Program-made: the position numbers and the translations under genes | Part shown: piece after piece, positions 1 to 64,000 of the stretch | How positions within the stretch are numbered: the first letter of the stretch is position 1 | How the letters are laid out: each line of letters opens with the position of its first letter | Notes under the pieces: generated by a model | Told to the model about the DNA's origin: nothing | Databases searched by the model: none | The model's input: the letters and a program-made list of their open reading frames with translations, nothing else | Assembly: GCA_027306925.1 (NCBI GenBank) | Contig: DAHUXW010000089.1 | Location: 1,773-65,772, forward strand | DNA from: Acidimicrobiaceae bacterium | GTDB taxonomy: Bacteria > Actinomycetota > Acidimicrobiia > Acidimicrobiales > Bog-793 | Direction: 5' to 3' | DNA length: 64,000 nucleotides

Positions 1-78
1 CGCGAGCGCCTTGATCGCCATCTCGACGCCGGCGCAGAAGCCGCGCGGCTCCGCGAGCAGGACACGGTCGACCTTCAC
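1..78 (-). CDS. ispH: IspH/LytB (4-hydroxy-3-methylbut-2-enyl diphosphate reductase), N-terminal 26 codons; gene runs off the window start
   Basis: Reverse-strand translation from GTG at 78 gives VKVDRVLLAEPRGFCAGVEMAIKALA. PRGFCAGV is the hallmark first Cys motif of IspH. It is absent from the ORF track because it is truncated. Confidence 0.6.
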   Translation of the reverse strand, partial: MKVDRVLLAEPRGFCAGVEMAIKALA

Positions 79-110
79 GGCTGACAGGGTAGTAGCGGTA
101 GCATGGGGAC

Positions 111-1502
111 GTGCCGTTTCCGCAGGTCGTCGTCGTCGCGCCCGCGTCCGCGGCGGCGAGGGCGGGCGTGCTCGTGGGCGACGAGATCCGATCGATGAAC
201 GGCGCGGTGCCCCGGGACGTCATCGAGTACCAGGTCCTCGCCGACGAGGCGGTCGTCGAGCTGGAGGTCGCCCGCGGCGGGCTCGTCCTCGAGCTGCACG
301 CGGCGAAGCACGCCGGCGAGCCGCTCGGCATCGAGGTCTCGTCGGCGGTCTTCGACCGCATCCGCACGTGCGACAACCACTGTGAGTTCTGCTTCATCTA
401 CCAGCTCCCGAAGGGGATGCGCCGGAGCCTCTACGTGAAGGACGACGACTACCGCCTGTCGTTCCTCTATGGGAACTTCACGACGCTCACGCGCTTCACC
501 GAGCTCGACCTCGAGCGGGTCGTCACGGAGCGCCTCTCGCCGCTCAACGTCTCGATCCACGCTACGGACCCGGACGTCCGGGCGCGCATGCTCCGCAACA
601 GCCGCGGCGCGACGAGCCTACGCTGGCTGCGCGCGCTCCTCGACCACGGGATCGAGGTGCACGGCCAGATCGTCGTCTGCCCCGGCGTGAACGACGGCGC
701 GGTCCTCCACGACACGCTCGCGGGGATGCTCGAGCGGTTCCCGGAGCTGGCGAGCGCGGCGGCGGTCCCTCTCGGCGTGAGCAAGTTCTCGAACGAGCCA
801 GCGATGCGCCCGCACACCCGTGAGGAAGCCGGGGCGGTGCTCGACGCGGTGGAGGAGTGGCAGGACCGTTTCCGTCGCGCCCTCGGCAGGCCGCTCGTCC
901 ACGCGTCCGACGAGTACTACCTGCTCGCAGGGCGCGACGTACCGGCGGCTGCGAGCTACGAGGGATTCCCGCAGCACGAGAACGGGATCGGGATGGTCGC
1001 GGCGTTCGCCCGGGCGTTCGAGTCAGGACGCGCGGTCGCGTTTACAGGGCACGGGGGCTTCTTCCAGAGCGTCGACGGCGCGCCGGCCGAGGGCTACCGG
1101 GCGACGCGTGCGACCCCCGTCGCGTTCCGGGCGCGGACGCCCCGCGGTACCCGCCCGGTCACGGTCGTGACCGGGGAGTACGGTGGCGGGGTGCTCCGTC
1201 CACTGCTCGCGGGAGCGGGACGCGACGACGTCGAGATCTTGGTGGTACGGAACGACTACTTCGGTGGCACGACCGCAGTCGCGGGCCTGCTCACCGGAAC
1301 GGACCTCCTCTCGGCCCTGTCGGGCGCCGATCCGGGTCGCCGCTACCTGCTCCCGGACGTCTGCCTGAACGACGGGCGCTTCCTCGACGGGCTCACGCCG
1401 ACGGACCTACCCGTGGACGTGGAGATCGTCGAGACCGACGGGGCGGCCCTGCGCCGCGCGATCGGGGCACGACGCCTCGAGCCGGTCGGGGCCTCGCGAT
1501 GA
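111..1502 (+). CDS. Radical SAM protein with N-terminal PDZ domain (DUF512 family)
   Basis: 463-aa ORF. PDZ-like GVLVGDEIRSMNG, a CDNHCEFCF radical-SAM CxxxCxxC motif, then YVKDDDYRLSFLYGNFTTLT typical of DUF512. Stop overlaps the der start (ATGA). Confidence 0.85.
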   Translation: MPFPQVVVVAPASAAARAGVLVGDEIRSMNGAVPRDVIEYQVLADEAVVELEVARGGLVLELHAAKHAGEPLGIEVSSAVFDRIRTCDNHCEFCFIYQLPKGMRRSLYVKDDDYRLSFLYGNFTTLTRFTELDLERVVTERLSPLNVSIHATDPDVRARMLRNSRGATSLRWLRALLDHGIEVHGQIVVCPGVNDGAVLHDTLAGMLERFPELASAAAVPLGVSKFSNEPAMRPHTREEAGAVLDAVEEWQDRFRRALGRPLVHASDEYYLLAGRDVPAAASYEGFPQHENGIGMVAAFARAFESGRAVAFTGHGGFFQSVDGAPAEGYRATRATPVAFRARTPRGTRPVTVVTGEYGGGVLRPLLAGAGRDDVEILVVRNDYFGGTTAVAGLLTGTDLLSALSGADPGRRYLLPDVCLNDGRFLDGLTPTDLPVDVEIVETDGAALRRAIGARRLEPVGASR

Positions 1503-3043
1503 CGCCGGCCCCGGCACCGGCGCCGCGTCCCGTCGGCACGAGCCCCGACGTGGTGGATCTCGCGGCCGCCACCGAGGCTTCGGGAGTCGCGGGCCCGATG
1601 CTCGCGGGCCCGATGGTCGCGGGCGCCGCCGTCGCGGGCGTGGCAGGGTCGGACGCGGTCGGCGGCGGTCCGACGGCTAGTGCGCGGCTTCCCGTCGTGG
1701 TCGTCGCAGGGCGCCCGAACGTCGGCAAGTCGACGCTCGTGAACCGCATCGTGGGGCGTCGCGTCGCGATCGTCGAGGAGCACCCCGGCGTCACCCGGGA
1801 CCGGCTCGAGCTCACCGCGGACTGGCGCGGGCGATCGTTCGTCGTGGTCGACACGGGCGGGGTCGTCGAGCAGGGGGACATGCTCGACGCGAAGGTCACG
1901 CAGCAGGCGCTCCGCGCGGTGAAGGACGCGGACGTCGTGCTCTTCGTTCTCGACGCGACGACGGGTCCGACCGGCGAGGACGAGATCGTCGCGTCGCGGC
2001 TGCGGCGCGTTGCGGACCGGGTCCTCGTCGTCGCGAACAAGGTGGACTCGGACCGCCAGGAGCCCGAGGCATGGGACCTCTTCCGCCTCGGGCTCGGCGA
2101 GCCGGTGCTCGTGAGCGCGATCCACGGGCGCGGGGTCGGCGACCTGCTCGACCGCGTCGTCGGCCGGATCCCGGAACAGGTCGCGGCAGCCGACGGCGTC
2201 TCCGCCGTGCCGGCGACGGCTCGGGGCGACGGTAGCGGGCGAAACATCCCGGGTTCGGCCGGGCGGCTCGAGATCGCCGCAGTCGCGATCGTCGGGCGGC
2301 CCAACGTGGGGAAGTCGACGCTGTTCAATCGCCTCGTCGGGGACGAGCGCAGCGTGGTGCACGACGTGGCCGGGACGACGCGCGACGCGATCGACACCCT
2401 CGTCGAGACCGACGAGGGCCCGGTGCGCTTCATCGACACGGCCGGACTCCGGCGCAAGTCGCGCATCGGGTCCGGGAGCGAGTACTACTCGCTCGTGCGC
2501 TCGCTTGCGGCGATCGACCGTGCTGACGTGGCGCTGCTCGTCGTCGACGCGGTCGAGGGCGTCACGCACCAGGAGCAACGACTCGCCGAGCGCGTCGACG
2601 CCGCGGGCAGCCCGATCGTCATCGTGTTGAACAAGTGGGACCTGTGCGACACCGAGCGCCGGCTCGCCGTCGCGGCCGAGGTCGATGACCGGCTGTCGTT
2701 CCTCAGCTACGCACCGGTGCTCCGGGTCTCGGCTGCGAGCGGGTCGGGAGTCCACCGTCTCGTCCCGACGCTGCGCACGGCGATCGACGCGTACCACGAG
2801 CGGATCCCGACCGGCCAGCTGAACGACGCGCTGAAGGCGGCGCAGTCCGCGCACCCGTCCCCGACGGGTCGTGTGCTCTACGCGGTGCAGGGCGCGATCG
2901 ACCCGCCGACGATCACGCTGTTCGCGAGCGCGCGGATCCACGCGAGCTACCTCCGCTACCTGGAGCACTACCTGCGGGACCGGTTCGCGCTCGGACCGAC
3001 TCCGCTGAAGCTCCGCGTGCGCCTGAGAGGGAAGTCGTCGTGA
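1499..3043 (+). CDS. der: Ribosome-associated GTPase Der/EngA (two GTPase domains plus KH-like C-terminus)
   Basis: In-frame ATG at 1499 within the 857..3043 ORF. Two P-loops GRPNVGKSTL (twice), DTGG/DTAGLR and NKVD/NKWD motifs. The upstream part of the ORF is Arg-rich shadow sequence. Confidence 0.9.
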   Translation: MTPAPAPAPRPVGTSPDVVDLAAATEASGVAGPMLAGPMVAGAAVAGVAGSDAVGGGPTASARLPVVVVAGRPNVGKSTLVNRIVGRRVAIVEEHPGVTRDRLELTADWRGRSFVVVDTGGVVEQGDMLDAKVTQQALRAVKDADVVLFVLDATTGPTGEDEIVASRLRRVADRVLVVANKVDSDRQEPEAWDLFRLGLGEPVLVSAIHGRGVGDLLDRVVGRIPEQVAAADGVSAVPATARGDGSGRNIPGSAGRLEIAAVAIVGRPNVGKSTLFNRLVGDERSVVHDVAGTTRDAIDTLVETDEGPVRFIDTAGLRRKSRIGSGSEYYSLVRSLAAIDRADVALLVVDAVEGVTHQEQRLAERVDAAGSPIVIVLNKWDLCDTERRLAVAAEVDDRLSFLSYAPVLRVSAASGSGVHRLVPTLRTAIDAYHERIPTGQLNDALKAAQSAHPSPTGRVLYAVQGAIDPPTITLFASARIHASYLRYLEHYLRDRFALGPTPLKLRVRLRGKSS

Positions 3044-3219
3044 CGGCCGCACGCGAGACGCCGGACCCCGGTCCGGACTCCGGCGGCGTGGACGACGAGG
3101 ACGCGGCGCCGCCGGCACCGTGGCACTTCAAGGTGCTGCTCGTCGCGACGGCCCTCTACCTCGTATACCGGCTCGTGTGGCTCGTGTTCTGGCTCGCGGG
3201 ACACGCCTGGCACGGCTGA
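3040..3219 (+). CDS. Small (59 aa) predicted membrane protein, translationally coupled to der
   Basis: GTG at 3040 overlaps the der TGA (GTGA). Product is VTAARETPDPGPDSGGVDDEDAAPPAPWHFKVLLVATALYLVYRLVWLVFWLAGHAWHG. Third-codon positions are strongly G/C and there is one hydrophobic helix. Below the ORF-track size cut-off. Confidence 0.5.
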   Translation: MTAARETPDPGPDSGGVDDEDAAPPAPWHFKVLLVATALYLVYRLVWLVFWLAGHAWHG

Positions 3220-3266
3220 GCGACGGGGGAGGAGGGGCGCCCGGCGCGGCTACGATGCCGGTCGTA

Positions 3267-3341
3267 CGGGCTGTGGCGCAGCTTGGTTAGCGCGCTTGAC
3301 TGGGGGTCAAGAGGTCCCGGGTTCAAATCCCGGCAGCCCGA
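3267..3341 (+). tRNA. tRNA-Pro (anticodon GGG)
   Basis: Manual cloverleaf. Acceptor CGGGCTG/CAGCCCG, D stem GCGC/GCGC, anticodon stem CTTGA/TCAAG with loop CTGGGGG (anticodon GGG, G37), T stem CCGGG/CCCGG with loop TTCAAAT, discriminator A. CCA is not encoded. Confidence 0.9.
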
Positions 3342-3486
3342 CTCAACACCGCGGTTCTGGGGCCAGAGAGCCACCCGCTCCGCGCGGCGCGACGAAGTGA
3401 GGGCCCGGTGGTTCTCGCCGCGGCTCGGGAGCACGCGGCGCCCATCCCATGGCTCCCCAGCGCTCCGCACGGGAGCAGGCGGTCGG

Positions 3487-3942
3487 CTACGCCTGCGTGC
3501 TTCCCTCGATCACGGCACGCACCGCGGACACGATCTCCGGATCATCGGCGAGGGCGAACTGGTCGCTCAGCCACCCGCCTGCGAGCACTCCGCGCACCCG
3601 ACGCGGAGACCCGTCGGCCAGGCGCAGGAAGTCGCCGAGGACGCCGGCCCTCGCGAGCACGACGAACGGATCGGGGTCCCATCCGCCACTGGCGAGCACG
3701 AGCCGGATCTCCCCGATCGAGAGTGGCGAGTCGACCCACTGCGACAGCCAGGTCACGATCGTGCCGGCGCGGCGACCTCCCGCTATGTACGCCATCCGCT
3801 CCTCCTCCTCGGCGACGACCGCGAGCACGTCCGCGACACGCCCGACCCAGCCGTGTTCACGGATCAGTGCCTCGATCACGCTCGAGTGGACGCTCGCCTC
3901 CCAGTCGGCGTGGCGCGCGAGCGTCTCGGCAACCTCGGCCAT
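3487..3942 (-). CDS. Hypothetical protein (151 aa from ATG 3942; the ORF is open to 4029)
   Basis: ORF 3487..4029. Third-position G/C rises sharply after the internal ATG at 3942 (MAEVAETLARHADWEAS...). No recognisable motif. Confidence 0.5.
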   Translation of the reverse strand: MAEVAETLARHADWEASVHSSVIEALIREHGWVGRVADVLAVVAEEEERMAYIAGGRRAGTIVTWLSQWVDSPLSIGEIRLVLASGGWDPDPFVVLARAGVLGDFLRLADGSPRRVRGVLAGGWLSDQFALADDPEIVSAVRAVIEGSTQA

Positions 3943-4320
3943 CGTCGGTTCGTGAGCGACGGCGCGAGGTGGCGGTGTCGCAGTCCCGGCCGTGCCGCGC
4001 TCGCTTCGTCGTGCCCGGCCCTGTGGCATCGCCGGTCATCCTCCTCGCCGGGCGCGAGCGCCCGACCGTGGAGACTGTTGCGCTTCCTGCCTTCCGGAGG
4101 CTAGGGGCGAAGGTCCCTTCAGTTGACCGGCTCACACACCACTCGTTGGGACTCAACTCGGACCGGCGTCCGCAACGTGGAGTCGACCCCGCGTGTGCGA
4201 CGCGTAGCCATACTGCGTAAAGTCGGCGATCGGCTTCACGTGTGGACCTCCGTCACGCGCTCCTCGGGCTGTTGGACGAAGCCGAGCTCGACCTGACCTC
4301 GGCCCAGGTCGTCCTTCGAT

Positions 4321-4614
4321 GTGCGAGGCGTCCCCCGCAGGTCGATCGGCGGGAACGTGCAGACCCCGTCGTCGGTCGCCCGCCGCAACGAGCTCGACTC
4401 GGAGTCGATCTCGCTCGCAGCGGTCGTGCTCGGCCTCGTCGCGTGGCTCGCGTGTCGGCCGTCTGGGTGGAGCGAGGACCACGTGATCGGACTCCTCGCG
4501 CTCCCGTGGGTCGCCGTCGTCCTCTACGGGAACGTGCTCGACCACGCCAGATCGAACCCCGCCTCGAAGCAGCTAGCCGTCCGTTTGAACACGCCCCGCC
4601 CGCCGGTGCGGTGA
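4321..4614 (+). CDS. Hypothetical small membrane protein (two predicted TM segments)
   Basis: 97-aa ORF with about 90% G/C at third positions. Hydrophobic stretches ISLAAVVLGLVAWLA and VIGLLALPWVAVVLYG. The start is uncertain (alternative GTG at 4357). Confidence 0.4.
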   Translation: MRGVPRRSIGGNVQTPSSVARRNELDSESISLAAVVLGLVAWLACRPSGWSEDHVIGLLALPWVAVVLYGNVLDHARSNPASKQLAVRLNTPRPPVR

Positions 4615-5429
4615 CAATCGGGCCGCAGGTGCACGTGACCGCGAGCGTGCGGCACCGGAAGGAGCGCGCGACCCACGTCGCCGCGATCTCGGCGGCGGCG
4701 GGGGGAGGGGGGGCCTCGCCGCACAGCTCGTGGCATTCGAGACCGCCACGGCGCAGCTGAGCGCCCTTCGGAGCGGACGGAGCCGGAACCGGCCGGTCTG
4801 CGCCGCGACGCCGCAGCTGCGCCACGCGTTCGGGACAAGCCGGTCTGACATCGACCCGGATGCGGTCGCGCTCATCTCCCGGCCCGGGTTGTCGGGCGTC
4901 TCGGACCTCGACCACGATGCGGCGGCGGACGACGACGAGGAGTGGGCGGTGTAGCGCCCTCGGCGTGCTCTGCCGCGACTCCCCGCCTCGAACGAGCCGC
5001 TCGCGGCCGAGTCGGAGAATGTCCGGCCAGCCTCGTCCGCGCGCGTCCCCTGGACGATGTTCTCCGGGATCGTGATCGCCCCCGGGCGCTCGCATGTCGG
5101 TCGGGCTGGCCCGGAGCGACACGGCCGGCGACCGGCACGCTCTCTGCGACCGGTGCCTCCGGCCGCACGCGTCGAGCGGTCACGGCCGTGACCGCCGGCA
5201 CGCTCGGCGTCGTCGGAGCGCTTCTCGGATCGGTCGGCGGCAGCGTCGCGATGACCGCATAGCTGCGCGGCAACTCGCTGAACGGAGGGATCGGGTCGCT
5301 CGGCAACGTGCCGATCGTGGACCGCCTCGTCCCCCTGCCCGCAATGCCCGGGTTCGCGGCGTCGGCCGGCTGGCTGCTCGCCGGACGGGACCCGGCAGTG
5401 ATCGCGCGCCAGGCGATCGAGTGACCCGG

Positions 5430-6182
5430 TCAGGCTCTCGGGTGCAGCGTCGCGACTCCGCCTCCCGGCGCCGTGGCCTCGTAGCCGGTGAGCACCGTCG
5501 CGAGCACGACGACGGACCCCCCGTCGTGTGCGCCCCGTAGACCTCGACTCGCGCGTCGGCCTGGCCGCTCGGGATCGAACCCGAGAGGCGCGCGGCGCGG
5601 CCGTAGGCCACGGTCGCGGCCGACGCGGCGAGTGTCGGCCCCGGCGTCGTGAACGTCGCGTCGCCCCCGTAGCTCGTACCGCCGGGCCCGCTCGGCGCGA
5701 GGCGGAAGTGGTACGTCGTGCCCGGTGAGAGGCCCGACATTGCGCTCGACACGGCGACCGACGCGGACTCGTGGCCGGCCCGGCGCTCGCCCGTCTTCGT
5801 GCCGTGCCCGACGGTCGTGCCGTACTCGAAGTACCAGCTCGTCGCGGTTCCGCTCGGGTCGACGCTCCCGGCGAGCACCGAGCCCGACAGCGTGACCGAG
5901 CTCGCCGGGCCGGTGACTGCGGTGGGAGGGGAGGCGGGCGGCGCCGTCGTGCTCGTCGTGGAGGTGCTCGTCGTGGTCGTGGTCGTGGACGGCGTGGTCG
6001 TGCTCGTCGGCGCGGGCACGGTGTCGCCGGCGGGCGCCGCCGCTGGCGCTGATGCCGCCGCGGGCGCGGTGCTCACGAGCAGCGCCCCCGTGAGCAGGGA
6101 CGGCGCGAGGGCGACTCCGACGTGGCGCGTGTCGCCAATACACCACGGCAGTGTGGGTCGACCATGACGAAGCTGTGATCAT
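5430..6182 (-). pseudogene. Secreted Thr/Pro-rich protein with Fn3/PKD-like repeat (WYFEYGTT...TTYHFRL); reading frame interrupted
   Basis: Good coding signal in ORF 5180..6076 (signal-peptide-like RHVGVALAPSLLTGALLVSTAPAAASA just upstream of its annotated start, Thr-rich linker, SWYFEYGTTVGHG...GLSPGTTYHFRL). After VEVYGAH the frame degrades. A sensible C-terminus (SVVVLATVLTGYEATAPGGGVATLHPRA) continues in the frame of ORF 5430..6182, across a C6/G6 homopolymer at 5517..5522. No canonical in-frame start precedes the signal peptide. Confidence 0.45.
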
Positions 6183-6273
6183 CGCGCGAGGTCGCCGGTC
6201 ACGACCGAGGTCGCCGCCGGGGCGACGTCGGTGCGCCGCTCGTCGCCGCCCGTACCCGTCGCCCGCACCCCGA

Positions 6274-6299
6274 GCCCGTCGCCCGTCGCCCGTCGCCCG
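6274..6299. repeat. Heptanucleotide microsatellite (GCCCGTC) x3 plus a partial copy, intergenic
   Basis: Direct reading of 6274..6299. Related ACCCGTC/GCCCGCA copies lie just upstream. Confidence 0.8.
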
Positions 6300-6323
6300 G
6301 CAGAGCGCACGGCGCGCGCTCGG

Positions 6324-7379
6324 TCAGCGCGCAGACATCGTGACGAAGTCACGCGAGTAGGCGGCCTCGAAGAAGCGAGCGGGCGTCTGCTCCATCGTCG
6401 GGATCAGGTCGACGCCGTTCGCGGGCGTGGCCTCGCCGTTCGGCGACGCGGGTGCGTAGGACGCGAACACCGGCCACAGCGGGTTCATGTCGAGGACCAT
6501 CGCCCGCACGGCGCCCGCGCGCACGAGGACGCGAGCGAGGTCGACGATCGTCATCGGTCCCGAGACGTAGACGAGCGCGCCGTCCGCAGCGACTCCGAGC
6601 GCGGACCTCGGCGTGTTCGGCACGGCGCCGAGGCTCGCCCCCCACGCGATCGTGTCGGCGGCGTCGAGGCCCGCCACCGGTCGCCCGTGGTCCACGAGCA
6701 GCGTGAGGTTCTGGCGCACCGCGACGACGCTCGGGGTCATCGACACGTCGCGGCCCCACGCGCCGACCGTCGCGCGCCCGTCGCGGTAGATGACGAGCGA
6801 TGCGGCGCCCGCGCGCAGCGGCGCCACGAGATGGCCTTCACTCAGGTACCCGCCGGCCGAGTCCTTGAGCAGGAATCCGCCAGAGAATGCAGCGACGAGA
6901 GAGCGGGCGGCCCCGGGCGAGATCGGCGCCGTGTAGTGCCAGAACAACCCGCCGGGGGAGAGGCTGCCCGAGTAGAGGCGGGCGCGCAGCAGGCGAGGGT
7001 CCATCCACGCGACGCCGGCGAGCGTCGTGGGGGCGTCTGGAAGCCGGAGCGTCGTGGTGTAGATCGCGGTGAGCCCGACGACACGACGGCCGGCCGGCCG
7101 CCATGCCCCTTCGCCCGGGACCGCGGGCACGAGGAAGCTCGCGAGCGGTGGAGGTGCCGCGAGCGGCGTGAGCCGTCCGGCCGGCCGATCGGACGGTCCT
7201 TGCCCGGCGAGCCCTCGGGCGACGACGTGGGCGAGCGCCTGGGCGCTCGCGGCCGGCGCTCGTGCGGCCCGCGCGACGACGCGGATGCCGGGCACGGGCG
7301 TCGCGCTCGACACGATCCCCGAACCGAGTGCGACGCCGGCCGCGAGGAGCCCGGCGATCGCGAGGGGCCGACTGCTCAT
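6324..7379 (-). CDS. Phosphodiester glycosidase family protein (DUF2233/NAGPA-like), secreted
   Basis: ORF 6324..7490. The internal ATG at 7379 gives MSSRPLAIAGLLAAGVALG (signal peptide). The C-terminal part (GGYLSEG..., NLTLLVDHGRPV, GAVPNTPRSALGV, GPMTIVDLARVLVRAGAVRAMVLDMN) is typical of the family. Confidence 0.7.
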   Translation of the reverse strand: MSSRPLAIAGLLAAGVALGSGIVSSATPVPGIRVVARAARAPAASAQALAHVVARGLAGQGPSDRPAGRLTPLAAPPPLASFLVPAVPGEGAWRPAGRRVVGLTAIYTTTLRLPDAPTTLAGVAWMDPRLLRARLYSGSLSPGGLFWHYTAPISPGAARSLVAAFSGGFLLKDSAGGYLSEGHLVAPLRAGAASLVIYRDGRATVGAWGRDVSMTPSVVAVRQNLTLLVDHGRPVAGLDAADTIAWGASLGAVPNTPRSALGVAADGALVYVSGPMTIVDLARVLVRAGAVRAMVLDMNPLWPVFASYAPASPNGEATPANGVDLIPTMEQTPARFFEAAYSRDFVTMSAR

Positions 7380-7514
7380 CGCGCCGCCCGGCGCGCGGTC
7401 TTCGCGCTCACGGCCCGATGGTGTCGGACGTTCCTGTGCGTCCGCCGTGGCGACCATGAGGAGAAGCTCACGTTCACGATAAGGCGCCACCCGTGGAGCG
7501 GTATCGTCTGGCCG

Positions 7515-9239
7515 ATGAGGATGTCCCGGCTGTTCGGCACGACCCTTCGTGAGGCTCCGGGCGGCGCGGACGCGGTGAGCCAGCAGCTGCTGCTGCGAGC
7601 CGGCTACCTGCGCCAGCTCGGTCAGGGAATCTTCTCCTACCTACCGCTCGGATTGCGCGTGATCCGCCGCATCGAGGCGGTCCTTCGCGAGGAGATGGAC
7701 GGCGCCGGCGGCGTCGAGCTCTCACTCCCGGTGGTGCACCCCGCCGAGATCTGGCGCCAGAGCGGACGGTGGGACTCGGTCGGGCCCGAGCTCGCGAGGT
7801 TGAAGGACCGGCGCGACCGCGACCTCGTGCTCGCGATGACGCACGAGGAGGTCGTCGCGACGCTCGCCGCGACCGAGACCCGCTCATGGCGGGACCTCCC
7901 GAGGCTCGTCTACCAGATCCAGCTGAAGTTCCGTGACGACCCACGCCCGCGCGCCGGCCTCGTCCGGGCACGCGAGTTCACGATGAAGGACGCGTACAGC
8001 CTGGACCGCGACGGCGCGGGCCTCGACGTGCAGTACGCGCGCATGCACGCCGCCTACACCGCGATCTACGACCGCTGCGGACTCCCCTCGCTCGCGGTCG
8101 GTGCGGACGTCGGGATGATGGGGGGCTCGGGCGCGCACGAGTTCATGTACCTCACGCCGATCGGCGAGGACACGCTCGTGCTCTGCGACCACTGTGGCTA
8201 CGCGCAGAACCGCCAGGTGGCGGTCGTCGCGACCGAGACTCCGCCACCCGAGGCCATGATGGACGTCGAGCGCGTCGAGACGCCGGGCGCCTCGACCATC
8301 GAGCTGCTCACCCGCGCGCTCGGCATCCCCGCCGAGCGCACCGCGAAGGTCGTGTTCCTCGCGGCCACCGTCCCCGGCCACCGCGATGCGGTGCCGGTCG
8401 TCGCGGTCGTGCGCGGGGACACCGACGTGAACGAGACGAAGGTCGCGAACTTGCTCGGCGCGACGGACCTGCGGCCGATGGTCGACGAGGAGATCACCGC
8501 GATCGGGTGCGTGGCGGGTTACGCCTCGCCCGTCGGCCTCGACGGCGCGGCGCGCGTGGTCGTCGACCCGCTCGTGGCCGGATCGCAGAACCTCGTCGCC
8601 GGAGCGAACGAGGTGGACGTGCACCTTCGCAACGTGAACGTCGGTCGGGACTTCGCGCCGGACGTCGTCGCGGACATCGTCGCGGCGAAGGACGGCGACC
8701 CGTGCTCGGTGTGCGGGTCGCCGGTGCGGACGGCGCGCGGCGTCGAGGTCGGGAACATCTTCAAGCTCGGCACGAAGTACGCCGTCGCGATGGGCGCCTC
8801 CTATCTCGGCGAGGACGGCCAGGAGCACCCTGTGGTCATGGGCTCGTACGGAATCGGCGTGGGCCGCCTCATGGCGTGCGTCGCAGAGGAGCACCACGAC
8901 GATCGCGGCCTGTGCTGGCCGGCGAGCATCGCGCCGTTCGCGGTGCACGTGTGCGTGATCGGGGACGACGTCCGCGACGACGCCGAGGCGCTGTACGCGG
9001 AGCTCGCGGCCGCGGGGATCGACGCCCTTCTCGACGACCGGGGGGAGCGTCCCGGCGTGCAGTTCGCGGACGCCGACCTGAGCGGCGTGCCGTTCCGGCT
9101 CGTCGTGTCCTCACGGGCGAGATCGGCCGGCGGCGTCGAGGCCCGGCGCCGCTCCGGGGGCGACGCGCTGGTCGTCGCGCGCGACGCGGTGGTGGGCTGG
9201 GTGCGCGACGAGCTCGTGGCGGCGCCGACGCGACGCTGA
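7515..9239 (+). CDS. proS: Proline--tRNA ligase (bacterial type with INS editing domain)
   Basis: In-frame ATG at 7515 (MRMSRLFGTTLREAPGGADAVSQQLLLRAGYLRQLGQGIFSYLPLG...). Class II motifs (FRDDPRPRAGLVRAREFTMKDAYS; GSYGIGVGRLMA). The upstream part of ORF 6231..9239 is shadow sequence. Confidence 0.9.
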   Translation: MRMSRLFGTTLREAPGGADAVSQQLLLRAGYLRQLGQGIFSYLPLGLRVIRRIEAVLREEMDGAGGVELSLPVVHPAEIWRQSGRWDSVGPELARLKDRRDRDLVLAMTHEEVVATLAATETRSWRDLPRLVYQIQLKFRDDPRPRAGLVRAREFTMKDAYSLDRDGAGLDVQYARMHAAYTAIYDRCGLPSLAVGADVGMMGGSGAHEFMYLTPIGEDTLVLCDHCGYAQNRQVAVVATETPPPEAMMDVERVETPGASTIELLTRALGIPAERTAKVVFLAATVPGHRDAVPVVAVVRGDTDVNETKVANLLGATDLRPMVDEEITAIGCVAGYASPVGLDGAARVVVDPLVAGSQNLVAGANEVDVHLRNVNVGRDFAPDVVADIVAAKDGDPCSVCGSPVRTARGVEVGNIFKLGTKYAVAMGASYLGEDGQEHPVVMGSYGIGVGRLMACVAEEHHDDRGLCWPASIAPFAVHVCVIGDDVRDDAEALYAELAAAGIDALLDDRGERPGVQFADADLSGVPFRLVVSSRARSAGGVEARRRSGGDALVVARDAVVGWVRDELVAAPTRR

Positions 9240-9277
9240 CCTGTGCCCGCGCGGCCGGTCCGGGTTATCGTTGCCCC

Positions 9278-10072
9278 ATGGGCCAATCGGGGGGGAGTGC
9301 ACGGCGCGCGGACACGACGGTGCGGTCGGACGAGCGGGCCGTTTCGGTCCTCGAGATCCTTGCCCGCGCGCATGAGGCCGGCCCCACCGAGATCGCCGCG
9401 GAGCTCGGCGTGCACAAGTCGACGGTGTCGCGGGTGCTCGCCGTGCTCGAGCGTCGGGGGCTCGCGACGCAGGTGCGCGAGCGCGGTCCCTACCGGCTGG
9501 GCTCGCGCCTCGCGCTGCTCGCCGGCGCCTCGGTCGCGGGACCGCCCGACGTCTCTCGCGCCGCTCGGCCGGTCTGCGAATGGCTCGCGGCCGCGGCCGG
9601 CGAGACGGCCGGCGTCGCGGTGCTGGAGGGCGGCGAGGCCGTGAGCATCGCGGAGGTCCGGGGTGCCGCCGCGGTCACGAGCAACCACCCGATCGGCCGA
9701 CGCTCGCCGCTTCACGCGACGTCCACGGGCAAGGTGCTGCTCGCGTACCTGCCCGCCGCGCGCCGCCTGGAGCTGCTCGCTGGACCGCTCGCCCGCTTCA
9801 CGCCGTCGACGCTCACCGCGTCCGCCGAGCTCGCCGGCCACCTCGACGAGGTCGTGGACCGTGGCTGGGCGTCCGCGCTCGAGGAGTGGGAGATCGGCCT
9901 GAACGCGGTCGCCGCGCCACTGCGCTCGCACGACGGCGATGTCGTCGGCGCGCTCAGCGTGTCGGGCCCCTCCTACCGGCTCGGTCCCGACGAGGTCACC
10001 CAGGCCGCCGCGCTCGTGTGCAAGGCGGCACGCGAGGTGAGCAGCCTGCTCGGCTACGTGTCGTCGGCCTGA
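9278..10072 (+). CDS. IclR family transcriptional regulator
   Basis: ATG at 9278. Has SVLEILARAHEAGPTEIAAELGVHKSTVSRVLAVLERRGL (wHTH) and a C-terminal IclR effector domain (GLNAVAAPLRSHDGDVVGALSVSGPSYRL). Confidence 0.85.
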   Translation: MGQSGGSARRADTTVRSDERAVSVLEILARAHEAGPTEIAAELGVHKSTVSRVLAVLERRGLATQVRERGPYRLGSRLALLAGASVAGPPDVSRAARPVCEWLAAAAGETAGVAVLEGGEAVSIAEVRGAAAVTSNHPIGRRSPLHATSTGKVLLAYLPAARRLELLAGPLARFTPSTLTASAELAGHLDEVVDRGWASALEEWEIGLNAVAAPLRSHDGDVVGALSVSGPSYRLGPDEVTQAAALVCKAAREVSSLLGYVSSA

Positions 10073-10231
10073 GGGCCGCGTGCGGGGTCCGGCGGCCTGC
10101 GAACGGGCAACGACGTCCGATACGCCCGGTCGCGCCGCGCTGAGCCGGGCCGTGGGGAACGACGGGGCGCGGGAGCTTCCCGCGCCCGTGCTCGGGGGAC
10201 GACCGGGCCGGGGGCGATCACCTCGCGGCGG

Positions 10232-10900
10232 TCACGTGTGGGCGGTACCCCTGTGCTCGAACGCCATGGCCCGCTGGAGCGCGGCAGCCTTCATGTCCTC
10301 GGGGATCTCCACTGCACCACCGAGACCGACGGCGTTGATGGCGGCCTGAGCAGCCTCCTCCACGACGGCGCCGATCATGACGGCGAGCTCCGGCGTGCGG
10401 TGGAACAGCAGCACGCCGTGGTTCGCCAGGAGAAGTGCCGGCACGCCCGGCACGATCGCGGCCCGGATGTTGGCGACCGCGTGCTCCGACCCCCGTGGTC
10501 CGTAGCTCGCCACCGGCACGCCATCGGGCAGGCCGAACATGGCCAGGGCCTCGATCCAGCAGCCGATGGGGCGCCGAGCGACGGCAAAGGCCGTGGCGAA
10601 CGGCGAGTGGGTGTGGAGCACGCAGCCGATGTCGGCCCGATCGGCGTACAAGGCCGTGTGCATGGCGACGACCGCGGCCTGGATCGGGGGAAGCCGGCCC
10701 TCGCGGAGCGTGCCGTCGAGGGCGACTCGGACTACGGCCTCGGGCAGGTGGTTCCGCAACGACGGCCCGCCGGTGAAGTACATCTCGTCCCCACCGGGCA
10801 CACGCAGGCTGACGTTGCCGTGACCGTTTGCGGAGATCGCCCCCGAGGCCACGACCTTGTTGGCGACCTCGATCACCTGGTCGACCATGTCCGAGTCCAT
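10232..10900 (-). CDS. Class II aldolase/adducin family protein
   Basis: 222-aa ORF with GHGNVSLRV, HTALYADRADIGCVLHTHSPFATAF and LLLANHGVLLF motifs. Confidence 0.8.
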   Translation of the reverse strand: MDSDMVDQVIEVANKVVASGAISANGHGNVSLRVPGGDEMYFTGGPSLRNHLPEAVVRVALDGTLREGRLPPIQAAVVAMHTALYADRADIGCVLHTHSPFATAFAVARRPIGCWIEALAMFGLPDGVPVASYGPRGSEHAVANIRAAIVPGVPALLLANHGVLLFHRTPELAVMIGAVVEEAAQAAINAVGLGGAVEIPEDMKAAALQRAMAFEHRGTAHT

Positions 10901-11189
10901 GCGCCCCCATTCTCGCAGCGCCTGCGCAACTAGCGGACGCTACTTGACGACCCCCGGCCCGAGCCAGAGCCCGAGGAGGCGTTGCCGTACCTGCCGGCGC
11001 GCGACCGGTTCACCTCTGCCCACCTTCGTCCTGCGTGGCTCTTCTCGAGCACGTCGCTTGCGGCCCGAGCGGAGCCACCGGCGGCCCGCAAGGTGTCGGC
11101 GTCGAGGTCGACGCCGTCGCTGCGGACCCCGGTCGCCCCGCCGGCTTCGAGAAGGTGGCCCCGCCGGTCGGCTGCGCCTGCGGCCCGCT

Positions 11190-12395
11190 TCAGTTGTCGA
11201 GCGCGCGCCGGTACGTCTCGACGGTGCGCGCCGCGATCGCCGACCACGAGAACGTCTCCTCGACGCGCCGCCGCCCGGCCGCGCCCATCGAGCGCGCGCG
11301 CGCCGGATCGTCGACGAGCGAGTTGACCGCGGCCGCGATCGCGGCGGCGAACCCGTCCGGTCTCACCGGGAGGCGCTCGCCGTCGTCACGGAGTTCGACG
11401 GGCACGAGCAGGCCGGTCTCGCCGTCCAGCACGACCTCGGGGATCCCGCCGACCGCGCTCGCGACGACCGCCGCCCCGCACGCCATCGCCTCGACGTTCA
11501 CGAGTCCGAACGGCTCGTAGATCGACGGGCACACGAAGCACGTCGCGTGGCTCAGCAGCTGCGCGACCTCCGGACGCGGCAACATGGCGTCGATCCACAC
11601 GAGGCCGCCGGCGCGCCCACGGGCGGTCGGCAGGAGCGACTCGACCTCGGCCGCGATCGCCGCCGAGTCTGCTGCGCCCGCGCACACGACGAGCTGGGCG
11701 CGTGGGTCGATCGAGGGAGCCGCCTCGAGCAGGTGGGTTATCCCCTTCTGGCGGGTCACGCGGCCGACGAACACGACGTAGGGCCGGTCGGGGTCGACGC
11801 CGTGCCGGTGGAGCGCGTCGACCGCGGGGTCACGGTGCCAGAGCGTCGCGTCGACGCCGTTGTGGACGACCTCGACCCGGTGAGGATCGACGGTTGGGTA
11901 GCAGGCCAGTACGTCACGTGCCATCGCGTGCGAGACCGCGATCACACGGTCCGCTCCTTCGATCGCGGTGCGCTCCGCGAACGACGACAGCGCGTACCCG
12001 CCGCCGAGCTGTTCGACCTTCCACGGCCGCAGCGGCTCGAGGCTGTGCGTGGTCACGACGTGCGGAGTCCCTCGACCGAGCTTCGCGAGGTGACCCGCGA
12101 GGTTCGCGTACCAGGTGTGCGAGTGGCAGAGGTCCGCATCGCCGACCGCGGCGGCCATCGCGAGGTCGACCGACAGGACGCCGAGCGCAGTGCCCACGCC
12201 GTCCGCGTACGGACCGACGAGCCGCGGCCACGGCGTGTACGTTCCCGCGACGAGCGGGGAGGAGCGCGGCGCACCGAAGCAGTGGACCGCCACGTCCACG
12301 AGCGGGGCGAGCGCGGTCGCGAGCTGCTCGACGTGGACACCCGCCCCGCCGTACACCTCGGGCGGGTACTCGCGGGTCATCATCGCGACCTTCAC
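11190..12395 (-). CDS. glgA: Glycogen synthase (actinobacterial GT4-type GlgA)
   Basis: GTG at 12395 overlaps the glgC TGA (GTGA). Product [25 protein letters not shown]... plus a C-terminal GT-B E-x7-E region ([33 protein letters not shown]). Confidence 0.85.
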
Positions 12396-13708
12396 GCGGG
12401 CGCGACCTCCTGGAACTTGCGGAGCACGACGACGCCCTTGTCGGACACCGCGAAGCGCCCGCGGTCGGCCGCGGCGTCGACGCCGACCTGCGCGCCGGCC
12501 GGGATCCGCACCTGCTTGTCGACGATGCAGTTTCGGACGATGGCGCCGGGCCCGACTGTGACGCCGTCCAGCAGGACCGAGCCCTCCACGAGGGCTCTCG
12601 CCTCGACGCGCACGCCGGTCGACAGGACCGAGCGGCGCACGGTGCCCCCGGCGACGATGACGCCCGAGCTCACGAGGGAGTCGAGCGCGTGGCCGCGCCG
12701 GCCGTCGTCCTCGTCGAACACGAACTTCGCGGGTGGCATCGGCGGCTGCCAGCTGAGGATCGGCCACTGCTGATTGTAGAGGTTGAAGATCGGGTGGACC
12801 GAGACCAGGTCCATGTGGGCCTCGTAGTACGCGTCGAGCGTCCCGACGTCGCGCCAGTACGCGTGCTCGCGCTCGCCGACACCGGGCACGACGTTGTCGT
12901 GGAAGTCGTAGACGCGCGCGGTCCCCGCGGCGACGAACCTCGGGATGACGTCCCCGCCGAGGTCGTGGCCGCTGCGCTCGTCAGCAGCGTCCGCGGTGAC
13001 CGCGTCGACGAGCGCGTCGGTGCGAAAGATGTAGTTGCCCATGGACGCAAAGGAGTGGTCGGGGTCGTCCGGCAGACCGGGAGGCGACGCGGGCTTCTCG
13101 AGGAAGTCCAGGATCGCTCCGCCGGGCGCGGCGTCGATGATGCCAAACGCCCTCGCGTCGCTCCGCCGCACCTTCAGCCCCGCGAGGGTCACATCCGCAC
13201 CGGAGCCGACGTGGAAGTCGAGCATCTGGCGCGGGTCCATCCGGTAGATGTGGTCGGCGCCGAAGACCATGACGTGCTCGGGACGCTCGTCGCGGATGAG
13301 GTTCAGGTTCTGGAAGATCGCGTCGGCCGAGCCGGAGAACCAGTGCGGGCCGAGGCGCATCTGCGCGGGCACCGTTGCCACGTAGTTCCCGAGCTGTGGG
13401 GAGAGGCGCCAGGTCTGGCTGATGTGCCGGTCGAGGCTGTGGCTCTTGTACTGCGTCAGCACGACGATCTTGCGATAGTCGGCGTTCGCGAGGTTCGACA
13501 GCACGAAGTCGACGAGGCGGTAGCAGCCGCCGAACGGCACGGCGGGCTTCGCGCGGTCTGCGGTGAGCGGCTCGAGGCGGCGCCCGCGCCCGCCCGCGAG
13601 GACGATCGCGAGGACGGAGGCCCTCCCGGGGCCCGAACGATCTGTCACGGCCGCCTCCCTCGTGATCCGAAGCGCGTCTCCCCGGGAGGACGGCGCGCGC
13701 TCCGACAT
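12392..13708 (-). CDS. glgC: Glucose-1-phosphate adenylyltransferase
   Basis: [53 protein letters not shown] and an LbH C-terminus. Start is ATG 13708, or alternatively GTG 13648. Confidence 0.85.
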
Positions 13709-13819
13709 TCTCGCCGCCCACGTCGTCCGGCGCCACGGCGGAGACCGGCGCGGCGCGCCGCGGGGCCCGGCAGGCGGCGGCGCGCCATGCCGGCATGCCA
13801 GTGCGGCGATGATCGTGGG

Positions 13820-14236
13820 ATGCAGACCGCCGACCCCGCGCCCGAACCCGGTCCGGTCGTCGCGTACGTCCCCGACCTCATGGACCGATCGAGGATCGCG
13901 GCCGCGGTCGCGGCCGCAGGTCGCCGGCTCGTCGTCGCGACCTCCCCGGCACAGATGGTCGCACTCGCCGGCGAGCCGGGCGCGACGTTCCTCGTCGACC
14001 TGTCGCGCCCGGGCGCGCCCGACGTGCTCGCCGCGCTGCCCGTGGAGCGCAGCGTCGGCTTCGCCGGGCATGTCGAGCGTGACCTCATCAGCCGAGCGCG
14101 TGCGGCGAGCGGCGCGACGGTGATCGCGCGCTCGCGGCTGTTCGCGACGCTCGCAGACGTGCTCGGACCGGGACCCGTGGGCGGGCGGTCCGACGCTGTG
14201 GAGCGTCCGGAGGAGGGAGCGGGCGGGCAGCCGTAG
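13820..14236 (+). CDS. Hypothetical protein (138 aa)
   Basis: ATG at 13820 within ORF 11702..14236. High third-position G/C. Sequence [30 protein letters not shown]... has no motif I can name. Confidence 0.5.
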
Positions 14237-14269
14237 CCGAGCGTGGGTCGGGCGGGGGTTGCTCGATCG

Positions 14270-15253
14270 TCAGCCGAGATGCCGCTCGTTGCGCGGCTCC
14301 ATCCCCGCGGCGCGGTACGCGGCGTCGATCGTGGCCATGTTGGCGACCGCGTCCGGTCCGCCGGTGAGCGGGGTCCCTCCGTGCTCGAGCAGGTCGACGA
14401 AGGCTTCGAGCTGGTAGTGGTAGGTCGTCCGGCCGGTGACCTCCTCGTCGATCGTCCCGCCGTCCTCGAAGGTCGCGCGTAGCCGGTTCCCCGTGTGCGG
14501 CGTGATCGGGTTGTCGACGGTCATCGTGCCGTGCTCGCCCTCGGCGGTGAGGAACGCGACGAGCTCCTGACCGTCTTGCATCGAGGTGCGGACGCGTGCG
14601 TCGACTCCCGACGGGAAGCGCAGGTCGGCGACGAGCACCTCGTCGATCCCCGGCGGCTCCTCGATTGCGCTCGCCCGCTCGACTACGGGCTCCTCGCCGA
14701 CGAGCGTGCGCACCCAGTGGATCGCGTAGCAGCCGAGGTCCATGAGCGCGCCACCACCGAGCTCGGGCTGGTAGCGGATGTCGGAGCGGTCGTGGATGTC
14801 GGTCGAGAACTCCGCGTCGACGCGCGAGAGCGGGCCGATGCGTCCTCCGATCTCGATCATGCGCGCCGCGATCGGGTGGTAACGCCAGTGGAACGCCTCG
14901 ACGAGATGGCGACCCGTGCGCCGCGCGACCTCGACCATCTCGCGCGCCTCGTCCGCGTTCGACGCGAACGGCTTCTCGACGAGCACGTGCCGACCGGCCT
15001 CGAGCGCGGCGATCGACCACTGCGCGTGGAGCGCCGCGGGGAGCGCGACGTACACCGCGTCGAGGCTCTCGTCCGAGACGAGCGCCGAGTAGTCCTCGTG
15101 GACGGTCGCGATCCCGTGCTCGGAGGCGAAGGCCTCGGCGCGGCTGCGGTCGCGAGCCGCGACGGAGGCGACAACCACTCCCGCGGTGTCCGCAGCGGGC
15201 ACAAGCAGGGCCTTCGGGACGATCCGGGCAGCGCCGAGGACTCCGATGCGCAC
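14270..15253 (-). CDS. Gfo/Idh/MocA family oxidoreductase
   Basis: GTG at 15253 preceded by AAGGAG. Product VRIGVLGAARIVPKAL..., with EKPFASNADEAREMVEVA typical of the family. Confidence 0.8.
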   Translation of the reverse strand: MRIGVLGAARIVPKALLVPAADTAGVVVASVAARDRSRAEAFASEHGIATVHEDYSALVSDESLDAVYVALPAALHAQWSIAALEAGRHVLVEKPFASNADEAREMVEVARRTGRHLVEAFHWRYHPIAARMIEIGGRIGPLSRVDAEFSTDIHDRSDIRYQPELGGGALMDLGCYAIHWVRTLVGEEPVVERASAIEEPPGIDEVLVADLRFPSGVDARVRTSMQDGQELVAFLTAEGEHGTMTVDNPITPHTGNRLRATFEDGGTIDEEVTGRTTYHYQLEAFVDLLEHGGTPLTGGPDAVANMATIDAAYRAAGMEPRNERHLG

Positions 15254-15378
15254 GTGGGACTCCTTGCTCACGAGGGGACGGGGCGGGACGCCTGAGCGCG
15301 GCGCGTGTCGGGTCTCACGGTACCGTTCGCACGGCGGTGCCGCGGCCGCCGCGACGAGGCGGTGGCGCGGCGGCCGGT

Positions 15379-15534
15379 TCATCCGGGCGAGAATCCTCCG
15401 TGGCCGTTGTCGGGCGCGACGACCCACGCGTACGCCTCCGCGAGCTTGAGGATCGTGTCGCTCGTCGCACCGGCCTCCAGCTGCTGCAGGATCCGGGCCG
15501 CGATCGCCCTACCGAGGTCGTCCTGTTCGTCCAC
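15379..15534 (-). CDS. Small hypothetical protein (51 aa)
   Basis: GTG at 15534 preceded by GGGAGGA. Third-position G/C is high only from this point on. Product VDEQDDLGRAIAARILQQLEAGATSDTILKLAEAYAWVVAPDNGHGGFSPG. Confidence 0.4.
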   Translation of the reverse strand: MDEQDDLGRAIAARILQQLEAGATSDTILKLAEAYAWVVAPDNGHGGFSPG

Positions 15535-15649
15535 CGTCGTCCTCCCGCGTCCACGTCGTCGTCGTGCCGGCACCGCCGTCCGCGGACCGTGCGCCGCGCC
15601 CGACGGGCCGGAGGGCGGTCCCGGCAGACGAGCGTAGAATGCCGGGATC

Positions 15650-16018
15650 ATGAACAGGCGCACCGCACGGCTCGCACGTTTCCTGCAGCGCTGGTGGGAG
15701 GGGGAGATCGCCCGCGAGGACGCGACGCTCGGCTGGCGACGCGAGCGCAGCGCCGAGCAGCTCGCGTCGGAGCTCCGCCGTGACGTGCACTTCGAGCTCA
15801 GCCAGAGCGCGTCGCTCTACCGGCGGCCGGACGAGGCCGCCGCGCGCGAGGCGGTCGCCGCGCTCGTGCCGCCACCGAGCGAGGAAGACGCGGACCTACT
15901 CGTCGCAGCCGTCGTGCGGGCGGGCGAGCGGGCCCGCCGCGTGCGCGCGACGACGGGTGCCGGTGCGGTCGTGACCGTGTTCGCGCTCGTGCTGAGAAAC
16001 GTGCTGCGGGGCCGCTGA
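15650..16018 (+). CDS. Hypothetical protein with C-terminal TM segment
   Basis: 122-aa ORF with high third-position G/C and a C-terminal GAGAVVTVFALVLRNVL. Confidence 0.5.
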   Translation: MNRRTARLARFLQRWWEGEIAREDATLGWRRERSAEQLASELRRDVHFELSQSASLYRRPDEAAAREAVAALVPPPSEEDADLLVAAVVRAGERARRVRATTGAGAVVTVFALVLRNVLRGR

Positions 16019-16146
16019 GCGCGCGTTCGGCGAGCCGGCGACGGCGGTGCGCGCCCCGACCCGAAGCTGCGGCCGAGGCGTGGGGCGGGCGGGACGGGCG
16101 AGGTGCGGCGCCGGGCGCCCGGCGCGCACGCTCCTAGACTCTCACC

Positions 16147-16752
16147 ATGGTCGACGCGGATCAGGCGGAGCTCGACCGGCTCGTGACCGTGCCGAACGTG
16201 CTCTCCGTGGCACGCCTCGCGCTGCTCGCGGTGTTCGGCGTCCTGCTGTTCACGGCGGGCTACCGGGTTGTCGCGGCCCTGGTGCTCGGGCTGGCCGGGA
16301 TCACCGACTTCCTGGACGGCTACATCGCCCGCCGCTTCCACCAGGTGTCGAACCTGGGCAAGGTGCTCGACCCGACCGTGGACCGCGTCGCGCTCACGAT
16401 GTCGGTCGTGTCGATCGTCGTCTACGGCGCGATCCCCGTGTGGCTCGCCGCGGTCGTGCTCGGGCGCGAGGTCTTCGTCACGGTCACCGTGCTCGTCCTC
16501 GCGAAGATGGGTGCGAAGCGCTTCGACGTGCTGTGGATCGGGAAGGCCGGAACGTTCGGGCTCATGCTCAGCCTTCCCCTCTTCCTCGGCGGGCACGGCC
16601 CGGGGACGTGGGCGCGCGTGCTCACGGACGCCACGTGGTTCGTCGCGGTCCCGGCGCTGCTCGCCTCGCTCGCGTCGGTCGTCGCGTACGTGCCGCTCGC
16701 GAAGGACGCGCTCGCGAAGGGGCGGTCCGCGTCGCTCGGGCCGACGAGTTGA
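16147..16752 (+). CDS. CDP-alcohol phosphatidyltransferase family protein
   Basis: DFLDGYIARRFHQVSNLGKVLDPTVDRV matches the D-x2-DG-x2-AR...G-x3-D-x3-D signature. Multiple TM helices. Confidence 0.85.
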   Translation: MVDADQAELDRLVTVPNVLSVARLALLAVFGVLLFTAGYRVVAALVLGLAGITDFLDGYIARRFHQVSNLGKVLDPTVDRVALTMSVVSIVVYGAIPVWLAAVVLGREVFVTVTVLVLAKMGAKRFDVLWIGKAGTFGLMLSLPLFLGGHGPGTWARVLTDATWFVAVPALLASLASVVAYVPLAKDALAKGRSASLGPTS

Positions 16753-16834
16753 GCACCGAGCGCGCCCGGCGCGGCGCCGGGCCCGGAGATCGCTGCCCGG
16801 AGCGCGCAGCGCCGGTCGGCGGGGAGGCGTCTCG

Positions 16835-19321
16835 TTGAAGGCCGTGATCATGGCGGGCGGCGAGGGGACCAGGCTCCGCCCGCTAACGATGAACCAGCCG
16901 AAGCCGATGCTGCCGATGGCGAACCGGCCGCTCGCCGGGCACGTCGTCGCGCTGCTCCGCGAGCACGGCATCGAGGAGATCGTCGTGACGGTCGCGTACC
17001 TCGCGAACACGATCCGCACGTACTTCGGCGACGGCTCGGAGTTCGGCGTACGCATCATCTACGCGACCGAGGAGACGCCCCTCGGAACGGCGGGCTCGGT
17101 GCTGAACGCGCGCGAGGAGCTCGACGAGCGCTTCCTCGTGATCTCGGGCGACGTCCTCACCGACATCGACCTCGGTGCGCTCGTCCGCCACCACGACGAG
17201 TGCGGCTCGCTCGCGACGCTCGCGCTGAAGTCGATGGAGAACCCGCTCGAGTTCGGGATCGTCATCACCGACGACGCGGGGCGGATCGAGCGGTTCCTCG
17301 AGAAGCCGACGTGGGGGCAGGTCTTCTCGGACACGATCAACACGGGGATCTACGTCCTCGAGCCCGAGGTCCTCGACCGCGTCCCGTCCGGGCGCGCGGT
17401 CGACTTCGCGTCAGAGGTGTTCCCGGCGCTGCTCGAACAGGGCGCGCCGGTCCACGGCTACGTCTCCGAGTGCTACTGGGAGGATGTCGGCACCCTCGAG
17501 GCGTACCTGCGCGCGCACGAGGACGTGCTCGACTCGAAGGTCCACGTCGAGCTCGACGCGTTCCCGATGCGCCCGGGCGTCTTCATCGGCGAGGGCGCCG
17601 AAGTCGACCCTTCCGCGGTCATCGACGGTCCCGCGCTCATCGGCGACAACTGCCGGATCGGGGCGGGTGTCCGCCTCGGGCCCTACAGCGTGCTCGGGTC
17701 GAACGTCCGCGTGGGCGAGGGCACCGACATCGAGCGCAGCGTCATCCACGACAACTGCTACCTCGGTGCGGGTGTGAACGCCCGGGCGAGCGTCATCGGA
17801 CGCTCGTGCGAGGTGCGCAACGGCGTCCACCTCGAGCCGGGCGTCGTTCTCGGCGACGGCTGCCGCCTGGGAGGGCACGCGGTCGTGCTCTCCGGCGTGA
17901 AGATCTACCCGAACAAGGTCGTCGAGGCCGCGGCGACGGTCACGTCGTCGATCATCTGGGAGTCCCGCGGCTCCCGGTCGCTGTTCGGGCGGCTGGGCGT
18001 CACCGGCCTCGCGAACGTGGACCTCTCGCCCGAGCTCGCGGTCCGTGTCGCGATGGCCTTCGCGAGCGCGCTCCCGAAGGGCGCCACGGTGACGACGTCA
18101 CGCGACTCGAGCAGGGCCGCGAGGATGCTGAAGCGGGCCGCGATGGTCGGGCTCAACGCGGCGGGCCTGAACGTCGAGGACCTCGAGGCGGCCACCGTGC
18201 CGGTCACACGCTTCCAGGTGCGCAACGGGAACAGCCGTGGCGGGATCACAGTCCGGCTCGACCCGGACGACCCGCAGTCCGTGCTCCTGCGCTTCCTCGA
18301 CGCGGAGGGGAACGACCTCGACGAGGCGGCGCAGCGCAAGATCGAGCGCCTCTACTACCGGGAGGAGTCTCGGCGCGTGCTCGCGGCGGAGATCGGCGAC
18401 ATCGGGTTCGCGCCGCGCACCGCGGAGCTGTACACCGCGGCGCTGTTCGAGGGTGTGGACCTCGAGGCGATCCGCTCCGCGCGCTACAAGCTCGTCCTCG
18501 ACTACGCGTACGGCACCGCGAGCCTGGTCATGCCCACCGTCCTCGGCAAACTCGGCGCCGAGGTCCTCGTCGTGAACCCGCTCGTCTCGACGCCGGGCGT
18601 CCTTAGCTTCGACCGGTCGGTCCACGCCGCGCGCCTCGCGGACCTCGTGCGCTCGTCCGGGGCGCACCTCGGTGCGGTGATCTCGCCGGACGGCGAGCGG
18701 ATGACCCTCGTCGACGACACGGGCCACATGCTCTCTGACGCCGAGGCGCTCCTCGTCTTCGCAGAGCTCGTCGCGCGCTCGGTCCCGGGCGCCCAGCTGC
18801 TCGCGACCGTCGACGCGCCGAGCGCGCTCACGGGTATGTGCGCGCGCCACGGGGCATCCGTCACGCTCATGGGCCTCGCCGCTTCGGAGATCGCCGCGGC
18901 TCGTGGGGTCGCGGACTTCGCCGGGGACAGCGACGGCGGCTTCGCGTTCCCGGACTTCCTTCCCGCGCACGACGCGGTCGCCGCGCTCGTCCGACTGCTC
19001 GACCTCCTCGCGCCCCAGGGTCGCTCGCTCGCCCGGCTCACGGGCGAGGTGCCGGTGGCGAGCGTCGTGCGCCGCGAGGTCCACACGCCGTTCGAGCAGA
19101 AGGGCACGGTCATGCGGACGATCCTCGAGTCGGGACGCGACGCGGACCTCGTGCTCGTCGACGGGGTGAAGCGGATCGACGCGAGCGGCTGGACGCTGGT
19201 GGTACCGGACCAGGACCGGCCGGTCACCCACGTGTACGCGGAGGGGCGGGACATCACGGAGTCGAACGCGCGGGCCGACGTGGCGGCCGCGGAGATCCGA
19301 GCGATCCTCGCCGAGAGCTGA
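16835..19321 (+). CDS. Bifunctional sugar-1-phosphate nucleotidyltransferase (LbH) / phosphohexomutase, mannose-1-P guanylyltransferase-like
   Basis: TTG at 16835 preceded by GGGGAGG (alternatives GTG 16844, ATG 16850). Product KAVIMAGGEGTRLRPLTMNQPKPMLP, hexapeptide repeats, and a C-terminal PGM/PMM-like domain. Confidence 0.8.
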   Translation: MKAVIMAGGEGTRLRPLTMNQPKPMLPMANRPLAGHVVALLREHGIEEIVVTVAYLANTIRTYFGDGSEFGVRIIYATEETPLGTAGSVLNAREELDERFLVISGDVLTDIDLGALVRHHDECGSLATLALKSMENPLEFGIVITDDAGRIERFLEKPTWGQVFSDTINTGIYVLEPEVLDRVPSGRAVDFASEVFPALLEQGAPVHGYVSECYWEDVGTLEAYLRAHEDVLDSKVHVELDAFPMRPGVFIGEGAEVDPSAVIDGPALIGDNCRIGAGVRLGPYSVLGSNVRVGEGTDIERSVIHDNCYLGAGVNARASVIGRSCEVRNGVHLEPGVVLGDGCRLGGHAVVLSGVKIYPNKVVEAAATVTSSIIWESRGSRSLFGRLGVTGLANVDLSPELAVRVAMAFASALPKGATVTTSRDSSRAARMLKRAAMVGLNAAGLNVEDLEAATVPVTRFQVRNGNSRGGITVRLDPDDPQSVLLRFLDAEGNDLDEAAQRKIERLYYREESRRVLAAEIGDIGFAPRTAELYTAALFEGVDLEAIRSARYKLVLDYAYGTASLVMPTVLGKLGAEVLVVNPLVSTPGVLSFDRSVHAARLADLVRSSGAHLGAVISPDGERMTLVDDTGHMLSDAEALLVFAELVARSVPGAQLLATVDAPSALTGMCARHGASVTLMGLAASEIAAARGVADFAGDSDGGFAFPDFLPAHDAVAALVRLLDLLAPQGRSLARLTGEVPVASVVRREVHTPFEQKGTVMRTILESGRDADLVLVDGVKRIDASGWTLVVPDQDRPVTHVYAEGRDITESNARADVAAAEIRAILAES

Positions 19322-19417
19322 TCGCGGGCGCGTCGGCCCCGGTGCGAGGACGCGACAGCTTCCGACCCGAGTCGAGCGGCCCCGACCCGCGGCGGCGCGG
19401 GCCGATACGATGCGCCC

Positions 19418-19798
19418 GTGGACATTCCCGAGGAGCTCAGCTACACCGACGACCACGAATGGGTGCGCGCCGAGGGCGGTCGTGCCCGGGTCGGCATCAC
19501 GGACTTCGCGCAGTCCGCGCTCGGTGACGTCGTCTTCGTCCAGCTGCCCGAGTCCGGCGCGACGGTCGCGAAGGGCGACACGATCGGCGAGGTCGAGTCG
19601 ACGAAGTCGGTCTCGGAGATCTACGCGCCAGTCGGCGGGACGGTCGTCGAGGTGAACGGCGCGCTCGCGGACGCGCCCGAGCAGCCCAACACGGACCCCT
19701 ACGGAGCCGGTTGGATCTGCGTGCTCGAGCCCGCGGACCCGGCCGAGCTGACCACGCTCCTCCCGGCGTCTCGGTACCGGACGCTCGTCGACTCGTGA
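19418..19798 (+). CDS. gcvH: Glycine cleavage system protein H
   Basis: EVESTKSVSEIYAPVGG lipoyl-lysine motif and YTDDHEWV N-terminus. Confidence 0.9.
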   Translation: MDIPEELSYTDDHEWVRAEGGRARVGITDFAQSALGDVVFVQLPESGATVAKGDTIGEVESTKSVSEIYAPVGGTVVEVNGALADAPEQPNTDPYGAGWICVLEPADPAELTTLLPASRYRTLVDS

Positions 19799-19858
19799 CC
19801 GCCGCCGGTCGCCCGCCGACCGGTACGCACCGGCGGTCGACCGGCTACCGTTAGCGGG

Positions 19859-20329
19859 GTGTTCTGCCACAACTGCGGTCATCGCAACCCGCCCGGGGTG
19901 AACTTCTGCTCGTCCTGCGGAGCAGCCCTCGCGCCGAGCGCGGACACGACCGTGTCGTTCGTGCCGGTGGACTCCTCGGGCGACCTCGGCGACGAGGAGC
20001 TGGGGCTCGCGGTCGGCGAGCTCTCCGAGGGCACCGGAGTCCTGCTCGTGAAGCGCGGCCCCGACGCGGGCGCGAAGTTCGTGCTCGAAGGTGATGTCAC
20101 GCGCGTCGGGCGCCATCCCGAGAGCGATATCTTCCTCGACGACATCACGGTCTCGCGGCGGCATGCGGAGTTCGTCCGCGACGGCACCGGCTACCGCGTG
20201 CTCGACGTGGGCTCGCTGAACGGCACCTATGTGAACCGCGAGCGGATCGACGACGTCCGGCTCGCGAGTGGCGACGAGGTGCAGGTCGGCAAGTTCAAGC
20301 TCGTCTTCCTCGCCGCGAACGCGAGTTGA
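19859..20329 (+). CDS. FHA domain protein (GarA/OdhI-like) with N-terminal zinc ribbon
   Basis: FCHNCGHRNPPGVNFCSSCG zinc ribbon, then a TTVSF segment, then an FHA core (RVGRHPESDIFLDDITVSRRHAEF...SLNGTYVNRERI). Confidence 0.85.
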   Translation: MFCHNCGHRNPPGVNFCSSCGAALAPSADTTVSFVPVDSSGDLGDEELGLAVGELSEGTGVLLVKRGPDAGAKFVLEGDVTRVGRHPESDIFLDDITVSRRHAEFVRDGTGYRVLDVGSLNGTYVNRERIDDVRLASGDEVQVGKFKLVFLAANAS

Positions 20330-20366
20330 CCGGCGTGCGGCGGCCGAGGCGCCACGGGGGGCGCGG

Positions 20367-21896
20367 GTGACGGAGCGGAGCTACCTGTCGATACGCGAGG
20401 TGCTCGACCTGCTCGTCGCCGAGTTCCCGGACATCACGATCTCGAAGATCCGCTTCCTCGAGAGCCGCGGGCTCATCCACCCCGAGCGCACGCCGTCTGG
20501 TTACCGCAAGTTCTACGACGACGACGTCGAGCGGCTCCGGTGGATCCTCGGCCAGCAACGCGAGAACTTCCTCCCGCTCAAGGTGATCAAGCGCCGCCTC
20601 GAAGCGTCGTCGGGCGCAGCGCTCGTCCCCGGGATCGTCGAGGCGTCGCTCTTCGAGGGGGAGGTCGAGCCGTGCCGCGAGCCGTCGACCGACGCGTCCC
20701 GGCTCGTCGGCGTCGCCGTCGGCGCGTCGCCCGCTCGTGACGCGGGAGAGCCGGCCGGACCGGCAGGCCTGCGCCTCATGCGGGCCGGCGGGGCGCCGCC
20801 GGTCGCCGAGGGGCCCGAGCGCGCTGCGCCGGACGAGCGAGACCGGCGCGTGGCGGTCGGGACCGCGGTCGCCTCGCCGGGCGAGGTGTCCGGTGGGGGC
20901 GCCGTCGCGCCCGCGTCGCCGGCGCCGCGCGCCGGCGTGCGGCCGGAGGCGGACGGGCACGGCGCGTACGCCGCCCGCCCGCACGAGCGTGCGCCCGGTG
21001 CCAGGGACGATGGCGTCGTTCCCGGGGGCCGCCCCGGCGGGCATACGGTGGGGTACGGCGGGGCAGCGGTGGTGTCCGGCTACGCGGAAGGAGTCGCGAC
21101 GGACGCGGCCGGGCACTCGGCGGGTCCGTCGGCCGCTGCAGGGGACCGTACGTCTGGCCGATCGGGTCCCGGGCGGGACCGCGCACCGGGTTCGTCACCG
21201 GCGGAAGGGGACCGCGCGGCGCGCCCGGGAACGCCTGCGAGCGGAGCGGGGCGAGCTCCGGCAGCGTCACCGCCCGGAGACGTCACGGGGCGCGTCGCTG
21301 GGGCCGCTCCCGCCACCAGCGGCTCGTCCCCTGCCGACCGTCTGTCGCGAGCGCGCGACGCGGACGCGTCGGCGGAGTCCGGGCGGGCGGCTCCCGCGGT
21401 GCGCGAACCTGCCCGCGACGACGACGCGGGCACGGGCGCGCGCGCAACCCGGACGGGTGCCGACGTCGCGACGGCCGGGGGACCCGGGTCCGCGCTCCTC
21501 GGCGCGTACGCGAGCGGCGCGAGCTTCACCGCGGACGAGCTCGCGTCCGCTGCAGGCATCGGCGCCGACGTGGTCGCGGAGCTGGAGGAGTACGGGCTCG
21601 TCGCGGGTCGCACGATCGCGGGCGTGCGCTGCTACGACGAGGAAGCGCTCGTCGTCGCGCGACTCGCCGCGGGGTTCCGCGCGTACGGGATCGAGTCGCG
21701 CCACCTCCGGGCGTTCAAGAGCGCGGCCGAGCGCCAGGCCGGCCTCTACGCCCAGGTCGTCACCCCGTATCTCCGCCAGCGGAACCCGGCCTCTCGAGAG
21801 CGCGCCCACGCGAGCCTCGCGGAGCTCGCCGGCCTCGGAGCCGCGCTGCAGTCCGCACTCGTGCGCGCGGAGCTGCGCGACTTGACCGGCGGGTGA
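20367..21896 (+). CDS. MerR family regulator (Rv1828-like) with long low-complexity insertion
   Basis: GTG at 20367. Has SIREVLDLLVAEFPDITISKIRFLESRGLIHPERTPSGYRKFYDDDVERLRWIL, about 260 aa of Ala/Gly/Pro/Arg-rich linker, and a conserved C-terminal domain (FTADELASAAGIGADVVAELEEYGLV...). Confidence 0.75.
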   Translation: MTERSYLSIREVLDLLVAEFPDITISKIRFLESRGLIHPERTPSGYRKFYDDDVERLRWILGQQRENFLPLKVIKRRLEASSGAALVPGIVEASLFEGEVEPCREPSTDASRLVGVAVGASPARDAGEPAGPAGLRLMRAGGAPPVAEGPERAAPDERDRRVAVGTAVASPGEVSGGGAVAPASPAPRAGVRPEADGHGAYAARPHERAPGARDDGVVPGGRPGGHTVGYGGAAVVSGYAEGVATDAAGHSAGPSAAAGDRTSGRSGPGRDRAPGSSPAEGDRAARPGTPASGAGRAPAASPPGDVTGRVAGAAPATSGSSPADRLSRARDADASAESGRAAPAVREPARDDDAGTGARATRTGADVATAGGPGSALLGAYASGASFTADELASAAGIGADVVAELEEYGLVAGRTIAGVRCYDEEALVVARLAAGFRAYGIESRHLRAFKSAAERQAGLYAQVVTPYLRQRNPASRERAHASLAELAGLGAALQSALVRAELRDLTGG

Positions 21897-22450
21897 CGCC
21901 CCGGCCGCTCGAGCTGCTCTCGGCGCAGGACCTCGCCGTGATCGTCGATCGGCTCGGCGCGCAGGTCTCCGCCGACCACCCCGGCGGGGTCGTGCTCGTC
22001 GGCGTGCTGAAGGGCAGCGTGTGCCTCATGGCGGATCTGCTCCGACGCGTCACGGTGCCGTGCGAGGTCGACTTTCTCGCGCTCTCCGCGTACTCGCCCG
22101 GCTCGACTCGCGTCCAGGTGCTGAAGGACCTGGACCTCGACGTCACCGGGCGTGACGTCGTGCTCGTCGAGGACGTAGTCGACACCGGGCTCTCGGCCCG
22201 CTACGTGCTCGACCTGCTCGTGCGCCACGGGGCACGCCGCACGCGTCTGTGCGCGCTGCTCGACCGGCCGGGCCGCAGGATCCTCCCGCTCCAGGTCGAC
22301 TATCTCGGCGTCGAGGCACCGGACGACTTCCTCGTCGGCTACGGGCTCGACCTCGCCGAGCGCTTCCGGAACCTGTCCGGCGTGGTCTCGATCGGTGCCG
22401 CGGGGCCCGAGGACGCGGCGCCGCTCGAGCGCCTGCTCTACACGAGCTGA
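21893..22450 (+). CDS. hpt: Hypoxanthine phosphoribosyltransferase
   Basis: GTG overlaps the upstream TGA. PRPP motif VVLVEDVVDTGLS. Also LKGSVCLMADLLR and VGYGLDLAERFRNL. Confidence 0.85.
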   Translation: MTPRPLELLSAQDLAVIVDRLGAQVSADHPGGVVLVGVLKGSVCLMADLLRRVTVPCEVDFLALSAYSPGSTRVQVLKDLDLDVTGRDVVLVEDVVDTGLSARYVLDLLVRHGARRTRLCALLDRPGRRILPLQVDYLGVEAPDDFLVGYGLDLAERFRNLSGVVSIGAAGPEDAAPLERLLYTS

Positions 22451-22556
22451 GCGTTCCGTGAGCGACGCCCGCCCGGCCTGGAGCGCCCGCGCGACCGTCC
22501 TTCGCGCGTACCCAGACGCGTGTACCGGTCATGCGCGTCGGGAGTAAGTTTCGATC

Positions 22557-23057
22557 GTGCTGGAAGTGCGACTTGCAGCGGTGAGAGTGGATCTCCAGTC
22601 GAACACACCGGTGATCCTGCTCCAGGAGAAGGACGGCGAGCGGTCGCTTCCGATCTTCATCGGCGCGCCCGAGGCCACCGCGATCGCATTCGCGATCCAG
22701 GGCGTCGCGGTTCCCCGGCCGATGACTCACGACCTCATGAAGGACCTCGTCGAGCAGCTCGGTGCGCGGGTCTCGCGCGTCGTGGTGACCGAGGTGAGGG
22801 ACAAGACGTACTTCGCCGAGATCCACCTCGACGTCGCGGGCCGCCACCTCGAGGTGTCGAGCCGGCCGTCGGACGCCGTCGCGCTCGCGGCGCGCACGGG
22901 CTCGCCGCTGTTCGTCGAGGACCAGCTGATGGACGACGCCGGAGTCCTCGTGGAGATCGGCGGCGAAGGCGAGGGCGAGGAGGCCGCGTCCGAGGAGCTG
23001 GTCGGCGAGTTCCTCCAGTTCCTCGACAACGTGCGCCCAGAAGACTTCTCGGGCTGA
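22557..23057 (+). CDS. Bifunctional nuclease family protein (DUF151/BFN)
   Basis: PVILLQEKDGERSLPIFIGAPEATAIA...RPMTHDL...YFAEIHL...SSRPSDAVALAARTGSPLFV. Confidence 0.85.
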   Translation: MLEVRLAAVRVDLQSNTPVILLQEKDGERSLPIFIGAPEATAIAFAIQGVAVPRPMTHDLMKDLVEQLGARVSRVVVTEVRDKTYFAEIHLDVAGRHLEVSSRPSDAVALAARTGSPLFVEDQLMDDAGVLVEIGGEGEGEEAASEELVGEFLQFLDNVRPEDFSG

Positions 23058-23223
23058 GCTGGCTTCCGGGTCGTGCCGCGGGGACCGATCCGTCGCAGCG
23101 ACGGGGGTTGCACCTTCGCGCGGCGGCGAGCCGCGCGCGCTCGTCGTTGACTCGGCCCCCGCCCGGCCGTAGCCTACTGACACGAGCGTAACTACGCGAA
23201 TGTGAGCGCTGAGGAGCCGGGCG

Positions 23224-23733
23224 TTGGAGCGAGTCGACCAGGAAGGGTTTCGCGGGCCACAGGTCTGCGCGATCGTCGGGATCTCCTACCGCCAGCTCGA
23301 CTACTGGGCGCGGACGGACCTGCTCCGTCCGTCCGTCGCGGACGCGCGCGGGAGCGGCACACAGCGGCTCTACTCCTACCGGGACCTGCTCGAGCTGAAG
23401 GTGATCAAGCAGCTGCTTGACGCCGGCCTGAACCTGCAGGAGGCGCGACGGGCGGTCGAGTGCCTGCGCCGTTCGGGCGACGACCTCTCGACCGCGAACC
23501 TCGTGCTCGCGGGCGGCGGGTCGGTGCTCGCGCGAAGTGGCGAGGAGATCGTCGACCTGCTCCGGGGCGGGCAGGGCGTGTTCAACATCGTGCCGCTCGC
23601 GGGTGTCGTCGGCGAGGTCGACGCCGCGATCGTCGGACTCAGGCGCGCCGCGGCGGCGAGTGACGCCCGGCCGGGCTCGGGCGCGAACCGGTCGGAGCTG
23701 GCGGGCGCCCGCGCGGCGACCGGAAGAGGCTAG
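23224..23733 (+). CDS. MerR family regulator (Rv1830-like)
   Basis: FRGPQVCAIVGISYRQLDYWARTDLLRPS...RLYSYRDLLELKVIKQLLDAG. The TTG start is taken from the ORF track and is uncertain. Confidence 0.75.
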   Translation: MERVDQEGFRGPQVCAIVGISYRQLDYWARTDLLRPSVADARGSGTQRLYSYRDLLELKVIKQLLDAGLNLQEARRAVECLRRSGDDLSTANLVLAGGGSVLARSGEEIVDLLRGGQGVFNIVPLAGVVGEVDAAIVGLRRAAAASDARPGSGANRSELAGARAATGRG

Positions 23734-24119
23734 TGGCCCGACCGGCCGGCGCCGCAGGCGGCCGTCGGGGTGAGCCCGCGCGGTTCGCGCACGAGTCCGA
23801 GGCCCGCCTCGCCGCCCTGTTCGACTTCTACGGCATCGCGTGGGAGTACGAGCCGGTCGAGTTCGTCCTCGGCTGGGACGCCGGCGGGCGTCCGGCGGCC
23901 GCGTTCCGCCCGGACTTCTACCTCCCGGACCACGCGATGTTCGTGGAGCTCACGACGTTGCGTCAGGAGCTCGTAACGAGGAAGCACGCGAAGCTCCGGC
24001 GCCTTCGCGAGCTCTATCCCGAGATCCAGGTCCGGCTCCTGCACCGGCGGGACTACGCGAACCTCCTACTGAAGGAGCGACTCGCGGTCGCCGGCGCGGC
24101 GGCCGCCCGGACCGCGTGA
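23733..24119 (+). CDS. Hypothetical protein, translationally coupled to gcvT
   Basis: 128-aa ORF. Its start overlaps the upstream stop and its stop overlaps the gcvT GTG. FRPDFYLPDHAMFVELTT has a restriction-endonuclease-like flavour, which is speculative. Confidence 0.5.
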   Translation: MARPAGAAGGRRGEPARFAHESEARLAALFDFYGIAWEYEPVEFVLGWDAGGRPAAAFRPDFYLPDHAMFVELTTLRQELVTRKHAKLRRLRELYPEIQVRLLHRRDYANLLLKERLAVAGAAAARTA

Positions 24120-25201
24120 ACTCGCGAAGGAGCCCGCTCCACGACGCGCACGTATCGCTCGGCGCCCGGCTCGTCGACTTCTCGGGCTGGGAGATGCCGC
24201 TCAGCTATCCGTCCGGGACGATCGCAGAGCACCTCGCGTGCCGCACCGGCGCAGCGGTGTTCGACGTGAGCCACCTTGGCACCGTGCGTGTCGTCGGGCC
24301 CGGCACACGCGAGCTGCTCCAGCGGACGCTTTCGAACGACCTCGACCGCATCGGACCGGGACGCGCCCAGTACACACACCTGCTCGACGAGGCCGAAGGA
24401 TCGGTCGTCGACGACATCATCGTCTGGTGGACCGGAGAGGACGCGTTCGACGTCATGCCGAACGCGTCGAACACGAGCGGCGTGCGCGCGGCCGTGGGCG
24501 GCGTCGACGTCACCGAGCAGCGAGCGGTCATCGCGGTCCAGGGCCCTGGCGCGCGGGTGGCTCTCGGTGCGGTCGCGCCCGACGCTGCCGCCGTACCCCG
24601 CTTCGCGACCCGCGAGTTCGACTTCTGCGGCGCGCGGTGCACGGCTGCCGGCACCGGCTACACGGGTGAGGACGGCGTCGAGTGCGCGGTGCCCGTCGAG
24701 ACGGCGCGAGCGCTTTGGGACGGGCTGCTCGCCGCGGGGGCGCGTCCTGCGGGCCTCGGGGCGCGTGACACGCTCCGACTCGAGGCGGGGCTCCCCCTGC
24801 ACGGTCACGAGCTCGGACCCGGCATCACGCCACTTCAGGCGGGACTTGGCTGGGTCGTCGGGTGGGAGAAGCCGGAGTTCCGCGGCCGTGATGCGGTGCT
24901 CGCAGAGCGCGCGGCCGGCGTGCGCCGGCGCTTGCGCGCTCTCGTCGGTGCGGGGCGACGCCCGCTTCGCGCCGGGGCCGTCTGCGTGATCGGAGGCGAG
25001 CCCGTCGGGGAGGTCACGAGCGGGAACTTCTCGCCGGTACTCGCGCGGGGGATCGGGCTCGCCTTCCTACCACCGGACGTCGCGGACCGGACCCTCGTGA
25101 CCGTCGAGCAGGGAGGCAGCCGGCTCGAGGCGATGGTCGTCGCACCGCCCTTCCACCGGCTCGACCTCGGCGCGGCTCCCGACGCGGGGGAGCGCGACTA
25201 G
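24116..25201 (+). CDS. gcvT: Glycine cleavage system aminomethyltransferase T
   Basis: GTG at 24116 (GTGA overlap). Has SPLHDAHVSLGARLVDFSGWEMPLSY..., FDVSHLG and GYTGEDGVE motifs. Confidence 0.9.
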   Translation: MNSRRSPLHDAHVSLGARLVDFSGWEMPLSYPSGTIAEHLACRTGAAVFDVSHLGTVRVVGPGTRELLQRTLSNDLDRIGPGRAQYTHLLDEAEGSVVDDIIVWWTGEDAFDVMPNASNTSGVRAAVGGVDVTEQRAVIAVQGPGARVALGAVAPDAAAVPRFATREFDFCGARCTAAGTGYTGEDGVECAVPVETARALWDGLLAAGARPAGLGARDTLRLEAGLPLHGHELGPGITPLQAGLGWVVGWEKPEFRGRDAVLAERAAGVRRRLRALVGAGRRPLRAGAVCVIGGEPVGEVTSGNFSPVLARGIGLAFLPPDVADRTLVTVEQGGSRLEAMVVAPPFHRLDLGAAPDAGERD

Positions 25202-27537
25202 GGCTCGGCGTCCGCGGCCGGTACGGCGTCGACGAGCGGGAGCGCGGGGGTCGGGCGCGCACGTACGATCTGGACACGCCGGCCCATAGCCGACGGCCAC
25301 CAGTTCCACCTCCCGAGCAGCGCGACTGTCGAGGGGACGAGCAGGGTCCGGACGAGGAACGTGTCCATGAGGATCCCGATCGCGAGCCCGAACCCGATGT
25401 CCCGGATCTGGCTGCCGCTCGAGCCGCCACCGCCGGCGATCGCGAGCACGCCGAAGCTCCCGGCCAGCACGAGCCCGGCGGAGGTGACCGCGGGACCGGT
25501 CTGGCCGACCGCCCGGACGACCGCCTCGCGCAGCGGTCGCGTCTGCGCCTCCTCCCGGATTCGTGTCATCACGAGGATGTTGTAGTCCTCGCCGAGCGCG
25601 AGCAGGAACAGGAACATGAGGAACGGGAGGATGAACGTGAGGCCGTCGGAGCCGCCGATGTCGATGAACACGAGGGTCGAGACGCCGAGCGCGGCGAGGT
25701 AGGAGAGCGCGACGCTGACGATGAGGTAGACGGGCGCGAGCGCGCTCCTCAGCACGAGCGCGAGCAGCAGGGCGATCGCGAGGATCGCGACCGGGACGAT
25801 GTGCGTGAGGTCGTGGTTCGACGTGCTGCTCACGTCGTAGAGGGCGGCGGCCTCGCCCGCGACGCCGCTCGCGTGCGCGCCGGAGAGCTGCGCCGCAGTC
25901 GTCACCGCGGCGCGCACTGCCGGCGTAGCGTCGAGGGCCGCGGTCGTCTGCTGCCCGCCAGCGCGAAGCGTCGCCTCGAACTGGATGGTGCGTCCGTCGG
26001 CGGAGACGTAGAGCGACGTCGACCGGTAGGCGTTGTAGTCAGCGACGCTCACGGCCGCGGGCTTCGGGTCGAGCGCGCCGAGCGCGGTCGGCGGCCCGAG
26101 CAGCGTGTGGAGCCGCGCGTACGTGGCGGGCGCGAGCGTGAGCCCGTTCGGCCGGAGCGGCCCGGACAACGTGCCGAACAGTCCGGAGGACGCGAGCGAT
26201 CGTTCGGCGGCGGCGATCACCGACGGGTCGTGCCACACGGGCCGGTCGTAGACGAATGCGAGGTTCGCGGGGTTCACGTTCGAGCCCGGGAAGTGGCGCG
26301 CGACTGCGGCGTTCCCGGCGGCGGCGTCGGACCCGGCGGGCGCGTTCAGCGCACCGCCGAATCCGCCCGAGTGGTAGCCGAAGGTCGCCGCGGCGAGGCC
26401 CGCGAAGATCGCGACGCCGATCGCGAGGGTGAGTGCCGGCTTCGCGACGAGACGTGACGCGACTCGGGCCCACGCGGTCGTGCGGGGCTCGCCGACCGAG
26501 ATGCGCGACGGCCAGAAGAGCGCGCGTCCGAAGATCGCGAGCAGCGCGGGAAGCAGCGTGAGGCCGGCGACGAGCATGACCGCGACGCCGAGCGCGAGCG
26601 GCAGACCGAGGTCCTTGTAGATCCCGAAGCTCGCGAGCAGCAGGCTGAGCAGCGCGAAGATCACCGTGCCGGCGGACGCGCTGATCGACTCGCCGACGCG
26701 TACGAGCGCGTTCTCGACCGCCTCGTGTGCGCGCCTGCCCGACCGAAGCTCCTCGCGCACACGGAAGACGAGGAACAACCCGTAGTCCGTTCCCGCGCCG
26801 AGGAGCAGGACGATGAGCAGCAACGACGTGATCTCGGAGATCTTCAGGCCGTGCGCACCGAGGCCGCCGATGAAGCGCGTCGACACCGCGAGCGCGAACG
26901 CGGCGGGGAGCAGCGTGACGAGCGGGGCGAGGAGCGAGCGGAAGATGAGCAGCAGGAGGACCACGATGAGAAGGAGCGAGAGCGACTGTGTGCGCGAGCC
27001 GGTCTTGTTCGAGCTCTGCTGGTTCGCCACGTTCGTCGCGACGCCGCCGGCGAGGTGAAGTCGGAGATCCGTGGGCGGGTGCGCTCGTGCGAAGGTCGCC
27101 TGGATCCCGTCGAGGATCGTCTTCTGGGTCGCGACGTCCGCGGGGTTCACGTGCAACGTGACGAGGATCTGGACCGCCTCCCGGTCGGGAGAGGCACCGA
27201 GCGCGCGGGCAGCCGTGACCCGCGGGACGCCCCGCACGGCCGCGACCTCGCGCGCGACGGAGGCGACGTCCGCAGGCGTCAGCGCTCCGCCGGATCGCGA
27301 CGCGACGACGACGACCTGGGTCGCGGAGCTCGAGTTGCCGAGGATCGGGTCGAGAAGGCGGGCGGCCTGCGAGCTCGGCGCGGCGGCCGGGAGGAACTGG
27401 CTGTTGTCGTTGTTCACCTCGCTCGACAGCGACGGGAGTGTCCGGGCGGAGACGACCACGAGCACGATCCAGGCCAGGACGACGACGAAACGGAATCGGA
27501 CGACGACGTGGCCGAGTCCGGCGAAGAAGCGGTTCAC
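25198..27537 (-). CDS. MMPL family (RND superfamily) transporter
   Basis: 779-aa ORF with two 6-TM bundles and the typical GTDYGLFLVFRVREEL and GEDYNILVMTRIREE motifs. Confidence 0.85.
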   Translation of the reverse strand: MNRFFAGLGHVVVRFRFVVVLAWIVLVVVSARTLPSLSSEVNNDNSQFLPAAAPSSQAARLLDPILGNSSSATQVVVVASRSGGALTPADVASVAREVAAVRGVPRVTAARALGASPDREAVQILVTLHVNPADVATQKTILDGIQATFARAHPPTDLRLHLAGGVATNVANQQSSNKTGSRTQSLSLLLIVVLLLLIFRSLLAPLVTLLPAAFALAVSTRFIGGLGAHGLKISEITSLLLIVLLLGAGTDYGLFLVFRVREELRSGRRAHEAVENALVRVGESISASAGTVIFALLSLLLASFGIYKDLGLPLALGVAVMLVAGLTLLPALLAIFGRALFWPSRISVGEPRTTAWARVASRLVAKPALTLAIGVAIFAGLAAATFGYHSGGFGGALNAPAGSDAAAGNAAVARHFPGSNVNPANLAFVYDRPVWHDPSVIAAAERSLASSGLFGTLSGPLRPNGLTLAPATYARLHTLLGPPTALGALDPKPAAVSVADYNAYRSTSLYVSADGRTIQFEATLRAGGQQTTAALDATPAVRAAVTTAAQLSGAHASGVAGEAAALYDVSSTSNHDLTHIVPVAILAIALLLALVLRSALAPVYLIVSVALSYLAALGVSTLVFIDIGGSDGLTFILPFLMFLFLLALGEDYNILVMTRIREEAQTRPLREAVVRAVGQTGPAVTSAGLVLAGSFGVLAIAGGGGSSGSQIRDIGFGLAIGILMDTFLVRTLLVPSTVALLGRWNWWPSAMGRRVQIVRARPTPALPLVDAVPAADAEP

Positions 27538-27622
27538 TCGTGGGTCTCCCTGGTCTGCTCGGAGCGGCGAATGTGGGTGCGGCGGGGACGGTCGCCGTCG
27601 CGGACGGTGCGTCGCCGCGCGT

Positions 27623-29964
<2,342 letters not shown>

Positions 29965-29978
29965 ATTGCGGCCAGTAT

Positions 29979-30004
29979 AACATTGCACTGGACACAACAT
30001 TGCA
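29979..30004. promoter_or_regulatory. Candidate TetR operator: direct repeat AACATTGCA (29979..29987 and 29996..30004)
   Basis: Locally AT-richer segment directly upstream of the tetR start. The 9-mer is repeated at 17-bp spacing, and a third ATTGC lies at 29966. Confidence 0.25.
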
Positions 30005-30205
30005 TCGACCGCAGCGACCTGTGTCAGTGCCCGAGATGCGGGCGTGCGGGACGCAGCGGGCGCGCACGGCGGCGCAGGACCCGACGAGAAGGGCGGTCTC
30101 ACGAGACGCCCGGGCGGGTGCGTGCAGCGAGCGTCGTGGCGCGCGAGCCGGGAACGGGAATCCGGGGGAGCGAGAGGCGGCCGGTGCCGCGCGAGCGCGC
30201 TCCGG

Positions 30206-31078
30206 TCAGGCGGGACGGGCAGCCGCGGTCGCGCCCTGGGGACGGCGCTCCTCGTCGGTCACGAGCAGACGCCGCAGCGTCTGGATCGCGGTCGCCTCGA
30301 TCTGGCAGACGCGCGAGTTGCTCACGCCGAGCATCGATCCGATCTGCTCCTGGGTGAGACCGCCGAGGAAGTGGAGCGTGACCACGGTCCGCTGCCGCTC
30401 GGGAAGGCGGGTCACAGCTTTTCGAATCTCCTCGAACTGCTCGCTGCGAAGCACGTGGGGCTCGGGCTCCACCTCGCGGTCCGACACGATGAGGTCGATG
30501 AGCCGGAGGTCCTCTCCGGCCGACGTGCTCCCGACGCTGTGCTGGAGGTGTAACAGCTGCGAAGACTGGACGGCGCTCAGCACGTCCTCGCCGTTCGCCC
30601 CGTCGGTCCCCATCTCGGAGAGCACCTCGCTCGTCTCGGGCACCCGGCCGAGCTCGCTCGAGAGCGCGTCCACCGTCGCGCGGTAGGTGATCACTCGCCG
30701 CCGCACGGTGCGAGGCAGCCAGTCGAGCCTGCGGAGCTCGTCGAAGATCGAGCCGCGGATGCGCTTCGTCGCGTAGCTCGGGAACCGGCTCGCGGGTGAG
30801 TCGTCGGCCCAGCGGTCGATCGCCTCGACGAGACCGAGAAGGCCGAAGCTGCGGAGGTCGTCCACCTCCCAGTACGTGCGGACGTTCGCGGGGAGCCGCG
30901 ACACGACGAGCTTGACGAGGGGCTCGTACGCGAGGATCAGGTCGTTGCGCGACTCGCGGTCCCGACGGGCCCAGTGCGTCGCCCACAGCGCGTCGTGCGT
31001 GTCCGGCTCCTCGGCGTGCGCCACCCGGATGCGCCGGGTTTCGGGCACGCTCTCATCGAGCACTGTCTGGGCGGTCAT
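30206..31078 (-). CDS. fliA: FliA/WhiG family RNA polymerase sigma factor (sigma-28 type), copy 1
   Basis: ATG at 31078 (ORF open to 31099). Region 2 is YEPLVKLVVSRL...FPSYATKRIRGSIFDELRRLDWLPRTVRRR. Region 4 is LTQEQIGSMLGVSNSRVCQIEATAIQTLRR. Confidence 0.8.
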   Translation of the reverse strand: MTAQTVLDESVPETRRIRVAHAEEPDTHDALWATHWARRDRESRNDLILAYEPLVKLVVSRLPANVRTYWEVDDLRSFGLLGLVEAIDRWADDSPASRFPSYATKRIRGSIFDELRRLDWLPRTVRRRVITYRATVDALSSELGRVPETSEVLSEMGTDGANGEDVLSAVQSSQLLHLQHSVGSTSAGEDLRLIDLIVSDREVEPEPHVLRSEQFEEIRKAVTRLPERQRTVVTLHFLGGLTQEQIGSMLGVSNSRVCQIEATAIQTLRRLLVTDEERRPQGATAAARPA

Positions 31079-31725
31079 CGCGTCGCTCCTTGGCCACACG
31101 GGACGAAACGGGTTGAGGCGCGCGGCGCTCGGGCCGCCGGGCGGTGCGCGGGGGCGACCGCGATGCGCGACCGCGACCCAGGTGAACGTCGTGCACTCTC
31201 CACCGCGGCACCTCCGGTCGCCTCGATCGTCGCGAGCAGCATCTGCCCCGCCACCGGGCGTCTGGAGCCCTGATAAGCCCGAGCACGCAACGTGGCGGTT
31301 GCGTCACGGTACACGTACGTGCGAAGGCGGGCAATAGGGAATAGTCGTGAGCTCATGTGGTGCATCTGGCTCAGTGTGAACGGACGGCGCCGGGATGCGG
31401 CGGATCCGCACACCGAGTGCGACTCGCGATGTTCAACTTCTCCGCCGGCCGTGCCGTAGTTATAGTGCGCGGGCCGGGAGGACCAGGTCACGCTCGGTGA
31501 CAGGTGGCCGAAGCTTCGCATGCATTGAGACGTGCGGTGCCGCGCCAATGGAGATCGCTCCCGTCCGTGGACCCCGTGCCCTCTCCGTAGTCTTGTCGGC
31601 ACCGTTGCACGAATTCTTTAGCGCGCGGAACCCCGAATGTCAGCGGCCGGGTCGCGACCGCGCGCCCGGGGGCACCGGGCGCGACGCTCAAATGGGTCCG
31701 CAGCTCGATCGTTGGTACCAGGGAC

Positions 31726-33528
31726 ATGAATGCCGCGCGCCCGCCGAGTCCGGTCGAGATCGTCGCGGCGGGGCGTCTCGGCGACGTGCTCGAGGCCGTG
31801 GACCTGCACGGCCACCCGCTTCCGCGCATCCGGCGCGACCGCAGCCTTCCCGACCGATTGCGGATCGTCTACCTGGTCGCGCGCGTCGGTGTCGGGGAAG
31901 GGGAGCGACTGCTTCTCGCCCAGGCGCGAGAGCTCGCCGCGCTCGGAGCGGACGTCACCGTCCTCGTACGCGCGCACCCCGACGACGCGGACGAGGGTCC
32001 CGGCGAGCGCCGGATCGGCACACGCGCGCGCATGCGCCGGGTCCCCTACGGCGAGGCGATGGCCGAGGCGGTGCCGCCGTGCGACCTCATCGTGGCGGGC
32101 TCGTGGGAGTTCGTCGTTCCGGCGCGCCTGCTCGGACTCGCGCCGGTCGTGCTGTTCGAGCAAGGCGAGCTCGAGGGGCTCGGGGACGTTCCGGAGGGAA
32201 TCCACGAGGTCGTCGCGGGCGCGCTGCGCTCCGCGTCGGTCACCTTCGCGGTCGGCGAACGTGCGCCCGGCGAGCTGCGCGCCTCCTACGGGGTCGTCGC
32301 GAGGTCGGCTCCGGGCGTCGTCGACCTCGGCACGTTCCGACCGGCAGCCGGCCGCGCCGCGCCGCGAGCCGAACAGCGGGACGGGATCGTGTACTCGGGG
32401 AGCGACCTTCTGGCGTGGGACCGCGTCGACGACGCACGCGAGGTCGTCGCGCGAGCCGGCTCGTCACACGGGCCGCGCGCGCTGTGGGTCGACCCGCAGG
32501 CGGGCCCGGTGGGCTGCCGGCGCGGGGTCGAGCCGTTCGCCGAGCGCATCGCCGCTCCGGCGCGAGAGGATCTGGCCCAGCTGCTTCGCCGGGCCCGCGT
32601 GTTCCTCTCGACGGCCGCACGCACCGGGTTCGCGACCGCGCCGCTCGAGGCGATGGCCGCCGGGGCCACCGTCGTGTCGAGCGCGCACCCGGGGGTGCTC
32701 GCGTACGCCGAGCACGGGCGGAACGCCTTGCTCGCGCCGGTCGGTGACGTCGAGGGCCTGGCCGACGCGGTGCGCCGTGTCCTCGACGACCCGGAGCTCG
32801 CGTCACGGCTCGCGCGCGCCGGTCTCGAGACCGCGCGCGCCTTCGGGTGGCAGGTCGTCGGGCCGCGCCTGCTCGAGCAGTTCCGTGACGTCGTCGCGAC
32901 CGTCGCCCCGGCGCCTCCGGTCTCCGGGTACGTCGTGCGGCTCGGCGGCCTGCGCTTCGTCCGCCCCGGGGACGCCGCTCGCCTTCGCGCCCGGCTCGGG
33001 GCCTGCACGACCCGCGACGTCGCCCTCCCCGTCTCGCAGCCCGCGTACGACGGTTACCGGGCGGTGCGCTGGCGGGTCGTCGCGCGCCGCGACGGGGCGG
33101 GCGACGGAACGACGCGCGTCTACCTGCCGGCGCGCTCCGAGCGGCCGCTCGCCGACGCGCCCCATCAGGAGGGAATCGACCTGTTGCGCGCCGGGCGGGC
33201 CGAGGAGGCGCTCGAGCGTTTCGTCACACGTTGCGAGAAGGGCTTGTCCGGCGAGCAAGTCGTCCTCGGCCGATGGATCGTGCTCGCGATGCTCGAGGCC
33301 GGACGGCCGTCGGCAGCCGCGGAGCTCGCGGCCGCGTTCGCGACCGACTATCCGACGCACCCCGACTACGTGGTGCTCGGTGTGCGCTGCGCCCTCGCCG
33401 CGCGACGGCCCACGGACGTGAGCGGTCCGATGGCGCGCGTGCGTCTGCTCGGCGTGGGTGCCCGGCACGACGAGTGGTTCGACGAGCCGCACCGGCTGCT
33501 CGCCGGGGAACTCGGGGCGAGCGCCTGA
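31726..33528 (+). CDS. Glycosyltransferase (GT-B, GT4-like) with ~200-aa C-terminal extension
   Basis: 600-aa ORF. GT4 signature FLSTAARTGFATAPLEAMAAGATVVSSAHPGVLAYAEHGRNALL. The C-terminal part has helical-repeat character (EGIDLLRAGRAEEALERF...). Confidence 0.7.
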   Translation: MNAARPPSPVEIVAAGRLGDVLEAVDLHGHPLPRIRRDRSLPDRLRIVYLVARVGVGEGERLLLAQARELAALGADVTVLVRAHPDDADEGPGERRIGTRARMRRVPYGEAMAEAVPPCDLIVAGSWEFVVPARLLGLAPVVLFEQGELEGLGDVPEGIHEVVAGALRSASVTFAVGERAPGELRASYGVVARSAPGVVDLGTFRPAAGRAAPRAEQRDGIVYSGSDLLAWDRVDDAREVVARAGSSHGPRALWVDPQAGPVGCRRGVEPFAERIAAPAREDLAQLLRRARVFLSTAARTGFATAPLEAMAAGATVVSSAHPGVLAYAEHGRNALLAPVGDVEGLADAVRRVLDDPELASRLARAGLETARAFGWQVVGPRLLEQFRDVVATVAPAPPVSGYVVRLGGLRFVRPGDAARLRARLGACTTRDVALPVSQPAYDGYRAVRWRVVARRDGAGDGTTRVYLPARSERPLADAPHQEGIDLLRAGRAEEALERFVTRCEKGLSGEQVVLGRWIVLAMLEAGRPSAAAELAAAFATDYPTHPDYVVLGVRCALAARRPTDVSGPMARVRLLGVGARHDEWFDEPHRLLAGELGASA

Positions 33529-33588
33529 TCGCACCGAGGGATCGGTGCGCGTCGCCCCCGGAGTGGTCGGCGCCGGGTGCGCCGGCGC

Positions 33589-34317
33589 TCAGCGCTGGTT
33601 CGGCGCGAGACGGGCGGCGCCGCGTGCCGCGGTCTCGCGGCGACGGGGCTCGCCGAGCCGGCTCGCGAGCGCGCCGGCCTCGGCCGGGAAGCGCTCCGCG
33701 AGGTACCGGTCGAGCGCGCGGCCGTCGCGCTCCAGCCGGTCCGCGCCCTCGAGGTATATGTGGTCGATCGCGCTCTTGCCGGTCGTGTAGTGCATGTGTT
33801 CGATGACGACCTCGGGGAGGAACTTCGCCCGGCCGAGGCCGCGTCCGAGCTCGAGCCAGAACGTGTCGGCGCCGTTGTGCTCGACGACTGGCGGGACCAT
33901 GTAGCCGAGCTCGCCCACGATGTCGCTCGTCATCACGACCGCGCTGGGGAGGATCGGGCTCGCGGCGAGGTCGTCGCCGTACGCGACGCCGCTGCCGATC
34001 TCGTCGAGCGCCTCGCAGAGCATGCGATCCCAGCCGACTGTGCGCGGCCGATGGTCGTCGCCCATCGACCCGATGAATCGGTAGTCGTCCGCGTGGTCGA
34101 CCGCGACCTCGTTCGTCCAGGTCACGAAGCTCTGGCGCGGTCCGACGGTCACCATCGCGACCCGGTGGGCGTTGTACTGGTAGAGCGCGGGATCGTCGTC
34201 GTCGAGCGCCACGACGAGGTCCGCGTGGCCGCTCGACGTGGTGCGCCACGCCTCGACGAGGCGGTCGAGATTGCTCGGCCGCCCACGGCTCGGAACGATC
34301 ATGAGAAGCGAAGGCAC
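33589..34317 (-). CDS. Putative glycosyltransferase (GT-A-like; DDDD motif)
   Basis: GTG at 34317 preceded by GGAAAGGGA. Has PSLLMIVPSRGRPSNLDRLVEAW...LVVALDDDDP. No closer assignment is possible by eye. Confidence 0.45.
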   Translation of the reverse strand: MPSLLMIVPSRGRPSNLDRLVEAWRTTSSGHADLVVALDDDDPALYQYNAHRVAMVTVGPRQSFVTWTNEVAVDHADDYRFIGSMGDDHRPRTVGWDRMLCEALDEIGSGVAYGDDLAASPILPSAVVMTSDIVGELGYMVPPVVEHNGADTFWLELGRGLGRAKFLPEVVIEHMHYTTGKSAIDHIYLEGADRLERDGRALDRYLAERFPAEAGALASRLGEPRRRETAARGAARLAPNQR

Positions 34318-34458
34318 GTCGTCCCTTTCCTTTGGACCCGTCCAACCAATCGGTGGACTGCCTTCCTCGCAGCCCACGGCGATGCTCATGCTCCTAACGG
34401 CGGGAAGCCGCCCGCGATGAAGGGACCGCGAGGGGCCGCGTCCCGCTTCGCGCGGCGC

Positions 34459-34908
34459 CTAGATCGTCCCCTCGGGACGCCAGACGCGCACGACGATCGG
34501 CTCGCCCGCCCACGCGAGCAGGACCTCGCTCTCGAGATCCGCGGCGAAGCGCCACTCGCCGCCGTCGTCCAGGATCGGCACGGACAGGCTCGTCGGCGCC
34601 GGCAGGATGCTCTTGATGTTCCCGCCGACGACGTTCACGAGCTCGCCGACCGCGTCGCGCACGTCGGCTTCCGCGATCTCGGACGGCTCGGCCGCGAACA
34701 TGACGGACGCGATCTTGCGGGCGACCGCCATCGAGCACGAGACCTCCACGCACCCCGTCCACGCACCGTCGATGTCGACCCTACCGCGCACGTCCTCGAT
34801 CGCCGGGAGGTCGACGGCCGGGATGAGGTCGCCCGCGTCGGGCAGGTACGCCCCCCAGAACGTCTGGGTGATCTCGGCGATCGTCTCGTTGCTCACGAGA
34901 TCGGTCAT
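34459..34908 (-). CDS. cheX: Chemotaxis phosphatase CheX-like protein
   Basis: ATG at 34908 (ATGA overlap with the cheY stop). DAVGELVN fits the CheC/CheX D/S-x3-E-x2-N motif. Confidence 0.7.
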   Translation of the reverse strand: MTDLVSNETIAEITQTFWGAYLPDAGDLIPAVDLPAIEDVRGRVDIDGAWTGCVEVSCSMAVARKIASVMFAAEPSEIAEADVRDAVGELVNVVGGNIKSILPAPTSLSVPILDDGGEWRFAADLESEVLLAWAGEPIVVRVWRPEGTI

Positions 34909-35318
34909 GGCTGGGTAGCACCTCCGTAGGAGTCGCCGGCTGGGACCGTCGCGCAGTGGAGCCCGAGGAGCGAGAGCTTCTCGACGACGGCGTCCGCGGT
35001 GAACGGCTTGATCAGGTATTCGTTCGCGCCGGCGAGCAGCGCACGGACCATGTTCTCGTGCTCGCTCTCGGTCGTGACCATCATGATCGCCATGTGGCGC
35101 CACTCCTTGTGCGCCCGCAGCTCGGTCACGAGCTCGAGCCCGTCCATGACCGGCATGTGCCAGTCGACGAGCACGAGTTCCGGCACCGGGCCCGCTTCGA
35201 CGAGATCGATCGCGGCTCGGCCCTCGGCCGCCTCGGCGACCTCGATCCCGAGCTGGAGCAGGATCTGGCGCAACAGGCTGCGCATCGCCCGCGAGTCGTC
35301 GACCACCAGGGCGCGCAT
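34905..35318 (-). CDS. cheY: Chemotaxis response regulator CheY
   Basis: ATG at 35318 (ATGA overlap with the cheR stop). Has MRALVVDDSRAMR, VLVDWHMPVMDG, MVTTES, LIKPF. Confidence 0.85.
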   Translation of the reverse strand: MRALVVDDSRAMRSLLRQILLQLGIEVAEAAEGRAAIDLVEAGPVPELVLVDWHMPVMDGLELVTELRAHKEWRHMAIMMVTTESEHENMVRALLAGANEYLIKPFTADAVVEKLSLLGLHCATVPAGDSYGGATQP

Positions 35319-36142
35319 CAGGACTCCTCCCGTCGGAAGACCGTCGTCGCGCCGACCGGGATCGGCCGGAAGCCGTCGACGAGTCCTCGAGTCGTCTCCG
35401 CCGTGCCGAGGAGCAGGAAGCCACCGGGACGCAGCCGCCCCCTCACCCGCTCGAGCACGTCCCGCTTCGTCTCGACATCGAAGTAGATGAGGACGTTGCG
35501 GAGCAGGATGACGTCGTAGTCCTGCATCGGCGGCCACGGCCGGGCGAGGTTGAACAGCTCGAAGCGGACGCGTGAGCGGATCGAGTCGGCGATGACGAAC
35601 TGCGCGCCCTCACGTCGGAAGTAGCGGACGAGGAGCGTGGCGGGCAGCCCGCGGTTGATCTCGAGGGCGGTGAAGCTGCCCGTTCGGGCGCGCTGGACGA
35701 CCGTCGTCGAGAGATCGGTCCCGTGGAGGTCGACGCGCCACGACGCGAGGTCGGAGAACTCCGAGTCGAGGAGCATCGCGACGCTGTAGAGCTCCTGGCC
35801 CGTCGAGCACGCGGCGGACCAGATCGCGAGGCGCCGCCGCGTGACGTTCGACGCGACGAGCTCGGGCAGCACGAGGTTCCTGAGCGCGTCGAACGGCGCC
35901 GCATCCCGGAACCACGACGTCTCATTGGTCGTCATCGCGTCGACGACCGCGGTCTCGACGGTCTTGTCCCCCCTGCGGATCGCGCGGACGAGGTCCGTGA
36001 TCGACTCGACGCCGTGCCGCTGCACGACCGGAAGCAGCCTCGTCTCCACGAGGTACTGCTTGTCCTCGCTCAGCACGATCGCGGACCTGTCGAGCAGGAA
36101 CCCCTGCAGGTACTGGAAGTCCTCTGCGGTCGCAGTCGTCAC
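35318..36142 (-). CDS. cheR: Chemotaxis protein methyltransferase CheR
   Basis: TTNETSWFRD, IWSAACSTGQELYSVAML and ILLRNVLIYFD motifs. Confidence 0.9.
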   Translation of the reverse strand: MTTATAEDFQYLQGFLLDRSAIVLSEDKQYLVETRLLPVVQRHGVESITDLVRAIRRGDKTVETAVVDAMTTNETSWFRDAAPFDALRNLVLPELVASNVTRRRLAIWSAACSTGQELYSVAMLLDSEFSDLASWRVDLHGTDLSTTVVQRARTGSFTALEINRGLPATLLVRYFRREGAQFVIADSIRSRVRFELFNLARPWPPMQDYDVILLRNVLIYFDVETKRDVLERVRGRLRPGGFLLLGTAETTRGLVDGFRPIPVGATTVFRREES

Positions 36143-37248
36143 GCGGGGCTCCCCGCGAGCGCGCGCCCGAGGTGTCGCCCGATCGCCGGCGCGACGTCGG
36201 GGAGCGGGAGGATCTCGGTGGCGAGGCCGGCGCGGCTCACGGCGCCGGGCATCCCCCAGACGACCGAGCTCGCCTCGTCCTGCGCGACGACCGCGCCACC
36301 CGCCTCGCAGATCCGCCGGCAGCCGTCAAGCCCGTCCTGGCCCATCCCCGTGAGCACGACCGCGAGCACCCGGCCGCCCCAGACCTCGACCGCGCTGCGG
36401 AACATCACGTCCACCGCCGGCTTGCAGGAATTCTCCGGAGGCCCGTCGTCCAGCGTGACGACCACGGAGGCGCCGCGCCGACGGGCCACCATGTGCACGC
36501 CGCCCGACGCGACGTAGACCCTGCCTGCGACGACCGGCACCTCGGCCGAGACCTCGACGACCTCGAGCGCGCTGCGCGCGTCGAGGCGCTCGGCGAGAAG
36601 CTTCGTGAAGAGCGGCGGCATGTGCTGGACGACGAGCACTGGGACCGGCAGGCTCGCGGGCAGCCGAGGGATGACCTCGGTGAGCGCGTGTGGACCGCCG
36701 GTCGAGGACCCGATGACGAGGACCTCGGGTCGCGAACGGTCGACGCGCGCGCGCAAGGTCGGAGCCGGCGCAGGCACGCGAGCGGGAGGCGCCGTCGCTG
36801 GTGTAGGTCGCGCCGCCGCGAGGCGGGCGCGGTGCAGGTTGCCCCAGGAGCGGACGACCGGCGCGAGCTCCGACCGCACCGCGCGACCCGCTGCGTCGCG
36901 GTCGGCGACGTGTGACGGCTTCAGCACGTAGTCGGTGGCCCCGAGCGAGAGCGCGTCGAGCGTCGCGGCGGCGCCGCGCTGGGTGAGCGTGCTGTACATG
37001 ACGACCGGCACGTCCGGCCAGCGCGGGCGGAGCTCGGCGAGGGTCGCGAGCCCGTCCAGCACAGGCATCTCCACGTCGAGCACGACGACGTCGGGGAGCT
37101 CACGCTCGAGGCGCTCGATCGCCTGACGACCGTTGGACGCGGTGGCTGCGACGACGATGTCGGGCTCCTCCTGGAGCGCCTCGCTCACGAAGCGACGGAT
37201 CACCGCCGAGTCGTCGACGAGCAGGACCCGGACCGGGGGCGCCGTCAC
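36139..37248 (-). CDS. cheB: Chemotaxis response regulator protein-glutamate methylesterase CheB
   Basis: GTG at 37248 (GTGA overlap with cheW). Receiver domain (VRVLLVDDSAVIR, VLDVEMPVLDG). Esterase domain (IGSSTGGPHAL, VQHMPPLFT, TGMGQDG). Confidence 0.9.
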   Translation of the reverse strand: MTAPPVRVLLVDDSAVIRRFVSEALQEEPDIVVAATASNGRQAIERLERELPDVVVLDVEMPVLDGLATLAELRPRWPDVPVVMYSTLTQRGAAATLDALSLGATDYVLKPSHVADRDAAGRAVRSELAPVVRSWGNLHRARLAAARPTPATAPPARVPAPAPTLRARVDRSRPEVLVIGSSTGGPHALTEVIPRLPASLPVPVLVVQHMPPLFTKLLAERLDARSALEVVEVSAEVPVVAGRVYVASGGVHMVARRRGASVVVTLDDGPPENSCKPAVDVMFRSAVEVWGGRVLAVVLTGMGQDGLDGCRRICEAGGAVVAQDEASSVVWGMPGAVSRAGLATEILPLPDVAPAIGRHLGRALAGSPA

Positions 37249-37754
37249 GAGGCGCGCCGTGTCGCCGAGTGGGGTGCGCCGGCGACGTTCTCGCCACTGA
37301 TCCTCGTGACCGACTCGGTGTCGAGCACGAGCAGGAGCGCGCCGTCGAGCTTGAACGTGCCCGAGAACATCGTGCGGATCTGCTCGGAAGCGGTCGACGG
37401 AACTCCCTCGTGGGTGTCCGCCGCCGGCTCGACCACCTCGCCCGCTTCGTCGACGAGCAGGCTGATCGCCTCGTCGTCCAGGCGGAGCACGACGTTCATC
37501 GAGCTCGTACCACCGTCGGAGCGTTCGGGCAGGCGGAGCCACTGGCGGACGTCGATCGCCGTGACGATCTGGCCGCGCAGGTTGATGAGCCCGCGCACCT
37601 CCTTCGGCGCGAGCGGCACGTGGGTCATCGGCTGGTGGCGGATGACCTCCTGGACGCGCCAGACCTCGATGCCGATGAGGAGATGGTCGACCTTGAACGT
37701 GCAGTACTGCGCCGTCGCGTCGCCGCCGGCCGCGTGGTTCTGTTCAGGCGACAC
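37245..37754 (-). CDS. cheW: Chemotaxis coupling protein CheW
   Basis: YCTFKVDHLLIGIEVWRVQEVI...GLINLRGQIVTAIDVR. Confidence 0.85.
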   Translation of the reverse strand: MSPEQNHAAGGDATAQYCTFKVDHLLIGIEVWRVQEVIRHQPMTHVPLAPKEVRGLINLRGQIVTAIDVRQWLRLPERSDGGTSSMNVVLRLDDEAISLLVDEAGEVVEPAADTHEGVPSTASEQIRTMFSGTFKLDGALLLVLDTESVTRISGENVAGAPHSATRRAS

Positions 37755-39954
37755 GTTCGGGCTCCTTGCCGGCTAGTGCGAACGCCGCGTCGACGTCGAG
37801 GACGTCGGTGACGTGGCCGTGGACGACGGTCGAGCCGAGGATGCCCGGACCCGCACCGACGGGGCGTACCTCGAACACCCCTTCGACGATGTCGAGGATC
37901 TCGCTCGCGACGAGCCCGAGGTGTCGCTCCCCGTCGGAGTAGACGACGACCGGGATGTTCGCGGGCCCGCCGTCGGCCCCGACCGGCGCGTCTTCGCACG
38001 CGGCGTCGAGGATCTCGGACAGCGCGACGAGCCGGAGAAGGTCGCCCCGGTACTGAAGGACCCGGCCGCTGCCGGCCTGCTCGACGCTGGAGGACGGTGC
38101 CTCCTCGAGACGGGCGACGGCCTTCAGCGGGACGGCGACCCGCCGGTCTCGCCCGACGCGGAGCAGTACGAACGTGCTGCGCTCGAGCGGCCGGTCCTCG
38201 TCGTCGGCGAGATCGGACGAGAGCGCCAGCCCGGCGGTGACCTCTTCGACCCGGGCGGCCGCCGCGAGTCCGATCACGTCGAGGATGAGCGCGACGTCGC
38301 CGTCGCCGAGGATCGTCGCGCCGGCGAAGAGCGGGACCTGCTTTACGTGGCGTCCGAGGGGCTTCACTACGATCTCCTCGGTGCCGAAGACCTCGTCGAC
38401 CGCGACGCCCAGGAGCAGCCCGTCCGCCTGGAGCACGACGATGCTCACGGCCTCGGGCTGTTCGTCAGCGGCGAGCGGCGCGAAGCCGAGCGTCTCGTCG
38501 AGGCGCACGAGCGGCAGGAGCTTGCCCCGGAGCCGGTACACGAGCGCCCCGCCGATGCGCTCGATGTCGGAGCCCGCGCCGTCGCCGCGCAGCTGCACCA
38601 TCTCGAGCAAGTTGGCCTGCGGGATCGCGTAGCGCTGGCCCCTGCAGCCGACGAGCAGGGCGGGAATGATGGCGAGCGTCAGCGGGATCTTGATCCGGAA
38701 CGTCGTCCCGGTGCCCGGAGCGCTCGAGAGGTCGACGGTGCCGCCGATCCGCTCGACGTTCGTCCGCACGACGTCCATGCCGACCCCGCGGCCCGACACG
38801 TTCGTCACGCTCTGCGCGGTCGAGAAGCCGGCTCGGAAGATGAGGTCGACGACCTCGCGCTCGCTCATCGAGTCGAGCTCGCCCTTGCTCACGAGGCCGC
38901 GCTCGAGCGCCTTCGCGGCGATCTTGGCGGGGTCGATGCCCGCACCGTCGTCCGCGACCTCGAGCACGACCTGGCCGCCCTCGTGCGACGCGCGCAACGC
39001 GAGGGTCCCGGTCGCCGGCTTGCCCGCCGCGATGCGCGCGTCGGGCTGCTCGATCGCGTGGTCGATCGCGTTCCGCACGAGGTGGGTGAGCGGGTCCTTC
39101 ACGGCCTCGAGGAGGGACCGGTCGAGCTCGGTCTCGCCACCTTCCATCTCGAGGGAGACCATCTTGTCGAACTGCGCGGCGAGATCGCGGATGACCCGGG
39201 GGAGCTTGGACCAGAGCTGCTCGACCGGCTGCATCCGGGTCTTCATCACGCCTTCCTGCAGCTCGCTCACGATCATCGACAGGCGCTGGACCGTCTGGTG
39301 GAGCGCCTGGTTATCGATCATCTCGACGTGCGCGCTCACCTGGTTGCGCGCAAGTACCAGCTCGCCGACCTGGCTCATCATCGAGTCGAGAAGCTCGACG
39401 TCCACGCGGACGCTGCGCTCGCCAGCGCTTCGGTGGGGCTCTGGGTGCGCAGTCTCGGCCACCACGGGCTCTGGGTGCGCAGTCTCGGCCACCACGGGCT
39501 CCGGGTGCGCAGCCTCGGCCACCACGGGCTCCGGGTGCGCAGCCTCGGCCACCACGGGCTCTGGGTCTTGCTGGAGCACGTTGATCCGTGCGATCAGGCC
39601 CGAAAGGTCGCGGTCGTCCTCGGCTCCCGTCGCCTCGATCGCGGAAAGCAGCGCGCGGATCGCGTCCACGACCTCGAGCAGGACGTCGGTCCGTTCCTTG
39701 GTGAGCCCGAGCCGGCCGTCGCGAAGATCGCTGAGCAGGTTCTCCGCGGCATGGGAGAGGCCCTCGAGAAGACCGAACCCGAGGAACCCGGTCGTGCCCT
39801 TCACGGTGTGGATCGTCCGGAAGACACTCCCGAGCAGGTCGCTCGAGGTCGGGTCGCTCTCGAGCGCGACGAGGTCCTGGTCGAGCTGGTCGAGGTTCTC
39901 GTTGGTCTCGACCAGGAACTCCTGGACGATCTCGTTCATCGCGTCGTCGTTCAT
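37744..39954 (-). CDS. cheA: Chemotaxis histidine kinase CheA
   Basis: Hpt box FRTIHTVKGTTGFLG, HATPase (HLVRNAIDHAIE, DDGAGID, GRGVGMDVV) and a CheW-like C-terminal domain. AGGAGGG lies upstream of ATG 39954. Confidence 0.9.
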   Translation of the reverse strand: MNDDAMNEIVQEFLVETNENLDQLDQDLVALESDPTSSDLLGSVFRTIHTVKGTTGFLGFGLLEGLSHAAENLLSDLRDGRLGLTKERTDVLLEVVDAIRALLSAIEATGAEDDRDLSGLIARINVLQQDPEPVVAEAAHPEPVVAEAAHPEPVVAETAHPEPVVAETAHPEPHRSAGERSVRVDVELLDSMMSQVGELVLARNQVSAHVEMIDNQALHQTVQRLSMIVSELQEGVMKTRMQPVEQLWSKLPRVIRDLAAQFDKMVSLEMEGGETELDRSLLEAVKDPLTHLVRNAIDHAIEQPDARIAAGKPATGTLALRASHEGGQVVLEVADDGAGIDPAKIAAKALERGLVSKGELDSMSEREVVDLIFRAGFSTAQSVTNVSGRGVGMDVVRTNVERIGGTVDLSSAPGTGTTFRIKIPLTLAIIPALLVGCRGQRYAIPQANLLEMVQLRGDGAGSDIERIGGALVYRLRGKLLPLVRLDETLGFAPLAADEQPEAVSIVVLQADGLLLGVAVDEVFGTEEIVVKPLGRHVKQVPLFAGATILGDGDVALILDVIGLAAAARVEEVTAGLALSSDLADDEDRPLERSTFVLLRVGRDRRVAVPLKAVARLEEAPSSSVEQAGSGRVLQYRGDLLRLVALSEILDAACEDAPVGADGGPANIPVVVYSDGERHLGLVASEILDIVEGVFEVRPVGAGPGILGSTVVHGHVTDVLDVDAAFALAGKEPERVA
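39436..39567. repeat. 30-bp tandem repeat, about 4.4 copies, inside the cheA P1-P2/P3 linker
   Basis: GGGCTC(T/C)GGGTGCGCAG(T/C)CTCGGCCACCAC repeated head to tail. It encodes PEPVVAE(A/T)AH four times. Two sequence variants occur in an AABB arrangement. Confidence 0.9.
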
Positions 39955-39991
39955 CGCCTCGTCCCCGCCCTCCTGGTGCCGGCCGCCGGGC

Positions 39992-40831
39992 TCATGCCGG
40001 CACCAGCCCGTGCGTGCGCGCGTACGCGCGCAGTCGCTTGATCGCAGCGCTCCGGATCTGGCACACGCGGCTCTCGCTCACGCCGAGCCGCGCGCCGATC
40101 TCCGCGAGCGTGAGTCCCTCGCAGTAGCTCAGCGCGGTGACCGTGCGCTCGCGCTCGTCGAGGCTCGCGAGCCCGGCGCGCAGCGCGGTCGCGGTCTCGT
40201 TCGCGACCCAGCGGGCGAGCGGCTCGGGTGCGGGGTCGCTCGGCTCGGTCTCCGCCCCGCGCGACTCTGTCGGCCACGACCGGTCGAGGGAGGCGACCCG
40301 TGCATCGCTGATCTGGTGCTTCGAGCTGCGAAGCGCGTCGATCGCTACGCCGAGCGAGCGGGCCTCCTCCGCCTCGGTCGGCTCGCGGCCGTGTTCGGCG
40401 CACAGGCGCGCGAAGTTGGACTGGATCTCGCGCTCCTTACGCCGGACGCTGCGCGGCGCCCAGTCGACACGCCGGATCCCGTCGTAGATGGCCCCGCGGA
40501 TGCGGTGCGCGGCGAAGGTCGCGAACTGCGCGCCGCGCGAGGTGTCGAAGCGGTCGACGGCGTCGAGGAGCCCCTCCGCGCCATAGCCCTCGAGATCCTC
40601 GACCTCGACGCGGTTCGACAGCGATGACGCGACCCGGCGCGTGATGTGCTTGACGAGCGGGTAGTAGGCAGTCACGAGTGAGTCGCGCACCGCCGCGTCG
40701 CGCGTCGCGTGGAACACGCGCCACATCGCGGCGAGCTCCGCGGCGCGTTCCGACGGACCGCTCGCCGGCTCGCCACCGCCTTTGGGGGCGTCCTGCGCGT
40801 CCTTCGTGGCCGAGCGACGGACCTCGGTCAT
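39992..40831 (-). CDS. fliA: FliA/WhiG family RNA polymerase sigma factor (sigma-28 type), copy 2; first gene of the che operon
   Basis: ATG at 40831. Region 2 is YYPLVKHITRRV...FATFAAHRIRGAIYDGIRRVDWAPRSVRRK. Region 4 is LTLAEIGARLGVSESRVCQIRSAAIKRLR. It ends 37 nt before cheA. Confidence 0.8.
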   Translation of the reverse strand: MTEVRRSATKDAQDAPKGGGEPASGPSERAAELAAMWRVFHATRDAAVRDSLVTAYYPLVKHITRRVASSLSNRVEVEDLEGYGAEGLLDAVDRFDTSRGAQFATFAAHRIRGAIYDGIRRVDWAPRSVRRKEREIQSNFARLCAEHGREPTEAEEARSLGVAIDALRSSKHQISDARVASLDRSWPTESRGAETEPSDPAPEPLARWVANETATALRAGLASLDERERTVTALSYCEGLTLAEIGARLGVSESRVCQIRSAAIKRLRAYARTHGLVPA

Positions 40832-41244
40832 CGACACGGGATTCCGGGCGCGTGAGGCGTGCAGGAGCGGCCGTGCGCGACTGCCGTCCGGCGACGTCGA
40901 TCGGCGTGCTGCCACCGTCGTGGGTCGTGCGATCCTTCGGTCGACATCGCGCTGTCGTCACCTTCCGCTGCAGGCCGTGGCTGCCCGGGGGCCGCCCGCT
41001 CGTCGCGCGGACTGCCCGGTACCCAGGGTTACGGCGCGGTCGCGCCCGGCCTTGATAGGCAGTTGTGCGCGCGGGACGCCTCGCGCGCCGTCGGCGCCGC
41101 GACAGTCGTTCAGGCGACCTCGGCGGGCACCGCGGGGAGCGGGCGCGCGGCCGGTGAGGGTCTCGCGCGCGTGGCCGCGGAGCTCGAGGGCCACGTCGGG
41201 CGGTTTCGCCCGTGGGGCGGCGCGCCGCCCCACGCTCCGAGATG

Positions 41245-41273
41245 CTCAACAGATCCGGGGGACCGGTCGATAG
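41245..41273 (+). promoter_or_regulatory. Sigma-28-like promoter candidate: CTCAAC-N15-GTCGATAG
   Basis: Member of a recurring motif family (see findings). About 110 nt upstream of the cheY-cheX-like fusion gene, in the correct orientation, in an intergenic region. Confidence 0.5.
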
Positions 41274-41384
41274 GAGTAGGGGCGACCGTCCGTCCACGCG
41301 GCGATGCCGCGCCGGCGGCGTGCGCCGGCGACAGGTCCGTTCGCAGGTGAGGCTCACCGCCGCACCGGGAAAGGAAGATCACCA

Positions 41385-42242
41385 GTGCGAGTCCTCGTGG
41401 TGGACGACAGCCGTGCGATGCGGATGATCGTGTCGAGAGAGCTGAAGAACATCGACGCGGTCTCCGGCGTCCTCGAGGCCGAAAGCGCCGAGGCGGCGAT
41501 CGAGATCCTTCCGAACGAGCCGGTCGACCTCATACTTTGCGACTGGAACATGGGGGGCATGACCGGGCTCGAGTTCCTCCAGGCGCTCCGAGCCGCGCAG
41601 TGGTCGGTGCCCTTCGGCTTCGTGACGTCGGAGTCGAGCGAGGAGATCCACGAGAGCGCGTTCGCGGCCGGAGCGGCGTTCTTCGTCGCGAAGCCCTTCA
41701 CCGGCGCCGACCTGTGCGCGAAGATCGACGCCTTCCTCGCCGGCGAGTCCGGACCTGCGGCGGGGGGCGTCGCGTCGGTGCTCGACCGCCCGGCTGCGGT
41801 CGCCGGCCTTCTCGAAGGGCTCCTCCGCCGGCCGGTCACGGTCGCCGCGGTGGGCGAGGGCCCGGTGCGCCAGGTCGCGCGCTGGACTGCTGACTACGTG
41901 GACGCCACGGGCACGGACGCCGCGATGTGCGTCGTCGAGACCCCGATCGCCTCCGCGCTCAGCGCAGCGCTCACGCTCATGTCGCCGGCCGTCGCGGCGG
42001 AGTGGGCGGACTCGGGAACGCTCCCGGACATCTTGTCCGAGAGCTTCCACGAGGTGACGAACGTGCTCGCGAAGGTCGTCCGGAACGACGGCGCGCGCTG
42101 CGTGCTCAGCACGGTCGCCGGCTACGCGCCGGGCGAGAAGCTGCCGGAGAGCGACCGGATCGCCGCGGCCGTCTCACGCGAGCACTTCAAGGTGACGCTC
42201 GAGGGCTACGGAAGCGGGCTGCTCTCGCTCGTGACCCTGTGA
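41385..42242 (+). CDS. Response regulator receiver fused to a CheX/CheC-like phosphatase domain
   Basis: GTG at 41385 preceded by GGAAAGGAAG. The receiver is intact (VLVVDDSRAM, LILCDWNMGGMTG, FVTSES, VAKPF). The C-terminal ~150 aa contains ESFHEVTN-x22-P, matching the CheC/CheX signature D/S-x3-E-x2-N-x22-P with E at the first position. Confidence 0.65.
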   Translation: MRVLVVDDSRAMRMIVSRELKNIDAVSGVLEAESAEAAIEILPNEPVDLILCDWNMGGMTGLEFLQALRAAQWSVPFGFVTSESSEEIHESAFAAGAAFFVAKPFTGADLCAKIDAFLAGESGPAAGGVASVLDRPAAVAGLLEGLLRRPVTVAAVGEGPVRQVARWTADYVDATGTDAAMCVVETPIASALSAALTLMSPAVAAEWADSGTLPDILSESFHEVTNVLAKVVRNDGARCVLSTVAGYAPGEKLPESDRIAAAVSREHFKVTLEGYGSGLLSLVTL

Positions 42243-42326
42243 GGGCCGTGCGCATGCGGTGGGTGCGACGGACGCGATGCTCGGGCCCGGTTCGGCCCAC
42301 GACTCGACAAAGGGGCGTGTGACGTC

Positions 42327-42917
42327 ATGACGACACGGGACGACCAGACCGGGCTCATGAACTTCGGGGCGTTCGCCTTCGTCGTCGACCACGTCGTGAA
42401 GCGCGCGAGCCGTTCGGGCGAGTGTGCGACCGTGCTGTCGATCCGCATCGAGGAGCACGGCGCCGAGCGCCGCGGCTCCGGCGCGCCGGATCCGGCGGCC
42501 GTGTACCAGGTCGCGAGGATGCTCCGCACCGAGCTCCGTGGCGAGGATGTCGTCGCCCGGGTCGGGGACCGGGAGTTCGGGGTCGCGCTGCCCGACACGG
42601 ACGCGGAACACGCCGAGGTCGTCGTCGGCTGGATCGGCGACAAGCTCGCGGGCCAGGCCGCCGCGAAGGGCGGTGGGACCGCCCGTGCGTACGTGGTCGG
42701 CCGGGCGACGTTCGAGCCGACGCACGGCCCGGTGCCCGCAGAGGCACTTCTCGAGGCGGCTCGCTCCTCGGTCGAGGGCCCGTCGCACGTCGCGGGGCGT
42801 GAAGGGCGCCAGGCGCGCGAGGGGGGCGGGGCCGGCGAGCCGTCGTGGGGCGAGGGCGCGAGCCGGCGTTCGACCTCCCGCCGGCATCTCCGCCCGCTTC
42901 GCACCCGCGACGCCTGA
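42327..42917 (+). CDS. Stand-alone degenerate GGDEF domain protein
   Basis: DDQTGLMNFGAFAFVV aligns with D-x-LTGL-x-NRR-x-F. VARVGDREFGVALP aligns with the R-x-GGDEF-x-V-L-L-P position, so the motif reads GDREF. The Arg-rich C-terminal tail is of doubtful reality. Confidence 0.55.
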   Translation: MTTRDDQTGLMNFGAFAFVVDHVVKRASRSGECATVLSIRIEEHGAERRGSGAPDPAAVYQVARMLRTELRGEDVVARVGDREFGVALPDTDAEHAEVVVGWIGDKLAGQAAAKGGGTARAYVVGRATFEPTHGPVPAEALLEAARSSVEGPSHVAGREGRQAREGGGAGEPSWGEGASRRSTSRRHLRPLRTRDA

Positions 42918-42959
42918 GCCGCGCCCGACAAGACCCGCCTTCCTCCTGCCGATCGCGGG

Positions 42960-42988
42960 CTCAAGCCGGGAGGGCGATCGGCCGATAG
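42960..42988 (+). promoter_or_regulatory. Sigma-28-like promoter candidate: CTCAAG-N15-GCCGATAG
   Basis: The -10 matches the classical FliA/SigD/WhiG GCCGATAA at 7 of 8 positions. It lies about 50 nt upstream of flbD-motA-motB-fliL. Confidence 0.6.
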
Positions 42989-43039
42989 CTCTCGTATGGC
43001 ATCACCGCACGCGCGCGTCCTCCGGCAAGGGATCCGGCG

Positions 43040-43345
43040 ATGATCACCCTTCATAATCTGCAAGGAAGCGCGATCGCGATCAACGGTGCGCTCGTCGAGC
43101 GCGTCGACGGCGGTCCCGAGACGCACGTGATGCTCGTGAACGGCACGAGCTACATCGTCAAGGAGTCCATCGACGAGGTCGTGCAGCTCCACCGTGAAGA
43201 CCGGGCGATCGTCCAGGCGATGGCCGTCCACGTCCCCGTCGCGGAGCACCGGACCGTGAGCGCTGAGGCGACTTCGAAGGACACCGGGCTCAGGCTCATC
43301 GTCCGCGACGAGCACGAGCACGAGCACGAGGAGCCGGCGCCGTGA
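43040..43345 (+). CDS. flbD: Flagellar protein FlbD
   Basis: MITLHNLQGSAIAINGALVERVDGGPETHVMLVNGTSYIVKESIDEVV matches the FlbD pattern (L.RLNG....N.DLIE.IE..PDT.I.L.NG..Y.V.ES..EV). It sits directly upstream of motA. Confidence 0.8.
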   Translation: MITLHNLQGSAIAINGALVERVDGGPETHVMLVNGTSYIVKESIDEVVQLHREDRAIVQAMAVHVPVAEHRTVSAEATSKDTGLRLIVRDEHEHEHEEPAP

Positions 43346-44127
43346 AGGACACCTGGACCTCCATGGCGATCGGCGGCGCGCTCGCGTGCGTGCTCGTCGC
43401 GATGGTCCTCGACGGCAGCAGTCCCGCGGTGCTCGTGAAGCCCGCGCCCCTCCTGCTCGTGTTCGGCGGGACGTTCTTCGCCGCGACGGCGGGCTACATG
43501 AAGTCCGACCTGAAGGGCATCAAGCCGAAGCTGCTGCGCGCGACGAAGGGCGACGCGTACGACATGGAGGTCGCGATCCAGGAGATGTCGCGTCTCGCCG
43601 GCATCGCGAAGAGCTCCGGGATCATCGCCCTCGACAAGGAGACGCACTCGATCGAGGACCCGTTTCTGCGCCGCGGGATCGAGCTCGCGGTCGACGGGAC
43701 GAACTCCGAGGAGATCCTCGACGTCCTCGAGAACGACATCGCCGCGACCGAGGCGCGCCACCGCATGGGTGCGAAGGTCTTCGCCGACATGGGCGGCTTC
43801 GCGCCGACGCTCGGCATCATCGGCACGGTCATGGGCCTCGTCCACGTCCTCGGGAACCTGAGCGACCCGCAGTCGCTCGGGCCCGCGATCGGGTCCGCGT
43901 TCACCGCGACGCTCTGGGGCGTCCTCACGGCGAACCTCGTCTGGCTGCCGATCTCGAACAAGCTGAAGCGCTCGAGCGACCTCGAGGTGCAGATCAAGCG
44001 CATGGAGATCGAGGGCCTGCTCGCCATCCAGAACGGCGCGAGCTCCCGCTTCGTCCGGACGCGCATGGAGTCGTTCCTCGCGCCCGAGGCGCGCCACCGG
44101 CCCGACGACAAGGGCGCTGCCGCGTGA
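43342..44127 (+). CDS. motA: Flagellar motor stator protein MotA
   Basis: 261 aa and 4 TM segments. Has FAPTLGIIGTVMGLVHVLGNL and AFTATLWGVLTANLVWLPISNKL. Confidence 0.9.
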   Translation: MKDTWTSMAIGGALACVLVAMVLDGSSPAVLVKPAPLLLVFGGTFFAATAGYMKSDLKGIKPKLLRATKGDAYDMEVAIQEMSRLAGIAKSSGIIALDKETHSIEDPFLRRGIELAVDGTNSEEILDVLENDIAATEARHRMGAKVFADMGGFAPTLGIIGTVMGLVHVLGNLSDPQSLGPAIGSAFTATLWGVLTANLVWLPISNKLKRSSDLEVQIKRMEIEGLLAIQNGASSRFVRTRMESFLAPEARHRPDDKGAAA

Positions 44128-44897
44128 GCACGACCGCCCGACGCCACCATCGCGGCGGCCACGCAGAGGAGCACGAGAACTCCGAGCGCTGGCTCCTCAC
44201 CTACGCGGACATGATCACGCTCCTGCTCGCGCTGTTCGTGGTGCTTTTCGCGATGAGCTCGATCAGCGTGAAGAAGTTCCTCGAGTTCAAGCTCGGGTTG
44301 ACCCAGACCTTCAACCCGACGGCCGTGAACCTCCCGGGTGGCAACGGTCTGCTGACCGCTCCGACGATCGCGGGTCCGAGCGGTTCGAGCACGTCGCCGA
44401 ACCAGGGGACGTCGAGCGCGGCAGCGTCCAACCAGCGACAGCTCCGAGCCATCGCGGACCAGGTCGAGCAGCTGCTCGCCGCGCGTCACCTCCAGAAGGA
44501 CGCGAACGTGAACCTCGGCCCCTCGTCGGTGGTCGTGCAGATCCTCGCGGACCGCGTGTTCTTCGAGACGGACTCAGCCTCCCTCGGCTCGGTCGGCGCC
44601 GCGATCGTCGACACGATCGCGCAGGTCCTGCGCCCGAAGCCGAACGTAATCGAGGTCCAGGGATACACGGACAACCAGCCGATCACGGGCGGTCCCTTCG
44701 CATCCAACTGGGAGCTGTCCGCGGCGCGTGCCGCGAACGTGACGAACCGGCTGAACGTCGTCGATGGCATCCCCGCGACGCGCCTGTCCGCGAGCGGCTA
44801 CAGCGACACCCACCCGGCCGCGCCGAACACGAGCCCGTCGAACCAGGCGAGGAACCGTCGGATCGACGTCGTGATCCTCGGAGTGAAGCAGCCGTGA
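44124..44897 (+). CDS. motB: Flagellar motor protein MotB (OmpA-like C-terminal domain)
   Basis: GTG at 44124 (GTGA overlap). Has ERWLLTYADMITLLLALFVVLFAM with the conserved Asp. The C-terminus reads GYTDNQPI...NWELSAARAANV...NRRIDVVI. Confidence 0.9.
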   Translation: MSTTARRHHRGGHAEEHENSERWLLTYADMITLLLALFVVLFAMSSISVKKFLEFKLGLTQTFNPTAVNLPGGNGLLTAPTIAGPSGSSTSPNQGTSSAAASNQRQLRAIADQVEQLLAARHLQKDANVNLGPSSVVVQILADRVFFETDSASLGSVGAAIVDTIAQVLRPKPNVIEVQGYTDNQPITGGPFASNWELSAARAANVTNRLNVVDGIPATRLSASGYSDTHPAAPNTSPSNQARNRRIDVVILGVKQP

Positions 44898-44925
44898 TCG
44901 CACGTCGTTTGACCGAGGAGGAGTG

Positions 44926-45513
44926 ATGGCAGACACCGGATCCGCGCCGAGCACGCCCGCAGCGCAGGCGGCCGCGAGCCGGCTCGCGGGCATGCGGCCA
45001 CCCGCCGCGGTCGCCGCAGCGGCGCCCGAACCGGAGCCGTCGGGCCGGAAGGCGAAGAAGGCCAAGGGCAAGGAGGCCGACGCGGGAGGCAAGAAGAAGA
45101 AGCCGATCAAGCCGATCCTGCTCGTCGTCGTGCTCCTGCTCGTCGGATACGTGGTGAAGGGCAAGGTGGTCAAGCCGCACTACGGGCCGAAGGACCCGGT
45201 GCCACCGGGCGCGATATTCGATCTGCCGACGTCGGTCACGACGAACCTGCCCGACGGCCACCTCGCGCAGATCGCGATGAGCCTCCAGCTGACGAAGGTC
45301 GGCAGCGCGAAGGTCGTGACGAAGGACACCTCCGAGATCATGAACACCGCCGTGCAGATCGTCGGCTCGCAGACGTACTCGGGCCTGCTCTCGGTGCACG
45401 GACGCGTCGTCGTGAAGCGGGAGATCCTGAAGGCCCTCCAGCAGGAGCTCGGCACGACCGACGGCGCCCAACAGGTTTCGGCCGTCTACTTCACGAGCTT
45501 CGTCGTCCAGTGA
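44926..45513 (+). CDS. fliL: Flagellar basal-body-associated protein FliL
   Basis: ATG at 44926 preceded by GAGGAGGAG. Lys-rich N-terminus, a single TM (ILLVVVLLLVGYVV), then FDLPTSVTTNLPDG...IAMSLQL...VYFTSFVVQ. Confidence 0.75.
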   Translation: MADTGSAPSTPAAQAAASRLAGMRPPAAVAAAAPEPEPSGRKAKKAKGKEADAGGKKKKPIKPILLVVVLLLVGYVVKGKVVKPHYGPKDPVPPGAIFDLPTSVTTNLPDGHLAQIAMSLQLTKVGSAKVVTKDTSEIMNTAVQIVGSQTYSGLLSVHGRVVVKREILKALQQELGTTDGAQQVSAVYFTSFVVQ

Positions 45514-45549
45514 GCGACGCGGCTGCGGCTCGGGCGACCCCGGTACTTG

Positions 45550-45578
45550 CTCAAGTCCAAGCCTCCGGATGCCGATGA
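45550..45578 (+). promoter_or_regulatory. Sigma-28-like promoter candidate: CTCAAG-N15-GCCGATGA
   Basis: Same architecture as the site at 42960. The -10 overlaps the first ATG of the flgN-like ORF (45569), so the real start may be the in-frame GTG at 45587 (leaderless or near-leaderless). Confidence 0.5.
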
Positions 45579-46090
45579 TTGAGGATGTGGATCTCGTGCG
45601 CGACACACCGCTCGAAGCCCTCGCGACCGCGATCGCCGCGCAGACCGACGCGCTCGGGCGCCTGCGCTTCAAGTTCGAGGTGCAGCAGATGATGCTGTCC
45701 GGCGGCTGCACCACGTGGGTCGCGGAGACCACCGAGGAGCTCGAGGCGGCGATCGACGCGGTTCACGAGTGCGACTCGCGGTTCCGGTCGGCGCTCTCGG
45801 TCGCGGCGGGCGCGTGCGGGCTCTCTCCCGAGTCGACGCTCCGTGAGGTCGGTGCGGCCGTCGAGGAGCCGTGGAACTACATCTTCCAGCAGGGACGGGA
45901 CGAGCTGAAGCGCTCCGTCGAGCGCGTGAGCGCGCTGTGCGGCGAGAACCGAAAGCTGCTTGCCCGCGGCTACCTCGCGACCTCGGCCGCGCTGTCGCTG
46001 CTCGGCGTCGCGACGACCACCGCGTACGACGCGAGCGGCGCACCGGTCGCGTCCCAGAGCTCCGCGAACATCTTGAACACGAAGGCCTGA
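45569..46090 (+). CDS. flgN: FlgN-like flagellar export chaperone (start possibly 45587)
   Basis: Helical 167-173-aa protein immediately upstream of flgK-flgL. The assignment rests mainly on position and helical, coiled character. Confidence 0.5.
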   Translation: MPMIEDVDLVRDTPLEALATAIAAQTDALGRLRFKFEVQQMMLSGGCTTWVAETTEELEAAIDAVHECDSRFRSALSVAAGACGLSPESTLREVGAAVEEPWNYIFQQGRDELKRSVERVSALCGENRKLLARGYLATSAALSLLGVATTTAYDASGAPVASQSSANILNTKA

Positions 46091-46094
46091 CGAC

Positions 46095-47516
46095 TTGGAC
46101 GCCGCCCTCTCGATCGCGGCCTCGGGGCTGAACGCCGAGCGCACGGCGATCGACGTCACGTCGGAGAACATCGCGAACTCGCAGACGGCGGGCTACGTCG
46201 CGCAGTCGGTCCAGCTCGCCGCGCTGCCTGGCGGGGACACGCTCGGTGTCGGCGACGGAGTCCAGGTCACGTCCGTCGCGCAGGCCAACAACGCGCTGCT
46301 CAGCGCGAACAACAATCAGGCGCAGGGCTCGCTGTCGAACCTGAGCGCGCTCCAACAGGTGCTCACCGGGATCCAGAACGTCTTCCCGCTCGGCCAGTCG
46401 GCATCGACGTCGGCGACGACCGCGAGCACGAACTCGAGCCTCGCCGGCCAGCTCTCCAACTTCTGGTCCGCGTGGGACTCGGTCGCGCAGAACCCCTCGA
46501 CGCCCGCGCCGCGCACGGAGATCGTGAACATGGCCCAGGGCCTCGTGACCACGCTCCAGGAAGCTTCGACCCAGCTGGACCAGCTCGCGTCGAACACGGC
46601 GTCCGAGGTGGGGACCCAGGTCACGCAGGTGAACTCGCTCCTCGGCCAGGCGGCGTCGCTGAACCAGTCCATCGTGAAGACAACGGGTGGCGGGCAGAGC
46701 CCGAACCAGCTCTCGGACCAGCTGAACAACGTCGTCGGCCAGCTCGCCTCGCTCGCCGGCGTGAACGTCCAGATGCAGCAGAACGGCACCGCGCAGATCT
46801 CGATCGGCGGCGTGGCGGTCGTCCAGGGGAACCAGTACTCGACCCTTTCCACGCAGTCGAGCGGTGGGCAGACGTCGATAGTCGCGAGCCCCGGCGGTGT
46901 CCAGGTGCCCGTGAGCAGCGGCTCGCTGGCCGGCCTACTCGCCGGCGTCAACCAGTACGTGCCCCAGTACAAGTCTGAGCTCGACGGCGTCGCGTCGAGC
47001 CTCGCGTCGACCGTGAACGGTCGGCTCGCGCAGGGTTGGACCGCGGGGAGCGCCGGGCCGCCGGCAGTCGCGCCCGCACCGGGAGGTCCGCTCTTCACGG
47101 CCGCCGGCGGGGGTGCGGTGACCGCGGCCGACATCCAGGTCAGCTCCGCGATCGCCGCGGACCCGACGCTCATCGCCGCCGCGGGCCCGAACGCGGGGAA
47201 CACGGGCCCGATCGGCTCGAACGACGGCTCGAACGCGCAGGCGCTCGCCGAGCTCGGGACCTCGCCGACCGGACCGGACATCTCCTACCAGAACCTCGTC
47301 GAGGGGATCGGGTCGAGCACCCAGTACGCGAACACCCAGGTGAGCTCCCAGACCTCCGTCGCGAACCAGGCGCAGCAGGCGCTGCAGTCCGTCTCCGGCG
47401 TGAACCAGGACACCCAGCTCACCGCGCTCATGCAGTACCAGGCGAACTACCAGGCCTCCGCGAAGCTCGTCTCGGTCATCGACGCGACGATGCAGTCGCT
47501 CCTCGCGGCCGTCTAG
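46095..47516 (+). CDS. flgK: Flagellar hook-associated protein 1 FlgK
   Basis: N-terminal LSIAASGLNAERTAIDVTSENIANSQTAGY (flagellar rod/hook N-terminal motif). C-terminal LMQYQANYQASAKLVSVIDATMQSLL. TTG start. Confidence 0.85.
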   Translation: MDAALSIAASGLNAERTAIDVTSENIANSQTAGYVAQSVQLAALPGGDTLGVGDGVQVTSVAQANNALLSANNNQAQGSLSNLSALQQVLTGIQNVFPLGQSASTSATTASTNSSLAGQLSNFWSAWDSVAQNPSTPAPRTEIVNMAQGLVTTLQEASTQLDQLASNTASEVGTQVTQVNSLLGQAASLNQSIVKTTGGGQSPNQLSDQLNNVVGQLASLAGVNVQMQQNGTAQISIGGVAVVQGNQYSTLSTQSSGGQTSIVASPGGVQVPVSSGSLAGLLAGVNQYVPQYKSELDGVASSLASTVNGRLAQGWTAGSAGPPAVAPAPGGPLFTAAGGGAVTAADIQVSSAIAADPTLIAAAGPNAGNTGPIGSNDGSNAQALAELGTSPTGPDISYQNLVEGIGSSTQYANTQVSSQTSVANQAQQALQSVSGVNQDTQLTALMQYQANYQASAKLVSVIDATMQSLLAAV

Positions 47517-47529
47517 GAGGGAGCGGACC

Positions 47530-48480
47530 ATGACGTCGATCACCGCGACCACCCCGATCGTCGTGACGCCGAACGCGCTCACGAGCACGATGATCGGCAC
47601 GCTCACCGCGGATCAGGCGAGCCTCGCCTCGATCGAACAGCAGGTCTCGACCGGGAACCAGCTGAACGTCGCGTCGGACAACCCTGCGGCGGCGGCGAAC
47701 ATCCTCCAGCTGCAGGGCAGCCTCACCCGCGCGAACCAGTACGCGGCGAACGCGCAGGACGGTGTCGGGTGGCTCAGCCTCGGCAACTCGACCGTGAACT
47801 CCGTGCTCTCGGTGCTCCAGTCCGTGAAGAGCACGGTCGAGAGCGTCAGCGGTGCGACGCTCACGAGCGACCCCGCGACGATCTCGAGCATCGCGCAGCA
47901 GGTGAAGAGCGCGCTCGACCAGCTGACGAACCTCTCGAACACCCAGTACGAAGGCGGCCAGCCGATCTTCGCGGGGACGGGCAGCGCGACGGCGGCGTAC
48001 GACGCCAACGGCAACTACCTCGGCAACTCGGTCGCGCCGACGAGGACCGTCGCACCGGGCACGCAGGTCGCGATCGCGGTGACCGGCCCGCAGGTCTTCG
48101 GCAGCGGGACGACGGGCCTGCTCGGCACCGGTGCCGGCGGCTCGGCGGTCGGCGTGCTCCAGCAGATCGTGAACGACTTGAACACGGGAACCTCCGCCTC
48201 GATCGCGAGCGTGGAGGGCACGGACCTCACGAACCTCGGCAACGCGCTGAACACGGCGGAGACCGCGGCGGGCGTGCTCGGGGCCAACGAGCAGTCCGTC
48301 CAGGGGTTCGCGACCCAGGCGACCGGATCGATCTCCTCGCTCCAGCAGGAGCTGGGCAACGTGCAGGACACGAACATGGCCCAGGCGCTCACGAGCCTCC
48401 AGCTCCAGCAGGCCGCCTACCAGTCGGCGCTCTACGCGACGTCCCAGCTGTCGACGGACTCGCTCGTCAAGTACCTCTGA
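47530..48480 (+). CDS. flgL: Flagellar hook-associated protein 3 FlgL
   Basis: Flagellin-like N terminus (QVSTGNQLNVASDNPAAAANIL) and C terminus (DTNMAQALTSLQLQQAAYQSALYATSQL). AGGAGGGAG lies upstream. Confidence 0.85.
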   Translation: MTSITATTPIVVTPNALTSTMIGTLTADQASLASIEQQVSTGNQLNVASDNPAAAANILQLQGSLTRANQYAANAQDGVGWLSLGNSTVNSVLSVLQSVKSTVESVSGATLTSDPATISSIAQQVKSALDQLTNLSNTQYEGGQPIFAGTGSATAAYDANGNYLGNSVAPTRTVAPGTQVAIAVTGPQVFGSGTTGLLGTGAGGSAVGVLQQIVNDLNTGTSASIASVEGTDLTNLGNALNTAETAAGVLGANEQSVQGFATQATGSISSLQQELGNVQDTNMAQALTSLQLQQAAYQSALYATSQLSTDSLVKYL

Positions 48481-48508
48481 TCACCAGCGGAACCGAGAAG
48501 GCGCGAAC

Positions 48509-49012
48509 ATGACCGACACCTTGACCGTCTCCGACGTGCGAAGCGCAGCAGCCGGCGTGCGCGCGCTCGTGTTCGACCGAGCGCTCATCGGCTTCCCCGA
48601 GTCGCGCGCGTACCGGCTTCGCAGCCTCGGCGAGGCCTACGCGCCATTCGCCGCGCTCACTTCCGCGGACGAGGACGGTCCGAGCTTCATCGTGGTCCCG
48701 CCGGGGCTGCTGTTCCAGGACTACGTCATCGAGATCCCCGACACTGACGTCGCCGCTCTCGACTTGCGCGCGGCCGAGGAGGTCGAGATCCTCGCGCTCG
48801 TCACGAGGCGGGCGGGCGCGGCGCCGACCGCGAACCTCATGGGGCCGATCGTCGTGAACACCCGCACGGGGCATGCCGCGCAGGTCGTGCTCGCCGACGG
48901 CGGCTACGGCGTCGCAGTACCGCTCGACTCGGGATCGGCACGGGGCGGGGCCCCGGCCGCGCAGGACCCGGACGCGACACCGGCACCGGCCTCGACATCG
49001 GTCGAGCGCTAG
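48509..49012 (+). CDS. fliW: Flagellar assembly factor FliW
   Basis: LIGFPESRAYRL...PFAALTSADEDGPSFIVVPP...PTANLMGPIVVNTRTGHAAQVVL matches the FliW pattern. Confidence 0.85.
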   Translation: MTDTLTVSDVRSAAAGVRALVFDRALIGFPESRAYRLRSLGEAYAPFAALTSADEDGPSFIVVPPGLLFQDYVIEIPDTDVAALDLRAAEEVEILALVTRRAGAAPTANLMGPIVVNTRTGHAAQVVLADGGYGVAVPLDSGSARGGAPAAQDPDATPAPASTSVER

Positions 49013-49590
49013 CGGGCCTCGCGCTCCTGGCGCGCCCCCGACAGCGGCGCGCCGGCCAGGGACTCGAGGTCGGACGCGGACCACGCGGCCGCCTGTTGGT
49101 TGGCGCTGCGCATCGCGAGCCAGACCTCCTCGCGGTACACGCGCACGTCGTCCGGCGCCGCGATGCCGATCTTCACCTCGGACCCCGAAACCGAGAAGAC
49201 CGACACGCCGACCGCGCTTCGCATCTCGGCGATGCGCGCACTCAGCACGACGCGCCCCTGGTCGATCGAGGAGACCTCGAGCTCGATCCCGTCGAACGCG
49301 ATGTGCTCGCCGAGGGCGGGGTTCAACAGGAGCACCGCGTCGTCTCCCTCGGCCGGGTCGCCCGTGCGCACGGTCGTCGTCCCGTCGGCGCGGTGGATCT
49401 CCACCGGGTGACGCACCCCCACGCACGCGCGCTCCGCGGTGACCGCGAGCGGTGCGACGACGACCGGGACCGGGACCGACGGAGCCGCGAACGAGAGCCA
49501 CGCGTGGTGGTCCACGACGTCGACGAGCGTGACGACGAGCCCGCCGTCGAACACGATCGCCTCCTGGGCACGCCTGCGCAGGACCAGCAC
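49009..49590 (-). CDS. CsrA-like protein with internal duplication (about 193 aa; candidate single-chain pseudo-dimeric CsrA)
   Basis: GTG at 49590 preceded by GGGGAGGGA. VLVLRRRAQEAIVFDGG compares with Bacillus CsrA MLVLSRKINEAIQIG (recalled from memory). A second unit reads VLLLNPALGEHIAFDGI...KIGIAAPDDVRVYREEVW, followed by the tail NQQAAAWSASDLESL. The stop codon overlaps the fliW stop (CTAG). Confidence 0.65.
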   Translation of the reverse strand: MLVLRRRAQEAIVFDGGLVVTLVDVVDHHAWLSFAAPSVPVPVVVAPLAVTAERACVGVRHPVEIHRADGTTTVRTGDPAEGDDAVLLLNPALGEHIAFDGIELEVSSIDQGRVVLSARIAEMRSAVGVSVFSVSGSEVKIGIAAPDDVRVYREEVWLAMRSANQQAAAWSASDLESLAGAPLSGARQEREAR

Positions 49591-49702
49591 GCCCCGTCCC
49601 TCCCCGCTTCGTCGGTGGCAGTCGGCGCGCATCCTACCGGAGCGCGGGGCGTGGGCCGCGGCTCACGTGCGCCGGAGCGCACGCGACACCACCGATCGGG
49701 GC

Positions 49703-49987
49703 TCAGGAGGTGGGCGGTGCTTCGTCCGTTCCACCGCCTCCGGACCAGAACGCCTGGCGTGCAGCGATCGACTCGGTGACCCGGCGCTCGATCTCCTTCT
49801 GGCGAGCCTCGCGCGCGTAGGTGTCGACCGTGCGCTCGACGATCGCCCCGACCGCCCAGCACACGAGCAGCCCGAGGCTCAGGCGGACGAGCGCGGTCGC
49901 GACGGTGATGCCGCCGTTGAACGCCTCGGCGATCGAGGGCAGCGATACGACTATGGCCGCGACGACGACGATCTCGATGCGCTTCAC
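49703..49987 (-). CDS. Small membrane protein (94 aa, two TM segments) downstream of the flhF-like gene
   Basis: GTG at 49987 within ORF 49703..50275. Product VKRIEIVVVAAIVVSLPSIAEAF...LSLGLLVCWAVGAIV, then a charged C-terminus. Confidence 0.45.
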   Translation of the reverse strand: MKRIEIVVVAAIVVSLPSIAEAFNGGITVATALVRLSLGLLVCWAVGAIVERTVDTYAREARQKEIERRVTESIAARQAFWSGGGGTDEAPPTS

Positions 49988-50001
49988 CCCGGGCACGGCG
50001 C

Positions 50002-51279
50002 TCAGCGCTCCCCCGGCACGTCCGGTGCGTGCCGCGTCGCGAGCAGCTCGCTCCACCGTCGAGCGGTCGCGGGGGCATCCCCGATCCGTGCGACGGGAAC
50101 GCCCGCCCGCACGACCGCGGCAGGGGTGACAGTCGCATCGAGGTCGTCGACGACGAGCGCGTCGAGCCCGCCGGCGCTCGCGGCGAAGCACGCGACGTCC
50201 TCGGGCTTCGCGGCCGCGCTCACGACCGCCCACGCCGCCGTGGGGCGCAGGGCGTGCAGGACGGTCCGGCACCACCGGGCCGACGCGCGGTCCGTGCCGG
50301 TGCCCACCGCGACGACGGCGACCCCGTCACGTCGCCATCCGGGCGAGAGCGCGGCCGCTGTGCGTGCGTCGGTGGCGATCAGGTGGGTCGGGACCGCGAA
50401 GCCGGGGCGGTCCGCCGCTACGACCGCGATCTCGGCGTCGTCGAGACCGAGGTCGTCGATGATCGTGCTCGCGATCTCGAGCGCGCGCCCGAGCTCCCCG
50501 ACGACGGCGATCAGCGCGCCGGCCACGTCGGGCAGCGGGCTGGCGGCAGGCAGGAGCGCGCAGGCCGCGTCGATCGCGGCGAGCGGCGCGAGCCGGCCGG
50601 GGACCCGGTCGACGAGCTCGCGTGGGAACCCGAGCCCGTCGAGCGTCTCGCGCGCGGCGCGGGGCGCACCAACGGCGTTCGGCGGGCCGGGCGCGGAGAA
50701 GTCGCGCTCGCCGGCCGGCGCCTCGCCGGCCTCGCCCGCCGCGAGGCGTCGGAGCTCTCCGAGCGGGTCGTCGAAGCGCCCGACGGCGGACCGCTCGCGC
50801 CGTGCGGCCGCCTCGCGGGCCGCGCCCGGCGCCTCGTGACCAGCGGTCTCGCGCTCGACCACCTCGGTCGCGAGCGCGCCCGCGGTCGCGAGGCCGGCGA
50901 TCCCCGACGCGGCGAACGTGGCCGGATCGTCGCCGAGGGCGCTCGCGACACCGTCGAGCACCTCGTCGAACGAGCGCCGGGGCGGGCCGTCGACCTCGAA
51001 CACGTCCTCCGTCGACTCGACCAGGCGCTCGAGGGCGCTCGCGGTGGTCACCGGCGCCTGGGTCGCGGCGCGCGCCGTGGAGCGCGACGCGGGCGGTTCG
51101 GGCACGGCCGGTAGGACCTCGATGCGGTAGTGGAGCTTCTGGAAGAAGCCGAAGAGCCCGCCTTTGCGCACGCACGCGGGCTCGCTGATCCGCACGCCCG
51201 TGCCGTGCACGCTCCAGGCGTCGATCAGGAGCTTCTCGGGGTCGGGGCCCTCAAATACCAGCGGTAGCGTTGACACCAC
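50002..51279 (-). CDS. flhF: FlhF-like protein with degenerate GTPase motifs
   Basis: Sits immediately downstream of flhA with a 29-nt overlap. The N-terminal VRKGGLFGFFQK is FlhF-like. The NG-like region is collinear with FlhF, but the P-loop position reads IAVVGELGRALE, the DTAGR position reads AVGTGTD, and the TKLD position reads VDDLD. Confidence 0.6.
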   Translation of the reverse strand: MVSTLPLVFEGPDPEKLLIDAWSVHGTGVRISEPACVRKGGLFGFFQKLHYRIEVLPAVPEPPASRSTARAATQAPVTTASALERLVESTEDVFEVDGPPRRSFDEVLDGVASALGDDPATFAASGIAGLATAGALATEVVERETAGHEAPGAAREAAARRERSAVGRFDDPLGELRRLAAGEAGEAPAGERDFSAPGPPNAVGAPRAARETLDGLGFPRELVDRVPGRLAPLAAIDAACALLPAASPLPDVAGALIAVVGELGRALEIASTIIDDLGLDDAEIAVVAADRPGFAVPTHLIATDARTAAALSPGWRRDGVAVVAVGTGTDRASARWCRTVLHALRPTAAWAVVSAAAKPEDVACFAASAGGLDALVVDDLDATVTPAAVVRAGVPVARIGDAPATARRWSELLATRHAPDVPGER

Positions 51280-53323
51280 TCACCACTCCTATCCGTTCCA
51301 GCTGGACCTGCCGGCCGATCTCGCTCACCGACATGACCGCGAGCCGCGGGATCGCGGCCGCGAAGAGGTGCGCGAGCGCCGGGCGCAGCGCCGAGCCCAC
51401 GACGAGCACGGGCTCGCGTCCGGCGCGGCTGCCTGCGTCGTAGAGGGAGCGCACCTCGCCGACGAGCTGCTCGGTGACCTGGGGCTCGATGCCGAGCACG
51501 GTGCCCTGGTCGGTCACGCGGATGCTGTAGAGGAGGACCTGCTCGAACGCGGCGTCGACCGTCATCGCGGCGAGCTTGCCGTTGCGAGAGTGCGACGCGG
51601 TGATGAGCGGTCCGAGCGCGGTCCGCGCGGCCTCGACCAGCGACTCGTGGCTCTTGTTCGGCTGCCGGGAGCGGGCGGTCACGGCCTCGACGATCCGGAC
51701 GAAGTCGACGATCGGAACGCCCTCGTCCAGGAGCGACGCGAGGACGCGGTGGAGCTCGACGAGGGAGACCTGGGCGAGCTTCAGCTCCTCGACGGCCGCC
51801 GGGTCCGTGGCCTTCGCGGCGTCGAGGAGGATCTGGACCTGCTGGACCGAGAGGAGGTCCGCGGCGTGCCGGGTCACGACCTCCGCGAGGTGGGTGATGA
51901 TCGCGGACGACGGGTCGATCGGCGTGATGCCCGCGACCGCGATCGCCTGCTCGCGGGTCTCTGCGGGGATCCACTTCGCGGGGAGGCCGAACGCGGGCTC
52001 GGTCGTCGAGATCCCGGTAAGGAGGTCGATTCCCGGGCCGATCGCGAGCATCCGAGCCGGGTGGGCCTCGCCCCGAGCGACCTCGACGCCGTTCACACGG
52101 ATCGCGTAGCTGTTCGGCGGCAGGTTGATGTTGTCGTGCGTCCGCACTGTCGGGATCGCGAAGCCACGCTCGAGTGCGACCTTGCGTCTCAGGCCGCGCA
52201 CGCGCTCGAGGAGGTCGCCGCCGTGCGCGGCGTCCGCGAGCGGCGTGACGTTCGCCGCGAGCTCGAGCTCGAGGCGCTCCGCGCGCATCTCGCTCGCGAG
52301 CGCTTGCGGAGTGTCGAGCACGGGCGGGGCGACCGAGTCGAGCTCTGCGCGTGCCGCGTCGCTCGCGCGTGTCTCGGCCGCGCGGCGTGTGCGCGTGGAG
52401 AGCAGGACGAGCAGGCCACCGATGACGAAGAAGGGAAGGTGCGGGAGGCCGGGCACGAGTGCGAGGAGCATCATCGCGGCGCCCGCGATCTGCAGGGCGC
52501 GCGGCTGAGCGCGGAACTGGTCGACGATGTCGTTGCCGAAGTCCGAGTCGTCTCCGGTGCTCCCGCGGGTCACGATGAGCCCGGTTGAGATCGAGAGCAG
52601 GAGCGCCGGGATCTGCGACACGAGCCCGTCTCCGATCGAGAGGATCGAGTAGGTGTGGATCGCCTGGGACATCGACAGGTGGTGGCCGATCACGCCGATG
52701 AGGAAGCCCCCGAACAGATTGATCACCGTGATGATGAGCGCGGCGATCGCGTCGCCGCGGACGAACTTGCTCGCGCCGTCCATGTTCCCGTAGAACTCGG
52801 ACGTCTCGTCGATCTCCTTGCGCCGCCGTCGCGCCTCGGCCTCGTCGATCAGCCCGGAGTTCAGCTCGCCGTCGATCGCGAGCATCTTCGGTCCCATCGC
52901 GTCGAGCGAGAAGCGCGCGGAGACCTCCGACACGCGGCCCGCGCCGCTCGTCACGACGACGAACTGGATGATGATGAGGATCAGGAAGACGACGATCCCG
53001 ACGACGATCTGGCCGCCGATCACGAAGCTCCCGAAGCTCTGCACGACCGCCCCCGCGTAGCCGTGGAGCAGGACGAGCCGGGTGACGCTCACGTTGATCG
53101 CGAGCCGGAACATCGTCGCGATGAGGAGCAGCGACGGGAAGCCGGAGAAGTCGCGCGCCTTGTCGACGTGCATCGTCATGAGCAGCACGATGAGCGCGGC
53201 GGAGATGTTCACGGTGATGAGCAGGTCGAGCAGGAACGACGGCAGCGGCACCACGAGCATCACGATGATGACGATGACCGCCGCGGGGACCCCGAAGAGG
53301 CCGATCTTCTGACCGGTCTTCAC
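51251..53323 (-). CDS. flhA: Flagellar type III export apparatus protein FlhA
   Basis: 690 aa. Has FPSLLLIATMFRLAINVSVTRLVL, FVVVTSGAGRVSEVSARFSLDAMGPKMLAIDGELNSG and FYGNMDGASKFVRGDAIA. Confidence 0.95.
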   Translation of the reverse strand: MKTGQKIGLFGVPAAVIVIIVMLVVPLPSFLLDLLITVNISAALIVLLMTMHVDKARDFSGFPSLLLIATMFRLAINVSVTRLVLLHGYAGAVVQSFGSFVIGGQIVVGIVVFLILIIIQFVVVTSGAGRVSEVSARFSLDAMGPKMLAIDGELNSGLIDEAEARRRRKEIDETSEFYGNMDGASKFVRGDAIAALIITVINLFGGFLIGVIGHHLSMSQAIHTYSILSIGDGLVSQIPALLLSISTGLIVTRGSTGDDSDFGNDIVDQFRAQPRALQIAGAAMMLLALVPGLPHLPFFVIGGLLVLLSTRTRRAAETRASDAARAELDSVAPPVLDTPQALASEMRAERLELELAANVTPLADAAHGGDLLERVRGLRRKVALERGFAIPTVRTHDNINLPPNSYAIRVNGVEVARGEAHPARMLAIGPGIDLLTGISTTEPAFGLPAKWIPAETREQAIAVAGITPIDPSSAIITHLAEVVTRHAADLLSVQQVQILLDAAKATDPAAVEELKLAQVSLVELHRVLASLLDEGVPIVDFVRIVEAVTARSRQPNKSHESLVEAARTALGPLITASHSRNGKLAAMTVDAAFEQVLLYSIRVTDQGTVLGIEPQVTEQLVGEVRSLYDAGSRAGREPVLVVGSALRPALAHLFAAAIPRLAVMSVSEIGRQVQLERIGVVSGVNATAGI

Positions 53324-53389
53324 GGGCGACTCCCGAGGGTTCGCGCGAGCGAGCGCGCCACGGACCGACTCGTGCTGTGCACGGCGGGG

Positions 53390-53418
53390 CTAACGGCGGG
53401 TGGGACGGCCGAGTTGAG
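53390..53418 (-). promoter_or_regulatory. Sigma-28-like promoter candidate (minus strand): CTCAAC-N15-GCCGTTAG
   Basis: Intergenic, about 65 nt upstream of the flhA GTG, in the correct orientation. Same architecture as the plus-strand sites. Confidence 0.55.
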
Positions 53419-53449
53419 CGGCGCCGGGACCCGCCCGGCGGGTCCCGAG

Positions 53450-54844
53450 CTAGCGCCGGCAGAACGCCATGACACGGTCGGCCATGTAGTCGAGCTGCCG
53501 TTCCGACATCCCCGGGTAGAGGCCGATCCACAGCGAACGCTCCATGAGCCGGTCGGTCGCAGCGAGGTCGCCCACGACGCGGTAGCCCTCGCCTGACGCG
53601 CGCATCTCGTCGAAGCACGGGTGCCTGAGCAGGTTGCCGGCGAAGAGCGCACGCGTCTGCACCCGCTCGGACTCGAGCCAGCGCGCGAGGTCCGTGCGCT
53701 CGAAGGGTGCGTCGTCGCGAACCTGGAGGAGGAAGCCGAACCAGCTCGGGTCCGCGCGCTCGGTCGCCACCGGGAGGTCGAGCACGTCGGCGACCGGCTC
53801 GAGCGCGTCGCGCAGGTACGCGAAGTTCGCGCGGCGGGCCGCGCCGAACGCCTCGAGCTTGTCGAGCTGCGCGACCCCGATGGACGCCTGGAGGTCGGTC
53901 ATCTTCAGGTTGTAGCCGAAGTGCGAGTACGTGTACTTGTGGTCGTAGCCGCAGGGGAGCGTGCCGAACTGCTGGTCGAAGCGCTTGCCGCACGTGTTGT
54001 CCCGTCCGGAGCGGCAGTAGCAGTCGCGGCCCCAGTCGCGGAGCGAGGCGACGATGGCGTCGAGCTCGTCGTCCGAGGTGAACACGGCTCCGCCCTCGCC
54101 CGTCGTCATGTGGTGCGCGGGGTAGAAGCTGCTCGTCGCGACGTGGCCGAACGTGCCCGTCGGGCGGGTGGAGCGCTCGAGGATGGAGGTGTAGCGCGAG
54201 CCGAGCGCGTCGCAGTTGTCCTCGAGGAGCCAGAGGTCGTGGCGTCTACAGAAGCCGAGCACGGCGTCGACGTCGAACGGGTTGCCGAGCGTGTGCGCGA
54301 GCGAGACGGCTCGGGTCTTCGGGCTGAGTGCTGCCTCGAGCTGGCGGACGTCGACGTTTGCGGTCGTCGGGTCGACGTCGACGAACACCGGGGCCGCACC
54401 GTGCTGGACGATCGGCGCGACAGTGGTCGGGAAGCCCGCCGCCACCGTGATCACCTCGTCGCCGCGACGGATGCGGCGCTCGCCGAGCCGCGGCGAGGTG
54501 AGCGCGGCGAACGCCACGAGGTTCGCGGACGATCCCGAGTTCACGAGCCGGCAGGAGGACACGCCGAGGGTGGCGGCGAGGCGGGCCTCGAGAGCCGCCG
54601 CGTGGCGGCCCTCGGTGAGCCAGAACTCGAGCGACGCATCGACGAGGTTGCGCACCTCGGCGTCGTCGTAGACGCGCCCGGCGAAGCGCACCGGTGTGCG
54701 GCCCGGGACGAACGGCAGGCGCTCGGCGTCGGCAGCTGCGACGTAGCGGGTGACGAGCGCGAGGATCTGCTCGCGAAGCTCGCGCGCGGTGGGTCGCGCG
54801 CCGACTCCGTCGCCGGCCCCGATGAGGATCTCGGTGGTCGTCAC
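53450..54844 (-). CDS. ddhC: CDP-4-keto-6-deoxy-D-glucose-3-dehydrase (E1; RfbH/DdhC-like, DegT family)
   Basis: GTG at 54844 (GTGA overlap). FYPAHHMTTGEGG has His in place of the PLP lysine, which is the E1 hallmark. The Cys cluster DWGRDCYCRSGRDNTCGKRF is also present. Confidence 0.8.
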   Translation of the reverse strand: MTTTEILIGAGDGVGARPTARELREQILALVTRYVAAADAERLPFVPGRTPVRFAGRVYDDAEVRNLVDASLEFWLTEGRHAAALEARLAATLGVSSCRLVNSGSSANLVAFAALTSPRLGERRIRRGDEVITVAAGFPTTVAPIVQHGAAPVFVDVDPTTANVDVRQLEAALSPKTRAVSLAHTLGNPFDVDAVLGFCRRHDLWLLEDNCDALGSRYTSILERSTRPTGTFGHVATSSFYPAHHMTTGEGGAVFTSDDELDAIVASLRDWGRDCYCRSGRDNTCGKRFDQQFGTLPCGYDHKYTYSHFGYNLKMTDLQASIGVAQLDKLEAFGAARRANFAYLRDALEPVADVLDLPVATERADPSWFGFLLQVRDDAPFERTDLARWLESERVQTRALFAGNLLRHPCFDEMRASGEGYRVVGDLAATDRLMERSLWIGLYPGMSERQLDYMADRVMAFCRR

Positions 54845-55977
54845 GTGAGCGACCCGGCGCGCGCACGACCGGCGTGCGCGAGGACGCCGGGGTCGAGGTA
54901 GCAGTCGATCTGCCGCTCGAGCGCCCGCGCCGCGCAAAAGCCTGTCGCGCGCCGTGCCGCGTGGTACCATTCGACCGTCCAGCGCACTGCGTCGGTCAGG
55001 TCGAGACGCGGCGTCCAGCCGAGACGGGCTTGCGCCTTCGTGCTGTCGAGGGTGAGAACAGCCCGCTCCGGCGCGCGGTTCCCGACCGGCAGGCGGAGCT
55101 CGACGAGACCGCCCCCGCCGAGCTCGCTCCACGACGCCTCGACGAGTGCGACGAGCTGGCCGACCGTCGCGACGCTGCGCGGGTCCGGGCCGAAGTTCCA
55201 GGCCTCGGCGGCCGCGTGCGACTCATCGGCGAGATGGGCGCCGAGCAGGAGGTAGCCGGCGACGACGTCGAGCACGTGCTGCCAGGGGCGCACTGCGTCG
55301 GGTCGGCGGAGATCGAGCGGCATGCCGGTGTCGAGCGCGCGCACGCAGTCCGGGACGATCCGTCCGGGCGCGAAGTCGCCGCCGCCGACGATGTTGCCGG
55401 CCCGTGCGGTCGCGAGCGCGGGACCGCCGCCGAAGAACGACGCGCGGTACGCGTGGGCGACGAGCTCTGCCGCGCCCTTGCTCGCGCTGTAGGGGTCGTC
55501 GCCGCCGAGGTGGTCGGCCTCGAGGTGCGCGCCGTCGCGCGTCGCGTAGCACTTGTCGCTCGTCACGACGACGCAGCTCGCGACGGACCCGACGCGCCGG
55601 ACGGCGTCGAGGACGTGGACCGTGCCCATGACGTTCGTGTCGAAGGTGGCGACCGGGTCGGAGTAAGAGGGGAGCACCAGGGCCTGTGCGGCGAGGTGGA
55701 AGACGACCTCCGGCTGGACGCGGCGGATGACGTCTGCGACCCGGGCCGCGTCGCGCACGTCGGCGATCTCCTCGCGCGCGTACTCGCACAGCTCGCCCGG
55801 CGCGAGCGGACCGGGCCCCGCCGCGAGCGACAGCCCCGTGACGTCGGCTCCGCAGCGGGCGAGCCAGACGCAGAGCCACGTCCCCACGAAGCCGTTGTGG
55901 CCGGTCACGAGGACGCGCTTGTCGCGATAGGCGCCGGCGAACAGGTCCTCGTAGGCGCGTGCCGTCGATGCGGTCAC
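54841..55977 (-). CDS. ddhB: CDP-glucose 4,6-dehydratase (RfbG/DdhB-like)
   Basis: GTG at 55977 (GTGA overlap). Has VLVTGHNGFVGTWL, PYSASKGAAEL and RAGNIVGGGD. Confidence 0.8.
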   Translation of the reverse strand: MTASTARAYEDLFAGAYRDKRVLVTGHNGFVGTWLCVWLARCGADVTGLSLAAGPGPLAPGELCEYAREEIADVRDAARVADVIRRVQPEVVFHLAAQALVLPSYSDPVATFDTNVMGTVHVLDAVRRVGSVASCVVVTSDKCYATRDGAHLEADHLGGDDPYSASKGAAELVAHAYRASFFGGGPALATARAGNIVGGGDFAPGRIVPDCVRALDTGMPLDLRRPDAVRPWQHVLDVVAGYLLLGAHLADESHAAAEAWNFGPDPRSVATVGQLVALVEASWSELGGGGLVELRLPVGNRAPERAVLTLDSTKAQARLGWTPRLDLTDAVRWTVEWYHAARRATGFCAARALERQIDCYLDPGVLAHAGRARAGSLT

Positions 55978-56744
55978 TCCCAGACCTTCCACGGCGCGCG
56001 GCCCGAGGCCCACAGCTCCTCGAGCGCGGTGCGGTCTCGGAGCGTGTCCATGGCGTGCCAGAAGCCGTGGTGCTGGTACGCGGAGAGCTGGCCTTCGGCC
56101 GTGAGGCGCTCGAGCGGCTCGCGCTCCCAGGCGGTGAGCTCGTCGTCCACGTACCCGAGGACGTCGGGCGACAGGACGAAGAACCCGCCGTTGATCCACG
56201 CATCGCCGCCGGACGGCTTCTCCTTGAACCGAGCCACCATGTCCCCGGCGAGCTCGAGCGCGCCGAAGCGGCCGGGTGGCAGGATCGCCGTGACCGTCGC
56301 CAGGCGACCCTGCGCGAAGTGGAAATCGACGACCTTGCGCACGTCGACGTCCCCGACCGAGTCGCCGTAGGTCATCGCGAAGTGGTCGTCCTCGATGTAG
56401 CGCGCGACCTTTGCGAGGCGCCCGCCCGTCTGGGTCGCGTCGCCGGTGTCAACGAGCGTGACGGTCCACGGCTCGACGTCGTGGCGGTGGATCTCCACCG
56501 AGCCGGTCTTCAGGTCGAAGCTGACGTCGGAGTTGTGGAGCACGTAGTTCGAGAAGTACTCCTTGATCGCATAGCCCCGATAGCCGCAGCAGACGACGAA
56601 GTCGTTGAAGCCCGCCGCGGAGTAGATCTTCATGATGTGCCAGAGGATCGGGCGGCCCCCGATCTCGACCATCGGCTTCGGCTTCGTGTGGGTCTCCTCC
56701 GACAGCCGGGTCCCGAGACCGCCGGCGAGGATGACGACTTTCAT
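55974..56744 (-). CDS. ddhA: Glucose-1-phosphate cytidylyltransferase (RfbF/DdhA-like)
   Basis: ATG at 56744. Has MKVVILAGGLGTRLSEETHTKPKPMVEIGGRPILWHIMKIYS and WINGGFFVL. Confidence 0.85.
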   Translation of the reverse strand: MKVVILAGGLGTRLSEETHTKPKPMVEIGGRPILWHIMKIYSAAGFNDFVVCCGYRGYAIKEYFSNYVLHNSDVSFDLKTGSVEIHRHDVEPWTVTLVDTGDATQTGGRLAKVARYIEDDHFAMTYGDSVGDVDVRKVVDFHFAQGRLATVTAILPPGRFGALELAGDMVARFKEKPSGGDAWINGGFFVLSPDVLGYVDDELTAWEREPLERLTAEGQLSAYQHHGFWHAMDTLRDRTALEELWASGRAPWKVWE

Positions 56745-56820
56745 CGGCGTGGCGCTCCTCCCGTGCGGGCACGCGGCGCGTTCGCGTGCACCAGTCGCGA
56801 CCCGCGGGTCGTCGCTGGTC

Positions 56821-56849
56821 GTAACGGCGCGGGACGCGCGGACGTTGAG
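56821..56849 (-). promoter_or_regulatory. Sigma-28-like promoter candidate (minus strand): CTCAAC-N15-GCCGTTAC
   Basis: About 75 nt upstream of the ddhA ATG. Nearly identical to the flhA site (CTCAAC-N15-GCCGTTAG). Confidence 0.55.
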
Positions 56850-56923
56850 CGGTGGCCGCCGCGGCGGGCGACGTGCTCGGTAGGATGCCCGCCGACGCAA
56901 GCCGGACCCCGGAAGGCCCGCGA

Positions 56924-57988
56924 ATGGACCGCACGAGATCGATCATCGACTCCGACCTCGAGCGCATCGCGCGTGACCCGGTGCCGTGGGACCGCCTCGA
57001 AGGCGCGATCGTGCTCGTCACCGGTGCGACCGGTCTCGTCGGCTCGTACCTCGTCGAGGCGCTCGTCGCGCGCCGGGCGCCCGCGCACCGGCGCACGAAG
57101 GTGGTCGTGCTCGCGCGCTCGCCGTCGCGGGCGGCGGCGCGCTTCGCACACCTGGACGCGAGGCACGTCCGGGTCGTCGAGCACCGGCTCGACGCACCGC
57201 TCGCGCTCGAGGGGCGCGCGGACTACGTCGTGCACGCAGGCGCGCCCGCACAGCCGACGGCGTTCGCCGCGGACCCGGTCGGCACCTACGTCCCGAACGT
57301 CGTCGGGACCCACCACCTTCTCGAGTGGGCCGCCGACCGGGGCGTGGCGCGGTTCGCATTCGTGAGCAGCGGCGCGGCAAACGGCGCCGTCCCGCTCGAG
57401 CGCGGGCCGTACGACGAGGACGTCTACGGGCCGCTCGACCCCCTCGACCCGTACGCCTGCTACGCGGAGTCGAAGCGGATGGGGGAGGCGGCGTGCATGG
57501 CCTGGCACCGCCAGACCGGCCTCGAGACCGTCGTCGCGCGGCTGGGCCACACGTACGGCCCGGGCCTCGCCCGCTCCGACGCGCGCTCGTTCGCGGAGTT
57601 CGTGTACTGCGCAGTCGACGGCAGGGACATCGTGCTGCGGACCGCGGGGGAGGCGAGACGGCCGTTCTGCTACCTCACCGACGCCGTGACCGGGTTGCTC
57701 ACGACGCTCGTCGCCGGTGCCGCGGGCCGCGCGTACTTCGTCGTGAACGACGCCGCAGCGTGCTCGATCCTCGAGCTCGCGCAGCTCGTCGCCCGGCTGT
57801 CCCCAGCGCCCGGAATCTCCGTGCGCACGCTCGACGCGCCGCCGGGAGGTGCGCGGGGAGTCCACCCCGCCGGGGACCGCGAGCTCGCGATGCCCGTGGC
57901 GGCGCGTCTGCGCGCGCTCGGATGGGCTCCGCACGTCGGGCTCGCCGAAGGCTTCGCTCGCACCGTCGCCGCACACCTCGGCGGCTGA
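56924..57988 (+). CDS. NAD-dependent epimerase/dehydratase family (SDR) protein
   Basis: VLVTGATGLVGSYL Rossmann motif and YAESKRMGE (YxxxK). Start ATG 56924 is preceded by GGAAGG. Alternatives are 56885 and 56852. Confidence 0.75.
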   Translation: MDRTRSIIDSDLERIARDPVPWDRLEGAIVLVTGATGLVGSYLVEALVARRAPAHRRTKVVVLARSPSRAAARFAHLDARHVRVVEHRLDAPLALEGRADYVVHAGAPAQPTAFAADPVGTYVPNVVGTHHLLEWAADRGVARFAFVSSGAANGAVPLERGPYDEDVYGPLDPLDPYACYAESKRMGEAACMAWHRQTGLETVVARLGHTYGPGLARSDARSFAEFVYCAVDGRDIVLRTAGEARRPFCYLTDAVTGLLTTLVAGAAGRAYFVVNDAAACSILELAQLVARLSPAPGISVRTLDAPPGGARGVHPAGDRELAMPVAARLRALGWAPHVGLAEGFARTVAAHLGG

Positions 57989-58039
57989 CCCCAGACTCCG
58001 GCGGTTCCCGGGCGAGGCCGCGCGCATCGACGCCGCGTC

Positions 58040-58067
58040 CTCAACTCCCGTCGGGCGCGGACGTTAG
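58040..58067 (+). promoter_or_regulatory. Sigma-28-like promoter candidate: CTCAAC-N14-GACGTTAG
   Basis: Lies in the 227-nt gap between the SDR gene and the ThDP-enzyme gene. The spacer is one nt shorter than in the other sites. Confidence 0.4.
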
Positions 58068-58215
58068 GCGACCCTGTAGTCGAACGTGGCAGGAAGCTTT
58101 GTCCCGTGGGCGCCCAACGGATGGGGCGTCGGTGTTGCGCCATCGGATCTGGCGACATCGAGAGTGCGCAGCGTACGTGCGACCTGACTCGCCGCTGTGG
58201 GCAGAGGAGGATGCC

Positions 58216-60108
58216 ATGGGTTCCGATACGGCCGCCGTCGAGTCGGCCGCGCCCGTGCGGGTCGTCGACTGGATCGCCGCGGCGCTGCGAGCCCGCGGCA
58301 TCGACCAGGTGTTCACCGTGACGGGCGGCGGCGCGATGCACCTCGACGACGCGGTCGGCGCGGACGACGCGCTCGACGTCGTGTGCATGCTCCACGAGCA
58401 GGCCGTGGCAATCGCGGCCGAGGCGTACACGAAGGCGTCCGGGAAGCTCGCGCTCGCGCTCGTGACCGCCGGCCCCGGAGGGACGAACGCGATCACCGGT
58501 GTCGCGGGCGCGTGGCTCGACTCGACGCCGATGCTCGTGATCTCCGGCCAGGTGAAGCGGGCCGACCTCGTCGGCACGACCGGCGTGCGCCAGCGTGGCG
58601 TCCAGGAGCTCGACCTCGGCGCGATCGTCAAGTCGATCACGAAGTACACCGCGCTCGTATGCGATCCGCTCCAGATCCGCTACCACCTCGAGCGGGCGCT
58701 CCACCTCGCGACGACTGGACGCCCCGGTCCCGTCTGGCTCGAGGTCCCGCTGGACGTCCAGGCGGCGCTCGTGAGCCGCGCCGAGCTCGTCGGCTTCGAA
58801 CCGTCCGAGCTCGGCGGAGCGACGACGCTCGATCGTCGCGAGGTGCGGCGCGCGGCATCGCTCGTTCTCGACGCGCTCGCCGAGAGCGAGCGCCCGCTCC
58901 TGCTCGTGGGCGCCGGCGTACGCCTCGCGCACGCGGAGCGCGAGCTACTCCGGCTCGTCGACTCACTCGGGATCCCGGTGCTCACCACCTGGCCGGCGAT
59001 GGGACTCGTGGGGGACGAGCACCCGCTGCACCTCGGCCGGCCGGGCCCGCTCGCGGGCCGTGGCTCGAACTTCGTGCTGCAGACCGCGGATCTCGTGCTC
59101 TGCCTCGGGGCGCGACTCGATCTCGTGACGACCGGTTACGACCCGAAGGACTTCGCGCGCAACGCCCGGAAGTTCGTCGTCGACATCGACCCCGCCGAGC
59201 TCGCGAAGCTGGAGGGGGCGATCGACACCGCGATCTGTGCGGACGCCGGCGATTTCATCGCCGAGCTCGCCCGTGAGGCGCCGAGCCGCCCGGCGCGCGA
59301 TCGTCGGCGGTGGGCGGCACGCGGTCGCGAGCTGGTCGAGGCGTACCCGATCGTGTGCGAAGAGCACCGGGCCCGTGGCGGGCGCGTGTCGACGTACCAC
59401 TTCGCCGACGTGCTCTCCGATCTGCTCGGCGACGACGACGTGCTCGCACCGTGTAGCTCGGGGCTCGCGATCGAGATATTCCTGCTCGCCTTGCGCCTGA
59501 GGACCGGTCAACGGGCGGTCTTCACGACGGCGCTCGGCGCCATGGGCTACGGGCCGCCGGCGGCGATCGGCGCATGCATCGCGTCGGGACGGCGACGCAC
59601 GATCTGCGTGGACGGGGACGGAGGGTTCCAGCTGAACGTGCAGGAGCTCGAGACGATCCGCCGGCTCGCGCTTCCCGTGAAGATGTTCGTGCTCGAGAAC
59701 GGCGGCTACGCGTCGATCCGGGCGTCGCAGCAGCGGTGGTTCGGGCGCCTGGTCGGCGCGGACGCGTCGAGTGGCGTGACGCTCCCTCCCGTCGAGGGCC
59801 TCGCACACGCGTACGGCCTTCCGTTCGTCCGCATCGACGGCCACGAGCCCCTCGAGCCCCAGCTGCGCGCCGTCCTCGACGCTCCCGGCCCCGTCGTTTG
59901 CGAGGTTCCGTCGCCGCCGGACGAGCGGCGCGAACCGGCACAGGTGAGCGAGGCCCTCGCGGACGGCGGGATGCGCTCGCGTCCGATCGAGGACCTCGCG
60001 CCGCTCCTGGCGAGAGCGGAGCTCGCGGCGAACCTCGCGGCGGCGTGCGCCGCGACCTCTGACGGGCCGGCGGACGCCCGGCACGAGAACGACGAGGTGC
60101 ACCGATGA
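58216..60108 (+). CDS. Thiamine-diphosphate-dependent enzyme (acetolactate-synthase-like fold; YerE-like candidate)
   Basis: ATG at 58216 preceded by GAGGAGGA. Has VFTVTGGGAMHL, HEQAVAIAAEAYTK, TAGPGGTNAITGVAGAWLDSTPMLVISGQ and the ThDP motif GDGGFQLNVQELET...NGGY. Confidence 0.8.
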   Translation: MGSDTAAVESAAPVRVVDWIAAALRARGIDQVFTVTGGGAMHLDDAVGADDALDVVCMLHEQAVAIAAEAYTKASGKLALALVTAGPGGTNAITGVAGAWLDSTPMLVISGQVKRADLVGTTGVRQRGVQELDLGAIVKSITKYTALVCDPLQIRYHLERALHLATTGRPGPVWLEVPLDVQAALVSRAELVGFEPSELGGATTLDRREVRRAASLVLDALAESERPLLLVGAGVRLAHAERELLRLVDSLGIPVLTTWPAMGLVGDEHPLHLGRPGPLAGRGSNFVLQTADLVLCLGARLDLVTTGYDPKDFARNARKFVVDIDPAELAKLEGAIDTAICADAGDFIAELAREAPSRPARDRRRWAARGRELVEAYPIVCEEHRARGGRVSTYHFADVLSDLLGDDDVLAPCSSGLAIEIFLLALRLRTGQRAVFTTALGAMGYGPPAAIGACIASGRRRTICVDGDGGFQLNVQELETIRRLALPVKMFVLENGGYASIRASQQRWFGRLVGADASSGVTLPPVEGLAHAYGLPFVRIDGHEPLEPQLRAVLDAPGPVVCEVPSPPDERREPAQVSEALADGGMRSRPIEDLAPLLARAELAANLAAACAATSDGPADARHENDEVHR

Positions 60109-61340
60109 CCGTGACTCTCCCCGCGGGCGTCACCGCGGTCGACGGCGAGGCCTCGCTCGAGGCGATGCTCGCCGAGCCGGTCGAGGAAGCGCGCGTGCGC
60201 GAGCGCGGGACGTTCGAGATGGCGGCCCGGCACCGGACCGAGCGCATCGTGCTGCTCGGGGCCGGCGGCCTCGGCCGCCGGACTCTCGCGGGGCTCCGTG
60301 CGGCCGGGGTCGAGCCGCTCGCGTTCGCGGACAACCGTGCGAGCTCGCACGGGTCCACTGTCGACGGTGTCGAGGTGCTCGCCCCGGAGGACGCGTCGGC
60401 ACGCTTCGGTGCGGACGCCGTGTTCGTGGTGACGATCTGGGGCGCGGGTAGCACGCACCGCTTCGCCCACTCACGTGACCAGCTCGTCGCGCTCGGGTGC
60501 GACTGCGTCGTCCCCGCGGCGTGGCTCTTCTGGCGCTACGCCGAGCAGCTTCTCCCGTTCTACGCGCTCGACCTGCCCTCGCGTCTGCTCGAGCAGGCGA
60601 CCGAAGTGCGCACGTGCTACGAGTCGTTCGCGGACGAGCGGTCTCGGGCGGAGTACGTCACGCAGGTTCGCTGGCGCCTCACCGGTGACCCGGGGGGTCT
60701 CGCCCACCCGGTCGGGGAGGCGCAGTACCTCGTCACCGACGTCGCGGTCCCGGCAGACGGCGACGTGGTGCTCGACTGCGGCGCGTACGACGGCGACACG
60801 CTTCGCTCGTGGATGGCGGTGCGCGGCCCGTCGTTCCGGGAGTACGTGGCGATGGAGCCGGACCCGCAGAGCCGCGCCCGTCTCGCTGCGTGCGTCGCGG
60901 CGATGGACGACGGCCTACGGCAGCGCGTTCGGGTCCTCCCGTACTCGGTGGGCGGCCGGACGGGGACCGCGACGTTCAGCGCGTCGGGGTCGCTCTCGTC
61001 ATCGCTCGGCGAGGGAGGCGGGATCGAGGTCGAGTGCGTCCGGCTCGACGACCTGCGCGACGAGCTCGGTGGAGCGTCACCGACCTTCGTGAAGGTGGAC
61101 ATCGAAGGCGCCGAGCTCGACGCGCTCGCGGGCGCGGCGTCGCTCGTTCGCGAGTGCCGACCGATGATCGCGATCGCCGCCTACCACCGCCAGGACCACC
61201 TGTGGCGCGTTCCGCTCGCGGTGCGTGCGCTGTGGCCCGGGTACGCGCTCTTCCTCCGGCCGCACAACGAAGAGGGTTGGGACCTCATCCTCTACGCGGT
61301 TCCGCCGGATCGCGTGCCGGGGCGCCGAACCGCGAAGTGA
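60105..61340 (+). CDS. FkbM family methyltransferase with N-terminal Rossmann-like domain
   Basis: IVLLGAGGLGRR at the N-terminus. FkbM core VLDCGAYDGDT...FVKVDIEGAELDAL. Confidence 0.75.
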   Translation: MTVTLPAGVTAVDGEASLEAMLAEPVEEARVRERGTFEMAARHRTERIVLLGAGGLGRRTLAGLRAAGVEPLAFADNRASSHGSTVDGVEVLAPEDASARFGADAVFVVTIWGAGSTHRFAHSRDQLVALGCDCVVPAAWLFWRYAEQLLPFYALDLPSRLLEQATEVRTCYESFADERSRAEYVTQVRWRLTGDPGGLAHPVGEAQYLVTDVAVPADGDVVLDCGAYDGDTLRSWMAVRGPSFREYVAMEPDPQSRARLAACVAAMDDGLRQRVRVLPYSVGGRTGTATFSASGSLSSSLGEGGGIEVECVRLDDLRDELGGASPTFVKVDIEGAELDALAGAASLVRECRPMIAIAAYHRQDHLWRVPLAVRALWPGYALFLRPHNEEGWDLILYAVPPDRVPGRRTAK

Positions 61341-62380
61341 CCGTGCCCACCTTGCTCGCACACGAGACGGTCGCAGACTGGCTCGACTGGCGCGCCCGCG
61401 CCGCTGCGCGGGCGCACTCCCGGCGCTGGAGCCCGTCTCCGAGCGGTGCGTACTCGCTGTTCGGCGCGGGCGAGGAGCCGCTCGGCGAGGGTGCAGTCGT
61501 GGTCGCGGTCGACGACGTGTCGCCGACGGTGCGCGCCTCGCTCCTCGCCCCCGCCGACCTTCTCGTCGCGCGCGGCGTCCCGGTCGCGCTCCTCGCACCG
61601 GCTCACCTCGCAGATGCGCTCGCGGTGCGCGGCTTTCGCGCGGTCGCGGACTTCCGGGACCCGTCCAGGTCGCCGGTGGCGCCTGCGGCCGTGCTCGCAC
61701 TGTCGCACGCGGTGGGCGCCGGAGCGGCGGGGTGGGTGCTCGCGGGACGCGTGCACGCGCCGTTCCTCGTCGTCCAGCACGGTGTCGTCACCCCGTACGC
61801 GCCGCCTCTTCCCGCGGGTGCCGTCCTTCTCGCATGGTCGGCGCGAGACGCCGCGTTCTGGCTCGCGGGGCGCGTGGAGCTGGAGGTGGAGGTCGTCGGG
61901 AGCGAGCTCCTGTGGCAGGCGGCCCAGCTCCGTCGCGAGCGAGCCGACGCCGGGGAGCGGCTCTGCTTTCTCGGCCAGCTCCACGGAGCGGAGCTGGGGC
62001 GCGACGTGACCGTTCGCACGGTCGCGTCGATCGCGCGCACGCGTCCGGTCCTGTACCGCCCGCATCCCGCGGAGCGCGACCCGCTGAGCCTCGTGCGGCA
62101 CGAGCGGTGGCGCCGTGGGGGAGTCACGGTCGGCTCGCCGAACGTGCCGCTCACCGACGAGGAGGGTCCCGTCGTCGGGATCTTCTCGACGGGGATCCTC
62201 GAGGCGGCCGCGTGCGGCCTGGACGCGTACGCGACGTGCGCCCGCCCGCCCGGGTGGGTGGAGGAACTCTGGCTCCGATACTCGATGGCGCCGCTCGGGG
62301 CCCGCGAGGCAACCGTGGTGACCGTTCCTCCACGGCGACCCGCCGAGGCGATCGCGGACCTCGTGGAGGCGCGGAGGTGA
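61337..62380 (+). CDS. Hypothetical protein, possibly a GT-B-like transferase, within the sugar operon
   Basis: GTG at 61337 (GTGA overlap). The C-terminal RPHPAER...VVGIFSTGILEAAACGLDAY resembles the nucleotide-sugar-binding half of GT-B / capsule-type transferases. This is weak. Confidence 0.4.
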   Translation: MTVPTLLAHETVADWLDWRARAAARAHSRRWSPSPSGAYSLFGAGEEPLGEGAVVVAVDDVSPTVRASLLAPADLLVARGVPVALLAPAHLADALAVRGFRAVADFRDPSRSPVAPAAVLALSHAVGAGAAGWVLAGRVHAPFLVVQHGVVTPYAPPLPAGAVLLAWSARDAAFWLAGRVELEVEVVGSELLWQAAQLRRERADAGERLCFLGQLHGAELGRDVTVRTVASIARTRPVLYRPHPAERDPLSLVRHERWRRGGVTVGSPNVPLTDEEGPVVGIFSTGILEAAACGLDAYATCARPPGWVEELWLRYSMAPLGAREATVVTVPPRRPAEAIADLVEARR

Positions 62381-63081
62381 TCGTCGGGCGCGGCACACCG
62401 TTCCTCGCCGTTGTCCCGGCACGCGGGGGTTCGAAGCGGGTTCCGGGAAAGAACCGGCGTCTTCTCGCGGGACGTCCGCTCGTCGAGTGGTCGATCGAGC
62501 ACGTGGCGCGGTGCACGACGCCGATGCGCCTCGTGGTGAGCACCGACAGCAGCGAGATCGCCGCCCTCGCTGTCGCCGCAGGGGCGGAGGTTCCCTTCAT
62601 CCGCCCGGCGGAGCTCGCGACCGACGAGGCGCCGACCGAGCCGGTGCTCATCCACGCGCTCGACGCGACGCCCGGCGCGTCCGAGGCGGAGCACGTCGTG
62701 CTGCTGCCGCCGACGTCCCCGATCCGCCGCGACGGGTCGATCGACTCGGCGGTCGCCCGTTACCGAGGGCTCGGTGCGGACAGCCTCGTGAGCGTCACCG
62801 AGGCGAGCCCGTTGCAGTGGAGCGGTCCGCTCGACTCGCCGCGGCCGCTCTACGACACGAACGTGCGCCCGCGTCTGCAGAGCGTCGCACCGCAGATGCG
62901 CAGGTACCGGGAGAACGGGAACATCGTCATCACTTCCGCGGCCGGGCTTCGCGCATCGGGCAACCGCATCTGCGGCAAGACGGTGATGTTCGTCATGAGC
63001 CCCGAGGAAGGCATCGACCTCGACCGCGAGTACGACTTCTGGATGGCCGAGCAGTGGTTACGGAGCGCACATGCTTATTGA
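62377..63081 (+). CDS. Acylneuraminate cytidylyltransferase family (CMP-nonulosonic acid synthetase, NeuA/PseF-like)
   Basis: GTG at 62377 (GTGA overlap). Has AVVPARGGSKRVPGKNRRLLAGRPLVEWSIEH and LLPPTSPIRR. Confidence 0.8.
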   Translation: MIVGRGTPFLAVVPARGGSKRVPGKNRRLLAGRPLVEWSIEHVARCTTPMRLVVSTDSSEIAALAVAAGAEVPFIRPAELATDEAPTEPVLIHALDATPGASEAEHVVLLPPTSPIRRDGSIDSAVARYRGLGADSLVSVTEASPLQWSGPLDSPRPLYDTNVRPRLQSVAPQMRRYRENGNIVITSAAGLRASGNRICGKTVMFVMSPEEGIDLDREYDFWMAEQWLRSAHAY

Positions 63082-64000
63082 ACGAGACATCGCACGGTAC
63101 TGCGTCGCGAGCGACGAGACGGTCGAGGAGGCGCTCCGGCAGATCGCGCGCAACGGGAGGCGCACGGTGTTCTGCATCGAGCAGTCCGGAGCGCTCGCGG
63201 GCGTGATCACCGACGGCGACTTCCGCCGCTGGCTCCTCGCGAACCCCGGGGGACCGCTCTCGACGTGCGCGCTGTCGGTCGCGAACCGGTCGTACGTCTC
63301 GGCCCGGTCTGGAGCTTCGTACGACGAGATCGAGGCGCTGTTCAGCGAGGCGATCCAGCTCGTGCCGGTCGTCGACGACCGTGGGCGGCTGGTCGCGGTC
63401 GCGCGTCCCCGCACACGCACGCTGTGGATCTCCGGGCACGAGGTCGCGGCGGGCTCGCCGACGTTCGTCGTCGCGGAGATCGGAATCAACCACAACGGAA
63501 GCCTGGACGTCGCGAAGCGACTCGTCGACGTCGCCGCGCGAGCGGGCGTGAACTGTGCGAAGTTCCAGATGCGCGACCTCGTCTCGCTCTACCGGAACTC
63601 CGGCGCGGTCGGCGACTTCCGCGAGGACCTCGGCCCGCAGTACACGCTCGACCTGCTCGAGCGGTTCTCGCTCGGCGTCGACGAGATGGTGGAGCTCTTC
63701 GACTATTGCCGGAGCGTCGGCCTCGTCCCGCTGTGCACGCCGTGGGACCTCGAGAGCGCACGGGTGCTCGACGACTACGGGATCCCGGCGTACAAGGTCG
63801 CGTCCGCGGACCTCACGAACCACGCGCTCGTGTCGCTCCTCGCGCAGAGCGGACGGCCGGTGATCCTCTCGACGGGAATGTCGACCGAGCAGGAGATCGT
63901 CGAGACCGTCGCGCTGCTCCGGTCGGCCGGGACAGCCTACGCGCTGCTTCACTGCAACTCGACCTACCCGGCGCCGTTCAAGGATGTGAACCTGCGCTAC
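63071..64000 (+). CDS. CBS-domain / N-acetylneuraminate-synthase-family (NeuB/PseI/LegI-like) fusion; 3' end outside the window
   Basis: Own translation from ATG 63071 (open to the window end, so absent from the ORF track). Product starts MLIERDIARYCVASDETVEEALRQIARNGRRTVFCIEQSGALAGVITDGDFRRWL (CBS). It continues FVVAEIGINHNGSLDVAKRLVDVAARAGVNCAKFQMR...YKVASADLTNHALV...LHCNSTYPAP. Confidence 0.8.
   Translation, partial: MLIERDIARYCVASDETVEEALRQIARNGRRTVFCIEQSGALAGVITDGDFRRWLLANPGGPLSTCALSVANRSYVSARSGASYDEIEALFSEAIQLVPVVDDRGRLVAVARPRTRTLWISGHEVAAGSPTFVVAEIGINHNGSLDVAKRLVDVAARAGVNCAKFQMRDLVSLYRNSGAVGDFREDLGPQYTLDLLERFSLGVDEMVELFDYCRSVGLVPLCTPWDLESARVLDDYGIPAYKVASADLTNHALVSLLAQSGRPVILSTGMSTEQEIVETVALLRSAGTAYALLHCNSTYPAPFKDVNLRY

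What the first reader, a model, noticed from the sequence alone, without database searches (positions are those of the whole stretch)
41245..58067. Recurring CTCAA(C/G)-N15-G(C)CG(A/T)TAG motif upstream of six motility and glycan operons (sigma-28-type promoter family)
Reading the intergenic regions on both strands, I found the same bipartite element six times. Each copy is in the correct orientation and lies 50-140 nt upstream of an operon start.

| Position | Strand | Sequence | Downstream operon |
|---|---|---|---|
| 41245 | + | CTCAAC-N15-GTCGATAG | cheY-cheX fusion / GGDEF |
| 42960 | + | CTCAAG-N15-GCCGATAG | flbD-motAB-fliL |
| 45550 | + | CTCAAG-N15-GCCGATGA | flgN-flgK-flgL-fliW |
| 53418..53390 | - | CTCAAC-N15-GCCGTTAG | flhA operon |
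| 56849..56821 | - | CTCAAC-N15-GCCGTTAC | ddhA-ddhB-ddhC |
| 58040 | + | CTCAAC-N14-GACGTTAG | ThDP enzyme / FkbM / NeuA / NeuB operon |

The -10 part resembles the classical FliA/SigD/WhiG element GCCGATAA, and the spacing of 15 is the classical one. The -35 part (CTCAAG/C) differs from the textbook TAAA.

My rough base-composition estimate gives well under one chance co-occurrence of both halves at this spacing in the window. Six copies in sensible positions is therefore very unlikely to be noise.
Basis: seen in the sequence. Interest (0 to 1): 0.8.

Follow-up and report, generated by a model that had tools for sequence, protein, structure and literature searches.

The report
Flagellar sigma-28 promoters, two subclasses
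The repeated motif is a real set of flagellar (sigma-28-type) promoters in the motility and sugar-modification gene island of an uncultured Acidimicrobiales bacterium; this is an expected kind of element, but more than half of the copies carry an unusual, conserved T at the base that sigma factors normally need to be A.

Summary
All six sites exist exactly as listed (6 found against 0.12 expected by chance). All are intergenic and point at an operon start.

They match the published actinobacterial FliA/WhiG promoter consensus: -35 xT(C/A)Ax, a 16-nt spacer, -10 GCCGA. Two FliA/WhiG-family sigma genes lie in the same island. The motif is kept at the same places upstream of flhA, flbD and flgN in about 30 related Acidimicrobiia genomes, while the flanking DNA diverges. 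The sigma-28 reading therefore holds, and as such it is a new member of a known kind.

Three points are new:
- There are two further sites, upstream of the sigma#1-che operon and of a glycosyltransferase-like gene.
- The family splits into two conserved subclasses.
  - GCCGAT (-11A) precedes flbD-motAB, flgN-flgKL and REC-GGDEF here, and flagellin and MCP genes in relatives.
  - GCCGT(T/A)A (-11T) precedes flhA, glycan genes, the glycosyltransferase-like gene and sigma#1-che.
- The -11T class occurs only in the clade examined that also carries sigma#2. This paralogue has a remodelled -11 pocket loop.

Which sigma reads which class is inferred, not shown.

The parts
41245..41273 (+). -11A promoter CTCAAC-N15-GTCGATAG, 112 nt upstream of the REC-domain gene (41385-42242) and GGDEF gene (42327-42917)
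   Evidence: The same site with GTCGATAG is present in L001, L003, L004 and L038.
42960..42988 (+). -11A promoter CTCAAG-N15-GCCGATAG, 52 nt upstream of flbD-motA-motB-fliL (43040-45513)
   Evidence: A motif is present upstream of flbD in 15 of 16 related loci, and it is always GCCGAT/GTCGAT.
45550..45578 (+). -11A promoter CTCAAG-N15-GCCGATGA for flgN-flgK-flgL-fliW (to 49012). The -10 overlaps ATG 45569, and in-frame GTG 45587 lies at the predicted +1, so the mRNA is probably leaderless
   Evidence: Conserved in 14 of 15 related loci, 6-9 nt before the called start.
53390..53418 (-). -11T promoter CTCAAC-N15-GCCGTTAG, 67 nt upstream of flhA (53323-51251), followed by two unknown genes and csrA (to 49009)
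   Evidence: The -11T form is kept in L001-L006, L008-L010, L025 and L128, whereas more distant relatives have GCCGATA/GTCGATA at the same place.
56821..56849 (-). -11T promoter CTCAAC-N15-GCCGTTAC, 77 nt upstream of the CDP-sugar genes ddhA-like / 4,6-dehydratase / RfbH(DdhC) (56744-53450)
   Evidence: Conserved as GCCGTTAC or GCCGTTAG in L001, L004 and L029.
58040..58067 (+). -11T promoter CTCAAC-N14-GACGTTAG (spacer 15 from CTCAA), 110 nt upstream of the ThDP enzyme-FkbM-unknown-CMP-sugar synthetase-NeuB operon (58177 to beyond 64000)
   Evidence: the same site is in L001.
41028..41056 (-). NEW -11T promoter ATCAAG-N15-GCCGTAAC upstream of sigma#1-cheA-cheW-cheB-cheR-cheY-cheX
   Evidence: Conserved upstream of the sigma#1 orthologue in L038 and L040 (GCCGTAAC) and in L041 (CTCAA-N16-GCCGTTAC).
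34394..34421 (-). NEW -11T promoter TTCAT-N15-GCCGTTAG, 77 nt upstream of an unannotated 242-aa gene (34317-33589) with a GT-A/DxD-like sequence
   Evidence: Conserved in L038 (identical) and in L040 (TTCAT-N15-GTCGTTGG).
39992..40837 (-). sigma#1: a FliA/WhiG-family sigma factor and first gene of the che operon. The start is 40837 or 40915. The specificity loop has canonical length
   Evidence: TIGR02479 213.5 bits against a cut-off of 189.6. Best PDB match is Streptomyces WhiG, then E. coli and Pseudomonas FliA. Loop comparison.
30206..31078 (-). sigma#2: a second FliA/WhiG-family sigma factor, 36% identical to sigma#1. It has a one-residue insertion and substitutions in the loop that forms the -11 base pocket
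   Evidence: (TIGR02479 187.8 bits, just under the cut-off).
31593..31621 (-). Candidate weak -11A-like site CTAAAG-N15-GCCGACAA, about 515 nt upstream of sigma#2. Its status is uncertain
   Evidence: Similar sites occur upstream of sigma#2 in L038 (GCCGAAAC) and L040 (GCCGACAG), but they do not align with one another.
31306..31334 (-). Conserved block TTGCCC-N17-TACCGT in the sigma#2 leader. It is a candidate housekeeping (sigma-A-type, TTGnCn/TAnnGT) promoter
   Evidence: Conserved in the window, L038, L040 and L041. It falls below the E. coli-type consensus scan threshold, so this is an inference only.

Best explanation
**What the sites are.** They are promoters of the sigma-28 (FliA/SigD/WhiG) type. 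They drive the motility, chemotaxis and flagellin-glycosylation island of an uncultured Acidimicrobiales (Actinomycetota) bacterium.

**How they work.** RNA polymerase carries one of the two FliA/WhiG-family sigma factors encoded in the island.
- Its region 4 binds the -35 element CTCAA.
- 16 bp downstream (15 bp at two sites), regions 3.0 and 2.4 bind GCCG.
- The duplex opens at the next base (-11).
- Transcription starts about 8 nt after the 8-mer, and in some operons this falls directly on the start codon.

**Members in the window.** The family has at least eight members, in two subclasses.
- Canonical -11A (G[C/T]CGAT): REC-GGDEF, flbD-motAB-fliL and flgN-flgKL-fliW. In relatives this class also precedes flagellin and MCP genes.
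- Non-canonical -11T (GCCGT[T/A]A): flhA-csrA, the CDP-sugar genes, the ThDP/NeuB sugar operon, a glycosyltransferase-like gene, and the sigma#1-che operon.

**Shown versus inferred.**
- Shown: motif, position, orientation, conservation, the class split and its clade restriction, and the presence of the sigma genes.
- Inferred: that transcription starts there, and that the two classes are read by different paralogues. My preferred assignment is that sigma#2, with its remodelled -11 pocket loop, reads -11T and thereby switches on sigma#1, and that sigma#1 reads -11A.
For: **Statistics.**
- Six of six sites are found against 0.12 expected.
- The strict -11T pattern gives 5 hits in the window, all intergenic, against 0.32 expected and a maximum of 3 in 500 simulations.
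- CTCAA-N16-G[CT]CGAT[AG] gives 3 hits against 0.01 expected.

**Match to known consensus.** The sites fit the published actinobacterial consensus xT(C/A)Ax-N16-GCCGA. In that study flbD and flagellin were the most frequent targets.

**Sigma genes.** Two FliA/WhiG-family sigma genes lie in the island. Both keep the equivalents of Pseudomonas FliA DNA-contact residues R80, R82, D87, D93, R97, R101, S224 and Q228.

**Footprinting.**
- The motif is present upstream of flhA in 23 of 32 loci, flbD in 15 of 16 and flgN in 14 of 15.
- It is present upstream of only 4 of 90 operon-internal genes (fliL, fliW, csrA and two unknown genes).
- Spacer and flanks diverge freely.
- The two -35 positions that my pattern did not enforce are C in 86-89% of sites and A in 91-100%.

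**Competing promoters.** No sigma-70-consensus site is found in 40800-58300.

**Class split.**
- In 11 related flhA loci from the window's clade (FlhA at least 75% identical), -11T sites number 22 intergenic and 0 genic.
- In 17 more distant loci they number 0 and 0.
- In 76 loci around canonical WhiG genes they number 2 and 1.
- Of the 16 possible dinucleotides at -11/-10, only AT (both clades) and TT/TA (the window's clade only) are enriched in intergenic DNA.
- In relatives, flagellin genes carry -11A. Glycosyl- and methyltransferase, PseB-like and aminotransferase genes carry -11T.

**Sigma#2.**
- Family members down to 54% identity sit in genomes that have -11T promoters.
- Its loop has an insertion next to D66, plus P69 and R72.
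- Sigma#1's loop has canonical length, and Pseudomonas FliA itself has A71.
- Sigma#2 has a conserved sigma-A-like block in its leader.
Against: - There are no transcription start or expression data. The organism is uncultured.
- The -11T sites break the most conserved feature of sigma-28 promoters (CGA, with -11A flipped into sigma region 2). Recognition by a sigma-28 paralogue is therefore an extrapolation.
- Three features are inherited together in every genome examined: -11T promoters, the sigma#2 family, and the 'GAQF' loop subgroup of sigma#1. The comparative data therefore amount to roughly one evolutionary event and cannot say which sigma reads which class.
- I could not show that the genomes lacking -11T promoters also lack sigma#2.
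- The sigma-A-like promoter of sigma#2 is weak by consensus.
- Gene calls in the related loci come from my own simple caller.
Confidence: 0.8

Rival explanations
1. There is one sigma-28 regulon only. A single FliA/WhiG sigma, or both interchangeably, reads all the sites. The -11T copies are simply weaker or activator-dependent versions, used to set expression level or timing for flhA, the glycan genes and the che operon.
For: - Both classes share the same -35, spacing and GCCG.
- Overexpressed WhiG1 and WhiG2 paralogues of Geodermatophilus both complement Streptomyces whiG, which suggests similar specificity among paralogues.
- In more distant relatives the same operons (flhA, sigma#1) use -11A.
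Against: - A weakened promoter could carry any mismatch. Instead only T at -11, followed by T or A, is enriched in intergenic DNA. C and G at -11 stay at background.
- The T is kept at several independent operons across relatives with FlhA identity down to about 75%.
- -11A is the one non-template base that sigma-28 reads by flipping. A uniform switch to T therefore looks like a change of specificity rather than of strength.
Confidence: 0.22
2. The -11T sites are read by a sigma factor outside the FliA/WhiG family, for example an ECF-type sigma with an AAC -35 and CGT -10, encoded elsewhere in the genome.
For: - ECF -10 elements often contain CGT (my own knowledge).
- Three -11T sites in the window read CTCAAC, which contains AAC.
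Against: - In relatives the -35 of -11T sites is as often CTCAAG, CTAAAG or TTCAT, so AAC is not conserved.
- The -35, the 16-nt spacing and the GCCG extended -10 are identical to the -11A class.
- The orthologous flhA and sigma#1 promoters in distant relatives are plain sigma-28 sites. This argues for descent from sigma-28 promoters.
Confidence: 0.06
3. The motif is the operator of a DNA-binding regulator (activator or repressor), not a promoter.
For: Conserved intergenic motifs upstream of co-regulated operons can be transcription-factor sites.
Against: - The element is bipartite and asymmetric, with no dyad or direct-repeat symmetry.
- It is strictly orientation-dependent.
- The two conserved blocks are separated by a non-conserved spacer of fixed length.
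- In several lineages it ends 6-9 nt before the start codon. That suits a leaderless promoter and not an operator.
- It equals a known sigma consensus.
Confidence: 0.03
4. The motif is a chance or compositional artefact of a 72% G+C genome.
For: None beyond the low information content of the -35 part.
Against: Shuffles and simulations, the 22:0 intergenic-to-genic split, and conservation at orthologous positions in about 30 genomes.
Confidence: 0.01

Closest known systems
Predicted WhiG1/WhiG2 (sigma-28 family) promoters of Actinomycetota: -35 xT(C/A)Ax, 16-nt spacer, -10 GCCGA (Denis et al., mSystems 2026, PMC13595943)
   Same: - The -35 (CTCAA fits xTCAx), the spacing and the GCCGA -10 are the same for the three -11A sites.
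- There are several sites inside one flagellar cluster.
- flbD and flagellin are among the targets.
- A GGDEF gene is a target.
- The sigma gene is encoded next to the cluster.
   Different: - That search required CGA at positions 3-5 of the -10, so it could not see the -11T class.
- Acidimicrobiia are not mentioned there.
- That paper concluded that the paralogues recognise similar promoters, and it left open whether co-occurring paralogues have distinct regulons.
Actinoplanes missouriensis flagellar gene cluster: 11 transcription units, all under FliA1/FliA2-recognised promoters, with three to four FliA-family paralogues (Jang 2016 and Hashiguchi 2020, as summarised in PMC13083903 and PMC13595943)
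   Same: - In an actinobacterium, early flagellar genes as well as late ones are driven by sigma-28-type promoters.
- Several FliA paralogues are present, with partly different regulons.
   Different: - No promoter-sequence basis for the split between paralogues is reported in the texts I could read. The primary papers were not available.
- Here the split is marked by the base at -11.
- That system depends on the TcrA activator, which was not looked for here.
Classical sigma-28 promoters of E. coli/Salmonella, Pseudomonas and Bacillus (TAAA-N15-GCCGATAA) and the Pseudomonas FliA-RNAP open complex (PMC12784957)
   Same: - The architecture is bipartite, with an extended -10 GC and a CG at -13/-12.
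- flgKL, flgN and motAB are classical class-3 targets (my own knowledge). Here they carry the canonical -11A form.
- The contact residues are conserved in both window sigmas.
   Different: - The -35 is TCAA, not TAAA, and the spacer is one base longer.
- flhA, a class-2 sigma-70 gene in enterics (my own knowledge), is also under this motif.
- Five sites have T where the structure shows A flipped into sigma region 2.
WhiG-dependent promoters of Rubrobacter radiotolerans with mapped transcription starts (PMC8325347)
   Same: Sigma-28-family promoters in a deep-branching actinobacterium were predicted from the consensus and confirmed by 5' end capture. DGC/PDE genes are among the targets.
   Different: - That regulon controls type IV pili, not flagella.
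- It uses the TAAA / GCCGATAA consensus.
- It has a single WhiG with an RsiG anti-sigma.

Membership tests
Sigma-28 (FliA/SigD/WhiG)-dependent promoter | Bipartite element with a fixed 15-16 nt spacer between a TAAA-like -35 and an 8-bp -10 | tested here: met
   CTCAA + 16 nt (15 at two sites) + 8-mer at all eight sites. The spacer is not conserved in sequence, but its length is.
Sigma-28 (FliA/SigD/WhiG)-dependent promoter | -10 core GCCGA with A at -11 (the flipped, read base): sites 41245, 42960, 45550 | tested here: met
   GTCGATAG, GCCGATAG and GCCGATGA. Numbering follows (-15)GCCGATAA(-8) in PMC12784957.
Sigma-28 (FliA/SigD/WhiG)-dependent promoter | -10 core GCCGA with A at -11: sites 53418, 56849, 58040, 41056, 34421 | tested here: not met
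   GCCGTTAG, GCCGTTAC, GACGTTAG, GCCGTAAC and GCCGTTAG all have T at -11. A register shift that would put an A at -11 would lose the conserved GCCG contacts and the spacing, so I rejected it.
Sigma-28 (FliA/SigD/WhiG)-dependent promoter | A cognate FliA/WhiG-family sigma factor is encoded in the genome | tested here: met
   There are two: 39992-40837(-) scores 213.5 bits and 30206-31078(-) scores 187.8 bits on TIGR02479, cut-off 189.6. Best PDB matches are WhiG and FliA.
Sigma-28 (FliA/SigD/WhiG)-dependent promoter | Sense orientation upstream of flagellar or chemotaxis genes | tested here: met
   All sites are intergenic, point at the next start and lie up to 191 nt from it. The genes were annotated by Pfam.
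Sigma-28 (FliA/SigD/WhiG)-dependent promoter | Transcription starts about 7-9 nt downstream and depends on the sigma factor | not testable with these tools
   The organism is an uncultured MAG and no RNA data are at hand. The only indirect hint is that start codons lie 6-9 nt after the 8-mer in several lineages.
Actinobacterial WhiG1-type flagellar regulon (PMC13595943) | The sigma gene is encoded within or next to the flagellar cluster, and there are several predicted sites inside the cluster, including flbD and flagellin | tested here: met
   - Sigma#1 is about 2 kb from flbD, and sigma#2 is about 12 kb from it.
- flbD has a site in the window.
- Flagellin genes have sites in L009, L012, L015, L017 and L025.
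Actinobacterial WhiG1-type flagellar regulon (PMC13595943) | Membership of the WhiG1 clade, and no RsiG anti-sigma partner | not tested
   I built no phylogeny against their WhiG1 and WhiG2 sets and did not search for RsiG. Both window sigmas score best against the WhiG model NF004935 but fall far below its cut-off.
ECF-sigma promoter (AAC -35, CGT -10), considered for the -11T class | Conserved AAC in the -35 | tested here: not met
   The base after CTCAA is C in 41%, G in 30% and T in 19% of -11T sites. The orthologous sites in distant relatives are plain sigma-28 sites.
Transcription-factor operator | Dyad or direct-repeat symmetry, and function independent of orientation | tested here: not met
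   The two half-sites are asymmetric and strictly oriented, and the element can abut the start codon.

The most novel reading that the evidence does not exclude
In one clade of Acidimicrobiia the flagellar hierarchy is built from two sigma-28 paralogues that are kept apart by a single promoter base.

- Sigma#2 has a remodelled -11 pocket loop and is itself expressed from a housekeeping-type promoter.
- Sigma#2 reads GCCGT(T/A)A (-11T) promoters. These switch on the export gate (flhA), the flagellin-glycan enzymes and the sigma#1-che operon.
- Sigma#1 then reads canonical GCCGAT (-11A) promoters for flagellin, hook-associated proteins, stators, MCP and c-di-GMP genes.

This would be a sigma-70-family member that has changed the identity of the flipped -11 base. 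It would also be a sigma-28 to sigma-28 cascade standing in for a master regulator.
Probability: 0.4. Interest if true: 0.75.

Novelty: new variant of a known kind. Interest (0 to 1): 0.5.

Why it matters
As sigma-28 promoters in an actinobacterial flagellar cluster, the six sites add a new lineage (Acidimicrobiia, uncultured) to a picture already published for Actinoplanes, Cellulomonas and Geodermatophilus. That part is useful for annotation but not surprising.

The conserved -11T subclass is of more interest.
- -11A is the nucleating, flipped base for nearly all sigma-70-family -10 elements, and it is the only non-template base that sigma-28 reads.
- A whole, conserved set of promoters with T at that position co-occurs with a paralogous sigma whose pocket loop is altered.
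- This gives a concrete, testable sequence basis for how co-resident sigma-28 paralogues could keep separate regulons. The 2026 survey of actinobacterial WhiG homologues explicitly left that question open.
- Consensus searches that require CGA will miss about half of the regulon in these organisms.

Tried and rejected
1. **Metagenome scan with a sigma#1-family alignment.** It returned mostly canonical WhiG/FliA loci (39-45% identity) and only four sigma#1-family loci. I used it only as a negative control.
2. **Loop residue 71 of sigma#1 as the -11 determinant.** Residue 71 is Ala where sigma#1's own promoter is -11T, and Val/Phe/Ile where it is -11A. I rejected it as a determinant because Pseudomonas FliA, which reads -11A, also has Ala71, and because the correlation is one phylogenetic event.
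3. **Register shift for the -11T sites.** Putting the A at position 7 of the 8-mer at -11 would abandon the perfectly conserved GCCG and the common 16-nt spacing, so I rejected it.
4. **Riboswitch or known RNA in the roughly 500-nt sigma#2 leader.** No Rfam match was found even at E<=1. The whole window has only one tRNA.
5. **E. coli-type sigma-70 promoter scan.** It found nothing in 40800-58300 or in the sigma#2 leader.
6. **Anti-sigma FlgM.** The 97-aa gene after flhA is a two-helix membrane protein with no FlgM hit. No FlgM candidate was found in the window.
7. **Reaching the remaining flagellar genes of this genome (fliF...flhB, fliC).** The look-up beyond the window end gave only a 7.5-kb contig carrying more sugar genes.
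8. **Primary Actinoplanes papers (Jang 2016, Hashiguchi 2020).** They are not held. A literature search for GCCGTTA/GCCGTAA returned only primer noise.
9. **Other hits of the relaxed patterns in the window.** Examples are 16883, 49241, 52017, 44887, 5255 and 40856. They have poor -35 boxes, or lie inside genes, or have no gene downstream, and their number is what chance gives (9 observed against 4.8 expected).

Full report
**1. Observation**

Dinucleotide-preserving shuffles expect 0.12 occurrences, and none of 100 shuffles reaches six. The window is about 72% G+C. I called genes with a codon-usage model and annotated them with Pfam and NCBIfam. All six sites are intergenic and point at the next gene start.

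- a REC protein and a GGDEF protein
- flbD-motA-motB-fliL
- flgN-flgK-flgL-fliW
- flhA, followed by two unknown genes and csrA
- a cytidylyltransferase / 4,6-dehydratase / RfbH (DdhC) set
- a ThDP enzyme-FkbM-unknown-CMP-sugar synthetase-NeuB operon

Small corrections:
- The 'cheY-cheX fusion' is not confirmed.
- Site 3 overlaps the longest flgN ORF start, so its mRNA is probably leaderless.
- Counted from TCAA, the spacer is 16 nt rather than the classical 15.

**2. Organism and relatives**

FlhA from the window is 99% identical to that of a MAG labelled Acidimicrobiales bacterium SMAG_U13901. Thirty-odd further Acidimicrobiia and other Actinomycetota MAGs carry syntenic loci, with FlhA identity from 92% down to about 50%.

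**3. What it is**

The island holds two FliA/WhiG-family sigma genes.
- Sigma#1 (39992-40837, minus strand) is the first gene of a cheA-W-B-R-Y-X operon.
- Sigma#2 (30206-31078, minus strand) lies about 9 kb away.
- They are 36% identical to each other. Their best matches among solved structures are Streptomyces WhiG and the E. coli, Pseudomonas and Aquifex FliA proteins.

A 2026 survey of WhiG homologues in Actinomycetota used the consensus -35 xT(C/A)Ax, a 16-nt spacer and -10 GCCGA. It found several such sites inside the flagellar clusters of Actinoplanes, Cellulomonas and Geodermatophilus, with flbD and flagellin as the commonest targets and DGC/PDE genes as frequent ones (PMC13595943). 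CTCAA + 16 + GCCGA is exactly that consensus, so the CTCAA -35 is not new for this phylum. In Actinoplanes missouriensis all flagellar transcription units are reported to be under FliA1/FliA2-type promoters (PMC13083903). That is the closest worked example.

**4. Conservation**

I mapped orthologues in the related loci and searched 260 nt upstream of each.

| Gene | Loci with the motif |
|---|---|
| flhA | 23 of 32 |
| flbD | 15 of 16 |
| flgN | 14 of 15 |
| Operon-internal genes (fliL, fliW, csrA, two unknowns) | 4 of 90 |

- Most of the flhA loci that fail the pattern show the element by eye, with G or A as the first -35 base.
- The motif sits at a near-constant distance from the start codon.
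- Spacer and flanks diverge freely, while the two boxes stay fixed.
- The two -35 positions that my pattern left free are C in 86-89% of sites and A in 91-100%.
- In several lineages the 8-mer ends 6-9 nt before the start codon of flgN or flhA. That fits leaderless transcripts.
- An E. coli-type sigma-70 scan finds no site in 40800-58300.

Together this supports functional sigma-28-type promoters. No transcription data exist for this uncultured organism.

**5. More sites, and two subclasses**

Reading the other intergenic regions gave two more members:
- ATCAAG-N15-GCCGTAAC at 41056..41028(-), upstream of sigma#1-che
- TTCAT-N15-GCCGTTAG at 34421..34394(-), upstream of an unannotated gene with a GT-A/DxD-like sequence

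Both are conserved in L038, L040 and L041. With them, the window holds three sites with A at the fifth position of the 8-mer and five with T.

In the Pseudomonas FliA open complex the element is numbered (-15)GCCGATAA(-8). The fifth base is -11A. It is flipped into sigma region 2 and is the only non-template base that sigma-28 reads (PMC12784957). The T-sites therefore fail a defining feature of the family. The published actinobacterial search required CGA and could not have found them.

**6. The split is not noise**

*By operon.*
- In the window and its closer relatives (FlhA at least 75% identical), flhA, the CDP-sugar genes, other glycosyl- and methyltransferase, PseB-like and aminotransferase genes, the GT-A/DxD-like gene and sigma#1 always carry -11T.
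- flbD, flgN, REC-GGDEF, MCP and flagellin genes carry -11A.

*Strict -11T pattern, intergenic versus genic hits.*

| Set of loci | Intergenic | Genic | DNA scanned |
|---|---|---|---|
| 11 related flhA loci from the window's clade | 22 | 0 | 24.9 kb intergenic, 170 kb genic |
| 17 more distant flhA loci | 0 | 0 | 295 kb |
| 76 loci around canonical WhiG genes of other Actinomycetota | 2 | 1 | 422 kb |
| The window | 5 | 0 | 7.8 kb intergenic, 56 kb genic |

For the window, simulation expects 0.32 hits.

*By dinucleotide.* Of the 16 possible dinucleotides at -11/-10, only AT (both clades) and TT/TA (the window's clade only) are enriched in intergenic DNA. The rest sit at the 17% background. 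A merely weakened promoter would not insist on T.

*In distant relatives.* The orthologous flhA and sigma#1 promoters in the more distant relatives are ordinary GCCGATA sites. The -11T class therefore arose from sigma-28 promoters within one lineage.

**7. Which sigma reads which class (inference)**

- Both window sigmas keep the equivalents of R80, R82, D87, D93, R97 and R101, and of S224 and Q228. In Pseudomonas FliA these contact G-12/C-13, the extended -10 and the -35. This fits the shared CTCAA and GCCG.
- The loop that forms the -11 pocket (Pseudomonas residues 64-73) has canonical length in sigma#1.
- In the whole sigma#2 family that loop has a one-residue insertion next to D66, Pro at 69 and Arg at 72.
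- Sigma#2-family genes down to 54% identity lie in genomes with -11T promoters.
- The distant relatives without -11T sites instead show a third paralogue next to flbD.
- The sigma#2 leader contains a block conserved in four genomes, TTGCCC-N17-TACCGT, which looks like a housekeeping promoter.

I therefore prefer this cascade: housekeeping sigma, then sigma#2, then -11T promoters (including sigma#1), then sigma#1, then -11A promoters.

The opposite assignment (each sigma autoregulated) and a single-regulon model are not excluded. Sigma#2, the 'GAQF' subgroup of sigma#1 and the -11T promoters are inherited together in every genome I could examine. I also first took Ala71 of sigma#1 as a candidate determinant, and dropped it because Pseudomonas FliA has Ala71 too.

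**8. Comparison and novelty**

The finding as written is a new member of a known kind: sigma-28-type promoters in an actinobacterial flagellar cluster. The conserved -11T subclass, its clade restriction and its association with a loop-variant paralogue make it a new variant of that kind. It bears on the question, left open in PMC13595943, of whether co-resident WhiG/FliA paralogues have separate regulons. I found no description of GCCGT(T/A)A sigma-28-type promoters in the searchable literature. The primary Actinoplanes papers could not be read.

**9. Verdict**

It is right about the family, but it pools a canonical and a non-canonical class.
- Interest is moderate: 0.5 overall. It would be higher if the two-sigma, one-base insulation model proves true.

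Noticed in passing
window 53381-53366 (minus strand); L011, L013-L022, L024, L027, L028, L031, L036 upstream of flhA: The flhA leader carries a conserved hairpin, GTGC-aca-GCAC, right after the promoter in the window's clade. In more distant relatives the leader instead has a conserved CGCCAGGACGGCG, with GGA in a hairpin loop, which looks like a CsrA binding site. Because csrA is the last gene of that same operon, CsrA may autoregulate the operon.
   Followed up: no
window 31078-31640 (minus strand): Sigma#2 has a leader of about 500 nt with lower G+C. Two blocks in it are conserved in four genomes: TTGCCC-N17-TACCGT and a following CACCACGTTGCGTGC, which is partly an inverted repeat ACGCAAC...GTTGCGT. 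There is no Rfam match.
   Followed up: partly
window 49009-49632 (minus strand): CsrA is 207 aa long. The CsrA domain occupies only about residues 130-190, so there is a long N-terminal extension of unknown function. The extension is also present in relatives.
   Followed up: no
window 40838-41384; L038 7088-9565, L040 6067-8565, L041 7796-9799: Relatives have an MCP gene, with its own -11A promoter, between sigma#1 and the REC gene. The window has only a 540-nt spacer at that place.
   Followed up: no
window 33589-34317 (minus strand): This unannotated 242-aa protein contains IVPSRGRP...DDDD...GDD, which looks like a GT-A (DxD) glycosyltransferase. It has no Pfam or NCBIfam hit. It is conserved after cheX in L038 and L040, with its own -11T promoter.
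   Followed up: partly
L001 and L002 (both from MAG SMAG_U13901): The same MAG holds two flhA loci, 99% and 92% identical to the window's and with different neighbours upstream. Either two strains were binned together or the locus is duplicated.
   Followed up: no
L012-L014, L027, L032, L044 (next to flbD); L045 6281-7069: The more distant relatives carry a third FliA/WhiG paralogue, 36-40% identical to both window sigmas and divergent from flbD. In those genomes the -35 boxes differ by operon: TTCAA for flbD and flgN, CTCAA for flhA and flagellin, and GT(C/A)AA for the sigma#1 homologue. This hints at a different way of partitioning the regulons.
   Followed up: partly
window 41385-42242: The REC protein has a C-terminal part of about 170 aa with no detectable family and no similarity to the window's CheX. 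It is conserved (75-98% identical) in L001, L003 and L004.
   Followed up: no
window 3267-3341: This is the single tRNA gene and the only Rfam match in the window.
   Followed up: no

Follow-up and report, generated by a model that had tools for sequence, protein, structure and literature searches.

The distribution and conservation of genes in this 64,000-nucleotide stretch, referred to as the window, suggest that it probably encodes a flagellin-island sugar-nucleotide pathway leading to a branched 3,6-dideoxy CDP-sugar, with the chemistry predicted from the enzyme families. Three minus-strand genes encode enzymes for the acceptor sugar, and a ThDP-dependent enzyme, a short-chain dehydrogenase/reductase (SDR), and a methyltransferase are transcribed in the opposite direction. 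The branch added to the sugar is probably a long chain derived from a NeuB-family synthase rather than the C2 branch of yersiniose. Gene calls were checked by GC3 frame analysis and family scans.

The genes for the acceptor sugar encode a glucose-1-phosphate cytidylyltransferase (DdhA, 55974-56744), a CDP-glucose 4,6-dehydratase (DdhB, 54841-55977), and the PMP- and [2Fe-2S]-dependent CDP-6-deoxy-L-threo-D-glycero-4-hexulose 3-dehydrase (DdhC or E1, 53450-54844), and they are joined by 4-nt overlaps. A first-pass annotation had placed ddhA, ddhB, and ddhC here, and all three proteins are above curated equivalog cut-offs in the family scan. Every gene that it named is found where it had been located. 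DdhA matches TIGR02623 over its full length (1-255/255; 430.3 bits, cut-off 300.25), DdhB matches TIGR02622 (373.7 bits, cut-off 278.45), and E1 matches the NCBIfam RfbH model NF011936 (684.7 bits, cut-off 423). E1 aligns end to end with E1 of Y. pseudotuberculosis (PDB 3BCX, 509 bits). Both of its previously noted features, FYPAHH and a Cys cluster, are present in this alignment: His replaces the PLP lysine, and the four [2Fe-2S] ligands, equivalent to C193, C251, C253, and C261, are retained with the spacing C-X57-C-X1-C-X7-C. The sole cysteine missing relative to 3BCX is the non-ligand C257. FYPAHH and the four ligands are invariant across 52 E1 homologues from related loci. With DdhA and DdhB equivalogs and an E1 that has both the His-for-Lys change and the Fe-S ligands, the locus has the enzymes of a CDP-3,6-dideoxyhexose pathway, and the core logic of the route to CDP-4-keto-3,6-dideoxyglucose proposed in the first-pass annotation is upheld by the equivalog matches. 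Based on family membership, these enzymes would turn glucose-1-phosphate into CDP-4-keto-3,6-dideoxy-D-glucose.

The E3 reductase (DdhD/AscD) is missing, and this is a family-wide trait, not a local gap. No E3 is encoded within the window, as the first-pass annotation had pointed out, and a genome-wide search for a ddhD/ascD-type protein was also negative: no protein with an N-terminal Fer2 domain plus FNR is found in the 97.6%-complete genome. The sole Fer2-FNR fusion in the genome, on contig C34, has the reversed domain order. None of 80 related loci has an E3. It is lacking although the Fe-S ligands of E1 are invariant in the family. Since no E3 is encoded, an unlinked reductase would feed electrons to E1.

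Protein domains, scores, phylogeny, and gene linkage indicate that the ThDP enzyme is a YerE-like carboligase of the JanthE clade and not of the PpYerE/YpYerE-like clade, and it is predicted to carry out ketone carboligation. The gene (58216-60108, plus strand) has its best start at ATG 58216 after a GAGGAGGA ribosome-binding site and encodes 630 aa, in line with the approximately 630 aa described earlier. The protein has the three ThDP domains (PF02776, PF00205, PF02775), an HEQ motif with the catalytic Glu (residue 60), and a GDG-N27-N cofactor motif (residue 467). Among solved structures, JanthE (PDB 8RPH, 394 bits) matches best, and the alignment spans the C-terminal extension of JanthE. 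Scores against PpYerE and acetohydroxyacid synthases (AHAS) are about 228-240 bits, with PpYerE at 240. A tree was constructed from the window enzyme, JanthE, PpYerE, and 80 homologous loci, with seven bona fide AHAS as the outgroup and without YpYerE, ErwE, and MMAR_2332. The window enzyme, JanthE, and the 80 loci form one clade (SH-aLRT 100) that is sister to PpYerE (support 99), while the seven AHAS form a separate clade (support 98). The grouping with the characterized JanthE and the physical linkage to E1 across phyla agree with the YerE-like identity that had been proposed. Public sources label homologues as acetolactate synthase large subunit, and the enzyme has the AHAS fold and motifs, but it is highly improbable that this is an ordinary acetolactate/acetohydroxyacid synthase located next to sugar genes by chance. 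It scores 320 bits against TIGR00118, which has a cut-off of 538, and falls below every AHAS cut-off; the tree splits it from AHAS with support of 98-100; no small regulatory subunit gene adjoins it; and a true AHAS is found elsewhere in the genome (contig C101, 749 bits).

Synteny between the ThDP gene and E1 is also conserved, which further argues against AHAS. In this genome the ThDP gene lies some 1.5 kb away from ddhA and 3.4 kb away from the E1 gene, so that the YerE-like enzyme clusters with the acceptor genes. Among the 80 ThDP-homologue loci, which come from more than 10 phyla, 57 have E1 within the 10-kb distance limit. DdhA is found in 54 of the 80, DdhB and the SDR in 48 each, and FkbM in 41, including 25 with the FkbM gene directly 3' of the ThDP gene. 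The ThDP enzyme would decarboxylate a 2-keto acid and transfer the resulting acyl anion equivalent onto the ketone at C-4, and the outcome would be a tertiary alcohol bearing a C-acyl branch.

The SDR and the FkbM protein are predicted to modify the branched sugar. The first-pass annotation included both a divergent SDR and an FkbM-type gene following the ThDP gene, and both are present. The SDR gene (56924-57988, plus strand; start codon candidates 56924, 56981, and 57011) is divergent from ddhA and encodes an extended SDR with a UXS-like fold. It matches Pfam Epimerase (138.7 bits) but no NCBIfam equivalog, and the closest PDB match is UDP-glucuronate decarboxylase (UXS, 116 bits). The gene lies beside the ThDP gene, and the Rossmann motif GATGLVG (GxxGxxG) and the Tyr/Lys pair in YAESK (YxxxK) are intact, as expected for a YerF-type enzyme. 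It would reduce the branch carbonyl like YerF. The SDR could instead be a C-4 reductase of the paratose/abequose synthase type. The product would then be an unbranched 3,6-dideoxyhexose, and the ThDP enzyme would have a different role, such as acting on the NeuB-derived acid by itself. This fits with the lack of a specific equivalog for the SDR and with Clostridium flagellar islands, which are predicted to make CDP-paratose with RfbF/G/H/S and without E3 (PMC13317340). It is quite improbable here, as linkage of the ThDP family to E1 recurs across phyla, the characterized relatives of the ThDP enzyme are ketone-accepting carboligases (PMC12247030), and the best solved relatives of the SDR are UXS-type rather than known 4-reductases. 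For the branched sugar, the FkbM-family methyltransferase (60105-61340, plus strand; PF05050, 70.8 bits; TIGR01444, 79 bits), which has an additional N-terminal Rossmann-like domain, may add a methyl group.

Three genes farther downstream on the plus strand resemble those for ulosonic acids. The first (61337-62380) encodes a 347-aa GT-B-fold protein that belongs to no Pfam family. Its AF2 model has a pLDDT of 92, and the top Foldseek matches are PseG (3HBM/3HBN), followed by UDP-GlcNAc 2-epimerase and GT-B glycosyltransferases, making it a candidate PseG-like nucleotide-sugar hydrolase or glycosyltransferase. About 200 homologues, mainly actinobacterial, are present in the protein collection, and only one of the 80 related loci, L018, has a counterpart. 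The second (62377-63081) encodes a divergent CTP_transf_3 cytidylyltransferase similar to NeuA, PseF, and KdsB (PF02348, 62 bits) that is below the PseF cut-off (112.5 bits versus 205.7). The third begins at 63071 and continues past the window end at 64000 to window-equivalent position 65317. It encodes a 748-aa fusion of CBS, NeuB (273 bits), SAF, and a xylose isomerase-like TIM barrel (AP_endonuc_2), and the genome has no other gene of the NeuB family. It is below the equivalog cut-offs for NeuB_NnaB (317.5 bits, cut-off 399.65) and PseI (232.7 bits, cut-off 340.25).

The distribution of the NeuB family suggests that the fusion may supply the donor of the ThDP enzyme. Unbiased ORF clustering found a NeuB-family gene in 56 of 81 loci, and the order NeuB-KdsC-like phosphatase-ThDP is present in 37. 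An HMGL aldolase is found in nine loci and has the order HMGL aldolase-ThDP in eight. None of the nine also has NeuB, and the two genes take the same position. Mapped onto the ThDP tree, the presence of NeuB is clustered, requiring 12 changes versus 33.7 in shuffles. In contrast, a cytidylyltransferase is found in only four of the 81 loci. The ThDP gene most similar to that of the window (64%) is in locus L016, where it is followed directly by a 748-aa NeuB fusion, a 66%-identical orthologue, and nothing else. In the window the NeuB fusion comes three genes after the ThDP gene instead of immediately before it, and no homologue of the KdsC-like phosphatase was found in the 26-kb island stretch used for ORF clustering. 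The upstream genes for canonical Neu5Ac, pseudaminic acid, and legionaminic acid are not evident in searches of the NeuC and DegT families. The only Epimerase_2 protein in the genome is WecB (361 bits, cut-off 210), which scores 59 bits against NeuC (cut-off 236). E1 is the only strong DegT family member, with four others at 26-32 bits and partial model coverage, and therefore no PseC/LegC-type aminotransferase is evident. The NeuB linkage, the mutual exclusion with HMGL aldolase, the rarity of the cytidylyltransferase, and the lack of an evident canonical nonulosonic route together point to a branch that is probably a long NeuB-derived chain.

It is also conceivable, though rather unlikely, that the locus makes two separate sugars. 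The ThDP enzyme and SDR would then use pyruvate to form a yersiniose-like CDP-sugar with a C2 acetyl branch, while the GT-B protein, NeuB fusion, and cytidylyltransferase would form a non-aminated CMP-nonulosonic or octulosonic acid for flagellin. The three genes adjoin here and in L018 in the canonical CMP-ulosonic layout, such acids are common in flagellin islands (PMC13317340), pyruvate is accepted by JanthE (PMC12247030), and the ThDP gene has no adjacent aldolase at this locus. Across the family, however, NeuB is coupled to the ThDP gene without a cytidylyltransferase, as L016 illustrates, and it replaces the ErwI-like HMGL aldolase at the same position. The missed NeuB, PseI, and PseF cut-offs and the results for NeuC and DegT also weigh against a second sugar.

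A single branched sugar is therefore preferred, and two donors are considered for it. YerE-like enzymes use 4-hydroxy-2-keto acids made by aldolases as donors (PMC9306805). A 3-deoxy-2-ulosonic acid made by the NeuB fusion from PEP and an aldose is given a slightly less than even chance of being the donor here, and the resulting branch would be a long polyhydroxyalkyl chain of the caryophyllose/gastriose type. Pyruvate is an unlikely donor and would give the yersiniose C2 branch. JanthE and MyGE take pyruvate in vitro (PMC12247030, PMC9306805), which leaves that branch some probability. The NeuB-made acid is more likely than pyruvate, and the longer branch is likelier, because a NeuB-like 2-keto-3-deoxy-acid synthase accompanies the JanthE clade and is found in the same operon here. 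Of the yersiniose-like pathway proposed in the first-pass annotation, the ddhABC acceptor, the YerE-like ThDP enzyme, and the SDR logic are retained, while the specific C2 product from pyruvate is not favored.

The pathway resembles several known systems and differs from each of them. In yersiniose A biosynthesis in Yersinia, YerE adds a C2 branch derived from pyruvate and YerF reduces the branch carbonyl. The pathway of Y. pseudotuberculosis O:VI (DdhA-D, YerE, YerF) has DdhA, DdhB, and E1 in common with the window, along with a ThDP carboligase of the decarboxylase superfamily, a nucleotide-sugar SDR, and the same predicted C-4 chemistry. On the other hand, E3/DdhD is missing here, PpYerE, the solved homologue of YpYerE, is outside the JanthE clade, pyruvate is probably not the donor, the sugar is likely destined for flagellin and not for O-antigen, and the host is of the Gram-positive type. 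JanthE itself (Janthinobacterium sp. HH01; PDB 8RPH/8RPI/8RPJ) has roughly 40% identity to the window enzyme end to end. Its ThDP motif is CDG rather than the canonical GDG, and by tree position it falls in or near a region where the loci have no NeuB, while the window enzyme is in a NeuB-linked subclade.

Long branches on CDP-3,6-dideoxy-4-hexulose have been predicted from the erwiniose, caryophyllose, and gastriose clusters (ErwE/ErwI/ErwJ/ErwF; MMAR_2331-2333; MyGE/MygI/MygF) (Steitz et al. 2022, PMC9306805). These also combine a YerE-like enzyme, a second enzyme for making the 4-hydroxy-2-keto acid donor, and a reductase. Their donor enzyme is a pyruvate aldolase of the BphI/HMGL or HpcH type, whereas the window and most of the sampled loci have a PEP-dependent NeuB-family synthase. 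No description of this NeuB-supplied variant was found in a literature search that did not extend to Krug et al. 2024. CMP-nonulosonic pathways (NeuB/PseI/LegI, NeuA/PseF, PseG/NeuC) share the adjacent NeuB-SAF, CTP_transf_3, and PseG-like GT-B proteins, but all three window proteins are below equivalog cut-offs, the genome shows no evident NeuC or PseC/LegC-type aminotransferase, the NeuB domain is part of a fusion with CBS and a TIM barrel, and the orthologues of this fusion have ThDP genes, not cytidylyltransferases, as their partners. Flagellar islands of Clostridium butyricum, C. sporogenes, and others have ddh/rfbFGH without E3 and candidate GT2 proteins containing TPR, as here, but unbranched paratose is predicted (PMC13317340). 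That paper mentions no ThDP enzyme, and "thiamine" and "acetolactate" have no occurrences in it.

The gene neighborhood and promoters suggest that the island likely decorates flagellin. The island, whose host is a small high-GC actinobacterium that probably belongs to the Acidimicrobiales, lies between flhA (51251-53323) and fliC/fliD (window-equivalent 79591-83007). A FliA (sigma-28)-type motif, TCAAC-N15-GCCGTTA, faces ddhA (56822-56848, minus strand). The pattern TCAA[CG]-N14-16-[GAC]C[CG]G[TA]TA is found seven times across the 2.87-Mb genome, and this contig carries five of the copies. Each of the five lies between genes and points the right way, preceding motA, flhA, ddhA, a GT-like gene, and fliC, respectively. 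The 227 bp that separate the SDR gene from the ThDP gene contain a near-match with one mismatch, TCAAC-N14-GACGTTA (58041-58066, plus strand), which lies 150 bp before the ThDP gene and is weak alone. GT2+GT4+TPR proteins (905 and 1463 aa) are also encoded in the island. The position between flhA and fliC, the FliA-type promoters, and the TPR glycosyltransferases make flagellin the likely target. This flagellar regulon context is strong, and the first-pass annotation touched on it only in passing. Judging from family membership, the multidomain GT2/GT4/TPR glycosyltransferases beside fliC would use the CDP-sugar, and the FliA-type promoters would couple its synthesis to flagellar assembly.

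Overall it can be tentatively proposed that the PEP-dependent NeuB fusion feeds a long 3-deoxy-2-ulosonic donor to the JanthE-clade enzyme, producing a 12-15-carbon C-4-branched, methylated, CDP-activated 3,6-dideoxyhexose for flagellin under sigma-28 control, with an E1 that has no dedicated E3. If this is true, it would represent an undescribed donor supply route that is widespread, given its presence in 56 of the 81 loci sampled, which span more than 10 phyla, and the product would be the first acyl-branched sugar on a flagellum.

The type of pathway predicted from the sugar genes, in which the ddh route is combined with a YerE-like ThDP enzyme and a reductase, is already established, and all of its chemistry here is deduced from the genes. 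The window has a GC content of 72%, so genes were called from third-position GC, and the calls were cross-checked with Pfam and NCBIfam. DdhA (55974-56744; TIGR02623, 430 bits, cut-off 300), DdhB (54841-55977; TIGR02622, 374 bits, cut-off 278), and the 3-dehydrase E1 (DdhC, 53450-54844; RfbH NF011936, 685 bits, cut-off 423) are encoded on the minus strand, with a 4-nt overlap at each junction. E1 aligns to the Yersinia E1 structure 3BCX with 509 bits. In this alignment the FYPAHH motif, with His in place of Lys, and the four [2Fe-2S] ligands are retained, and the sole loss is Cys257, which is not a ligand. Three genes run divergently from the ddh genes: one for an extended SDR (56924-57988) in which both the GATGLVG and the YAESK motif are intact, the ThDP gene, and an FkbM gene (60105-61340) that is translationally coupled to the ThDP gene. 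The SDR received no equivalog assignment in the NCBIfam scan, and its closest solved relatives in the PDB are UXS-type enzymes. The Pfam and NCBIfam matches and the gene calls confirm in every particular the gene set listed in the first-pass annotation (ddhA-ddhB-ddhC, SDR, ThDP enzyme, and FkbM).

Judged by its sequence, the ThDP enzyme is YerE-like and not an AHAS. Its most plausible start is ATG 58216, which lies after a 227-bp gap from the SDR gene and is preceded by a GAGGAGGA ribosome-binding site; the product of 630 aa matches the size estimated earlier. On the AHAS large-subunit model it scores 320 bits against a cut-off of 538, and it fails all other AHAS models in the NCBIfam scan as well. 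The genome encodes a bona fide AHAS (749 bits) at a separate locus on another contig (C101). Among all PDB sequences the top match is 8RPH (394 bits), which aligns end to end, including the C-terminal extension, while PpYerE (5AHK) scores 240 bits and plant and bacterial AHAS about 223-229 bits. 8RPH is JanthE, which is reported to be a YerE-like ketone-accepting carboligase from Janthinobacterium (PMC12188165; PMC12247030). A maximum-likelihood tree was built that combines JanthE and PpYerE with the window enzyme and 80 homologues taken from species-representative genomes. Seven AHAS scoring above the curated cut-off and further ThDP paralogues were also included. The characterized anchors of the tree are JanthE and PpYerE only, taken from PDB alignments, with YpYerE, ErwE, MMAR_2332, and MyGE left out. 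The seven AHAS form one clade (SH-aLRT 98), separate from another that unites the window enzyme with JanthE and all 80 homologues (SH-aLRT 100). The clustering with true AHAS that had been named as a refutation of the YerE-like assignment is thus not seen, and an AHAS identity was rejected on the sub-cut-off score, the true AHAS elsewhere, and the tree. PpYerE and one paralogue are sister to the JanthE/window clade (SH-aLRT 99); this paralogue, an uncharacterized protein from Acidobacteria, also lies outside that clade. In a first tree, which had only one AHAS as outgroup, PpYerE had fallen within the family at the end of a very long branch; this topology was dropped, since PpYerE became sister once six further AHAS and other paralogues were added. 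PpYerE serves in the literature as a YerE homologue, so the name "YerE-like" covers at least two deep clades.

The ThDP family is large: at least 7992 of 8000 candidates scored match it at E<=1e-30, most often under the name "acetolactate synthase". A scan of one genome per species yielded 80 related loci, which span Acidimicrobiales, Acidobacteriota, Verrucomicrobiota, Bacillota, Pseudomonadota, Gemmatimonadota, Planctomycetota, CPR, and others. E1 lies no more than 10 kb from the ThDP gene in 57 of the 80 loci; the corresponding counts are 54 for DdhA, 48 each for DdhB and a homologous SDR, and 41 for FkbM. This cross-phylum linkage to E1 is the strongest computational evidence that the ThDP enzyme would act on the E1 product. 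All ORFs in the related loci and the window island were also clustered without bias and then annotated. A short NeuB-family protein occurs in 45 loci, a KdsC-type HAD phosphatase in 43, an ArnC-like GT2 in 44, a SIS isomerase in 19, a xylose-isomerase-like TIM barrel in 17, and an HMGL-type aldolase in 9, while the long NeuB fusion of the window type is found in 12 (11 related loci and the window island). The gene order NeuB-phosphatase-ThDP is seen in 37 loci and HMGL-ThDP in eight. NeuB (56 loci in total) and the HMGL-type aldolase (nine loci) never occur together in the related loci and the window island. Loci with NeuB group together on the ThDP tree: the label changes 12 times, compared to 33.7 in shuffles, and none of 500 shuffles was as low. 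At about 537 aa, the HMGL-type aldolase includes a long C-terminal extension; its carriers are Bacillota (L049, L056, L057, L059, L060, L066, L075, L093, and L095), and in eight of these nine the ThDP gene follows it immediately. In four loci of Pseudomonadota (L072, L073, L092, and L094) a CBS-GHMP kinase and a second NTP-transferase, resembling the HddA/HddC pair, precede the long NeuB fusion, which in some of them is followed by a radical-SAM/SPASM gene. This arrangement may mean that the NeuB reaction starts from a heptose-type precursor.

BphI-type aldolases are members of the HMGL-like family. In the erwiniose cluster the donor is formed by ErwI, a BphI-like aldolase, and in the "unifying scheme" for acyl-branched sugars the donor supply of the clusters uses pyruvate (PMC9306805). 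Over the related loci and the window island as a whole, a NeuB-like enzyme would take the donor-supply position of this scheme, with PEP in place of pyruvate. The candidate in the window island is a CBS-NeuB-SAF-TIM barrel fusion of 748 aa that extends beyond the window end (NeuB 317 bits, cut-off 400; PseI 233 bits, cut-off 340). It is the sole NeuB in the genome, and profile scores show WecB present and NeuC absent. E1 is the only strong DegT match, beside four weak partial matches at 26-32 bits. With one sub-cut-off NeuB, no NeuC, and no other strong DegT, the canonical routes to Neu5Ac, pseudaminic acid, and legionaminic acid were rejected and do not appear to be encoded in the genome.

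Between the FkbM gene and the NeuB fusion lie two genes that bear on the role of the fusion. The first (61337-62380) encodes a 347-aa protein with no Pfam family, whose confident model (pLDDT 92) has a GT-B fold and matches PseG best, followed by UDP-GlcNAc 2-epimerase and GT-B transferases. Its family (about 345 aa, no Pfam domain) is mostly actinobacterial (Microbacterium, Leucobacter, Brachybacterium, Rathayibacter, and others), and public records often label it "RNA-binding protein", a name that looks wrong given the modeled fold and the PseG match. The second encodes a divergent cytidylyltransferase of the CTP_transf_3 family (PseF 112 bits, cut-off 206), and its type occurs in only four of 81 loci. 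That this cytidylyltransferase and the PseG-like protein adjoin the NeuB fusion would fit two separate sugars, with pyruvate as the ThDP donor, a reading that is kept as the less likely one. In L016, whose ThDP gene is the most similar to that of the window (64%), the ThDP gene is followed directly by a 748-aa NeuB fusion (66% identical), and the examined flank contains neither a cytidylyltransferase nor a GT-B gene. The arrangement in L018 matches that of the window. Because of the gene order in L016 and the missing canonical nonulosonic routes, the NeuB product is tentatively favored as the donor for the ThDP enzyme. The yersiniose-like pathway proposed earlier is therefore kept for the ddh route and its YerE-like enzyme, while its pyruvate donor ranks below the NeuB product. 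Literature searches on branched sugars with NeuB and thiamine gave no match, and no description of a PEP-dependent NeuB-type donor route was found in the accessible literature.

The E3 reductase (DdhD/AscD), the usual partner of E1, is absent from the whole cassette family. Its absence from the window had been pointed out before, and the genome-wide search for ddhD/ascD is also empty: Pfam NAD_binding_1 and Fer2 scans, with the ORFs read, found no protein with an N-terminal plant-type ferredoxin and FNR in the 97.6%-complete genome. These scans gave only FNR-only, PyrK-like, ferric-reductase-like, and PDR-type proteins. Around the ThDP gene, phmmer and motif searches out to 10 kb found no FNR or Fer2 ORF in any of the 80 loci, so the absence is a property of the cassette family and not a local gap. 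His220 and the four Cys ligands are conserved in all 52 full-length E1 homologues of the related loci. Clostridium flagellar islands predicted to make CDP-paratose likewise have RfbF/G/H/S only (PMC13317340). The consistent absence of E3 beside an E1 that keeps all Fe-S ligands makes the in vivo reductant of E1 a testable question.

The flagellar context and FliA-type motifs support sigma-28-type co-regulation, with flagellin as the likely glycan acceptor. Upstream of the sugar genes are motA, motB, fliL, flgN, flgK, a flagellin-like flgL, fliW, csrA, and flhA. Downstream on the same contig (C37) are SDR, GFO-family oxidoreductase, methyltransferase, and GT-like genes. These are followed by two giant GT2/GT4/TPR proteins (905 and 1463 aa), beyond which lie fliC and fliD. 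The motif TCAA[CG]-N14-16-[GAC]C[CG]G[TA]TA has seven copies in the genome and one to five in shuffles. Five of the seven are on the flagellar contig; they lie between genes, in the correct orientation, ahead of motA, flhA, ddhA, a GT-like gene, and fliC (window 42961-42987, 53391-53417, and 56822-56848, the last being the minus-strand ddhA copy; C37 equivalents 68592 and 79442). The -10 variant is GCCGATA ahead of motA and fliC and GCCGTTA ahead of flhA, ddhA, and the GT-like gene; the glycan operons carry GCCGTTA, and the strict sigma-28 consensus TCAAG-N15-GCCGATA recovers motA and fliC only. A copy with one mismatch lies upstream of the ThDP gene. Literature searches on flagellin with CDP-glucose dehydratase gave no match.

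A GFO/IDH/MocA oxidoreductase (C37 67966-68994, window-equivalent 66194-67222) and a class-I methyltransferase that carries a zinc-ribbon-like CxxC pair at its N-terminus (C37 68991-70175, window-equivalent 67219-68403) converge on the sugar operon and have homologues in 12-13 of the 80 loci. The 193-aa ORF at 49009-49590 converges on fliW and has two separate matches to the CsrA domain, which suggests an internal duplication of CsrA. The genes at 50002-51276 and 49703-49996, which follow flhA in the positions of flhF and flhG, have no Pfam match at E<=0.01.

The patchy distribution of the cassette suggests that it was acquired horizontally. The ThDP family is found in one of 151 sampled genomes of the class, which is the source genome. 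Among 40 relatives, the cassette is present only in two genomes of the same genus (95% and 77% identity) and in one other genus.

Acyl-branched sugars (such as yersiniose, erwiniose, caryophyllose, and gastriose) are, to our knowledge, rare surface determinants, so far of LPS and mycobacterial lipooligosaccharides. According to PMC12247030, citing Krug et al. 2024, more than 200 such YerE-like enzymes have been predicted from gene clusters. In contrast to the established YerE-type pathway, the window island has a ThDP enzyme of the JanthE clade and a putative NeuB-type donor synthase, lacks E3, and lies in a flagellar regulon. Most other loci combine the cassette with ArnC-like GT2 and GtrA genes, indicating lipid-linked surface glycans there. 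An actinobacterial flagellar regulon is a new context for acyl-branched sugar chemistry, and flagellin could therefore carry such sugars. If the predicted donor route is true, many "acetolactate synthase" and "N-acetylneuraminate synthase" annotations across at least 10 phyla would need to be changed, and YerE-like enzymes that take bulky polyhydroxylated donors would join the toolbox for chiral tertiary alcohols.

Follow-up and report, generated by a model that had tools for sequence, protein, structure and literature searches.

Flagellin glycosylation islands have been described in Pseudomonas, Campylobacter, Aeromonas, Clostridium and Geobacillus (PMC5109656, PMC7874193, PMC13317340), with sugar-nucleotide and transferase genes placed within the flagellar locus and with a content that varies strongly among close relatives at a fixed position. 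A second point of comparison is the CDP-yersiniose pathway of Yersinia pseudotuberculosis (ddhA-D, yerE and yerF; PMC4509608), whose product goes to the O-antigen and not to a flagellar glycan. Sigma-28 (FliA/SigD/WhiG) promoters have the form TAAA-N15-GCCGATAA, and in the sigma-28 open complex the A at -11 is the flipped-out, specifically read base (PMC12784957). The actinobacterial WhiG1/2 consensus (PMC13595943) has a -35 of xT(C/A)Ax and a -10 of GCCGA, and the published genome-wide search required GCCGA.

We describe here a 64,000-nucleotide stretch of DNA (the window) from an uncultured, high-GC lineage of Acidimicrobiia (Actinomycetota), whose FlhA homologues are named FlhA proteins of Acidimicrobiales MAGs. 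The flagellar genes at the locus are flbD, motAB, fliL, flgN, flgKL, fliW, csrA and flhA, and sugar-nucleotide genes are embedded within this cluster. The glycan genes had been claimed to adjoin flhA, and this is borne out, with the ddhCBA operon abutting flhA and ddhC immediately upstream of it. We propose, with a probability of roughly 0.6, that everything from 53450 onward in the window belongs to a flagellum-associated glycosylation island, placed at a hot spot just upstream of flhA; judged from the relative L087, it would continue for about 5 to 6 kb beyond the window. The genes and elements of this region are as follows.

51251 to 53323, minus strand: flhA, flagellar export-gate gene (Pfam FHIPEP, 763 bits)
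53418 to 53460, minus strand: stable GC hairpin just past the ddhC stop codon (-32.3 kcal/mol, z = -2.86)
53450 to 54844, minus strand: ddhC/rfbH, CDP-6-deoxy-D-xylo-4-hexulose 3-dehydrase, E1 (NCBIfam NF011936 RfbH, 684.7 bits against a cut-off of 423)
54841 to 55977, minus strand: ddhB, CDP-glucose 4,6-dehydratase (TIGR02622, 373.7 bits against 278)
55974 to 56744, minus strand: ddhA, glucose-1-phosphate cytidylyltransferase (TIGR02623, 430.3 bits against 300)
56924 to 57988, plus strand: SDR-family NAD-dependent sugar reductase/epimerase (Pfam Epimerase, 138.7 bits; GxxGxxG and YxxxK motifs present)
58216 to 60108, plus strand: candidate YerE-like, ALS-like ThDP-dependent carboligase (Pfam TPP_enzyme N, M and C domains)
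60105 to 61340, plus strand: FkbM-family methyltransferase (Pfam PF05050, TIGR01444)
61337 to 62380, plus strand: conserved 347-aa cassette protein (no Pfam or NCBIfam match)
62377 to 63081, plus strand: NeuA/PseF-like CMP-sugar cytidylyltransferase (TIGR03584 PseF-like, below cut-off; reading frame checked)
63167 to 64000, plus strand: CBS-NeuB-type ulosonic-acid synthase, incomplete at the window end (full-length orthologue 716 aa, NeuB, SAF and AP_endonuc_2)

DdhA, DdhB and DdhC all exceed their NCBIfam equivalog cut-offs and are shared with the Yersinia pathway; acting in that order they would give a CDP-activated 3,6-dideoxyhexose. The ThDP enzyme scores below all NCBIfam ALS cut-offs, and its best PDB match is JanthE (8RPH, E 1e-116; next match 4e-70), which has been described as a YerE-like ketone-accepting enzyme (PMC12188165). 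Through this likeness to JanthE it is predicted to be YerE-like and to add a C-branch to a keto-sugar. The SDR gene, which the original prediction did not mention, sits between the ddh and ThDP operons. At 51% identity its product is closer to the SDR half of an SDR-FkbM fusion from L084, a flagellum-linked cluster, than to the epimerases of non-flagellar cassettes (about 31%), and it is a candidate YerF-like ketoreductase. We infer that the CDP-3,6-dideoxyhexose is C-branched by the ThDP enzyme and reduced by the SDR to a yersiniose-like sugar, possibly also methylated. Unlike in Yersinia, the ThDP gene shares its operon with NeuA/NeuB-type genes and not with ddh, FkbM and other methyltransferases are added, and ddhD, coding for the E3 iron-sulphur flavoprotein reductase needed by RfbH, is missing from the island both in the window and in L087; the gene may lie in another part of the genome. 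The hairpin at the end of ddhC likely insulates the flhA promoter from the ddh operon or terminates transcription of the latter. It has no T-tract and is therefore not called by a simple terminator scan, which found no intrinsic terminators between 53200 and 58400.

The second branch would run through the NeuB-type synthase and the NeuA-type cytidylyltransferase to a CMP-activated ulosonic acid. Both proteins fall below the equivalog cut-offs for NeuB, PseI and PseF, and their L087 orthologues match Pfam NeuB (full-length synthase, 273 bits) and CTP_transf_3 (61.7 bits). NeuB/NeuA-type genes are common to this locus and the known flagellin islands, but PseB/PseC and LegB/LegC are absent here, and glycosylation is a prediction from gene content. 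None of the PseB/C/H/G or LegB/C/H/G tailoring enzymes is found in the island, where the sole DegT protein is RfbH; the ulosonic branch is thus not the standard pseudaminic or legionaminic acid pathway. The 347-aa protein shares 45 to 51% identity with cassette proteins at the same position in L082, L089, L091 and L096. A riboswitch or leader RNA upstream of the ThDP gene was considered and rejected, as the conserved 150-nt leader is predicted to fold no better than shuffled sequences do (z = 0.07) and has no match in Rfam.

The promoter-like sites of the window, apart from the weak one at a GT-A gene, have a T(C/A)AA-like -35 box, and they fall into two subclasses according to whether the -10 carries A or T at -11.

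53390 to 53418, minus strand: flhA site, T subclass, CTCAAC-N15-GCCGTTAG, 67 nt upstream of the flhA start
56821 to 56849, minus strand: ddhA site, T subclass, CTCAAC-N15-GCCGTTAC, 76 nt from the ddhA ATG
58040 to 58067, plus strand: ThDP-operon site, T subclass, CTCAAC-N14-GACGTTAG, 149 nt upstream of the ATG at 58216
42960 to 42988, plus strand: flbD-motAB-fliL site, canonical A subclass, sigma-28-type, CTCAAG-N15-GCCGATAG
45550 to 45578, plus strand: flgN-flgK-flgL-fliW site, A subclass, CTCAAG-N15-GCCGATGA
41245 to 41273, plus strand: response-regulator/GGDEF-pair site, A subclass, CTCAAC-N15-GTCGATAG (PWM score 19.3)
34394 to 34421, minus strand: site upstream of a GT-A gene, weakly T-subclass-like, TTCATC-N14-GCCGTTAG (PWM score 11.6, in the noise range)

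The pattern TCAA-N16-GCCGWT occurs four times in the window against 0.03 expected by chance, and all four occurrences are intergenic and correctly oriented, upstream of flbD/motA, flgN, flhA and ddhA. The ThDP site is a weaker match, with a spacer one base shorter than that of the flhA-type site and one -10 mismatch; a relaxed pattern that includes it, devised after the site had been seen, has four matches against 0.01 expected. A position weight matrix (PWM) at a threshold of 17.5 or more gives six matches against 0.06 expected per window, two of which were not used to build the matrix; the ThDP site scores 17.8 and the next-best non-site 13.5. These chance expectations are per 64 kb and cover both strands. 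A scan of 53200 to 58400 detected no sigma-70-type promoters. A degenerate site (TTCAAC-N15-GCCGTAGT) 265 nt upstream of a GT-B gene also scores within the noise range, as do the sites upstream of the GT-A gene and of the two fliA copies, and all of these are hints only.

The original prediction held that both sugar operons carry the flhA-type motif, and they do, as a full match at ddhA and a weaker one at the ThDP operon, far above chance. The ddhA and flhA sites were likewise correctly said to be one base apart, the 8-base -10 elements GCCGTTAC and GCCGTTAG having a single difference. The ddhA element is also readable in the other direction, its 31 bp (56820 to 56850) giving CGTAAC-N15-GACGTTGAG on the plus strand, 74 nt from the SDR ATG, at the exact centre of the 179-bp ddhA-SDR gap. 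It may be a bidirectional promoter element, and the SDR gene is probably driven from its opposite strand. Each island unit (ddhABC; ThDP-FkbM-347-aa protein-NeuA-NeuB; and one more past the window) would be preceded by a variant sigma-28-like promoter.

The sites are conserved in relatives. A scan of the genome collection with DdhA gave only distant matches (67% identity or less) scattered across phyla, so this protein is too widely exchanged to find relatives of the source organism. An exact search with the FlhA of the window gave no match, and its ThDP protein led only to a 4.3-kb contig. Five relatives (L098 to L102) have 72 to 92% FlhA identity, and the two close relatives available for footprinting, L087 and L088, have 93 to 98% amino-acid identity. 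In L087 and L088 the -35 and -10 of the ThDP site are invariant while five of the 14 spacer bases and about 40% of the upstream bases have changed, and the ddhA site is kept with one spacer change. The flhA sites of L088, L098, L099 and L101 keep CTCAA(C/G) and GCCGTTA over a fully diverged spacer, and in an alignment of flhA-upstream regions from seven lineages the only invariant columns are CT.AA and GCCG.TA. L100 has a T-type site before its ddhABC-flhA operon, and L099 has T-type sites before a DegT-DegT-WbqC-GT2 operon and a methyltransferase gene, both non-homologous to the sugar operons of the window; the ThDP-site -10 (GACGTTAGG) also precedes the DegT operon of L099. An A-type site lies before flbD in all five FlhA relatives, and the A-subclass site of the response-regulator/GGDEF pair is present in L099 as well. 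The sugar operons of L098 and L101 have no clear site. GCCGATG boxes before the ThDP and ddhB genes of L084 have poor -35 boxes and were not counted. Behind a distal motif of L087 lies a gene, possibly predicted in the wrong frame, whose N-terminal peptide had no homologue in a search.

In each of the five FlhA relatives the slot immediately upstream of flhA is filled by a different set of sugar or glycosyltransferase genes, in an otherwise conserved flagellar backbone. All of these sets differ from that of the window and from one another, those of L098 and L101 resembling each other. L099 and L100 code for giant GT2-TPR-GT4 proteins, which places TPR-containing glycosyltransferases, for comparison with known flagellin islands, in two relatives of this locus. 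In L100, ddhA-ddhB-ddhC overlaps flhA in a single operon, and in the separate lineage L084 a related cassette lies directly after flgK-flgL-fliW. In Pseudomonas subflava, ddhA and ddhB likewise lie directly after flgK-flgL, which we take to be the classical position of the Pseudomonas flagellin glycosylation island. A variable gene set at a fixed flagellar position is the signature of a flagellar glycosylation island, and there is good support for the predicted link between the sugar genes and the flagellar system from the shared promoter subclass, its recurrence in related lineages, the variable island slot and the L100 ddhABC-flhA operon. The island differs from known flagellin islands in lying upstream of flhA and not beside the flagellin gene, and in having no Maf-type transferase. 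This comparison suggests a known kind of island in a new phylum, the Actinomycetota (Acidimicrobiia), with an unusual promoter variant. Flagellin glycosylation had been thought undescribed in flagellated high-GC actinobacteria, and the literature searched indeed contains no Actinomycetota report; the phylum-level taxonomy was also right.

The island itself has no glycosyltransferase within the window. The original prediction had pointed to two near fliA copy 1, and both can be confirmed, one by Pfam as a GT-B/GT4 enzyme and the other by its predicted structure as a GT-A enzyme.

31726 to 33528, plus strand: GT-B (GT4) glycosyltransferase with a C-terminal helical tail (Pfam Glycos_transf_1)
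33589 to 34302, minus strand: GT-A-fold glycosyltransferase, 237 aa (no Pfam match or family model; AlphaFold pLDDT 93.1)

The tail of the GT-B protein, a candidate protein glycosyltransferase, has TPR_14/16/19 matches at E 0.002 to 0.013, below threshold. For the GT-A protein, all top Foldseek PDB matches of the AlphaFold model are GT2/GT-A enzymes (probability 1.00), the family profile weakly matches a GT2 glucosyltransferase chain (9jma) and DPM synthase, and six of the 55 family members weakly match Glycos_transf_2. Transfer of the sugars to flagellin, or to some other surface protein of the flagellum, would fall to these two enzymes or to transferases past the window. No Maf protein was detected, and no fliC is present in the window, in L087/L088, in L098 to L102 or in any other locus retrieved; the only Flagellin_N protein in the window is FlgL (TIGR02550, above cut-off). 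The sugars had been predicted to serve flagellin or flagellar glycosylation and not a general envelope polymer. The flagellar coupling stands, and we infer flagellin as the acceptor, a step kept conditional because no fliC is in view and the same cassette lies beside envelope-type transferases in other taxa.

Those other taxa bring in the alternative of a general surface glycan, for the cell envelope, an S-layer or another structure, in which case the position at flhA and the promoters of the island would reflect a broad sigma regulon and no flagellum-specific role. The ThDP-FkbM-NeuA-NeuB/ddh cassette occurs with a GT2, a small membrane protein and a GT87, and without flagellar genes, in at least seven other contigs (L082/83, L085, L086, L089, L091 and L096), GT87 being of the lipid-carrier, GT-C type of envelope glycosylation. 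However, the GT2, membrane-protein and GT87 genes are all absent from this lineage, and the non-flagellar cassettes lack the motif. The absence from the window of fliC and of a Maf- or FlmG-type transferase would fit an envelope glycan, as would the many non-motility functions in the predicted Actinomycetota WhiG-family regulons (PMC13595943). An envelope role is harder to reconcile with the constant placement of the island inside the flagellar locus, where each of the five FlhA relatives has its own gene set, and with the fusion of the ddh genes into the flhA operon of L100. We consider it rather unlikely, and favor the flagellum-associated island.

The division of the promoters follows operon type. 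Within the window the sugar operons and flhA have CTCAAC-N14/15-G(C/A)CGTTAG, part of a wider CT(C/A)AA(C/G)-N14/15-G(C/A)CGTTAG form, whereas flbD-motAB-fliL, flgN-flgKL-fliW and the response-regulator/GGDEF pair have the canonical GCCGAT(A/G). The -35 is CTCAAC at ddhA, ThDP and flhA and CTCAAG at flbD and flgN; the spacer is 15 nt at ddhA and flhA and 14 nt at the ThDP operon and the L087 distal site. The original prediction of one motif for sugar operons, flhA, motAB and flgKL therefore holds only in part, the sugar operons and flhA sharing theirs and motAB and flgKL belonging to the other subclass (GCCGATA versus GCCGTTA). The split recurs in relatives with 75 to 92% FlhA identity: by operon type, -10 position 5 is A at 13 motility-operon sites and T at one, and A at one and T at ten of the flhA and sugar-operon sites (Fisher p = 3.5e-5, which is overstated because orthologous sites across lineages share ancestry). 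The split is not absolute, since the flgN site of L101 has T and the flhA site of L102 has A.

Likeness to sigma-28 promoters lies in the T(C/A)AA -35, the spacer of 15 +/- 1 and the -10 starting with GCCG. Among the predicted WhiG1 targets flbD is one of the two that occur most often, and of all predicted WhiG targets the c-di-GMP enzymes have the widest distribution (PMC13595943); the sites of the window likewise stand before flbD, flgN and a GGDEF gene. The flbD, flgN and response-regulator sites have the -11 A, but the flhA and sugar sites carry T (GCCGTTAG or GACGTTAG; GCCGTTA or GACGTTA). FliA dependence of the sugar and flhA promoters, as judged from these letters, is thus only plausible, because they carry T where canonical sigma-28 needs A. 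T-subclass sites would also be missed by the published WhiG search, given its requirement for GCCGA.

It is also conceivable, if quite unlikely, that the GCCGTTAG-type element is not read by FliA at all and is an ECF-type promoter (AAC-N17-CGTT) or the site of a dimeric regulator, with flhA and the sugar genes still co-regulated. The T at -11 speaks for this, and the spacing and letters of TCAAC...CGTT presumably resemble ECF promoters. A palindromic operator would be readable from both strands, as the ddhA element is, but the flhA sites lack symmetry. Furthermore, the T-type elements share their -35 box, spacer length and GCCG part with the canonical sites of this locus, and the window has two FliA paralogues and no ECF sigma gene. 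We give the ECF reading less weight because L102 carries, at the orthologous flhA position, the textbook sigma-28 site TTAAG-N15-GCCGATAA, from which the T form looks like a derivative of a sigma-28 promoter. An origin of the sugar-operon matches by mere chance, in intergenic DNA rich in GC, is effectively refuted by the motif statistics (0.01 to 0.06 matches expected per 64 kb on both strands, all strong matches being intergenic and correctly oriented) and by boxes conserved over mutated spacers, even though the ThDP site is matched only with one mismatch and a shortened spacer, by a relaxed pattern that is post hoc.

Two FliA/WhiG-family sigma factors are encoded in the window.

30206 to 31048, minus strand: FliA/WhiG-family sigma factor, copy 1, the more divergent (TIGR02479, 188.1 bits, just below the cut-off of 189.6)
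39992 to 40837, minus strand: FliA/WhiG-family sigma factor, copy 2, leading the che operon and with a loop of canonical length (TIGR02479, 213.5 bits against 189.6)

Aligned with the structures of WhiG and FliA, copy 1 shows one extra residue in the loop from which the -11 base pocket is built, and Ile where Pseudomonas aeruginosa has R104. A doubtful but possible reading is that the paralogues split the flagellar regulon by the -11 base, one, perhaps copy 2, reading GCCGAT and the other, perhaps copy 1, reading GCCGTT. The GCCGAT set would then tentatively comprise flbD-motAB, flgN-flgKL and the c-di-GMP genes, and the GCCGTT set flhA and the glycan island. Several FliA/WhiG paralogues with partly distinct regulons also occur in one actinobacterium, Actinoplanes missouriensis (cited in PMC13595943), but the portion of that study considered here mentions no paralogue-specific -10 difference and no sugar-biosynthesis targets. 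Through one or both of the locus-encoded sigma factors, the sugar precursors would be made in step with flagellar assembly, a timing that follows from the promoter subclass shared by the island and flhA.

These observations suggest a flagellum decorated with an unusual sugar. If the flagellum-associated island is real, flagellar glycosylation islands extend to the Actinomycetota, in the Acidimicrobiia, a widespread and mostly uncultured class of soil and water, and the predicted C-branched 3,6-dideoxyhexose would join the repertoire of such islands. The T-subclass sites would offer a concrete and testable example of sigma-28-type promoters in which T replaces the otherwise essential A at -11, and were the sigma-28 paralogues to divide them from the canonical sites, the organism would have a two-tier cascade and a relative of sigma-28 able to melt DNA at a T in this position. 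If the island reading holds, annotators could also use the slot ahead of flhA as a simple marker for surface-glycan diversity in this clade.

Genes in the window (72% G+C) were called by third-position GC and annotated with Pfam and NCBIfam, and on this annotation the gene calls of the original prediction are essentially right. The motility locus and the adjoining sugar genes are arranged as follows:

30206-31048, minus strand: FliA/WhiG sigma factor, copy 1
31726-33528, plus strand: GT-B glycosyltransferase
33589-34302, minus strand: 237-aa protein
to 39954, minus strand: cheX-Y-R-B-W-A
39992-40837, minus strand: FliA/WhiG sigma factor, copy 2
from 41397, plus strand: response regulator and GGDEF protein
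43127-49012, plus strand: flbD-motA-motB-fliL and flgN-flgK-flgL-fliW
from 49009, minus strand: long csrA and two ORFs without a family match
51251-53323, minus strand: flhA
53450-56744, minus strand: ddhC/rfbH, ddhB, and ddhA, all above NCBIfam equivalog cutoffs
56924-64000, plus strand: SDR, ALS-like ThDP enzyme, FkbM methyltransferase, 347-aa protein, NeuA/PseF-like cytidylyltransferase, and CBS-NeuB protein (gene truncated at the window boundary)

No fliC is detected in the window with Pfam or NCBIfam, and FlgL is the sole Flagellin_N protein there. CsrA (49009-49590, minus strand) is 193 aa long, with the CsrA domain confined to residues 116 to 177, after an N-terminal extension of ~115 aa.

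By FlhA homology the organism falls among uncultured Acidimicrobiales/Acidimicrobiia, and the neighborhoods of five FlhA orthologues of 92, 88, 82, 75, and 72% identity (L098 to L102) all share the backbone (RR-GGDEF)-flbD-motAB-fliL-flgN-flgKL-fliW opposite csrA, two ORFs, and flhA. The sugar and transferase genes upstream of flhA differ in each: ddhCBA, three epimerases, NeuB-SAF, GT2, and a different ThDP enzyme (44% identical to that of the window) in L098; two giant GT2-TPR-GT4 proteins, GT2, WbqC, two DegT proteins, and a methyltransferase in L099; giant TPR glycosyltransferases, RmlC- and RmlD-like genes, and ddhA-ddhB-ddhC in L100, where the last gene overlaps the flhA start to form one operon; GT4, methyltransferase, ThDP, GT2, NeuB-SAF, and epimerases in L101; and two large putative glycosyltransferases in L102. 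The long CsrA form (183 to 196 aa) is present opposite fliW in all five relatives. Two conserved ORFs always follow flhA (49703-51210, minus strand, in the window), one of 400 to 620 aa and one of ~100 aa with two hydrophobic segments in the window copy; neither has a family match, and they occupy the place expected for flhF and flhG in other bacteria. GC-rich short tandem repeats lie between the weak ddhA site and ddhA in L098 (~2750-2900, GCGCCCGCTCGTC(C/G) units) and intergenically in the sugar island of L084, a contig with a related ThDP cassette (18194-18338, GGGCGACTGGCTCACC units). In Gram-negative and Firmicute genomes, flagellin glycosylation islands are marked by variable glycan genes at a fixed position in a flagellar locus (e.g., PMC5109656), and the window lineage shares this pattern.

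A flagellar-type promoter motif had been proposed upstream of both sugar operons, and this is confirmed and sharpened here. The window contains four instances of TCAA-N16-GCCGWT (0.03 expected), all intergenic and oriented toward a gene (flbD/motA, flgN, flhA, and ddhA), and the 8-base -10 boxes of ddhA and flhA do differ by one base. The site of the ThDP operon, CTCAAC-N14-GACGTTAG, scores 17.8 with a matrix trained on these four strong sites only; outside the training set only the response regulator/GGDEF site is higher (19.3), the next match below is at 13.5, and 0.06 matches at ≥17.5 are expected per window. A promoter scan of the sugar-gene/flhA region detects no sigma-70-type promoter. 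A GCCGTTAG box with a poor -35 upstream of the GT-A gene scores in the noise range. Low-scoring sigma-28-like sites precede fliA copy 1 (CTAAAG-N15-GCCGACAA, 31593-31621, minus strand) and copy 2 (ATCAAG-N15-GCCGTAAC, 41028-41056, minus strand), and could reflect auto- or cross-regulation of both sigma genes. Outside the motility locus, positions 10232-19321 code for a glycogen-type GT4 (TIGR02149 glgA_Coryne), a GlgC-like nucleotidyltransferase, and an 828-aa fusion of sugar-1-phosphate nucleotidyltransferase and phosphomannomutase; the motif is absent from these sugar genes.

A metagenome scan with the ThDP protein identified two syntenic contigs, L087 and L088, with 93 to 98% amino acid identity to the window. 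Both retain the ddhA and flhA sites, and the ThDP promoter boxes are unchanged, with differences at 5 of 14 spacer bases and at ~40% of bases further upstream. The ThDP-operon leader of ~150 nt (58068-58215) is near-invariant across the three; it matches no Rfam family, and its predicted fold is not significant. L087 continues the island with a full NeuB-SAF-AP_endonuc_2 protein (716 aa), a short-chain dehydrogenase, a GFO/IDH oxidoreductase, and a 414-aa methyltransferase, beyond which a distal site (TCAAG-N14-GCCGTTAGCC) precedes one further gene.

The loci were scanned with a pattern permitting A or T at position 5 of the -10 box (-11). A is present at flbD in six of six lineages (the window and L098 to L102), at flgN in five of six (the exception is L101, GCCGTTGG), and at the response-regulator gene in both lineages where it is visible. 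T is present at flhA in the window, L098, L099, and L101 (GCCGTTAG or GCCGTTAA), excluding from the count the near-identical L088 site, also T; the L102 flhA site is a textbook sigma-28 site with A at an equal distance from the gene (TTAAG-N15-GCCGATAAC). All six sugar-operon sites have T: window ddhA and ThDP, L087 distal, the L099 DegT operon (CTTAAC-N15-GACGTTAGGA) and methyltransferase gene (CTAAAG-N15-GCCGTAAGA), and the L100 ddhABC-flhA operon (CTAAAG-N15-GCCGTTAGCC). Motility operons are therefore 13 A and 1 T versus 1 A and 10 T for flhA and sugar operons (Fisher P = 3.5e-5, overstated because orthologous sites are not independent). The L099 sugar operons lack homology to the window's, yet have T-type sites. 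Among seven aligned flhA-type sites only CT.AA and GCCG.TA are invariant, and the spacer is wholly diverged.

In a 2026 survey, the actinobacterial WhiG1/WhiG2 consensus is xT(C/A)Ax at -35 and GCCGA at -10, with flagellin and flbD the commonest flagellar targets and c-di-GMP enzymes the most widespread (PMC13595943); the A-type sites of the window fit exactly what is described there, and the T-type sites would have escaped that search. In the Pseudomonas sigma-28 open complex the -11 A (position 5 of GCCGATAA) flips into a sigma-2 pocket (PMC12784957). The T-type sites break this rule, and the single motif originally proposed is therefore two related motifs, with the sugar operons matching flhA and not motAB or flgKL. 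The pocket-forming loop of sigma copy 1 (DRWADDSPASRF) is longer by one inserted residue, and this copy has Ile at the P. aeruginosa R104 position; copy 2 has the usual loop length, and so has the one sigma factor seen in L102, a locus in which every site is A-type. This loop pattern is suggestive at the sequence level and is the basis for the reading, which we consider rather unlikely, that the paralogues recognize different -11 bases.

The ddhA element (56820-56850) lies at the exact center of the 179-bp ddhA/SDR gap and contains a T-type site on both strands (minus, CTCAAC-N15-GCCGTTAC; plus, CGTAAC-N15-GACGTTGAG, 74 nt before the SDR gene), a symmetry absent from the flhA sites; it may be a bidirectional promoter. 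A hairpin of -32 kcal/mol follows the ddhC stop codon and its end meets the start of the flhA -35, so that ddhABC and flhA look like separate units with matching promoters in the window.

DdhA, DdhB, and RfbH are predicted to make CDP-4-keto-3,6-dideoxyglucose; ddhD, coding for the E3 partner, is missing from the island. Among solved structures, JanthE is by far the closest to the ThDP enzyme; it is a YerE-like enzyme for acyl anion addition to ketones (PMC12188165). The published yersiniose pathway comprises ddhA-D, yerE, and yerF (PMC4509608), and with an SDR also encoded in the island, a branched sugar resembling yersiniose is therefore predicted. A CMP-ulosonic acid is predicted from the NeuB-type synthase together with the NeuA-type cytidylyltransferase; the island has none of the usual genes for Pse or Leg tailoring. 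The part of the island inside the window has no glycosyltransferases, and the two proposed near fliA copy 1 are borne out: the GT-B enzyme, with only sub-threshold TPR matches in its C-terminal tail, and the 237-aa protein, whose AlphaFold model (pLDDT 93) matches only GT-A glycosyltransferases and whose large family, with ~2,500 representatives at E ≤ 0.001, is covered by neither a Pfam nor an NCBIfam model.

In metagenome contigs of 58 to 69% G+C (L082/L083, L085, L086, L089, L091, and L096), the ThDP-FkbM-unknown-NeuA-NeuB(SAF, AP_endonuc_2) cassette, in many cases accompanied by ddhABC, lies next to genes for GT2, a small membrane protein, and GT87, an arrangement typical of lipid-carrier-based envelope glycosylation. 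No flagellar genes are near the cassette in these contigs, and no motif is found where scanned. The cassette is thus a mobile sugar module and not intrinsically flagellar. In the window lineage it lacks GT2, the membrane protein, and GT87 and has acquired flhA-type promoters, and in L084 (72% G+C, a separate lineage) it directly follows flgKL-fliW; together these favor the view that some lineages have recruited the module to the flagellum. In Pseudomonas subflava (L071, 4930-19475), ugd, ddhA, ddhB, a C-methyltransferase, DegT, and WbqC directly follow flgK-flgL, with an epimerase, an ATP-grasp protein, and a CmcI-type methyltransferase beyond; these CDP-sugar genes occupy the classical Pseudomonas flagellin-glycosylation position.

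The proposal that the sugars are made for the flagellum is supported in part: the sugar genes are strongly tied to the flagellar locus and to flhA-type promoters, whereas we infer that the sugar-operon sites would depend on FliA and that flagellin would be the glycan acceptor. In kind, the island is probably a flagellar glycosylation island, an already known category. The literature searched yielded no description of flagellin glycosylation in the phylum Actinomycetota; what is unusual here is the predicted sugar chemistry and the -11 T promoter subclass.
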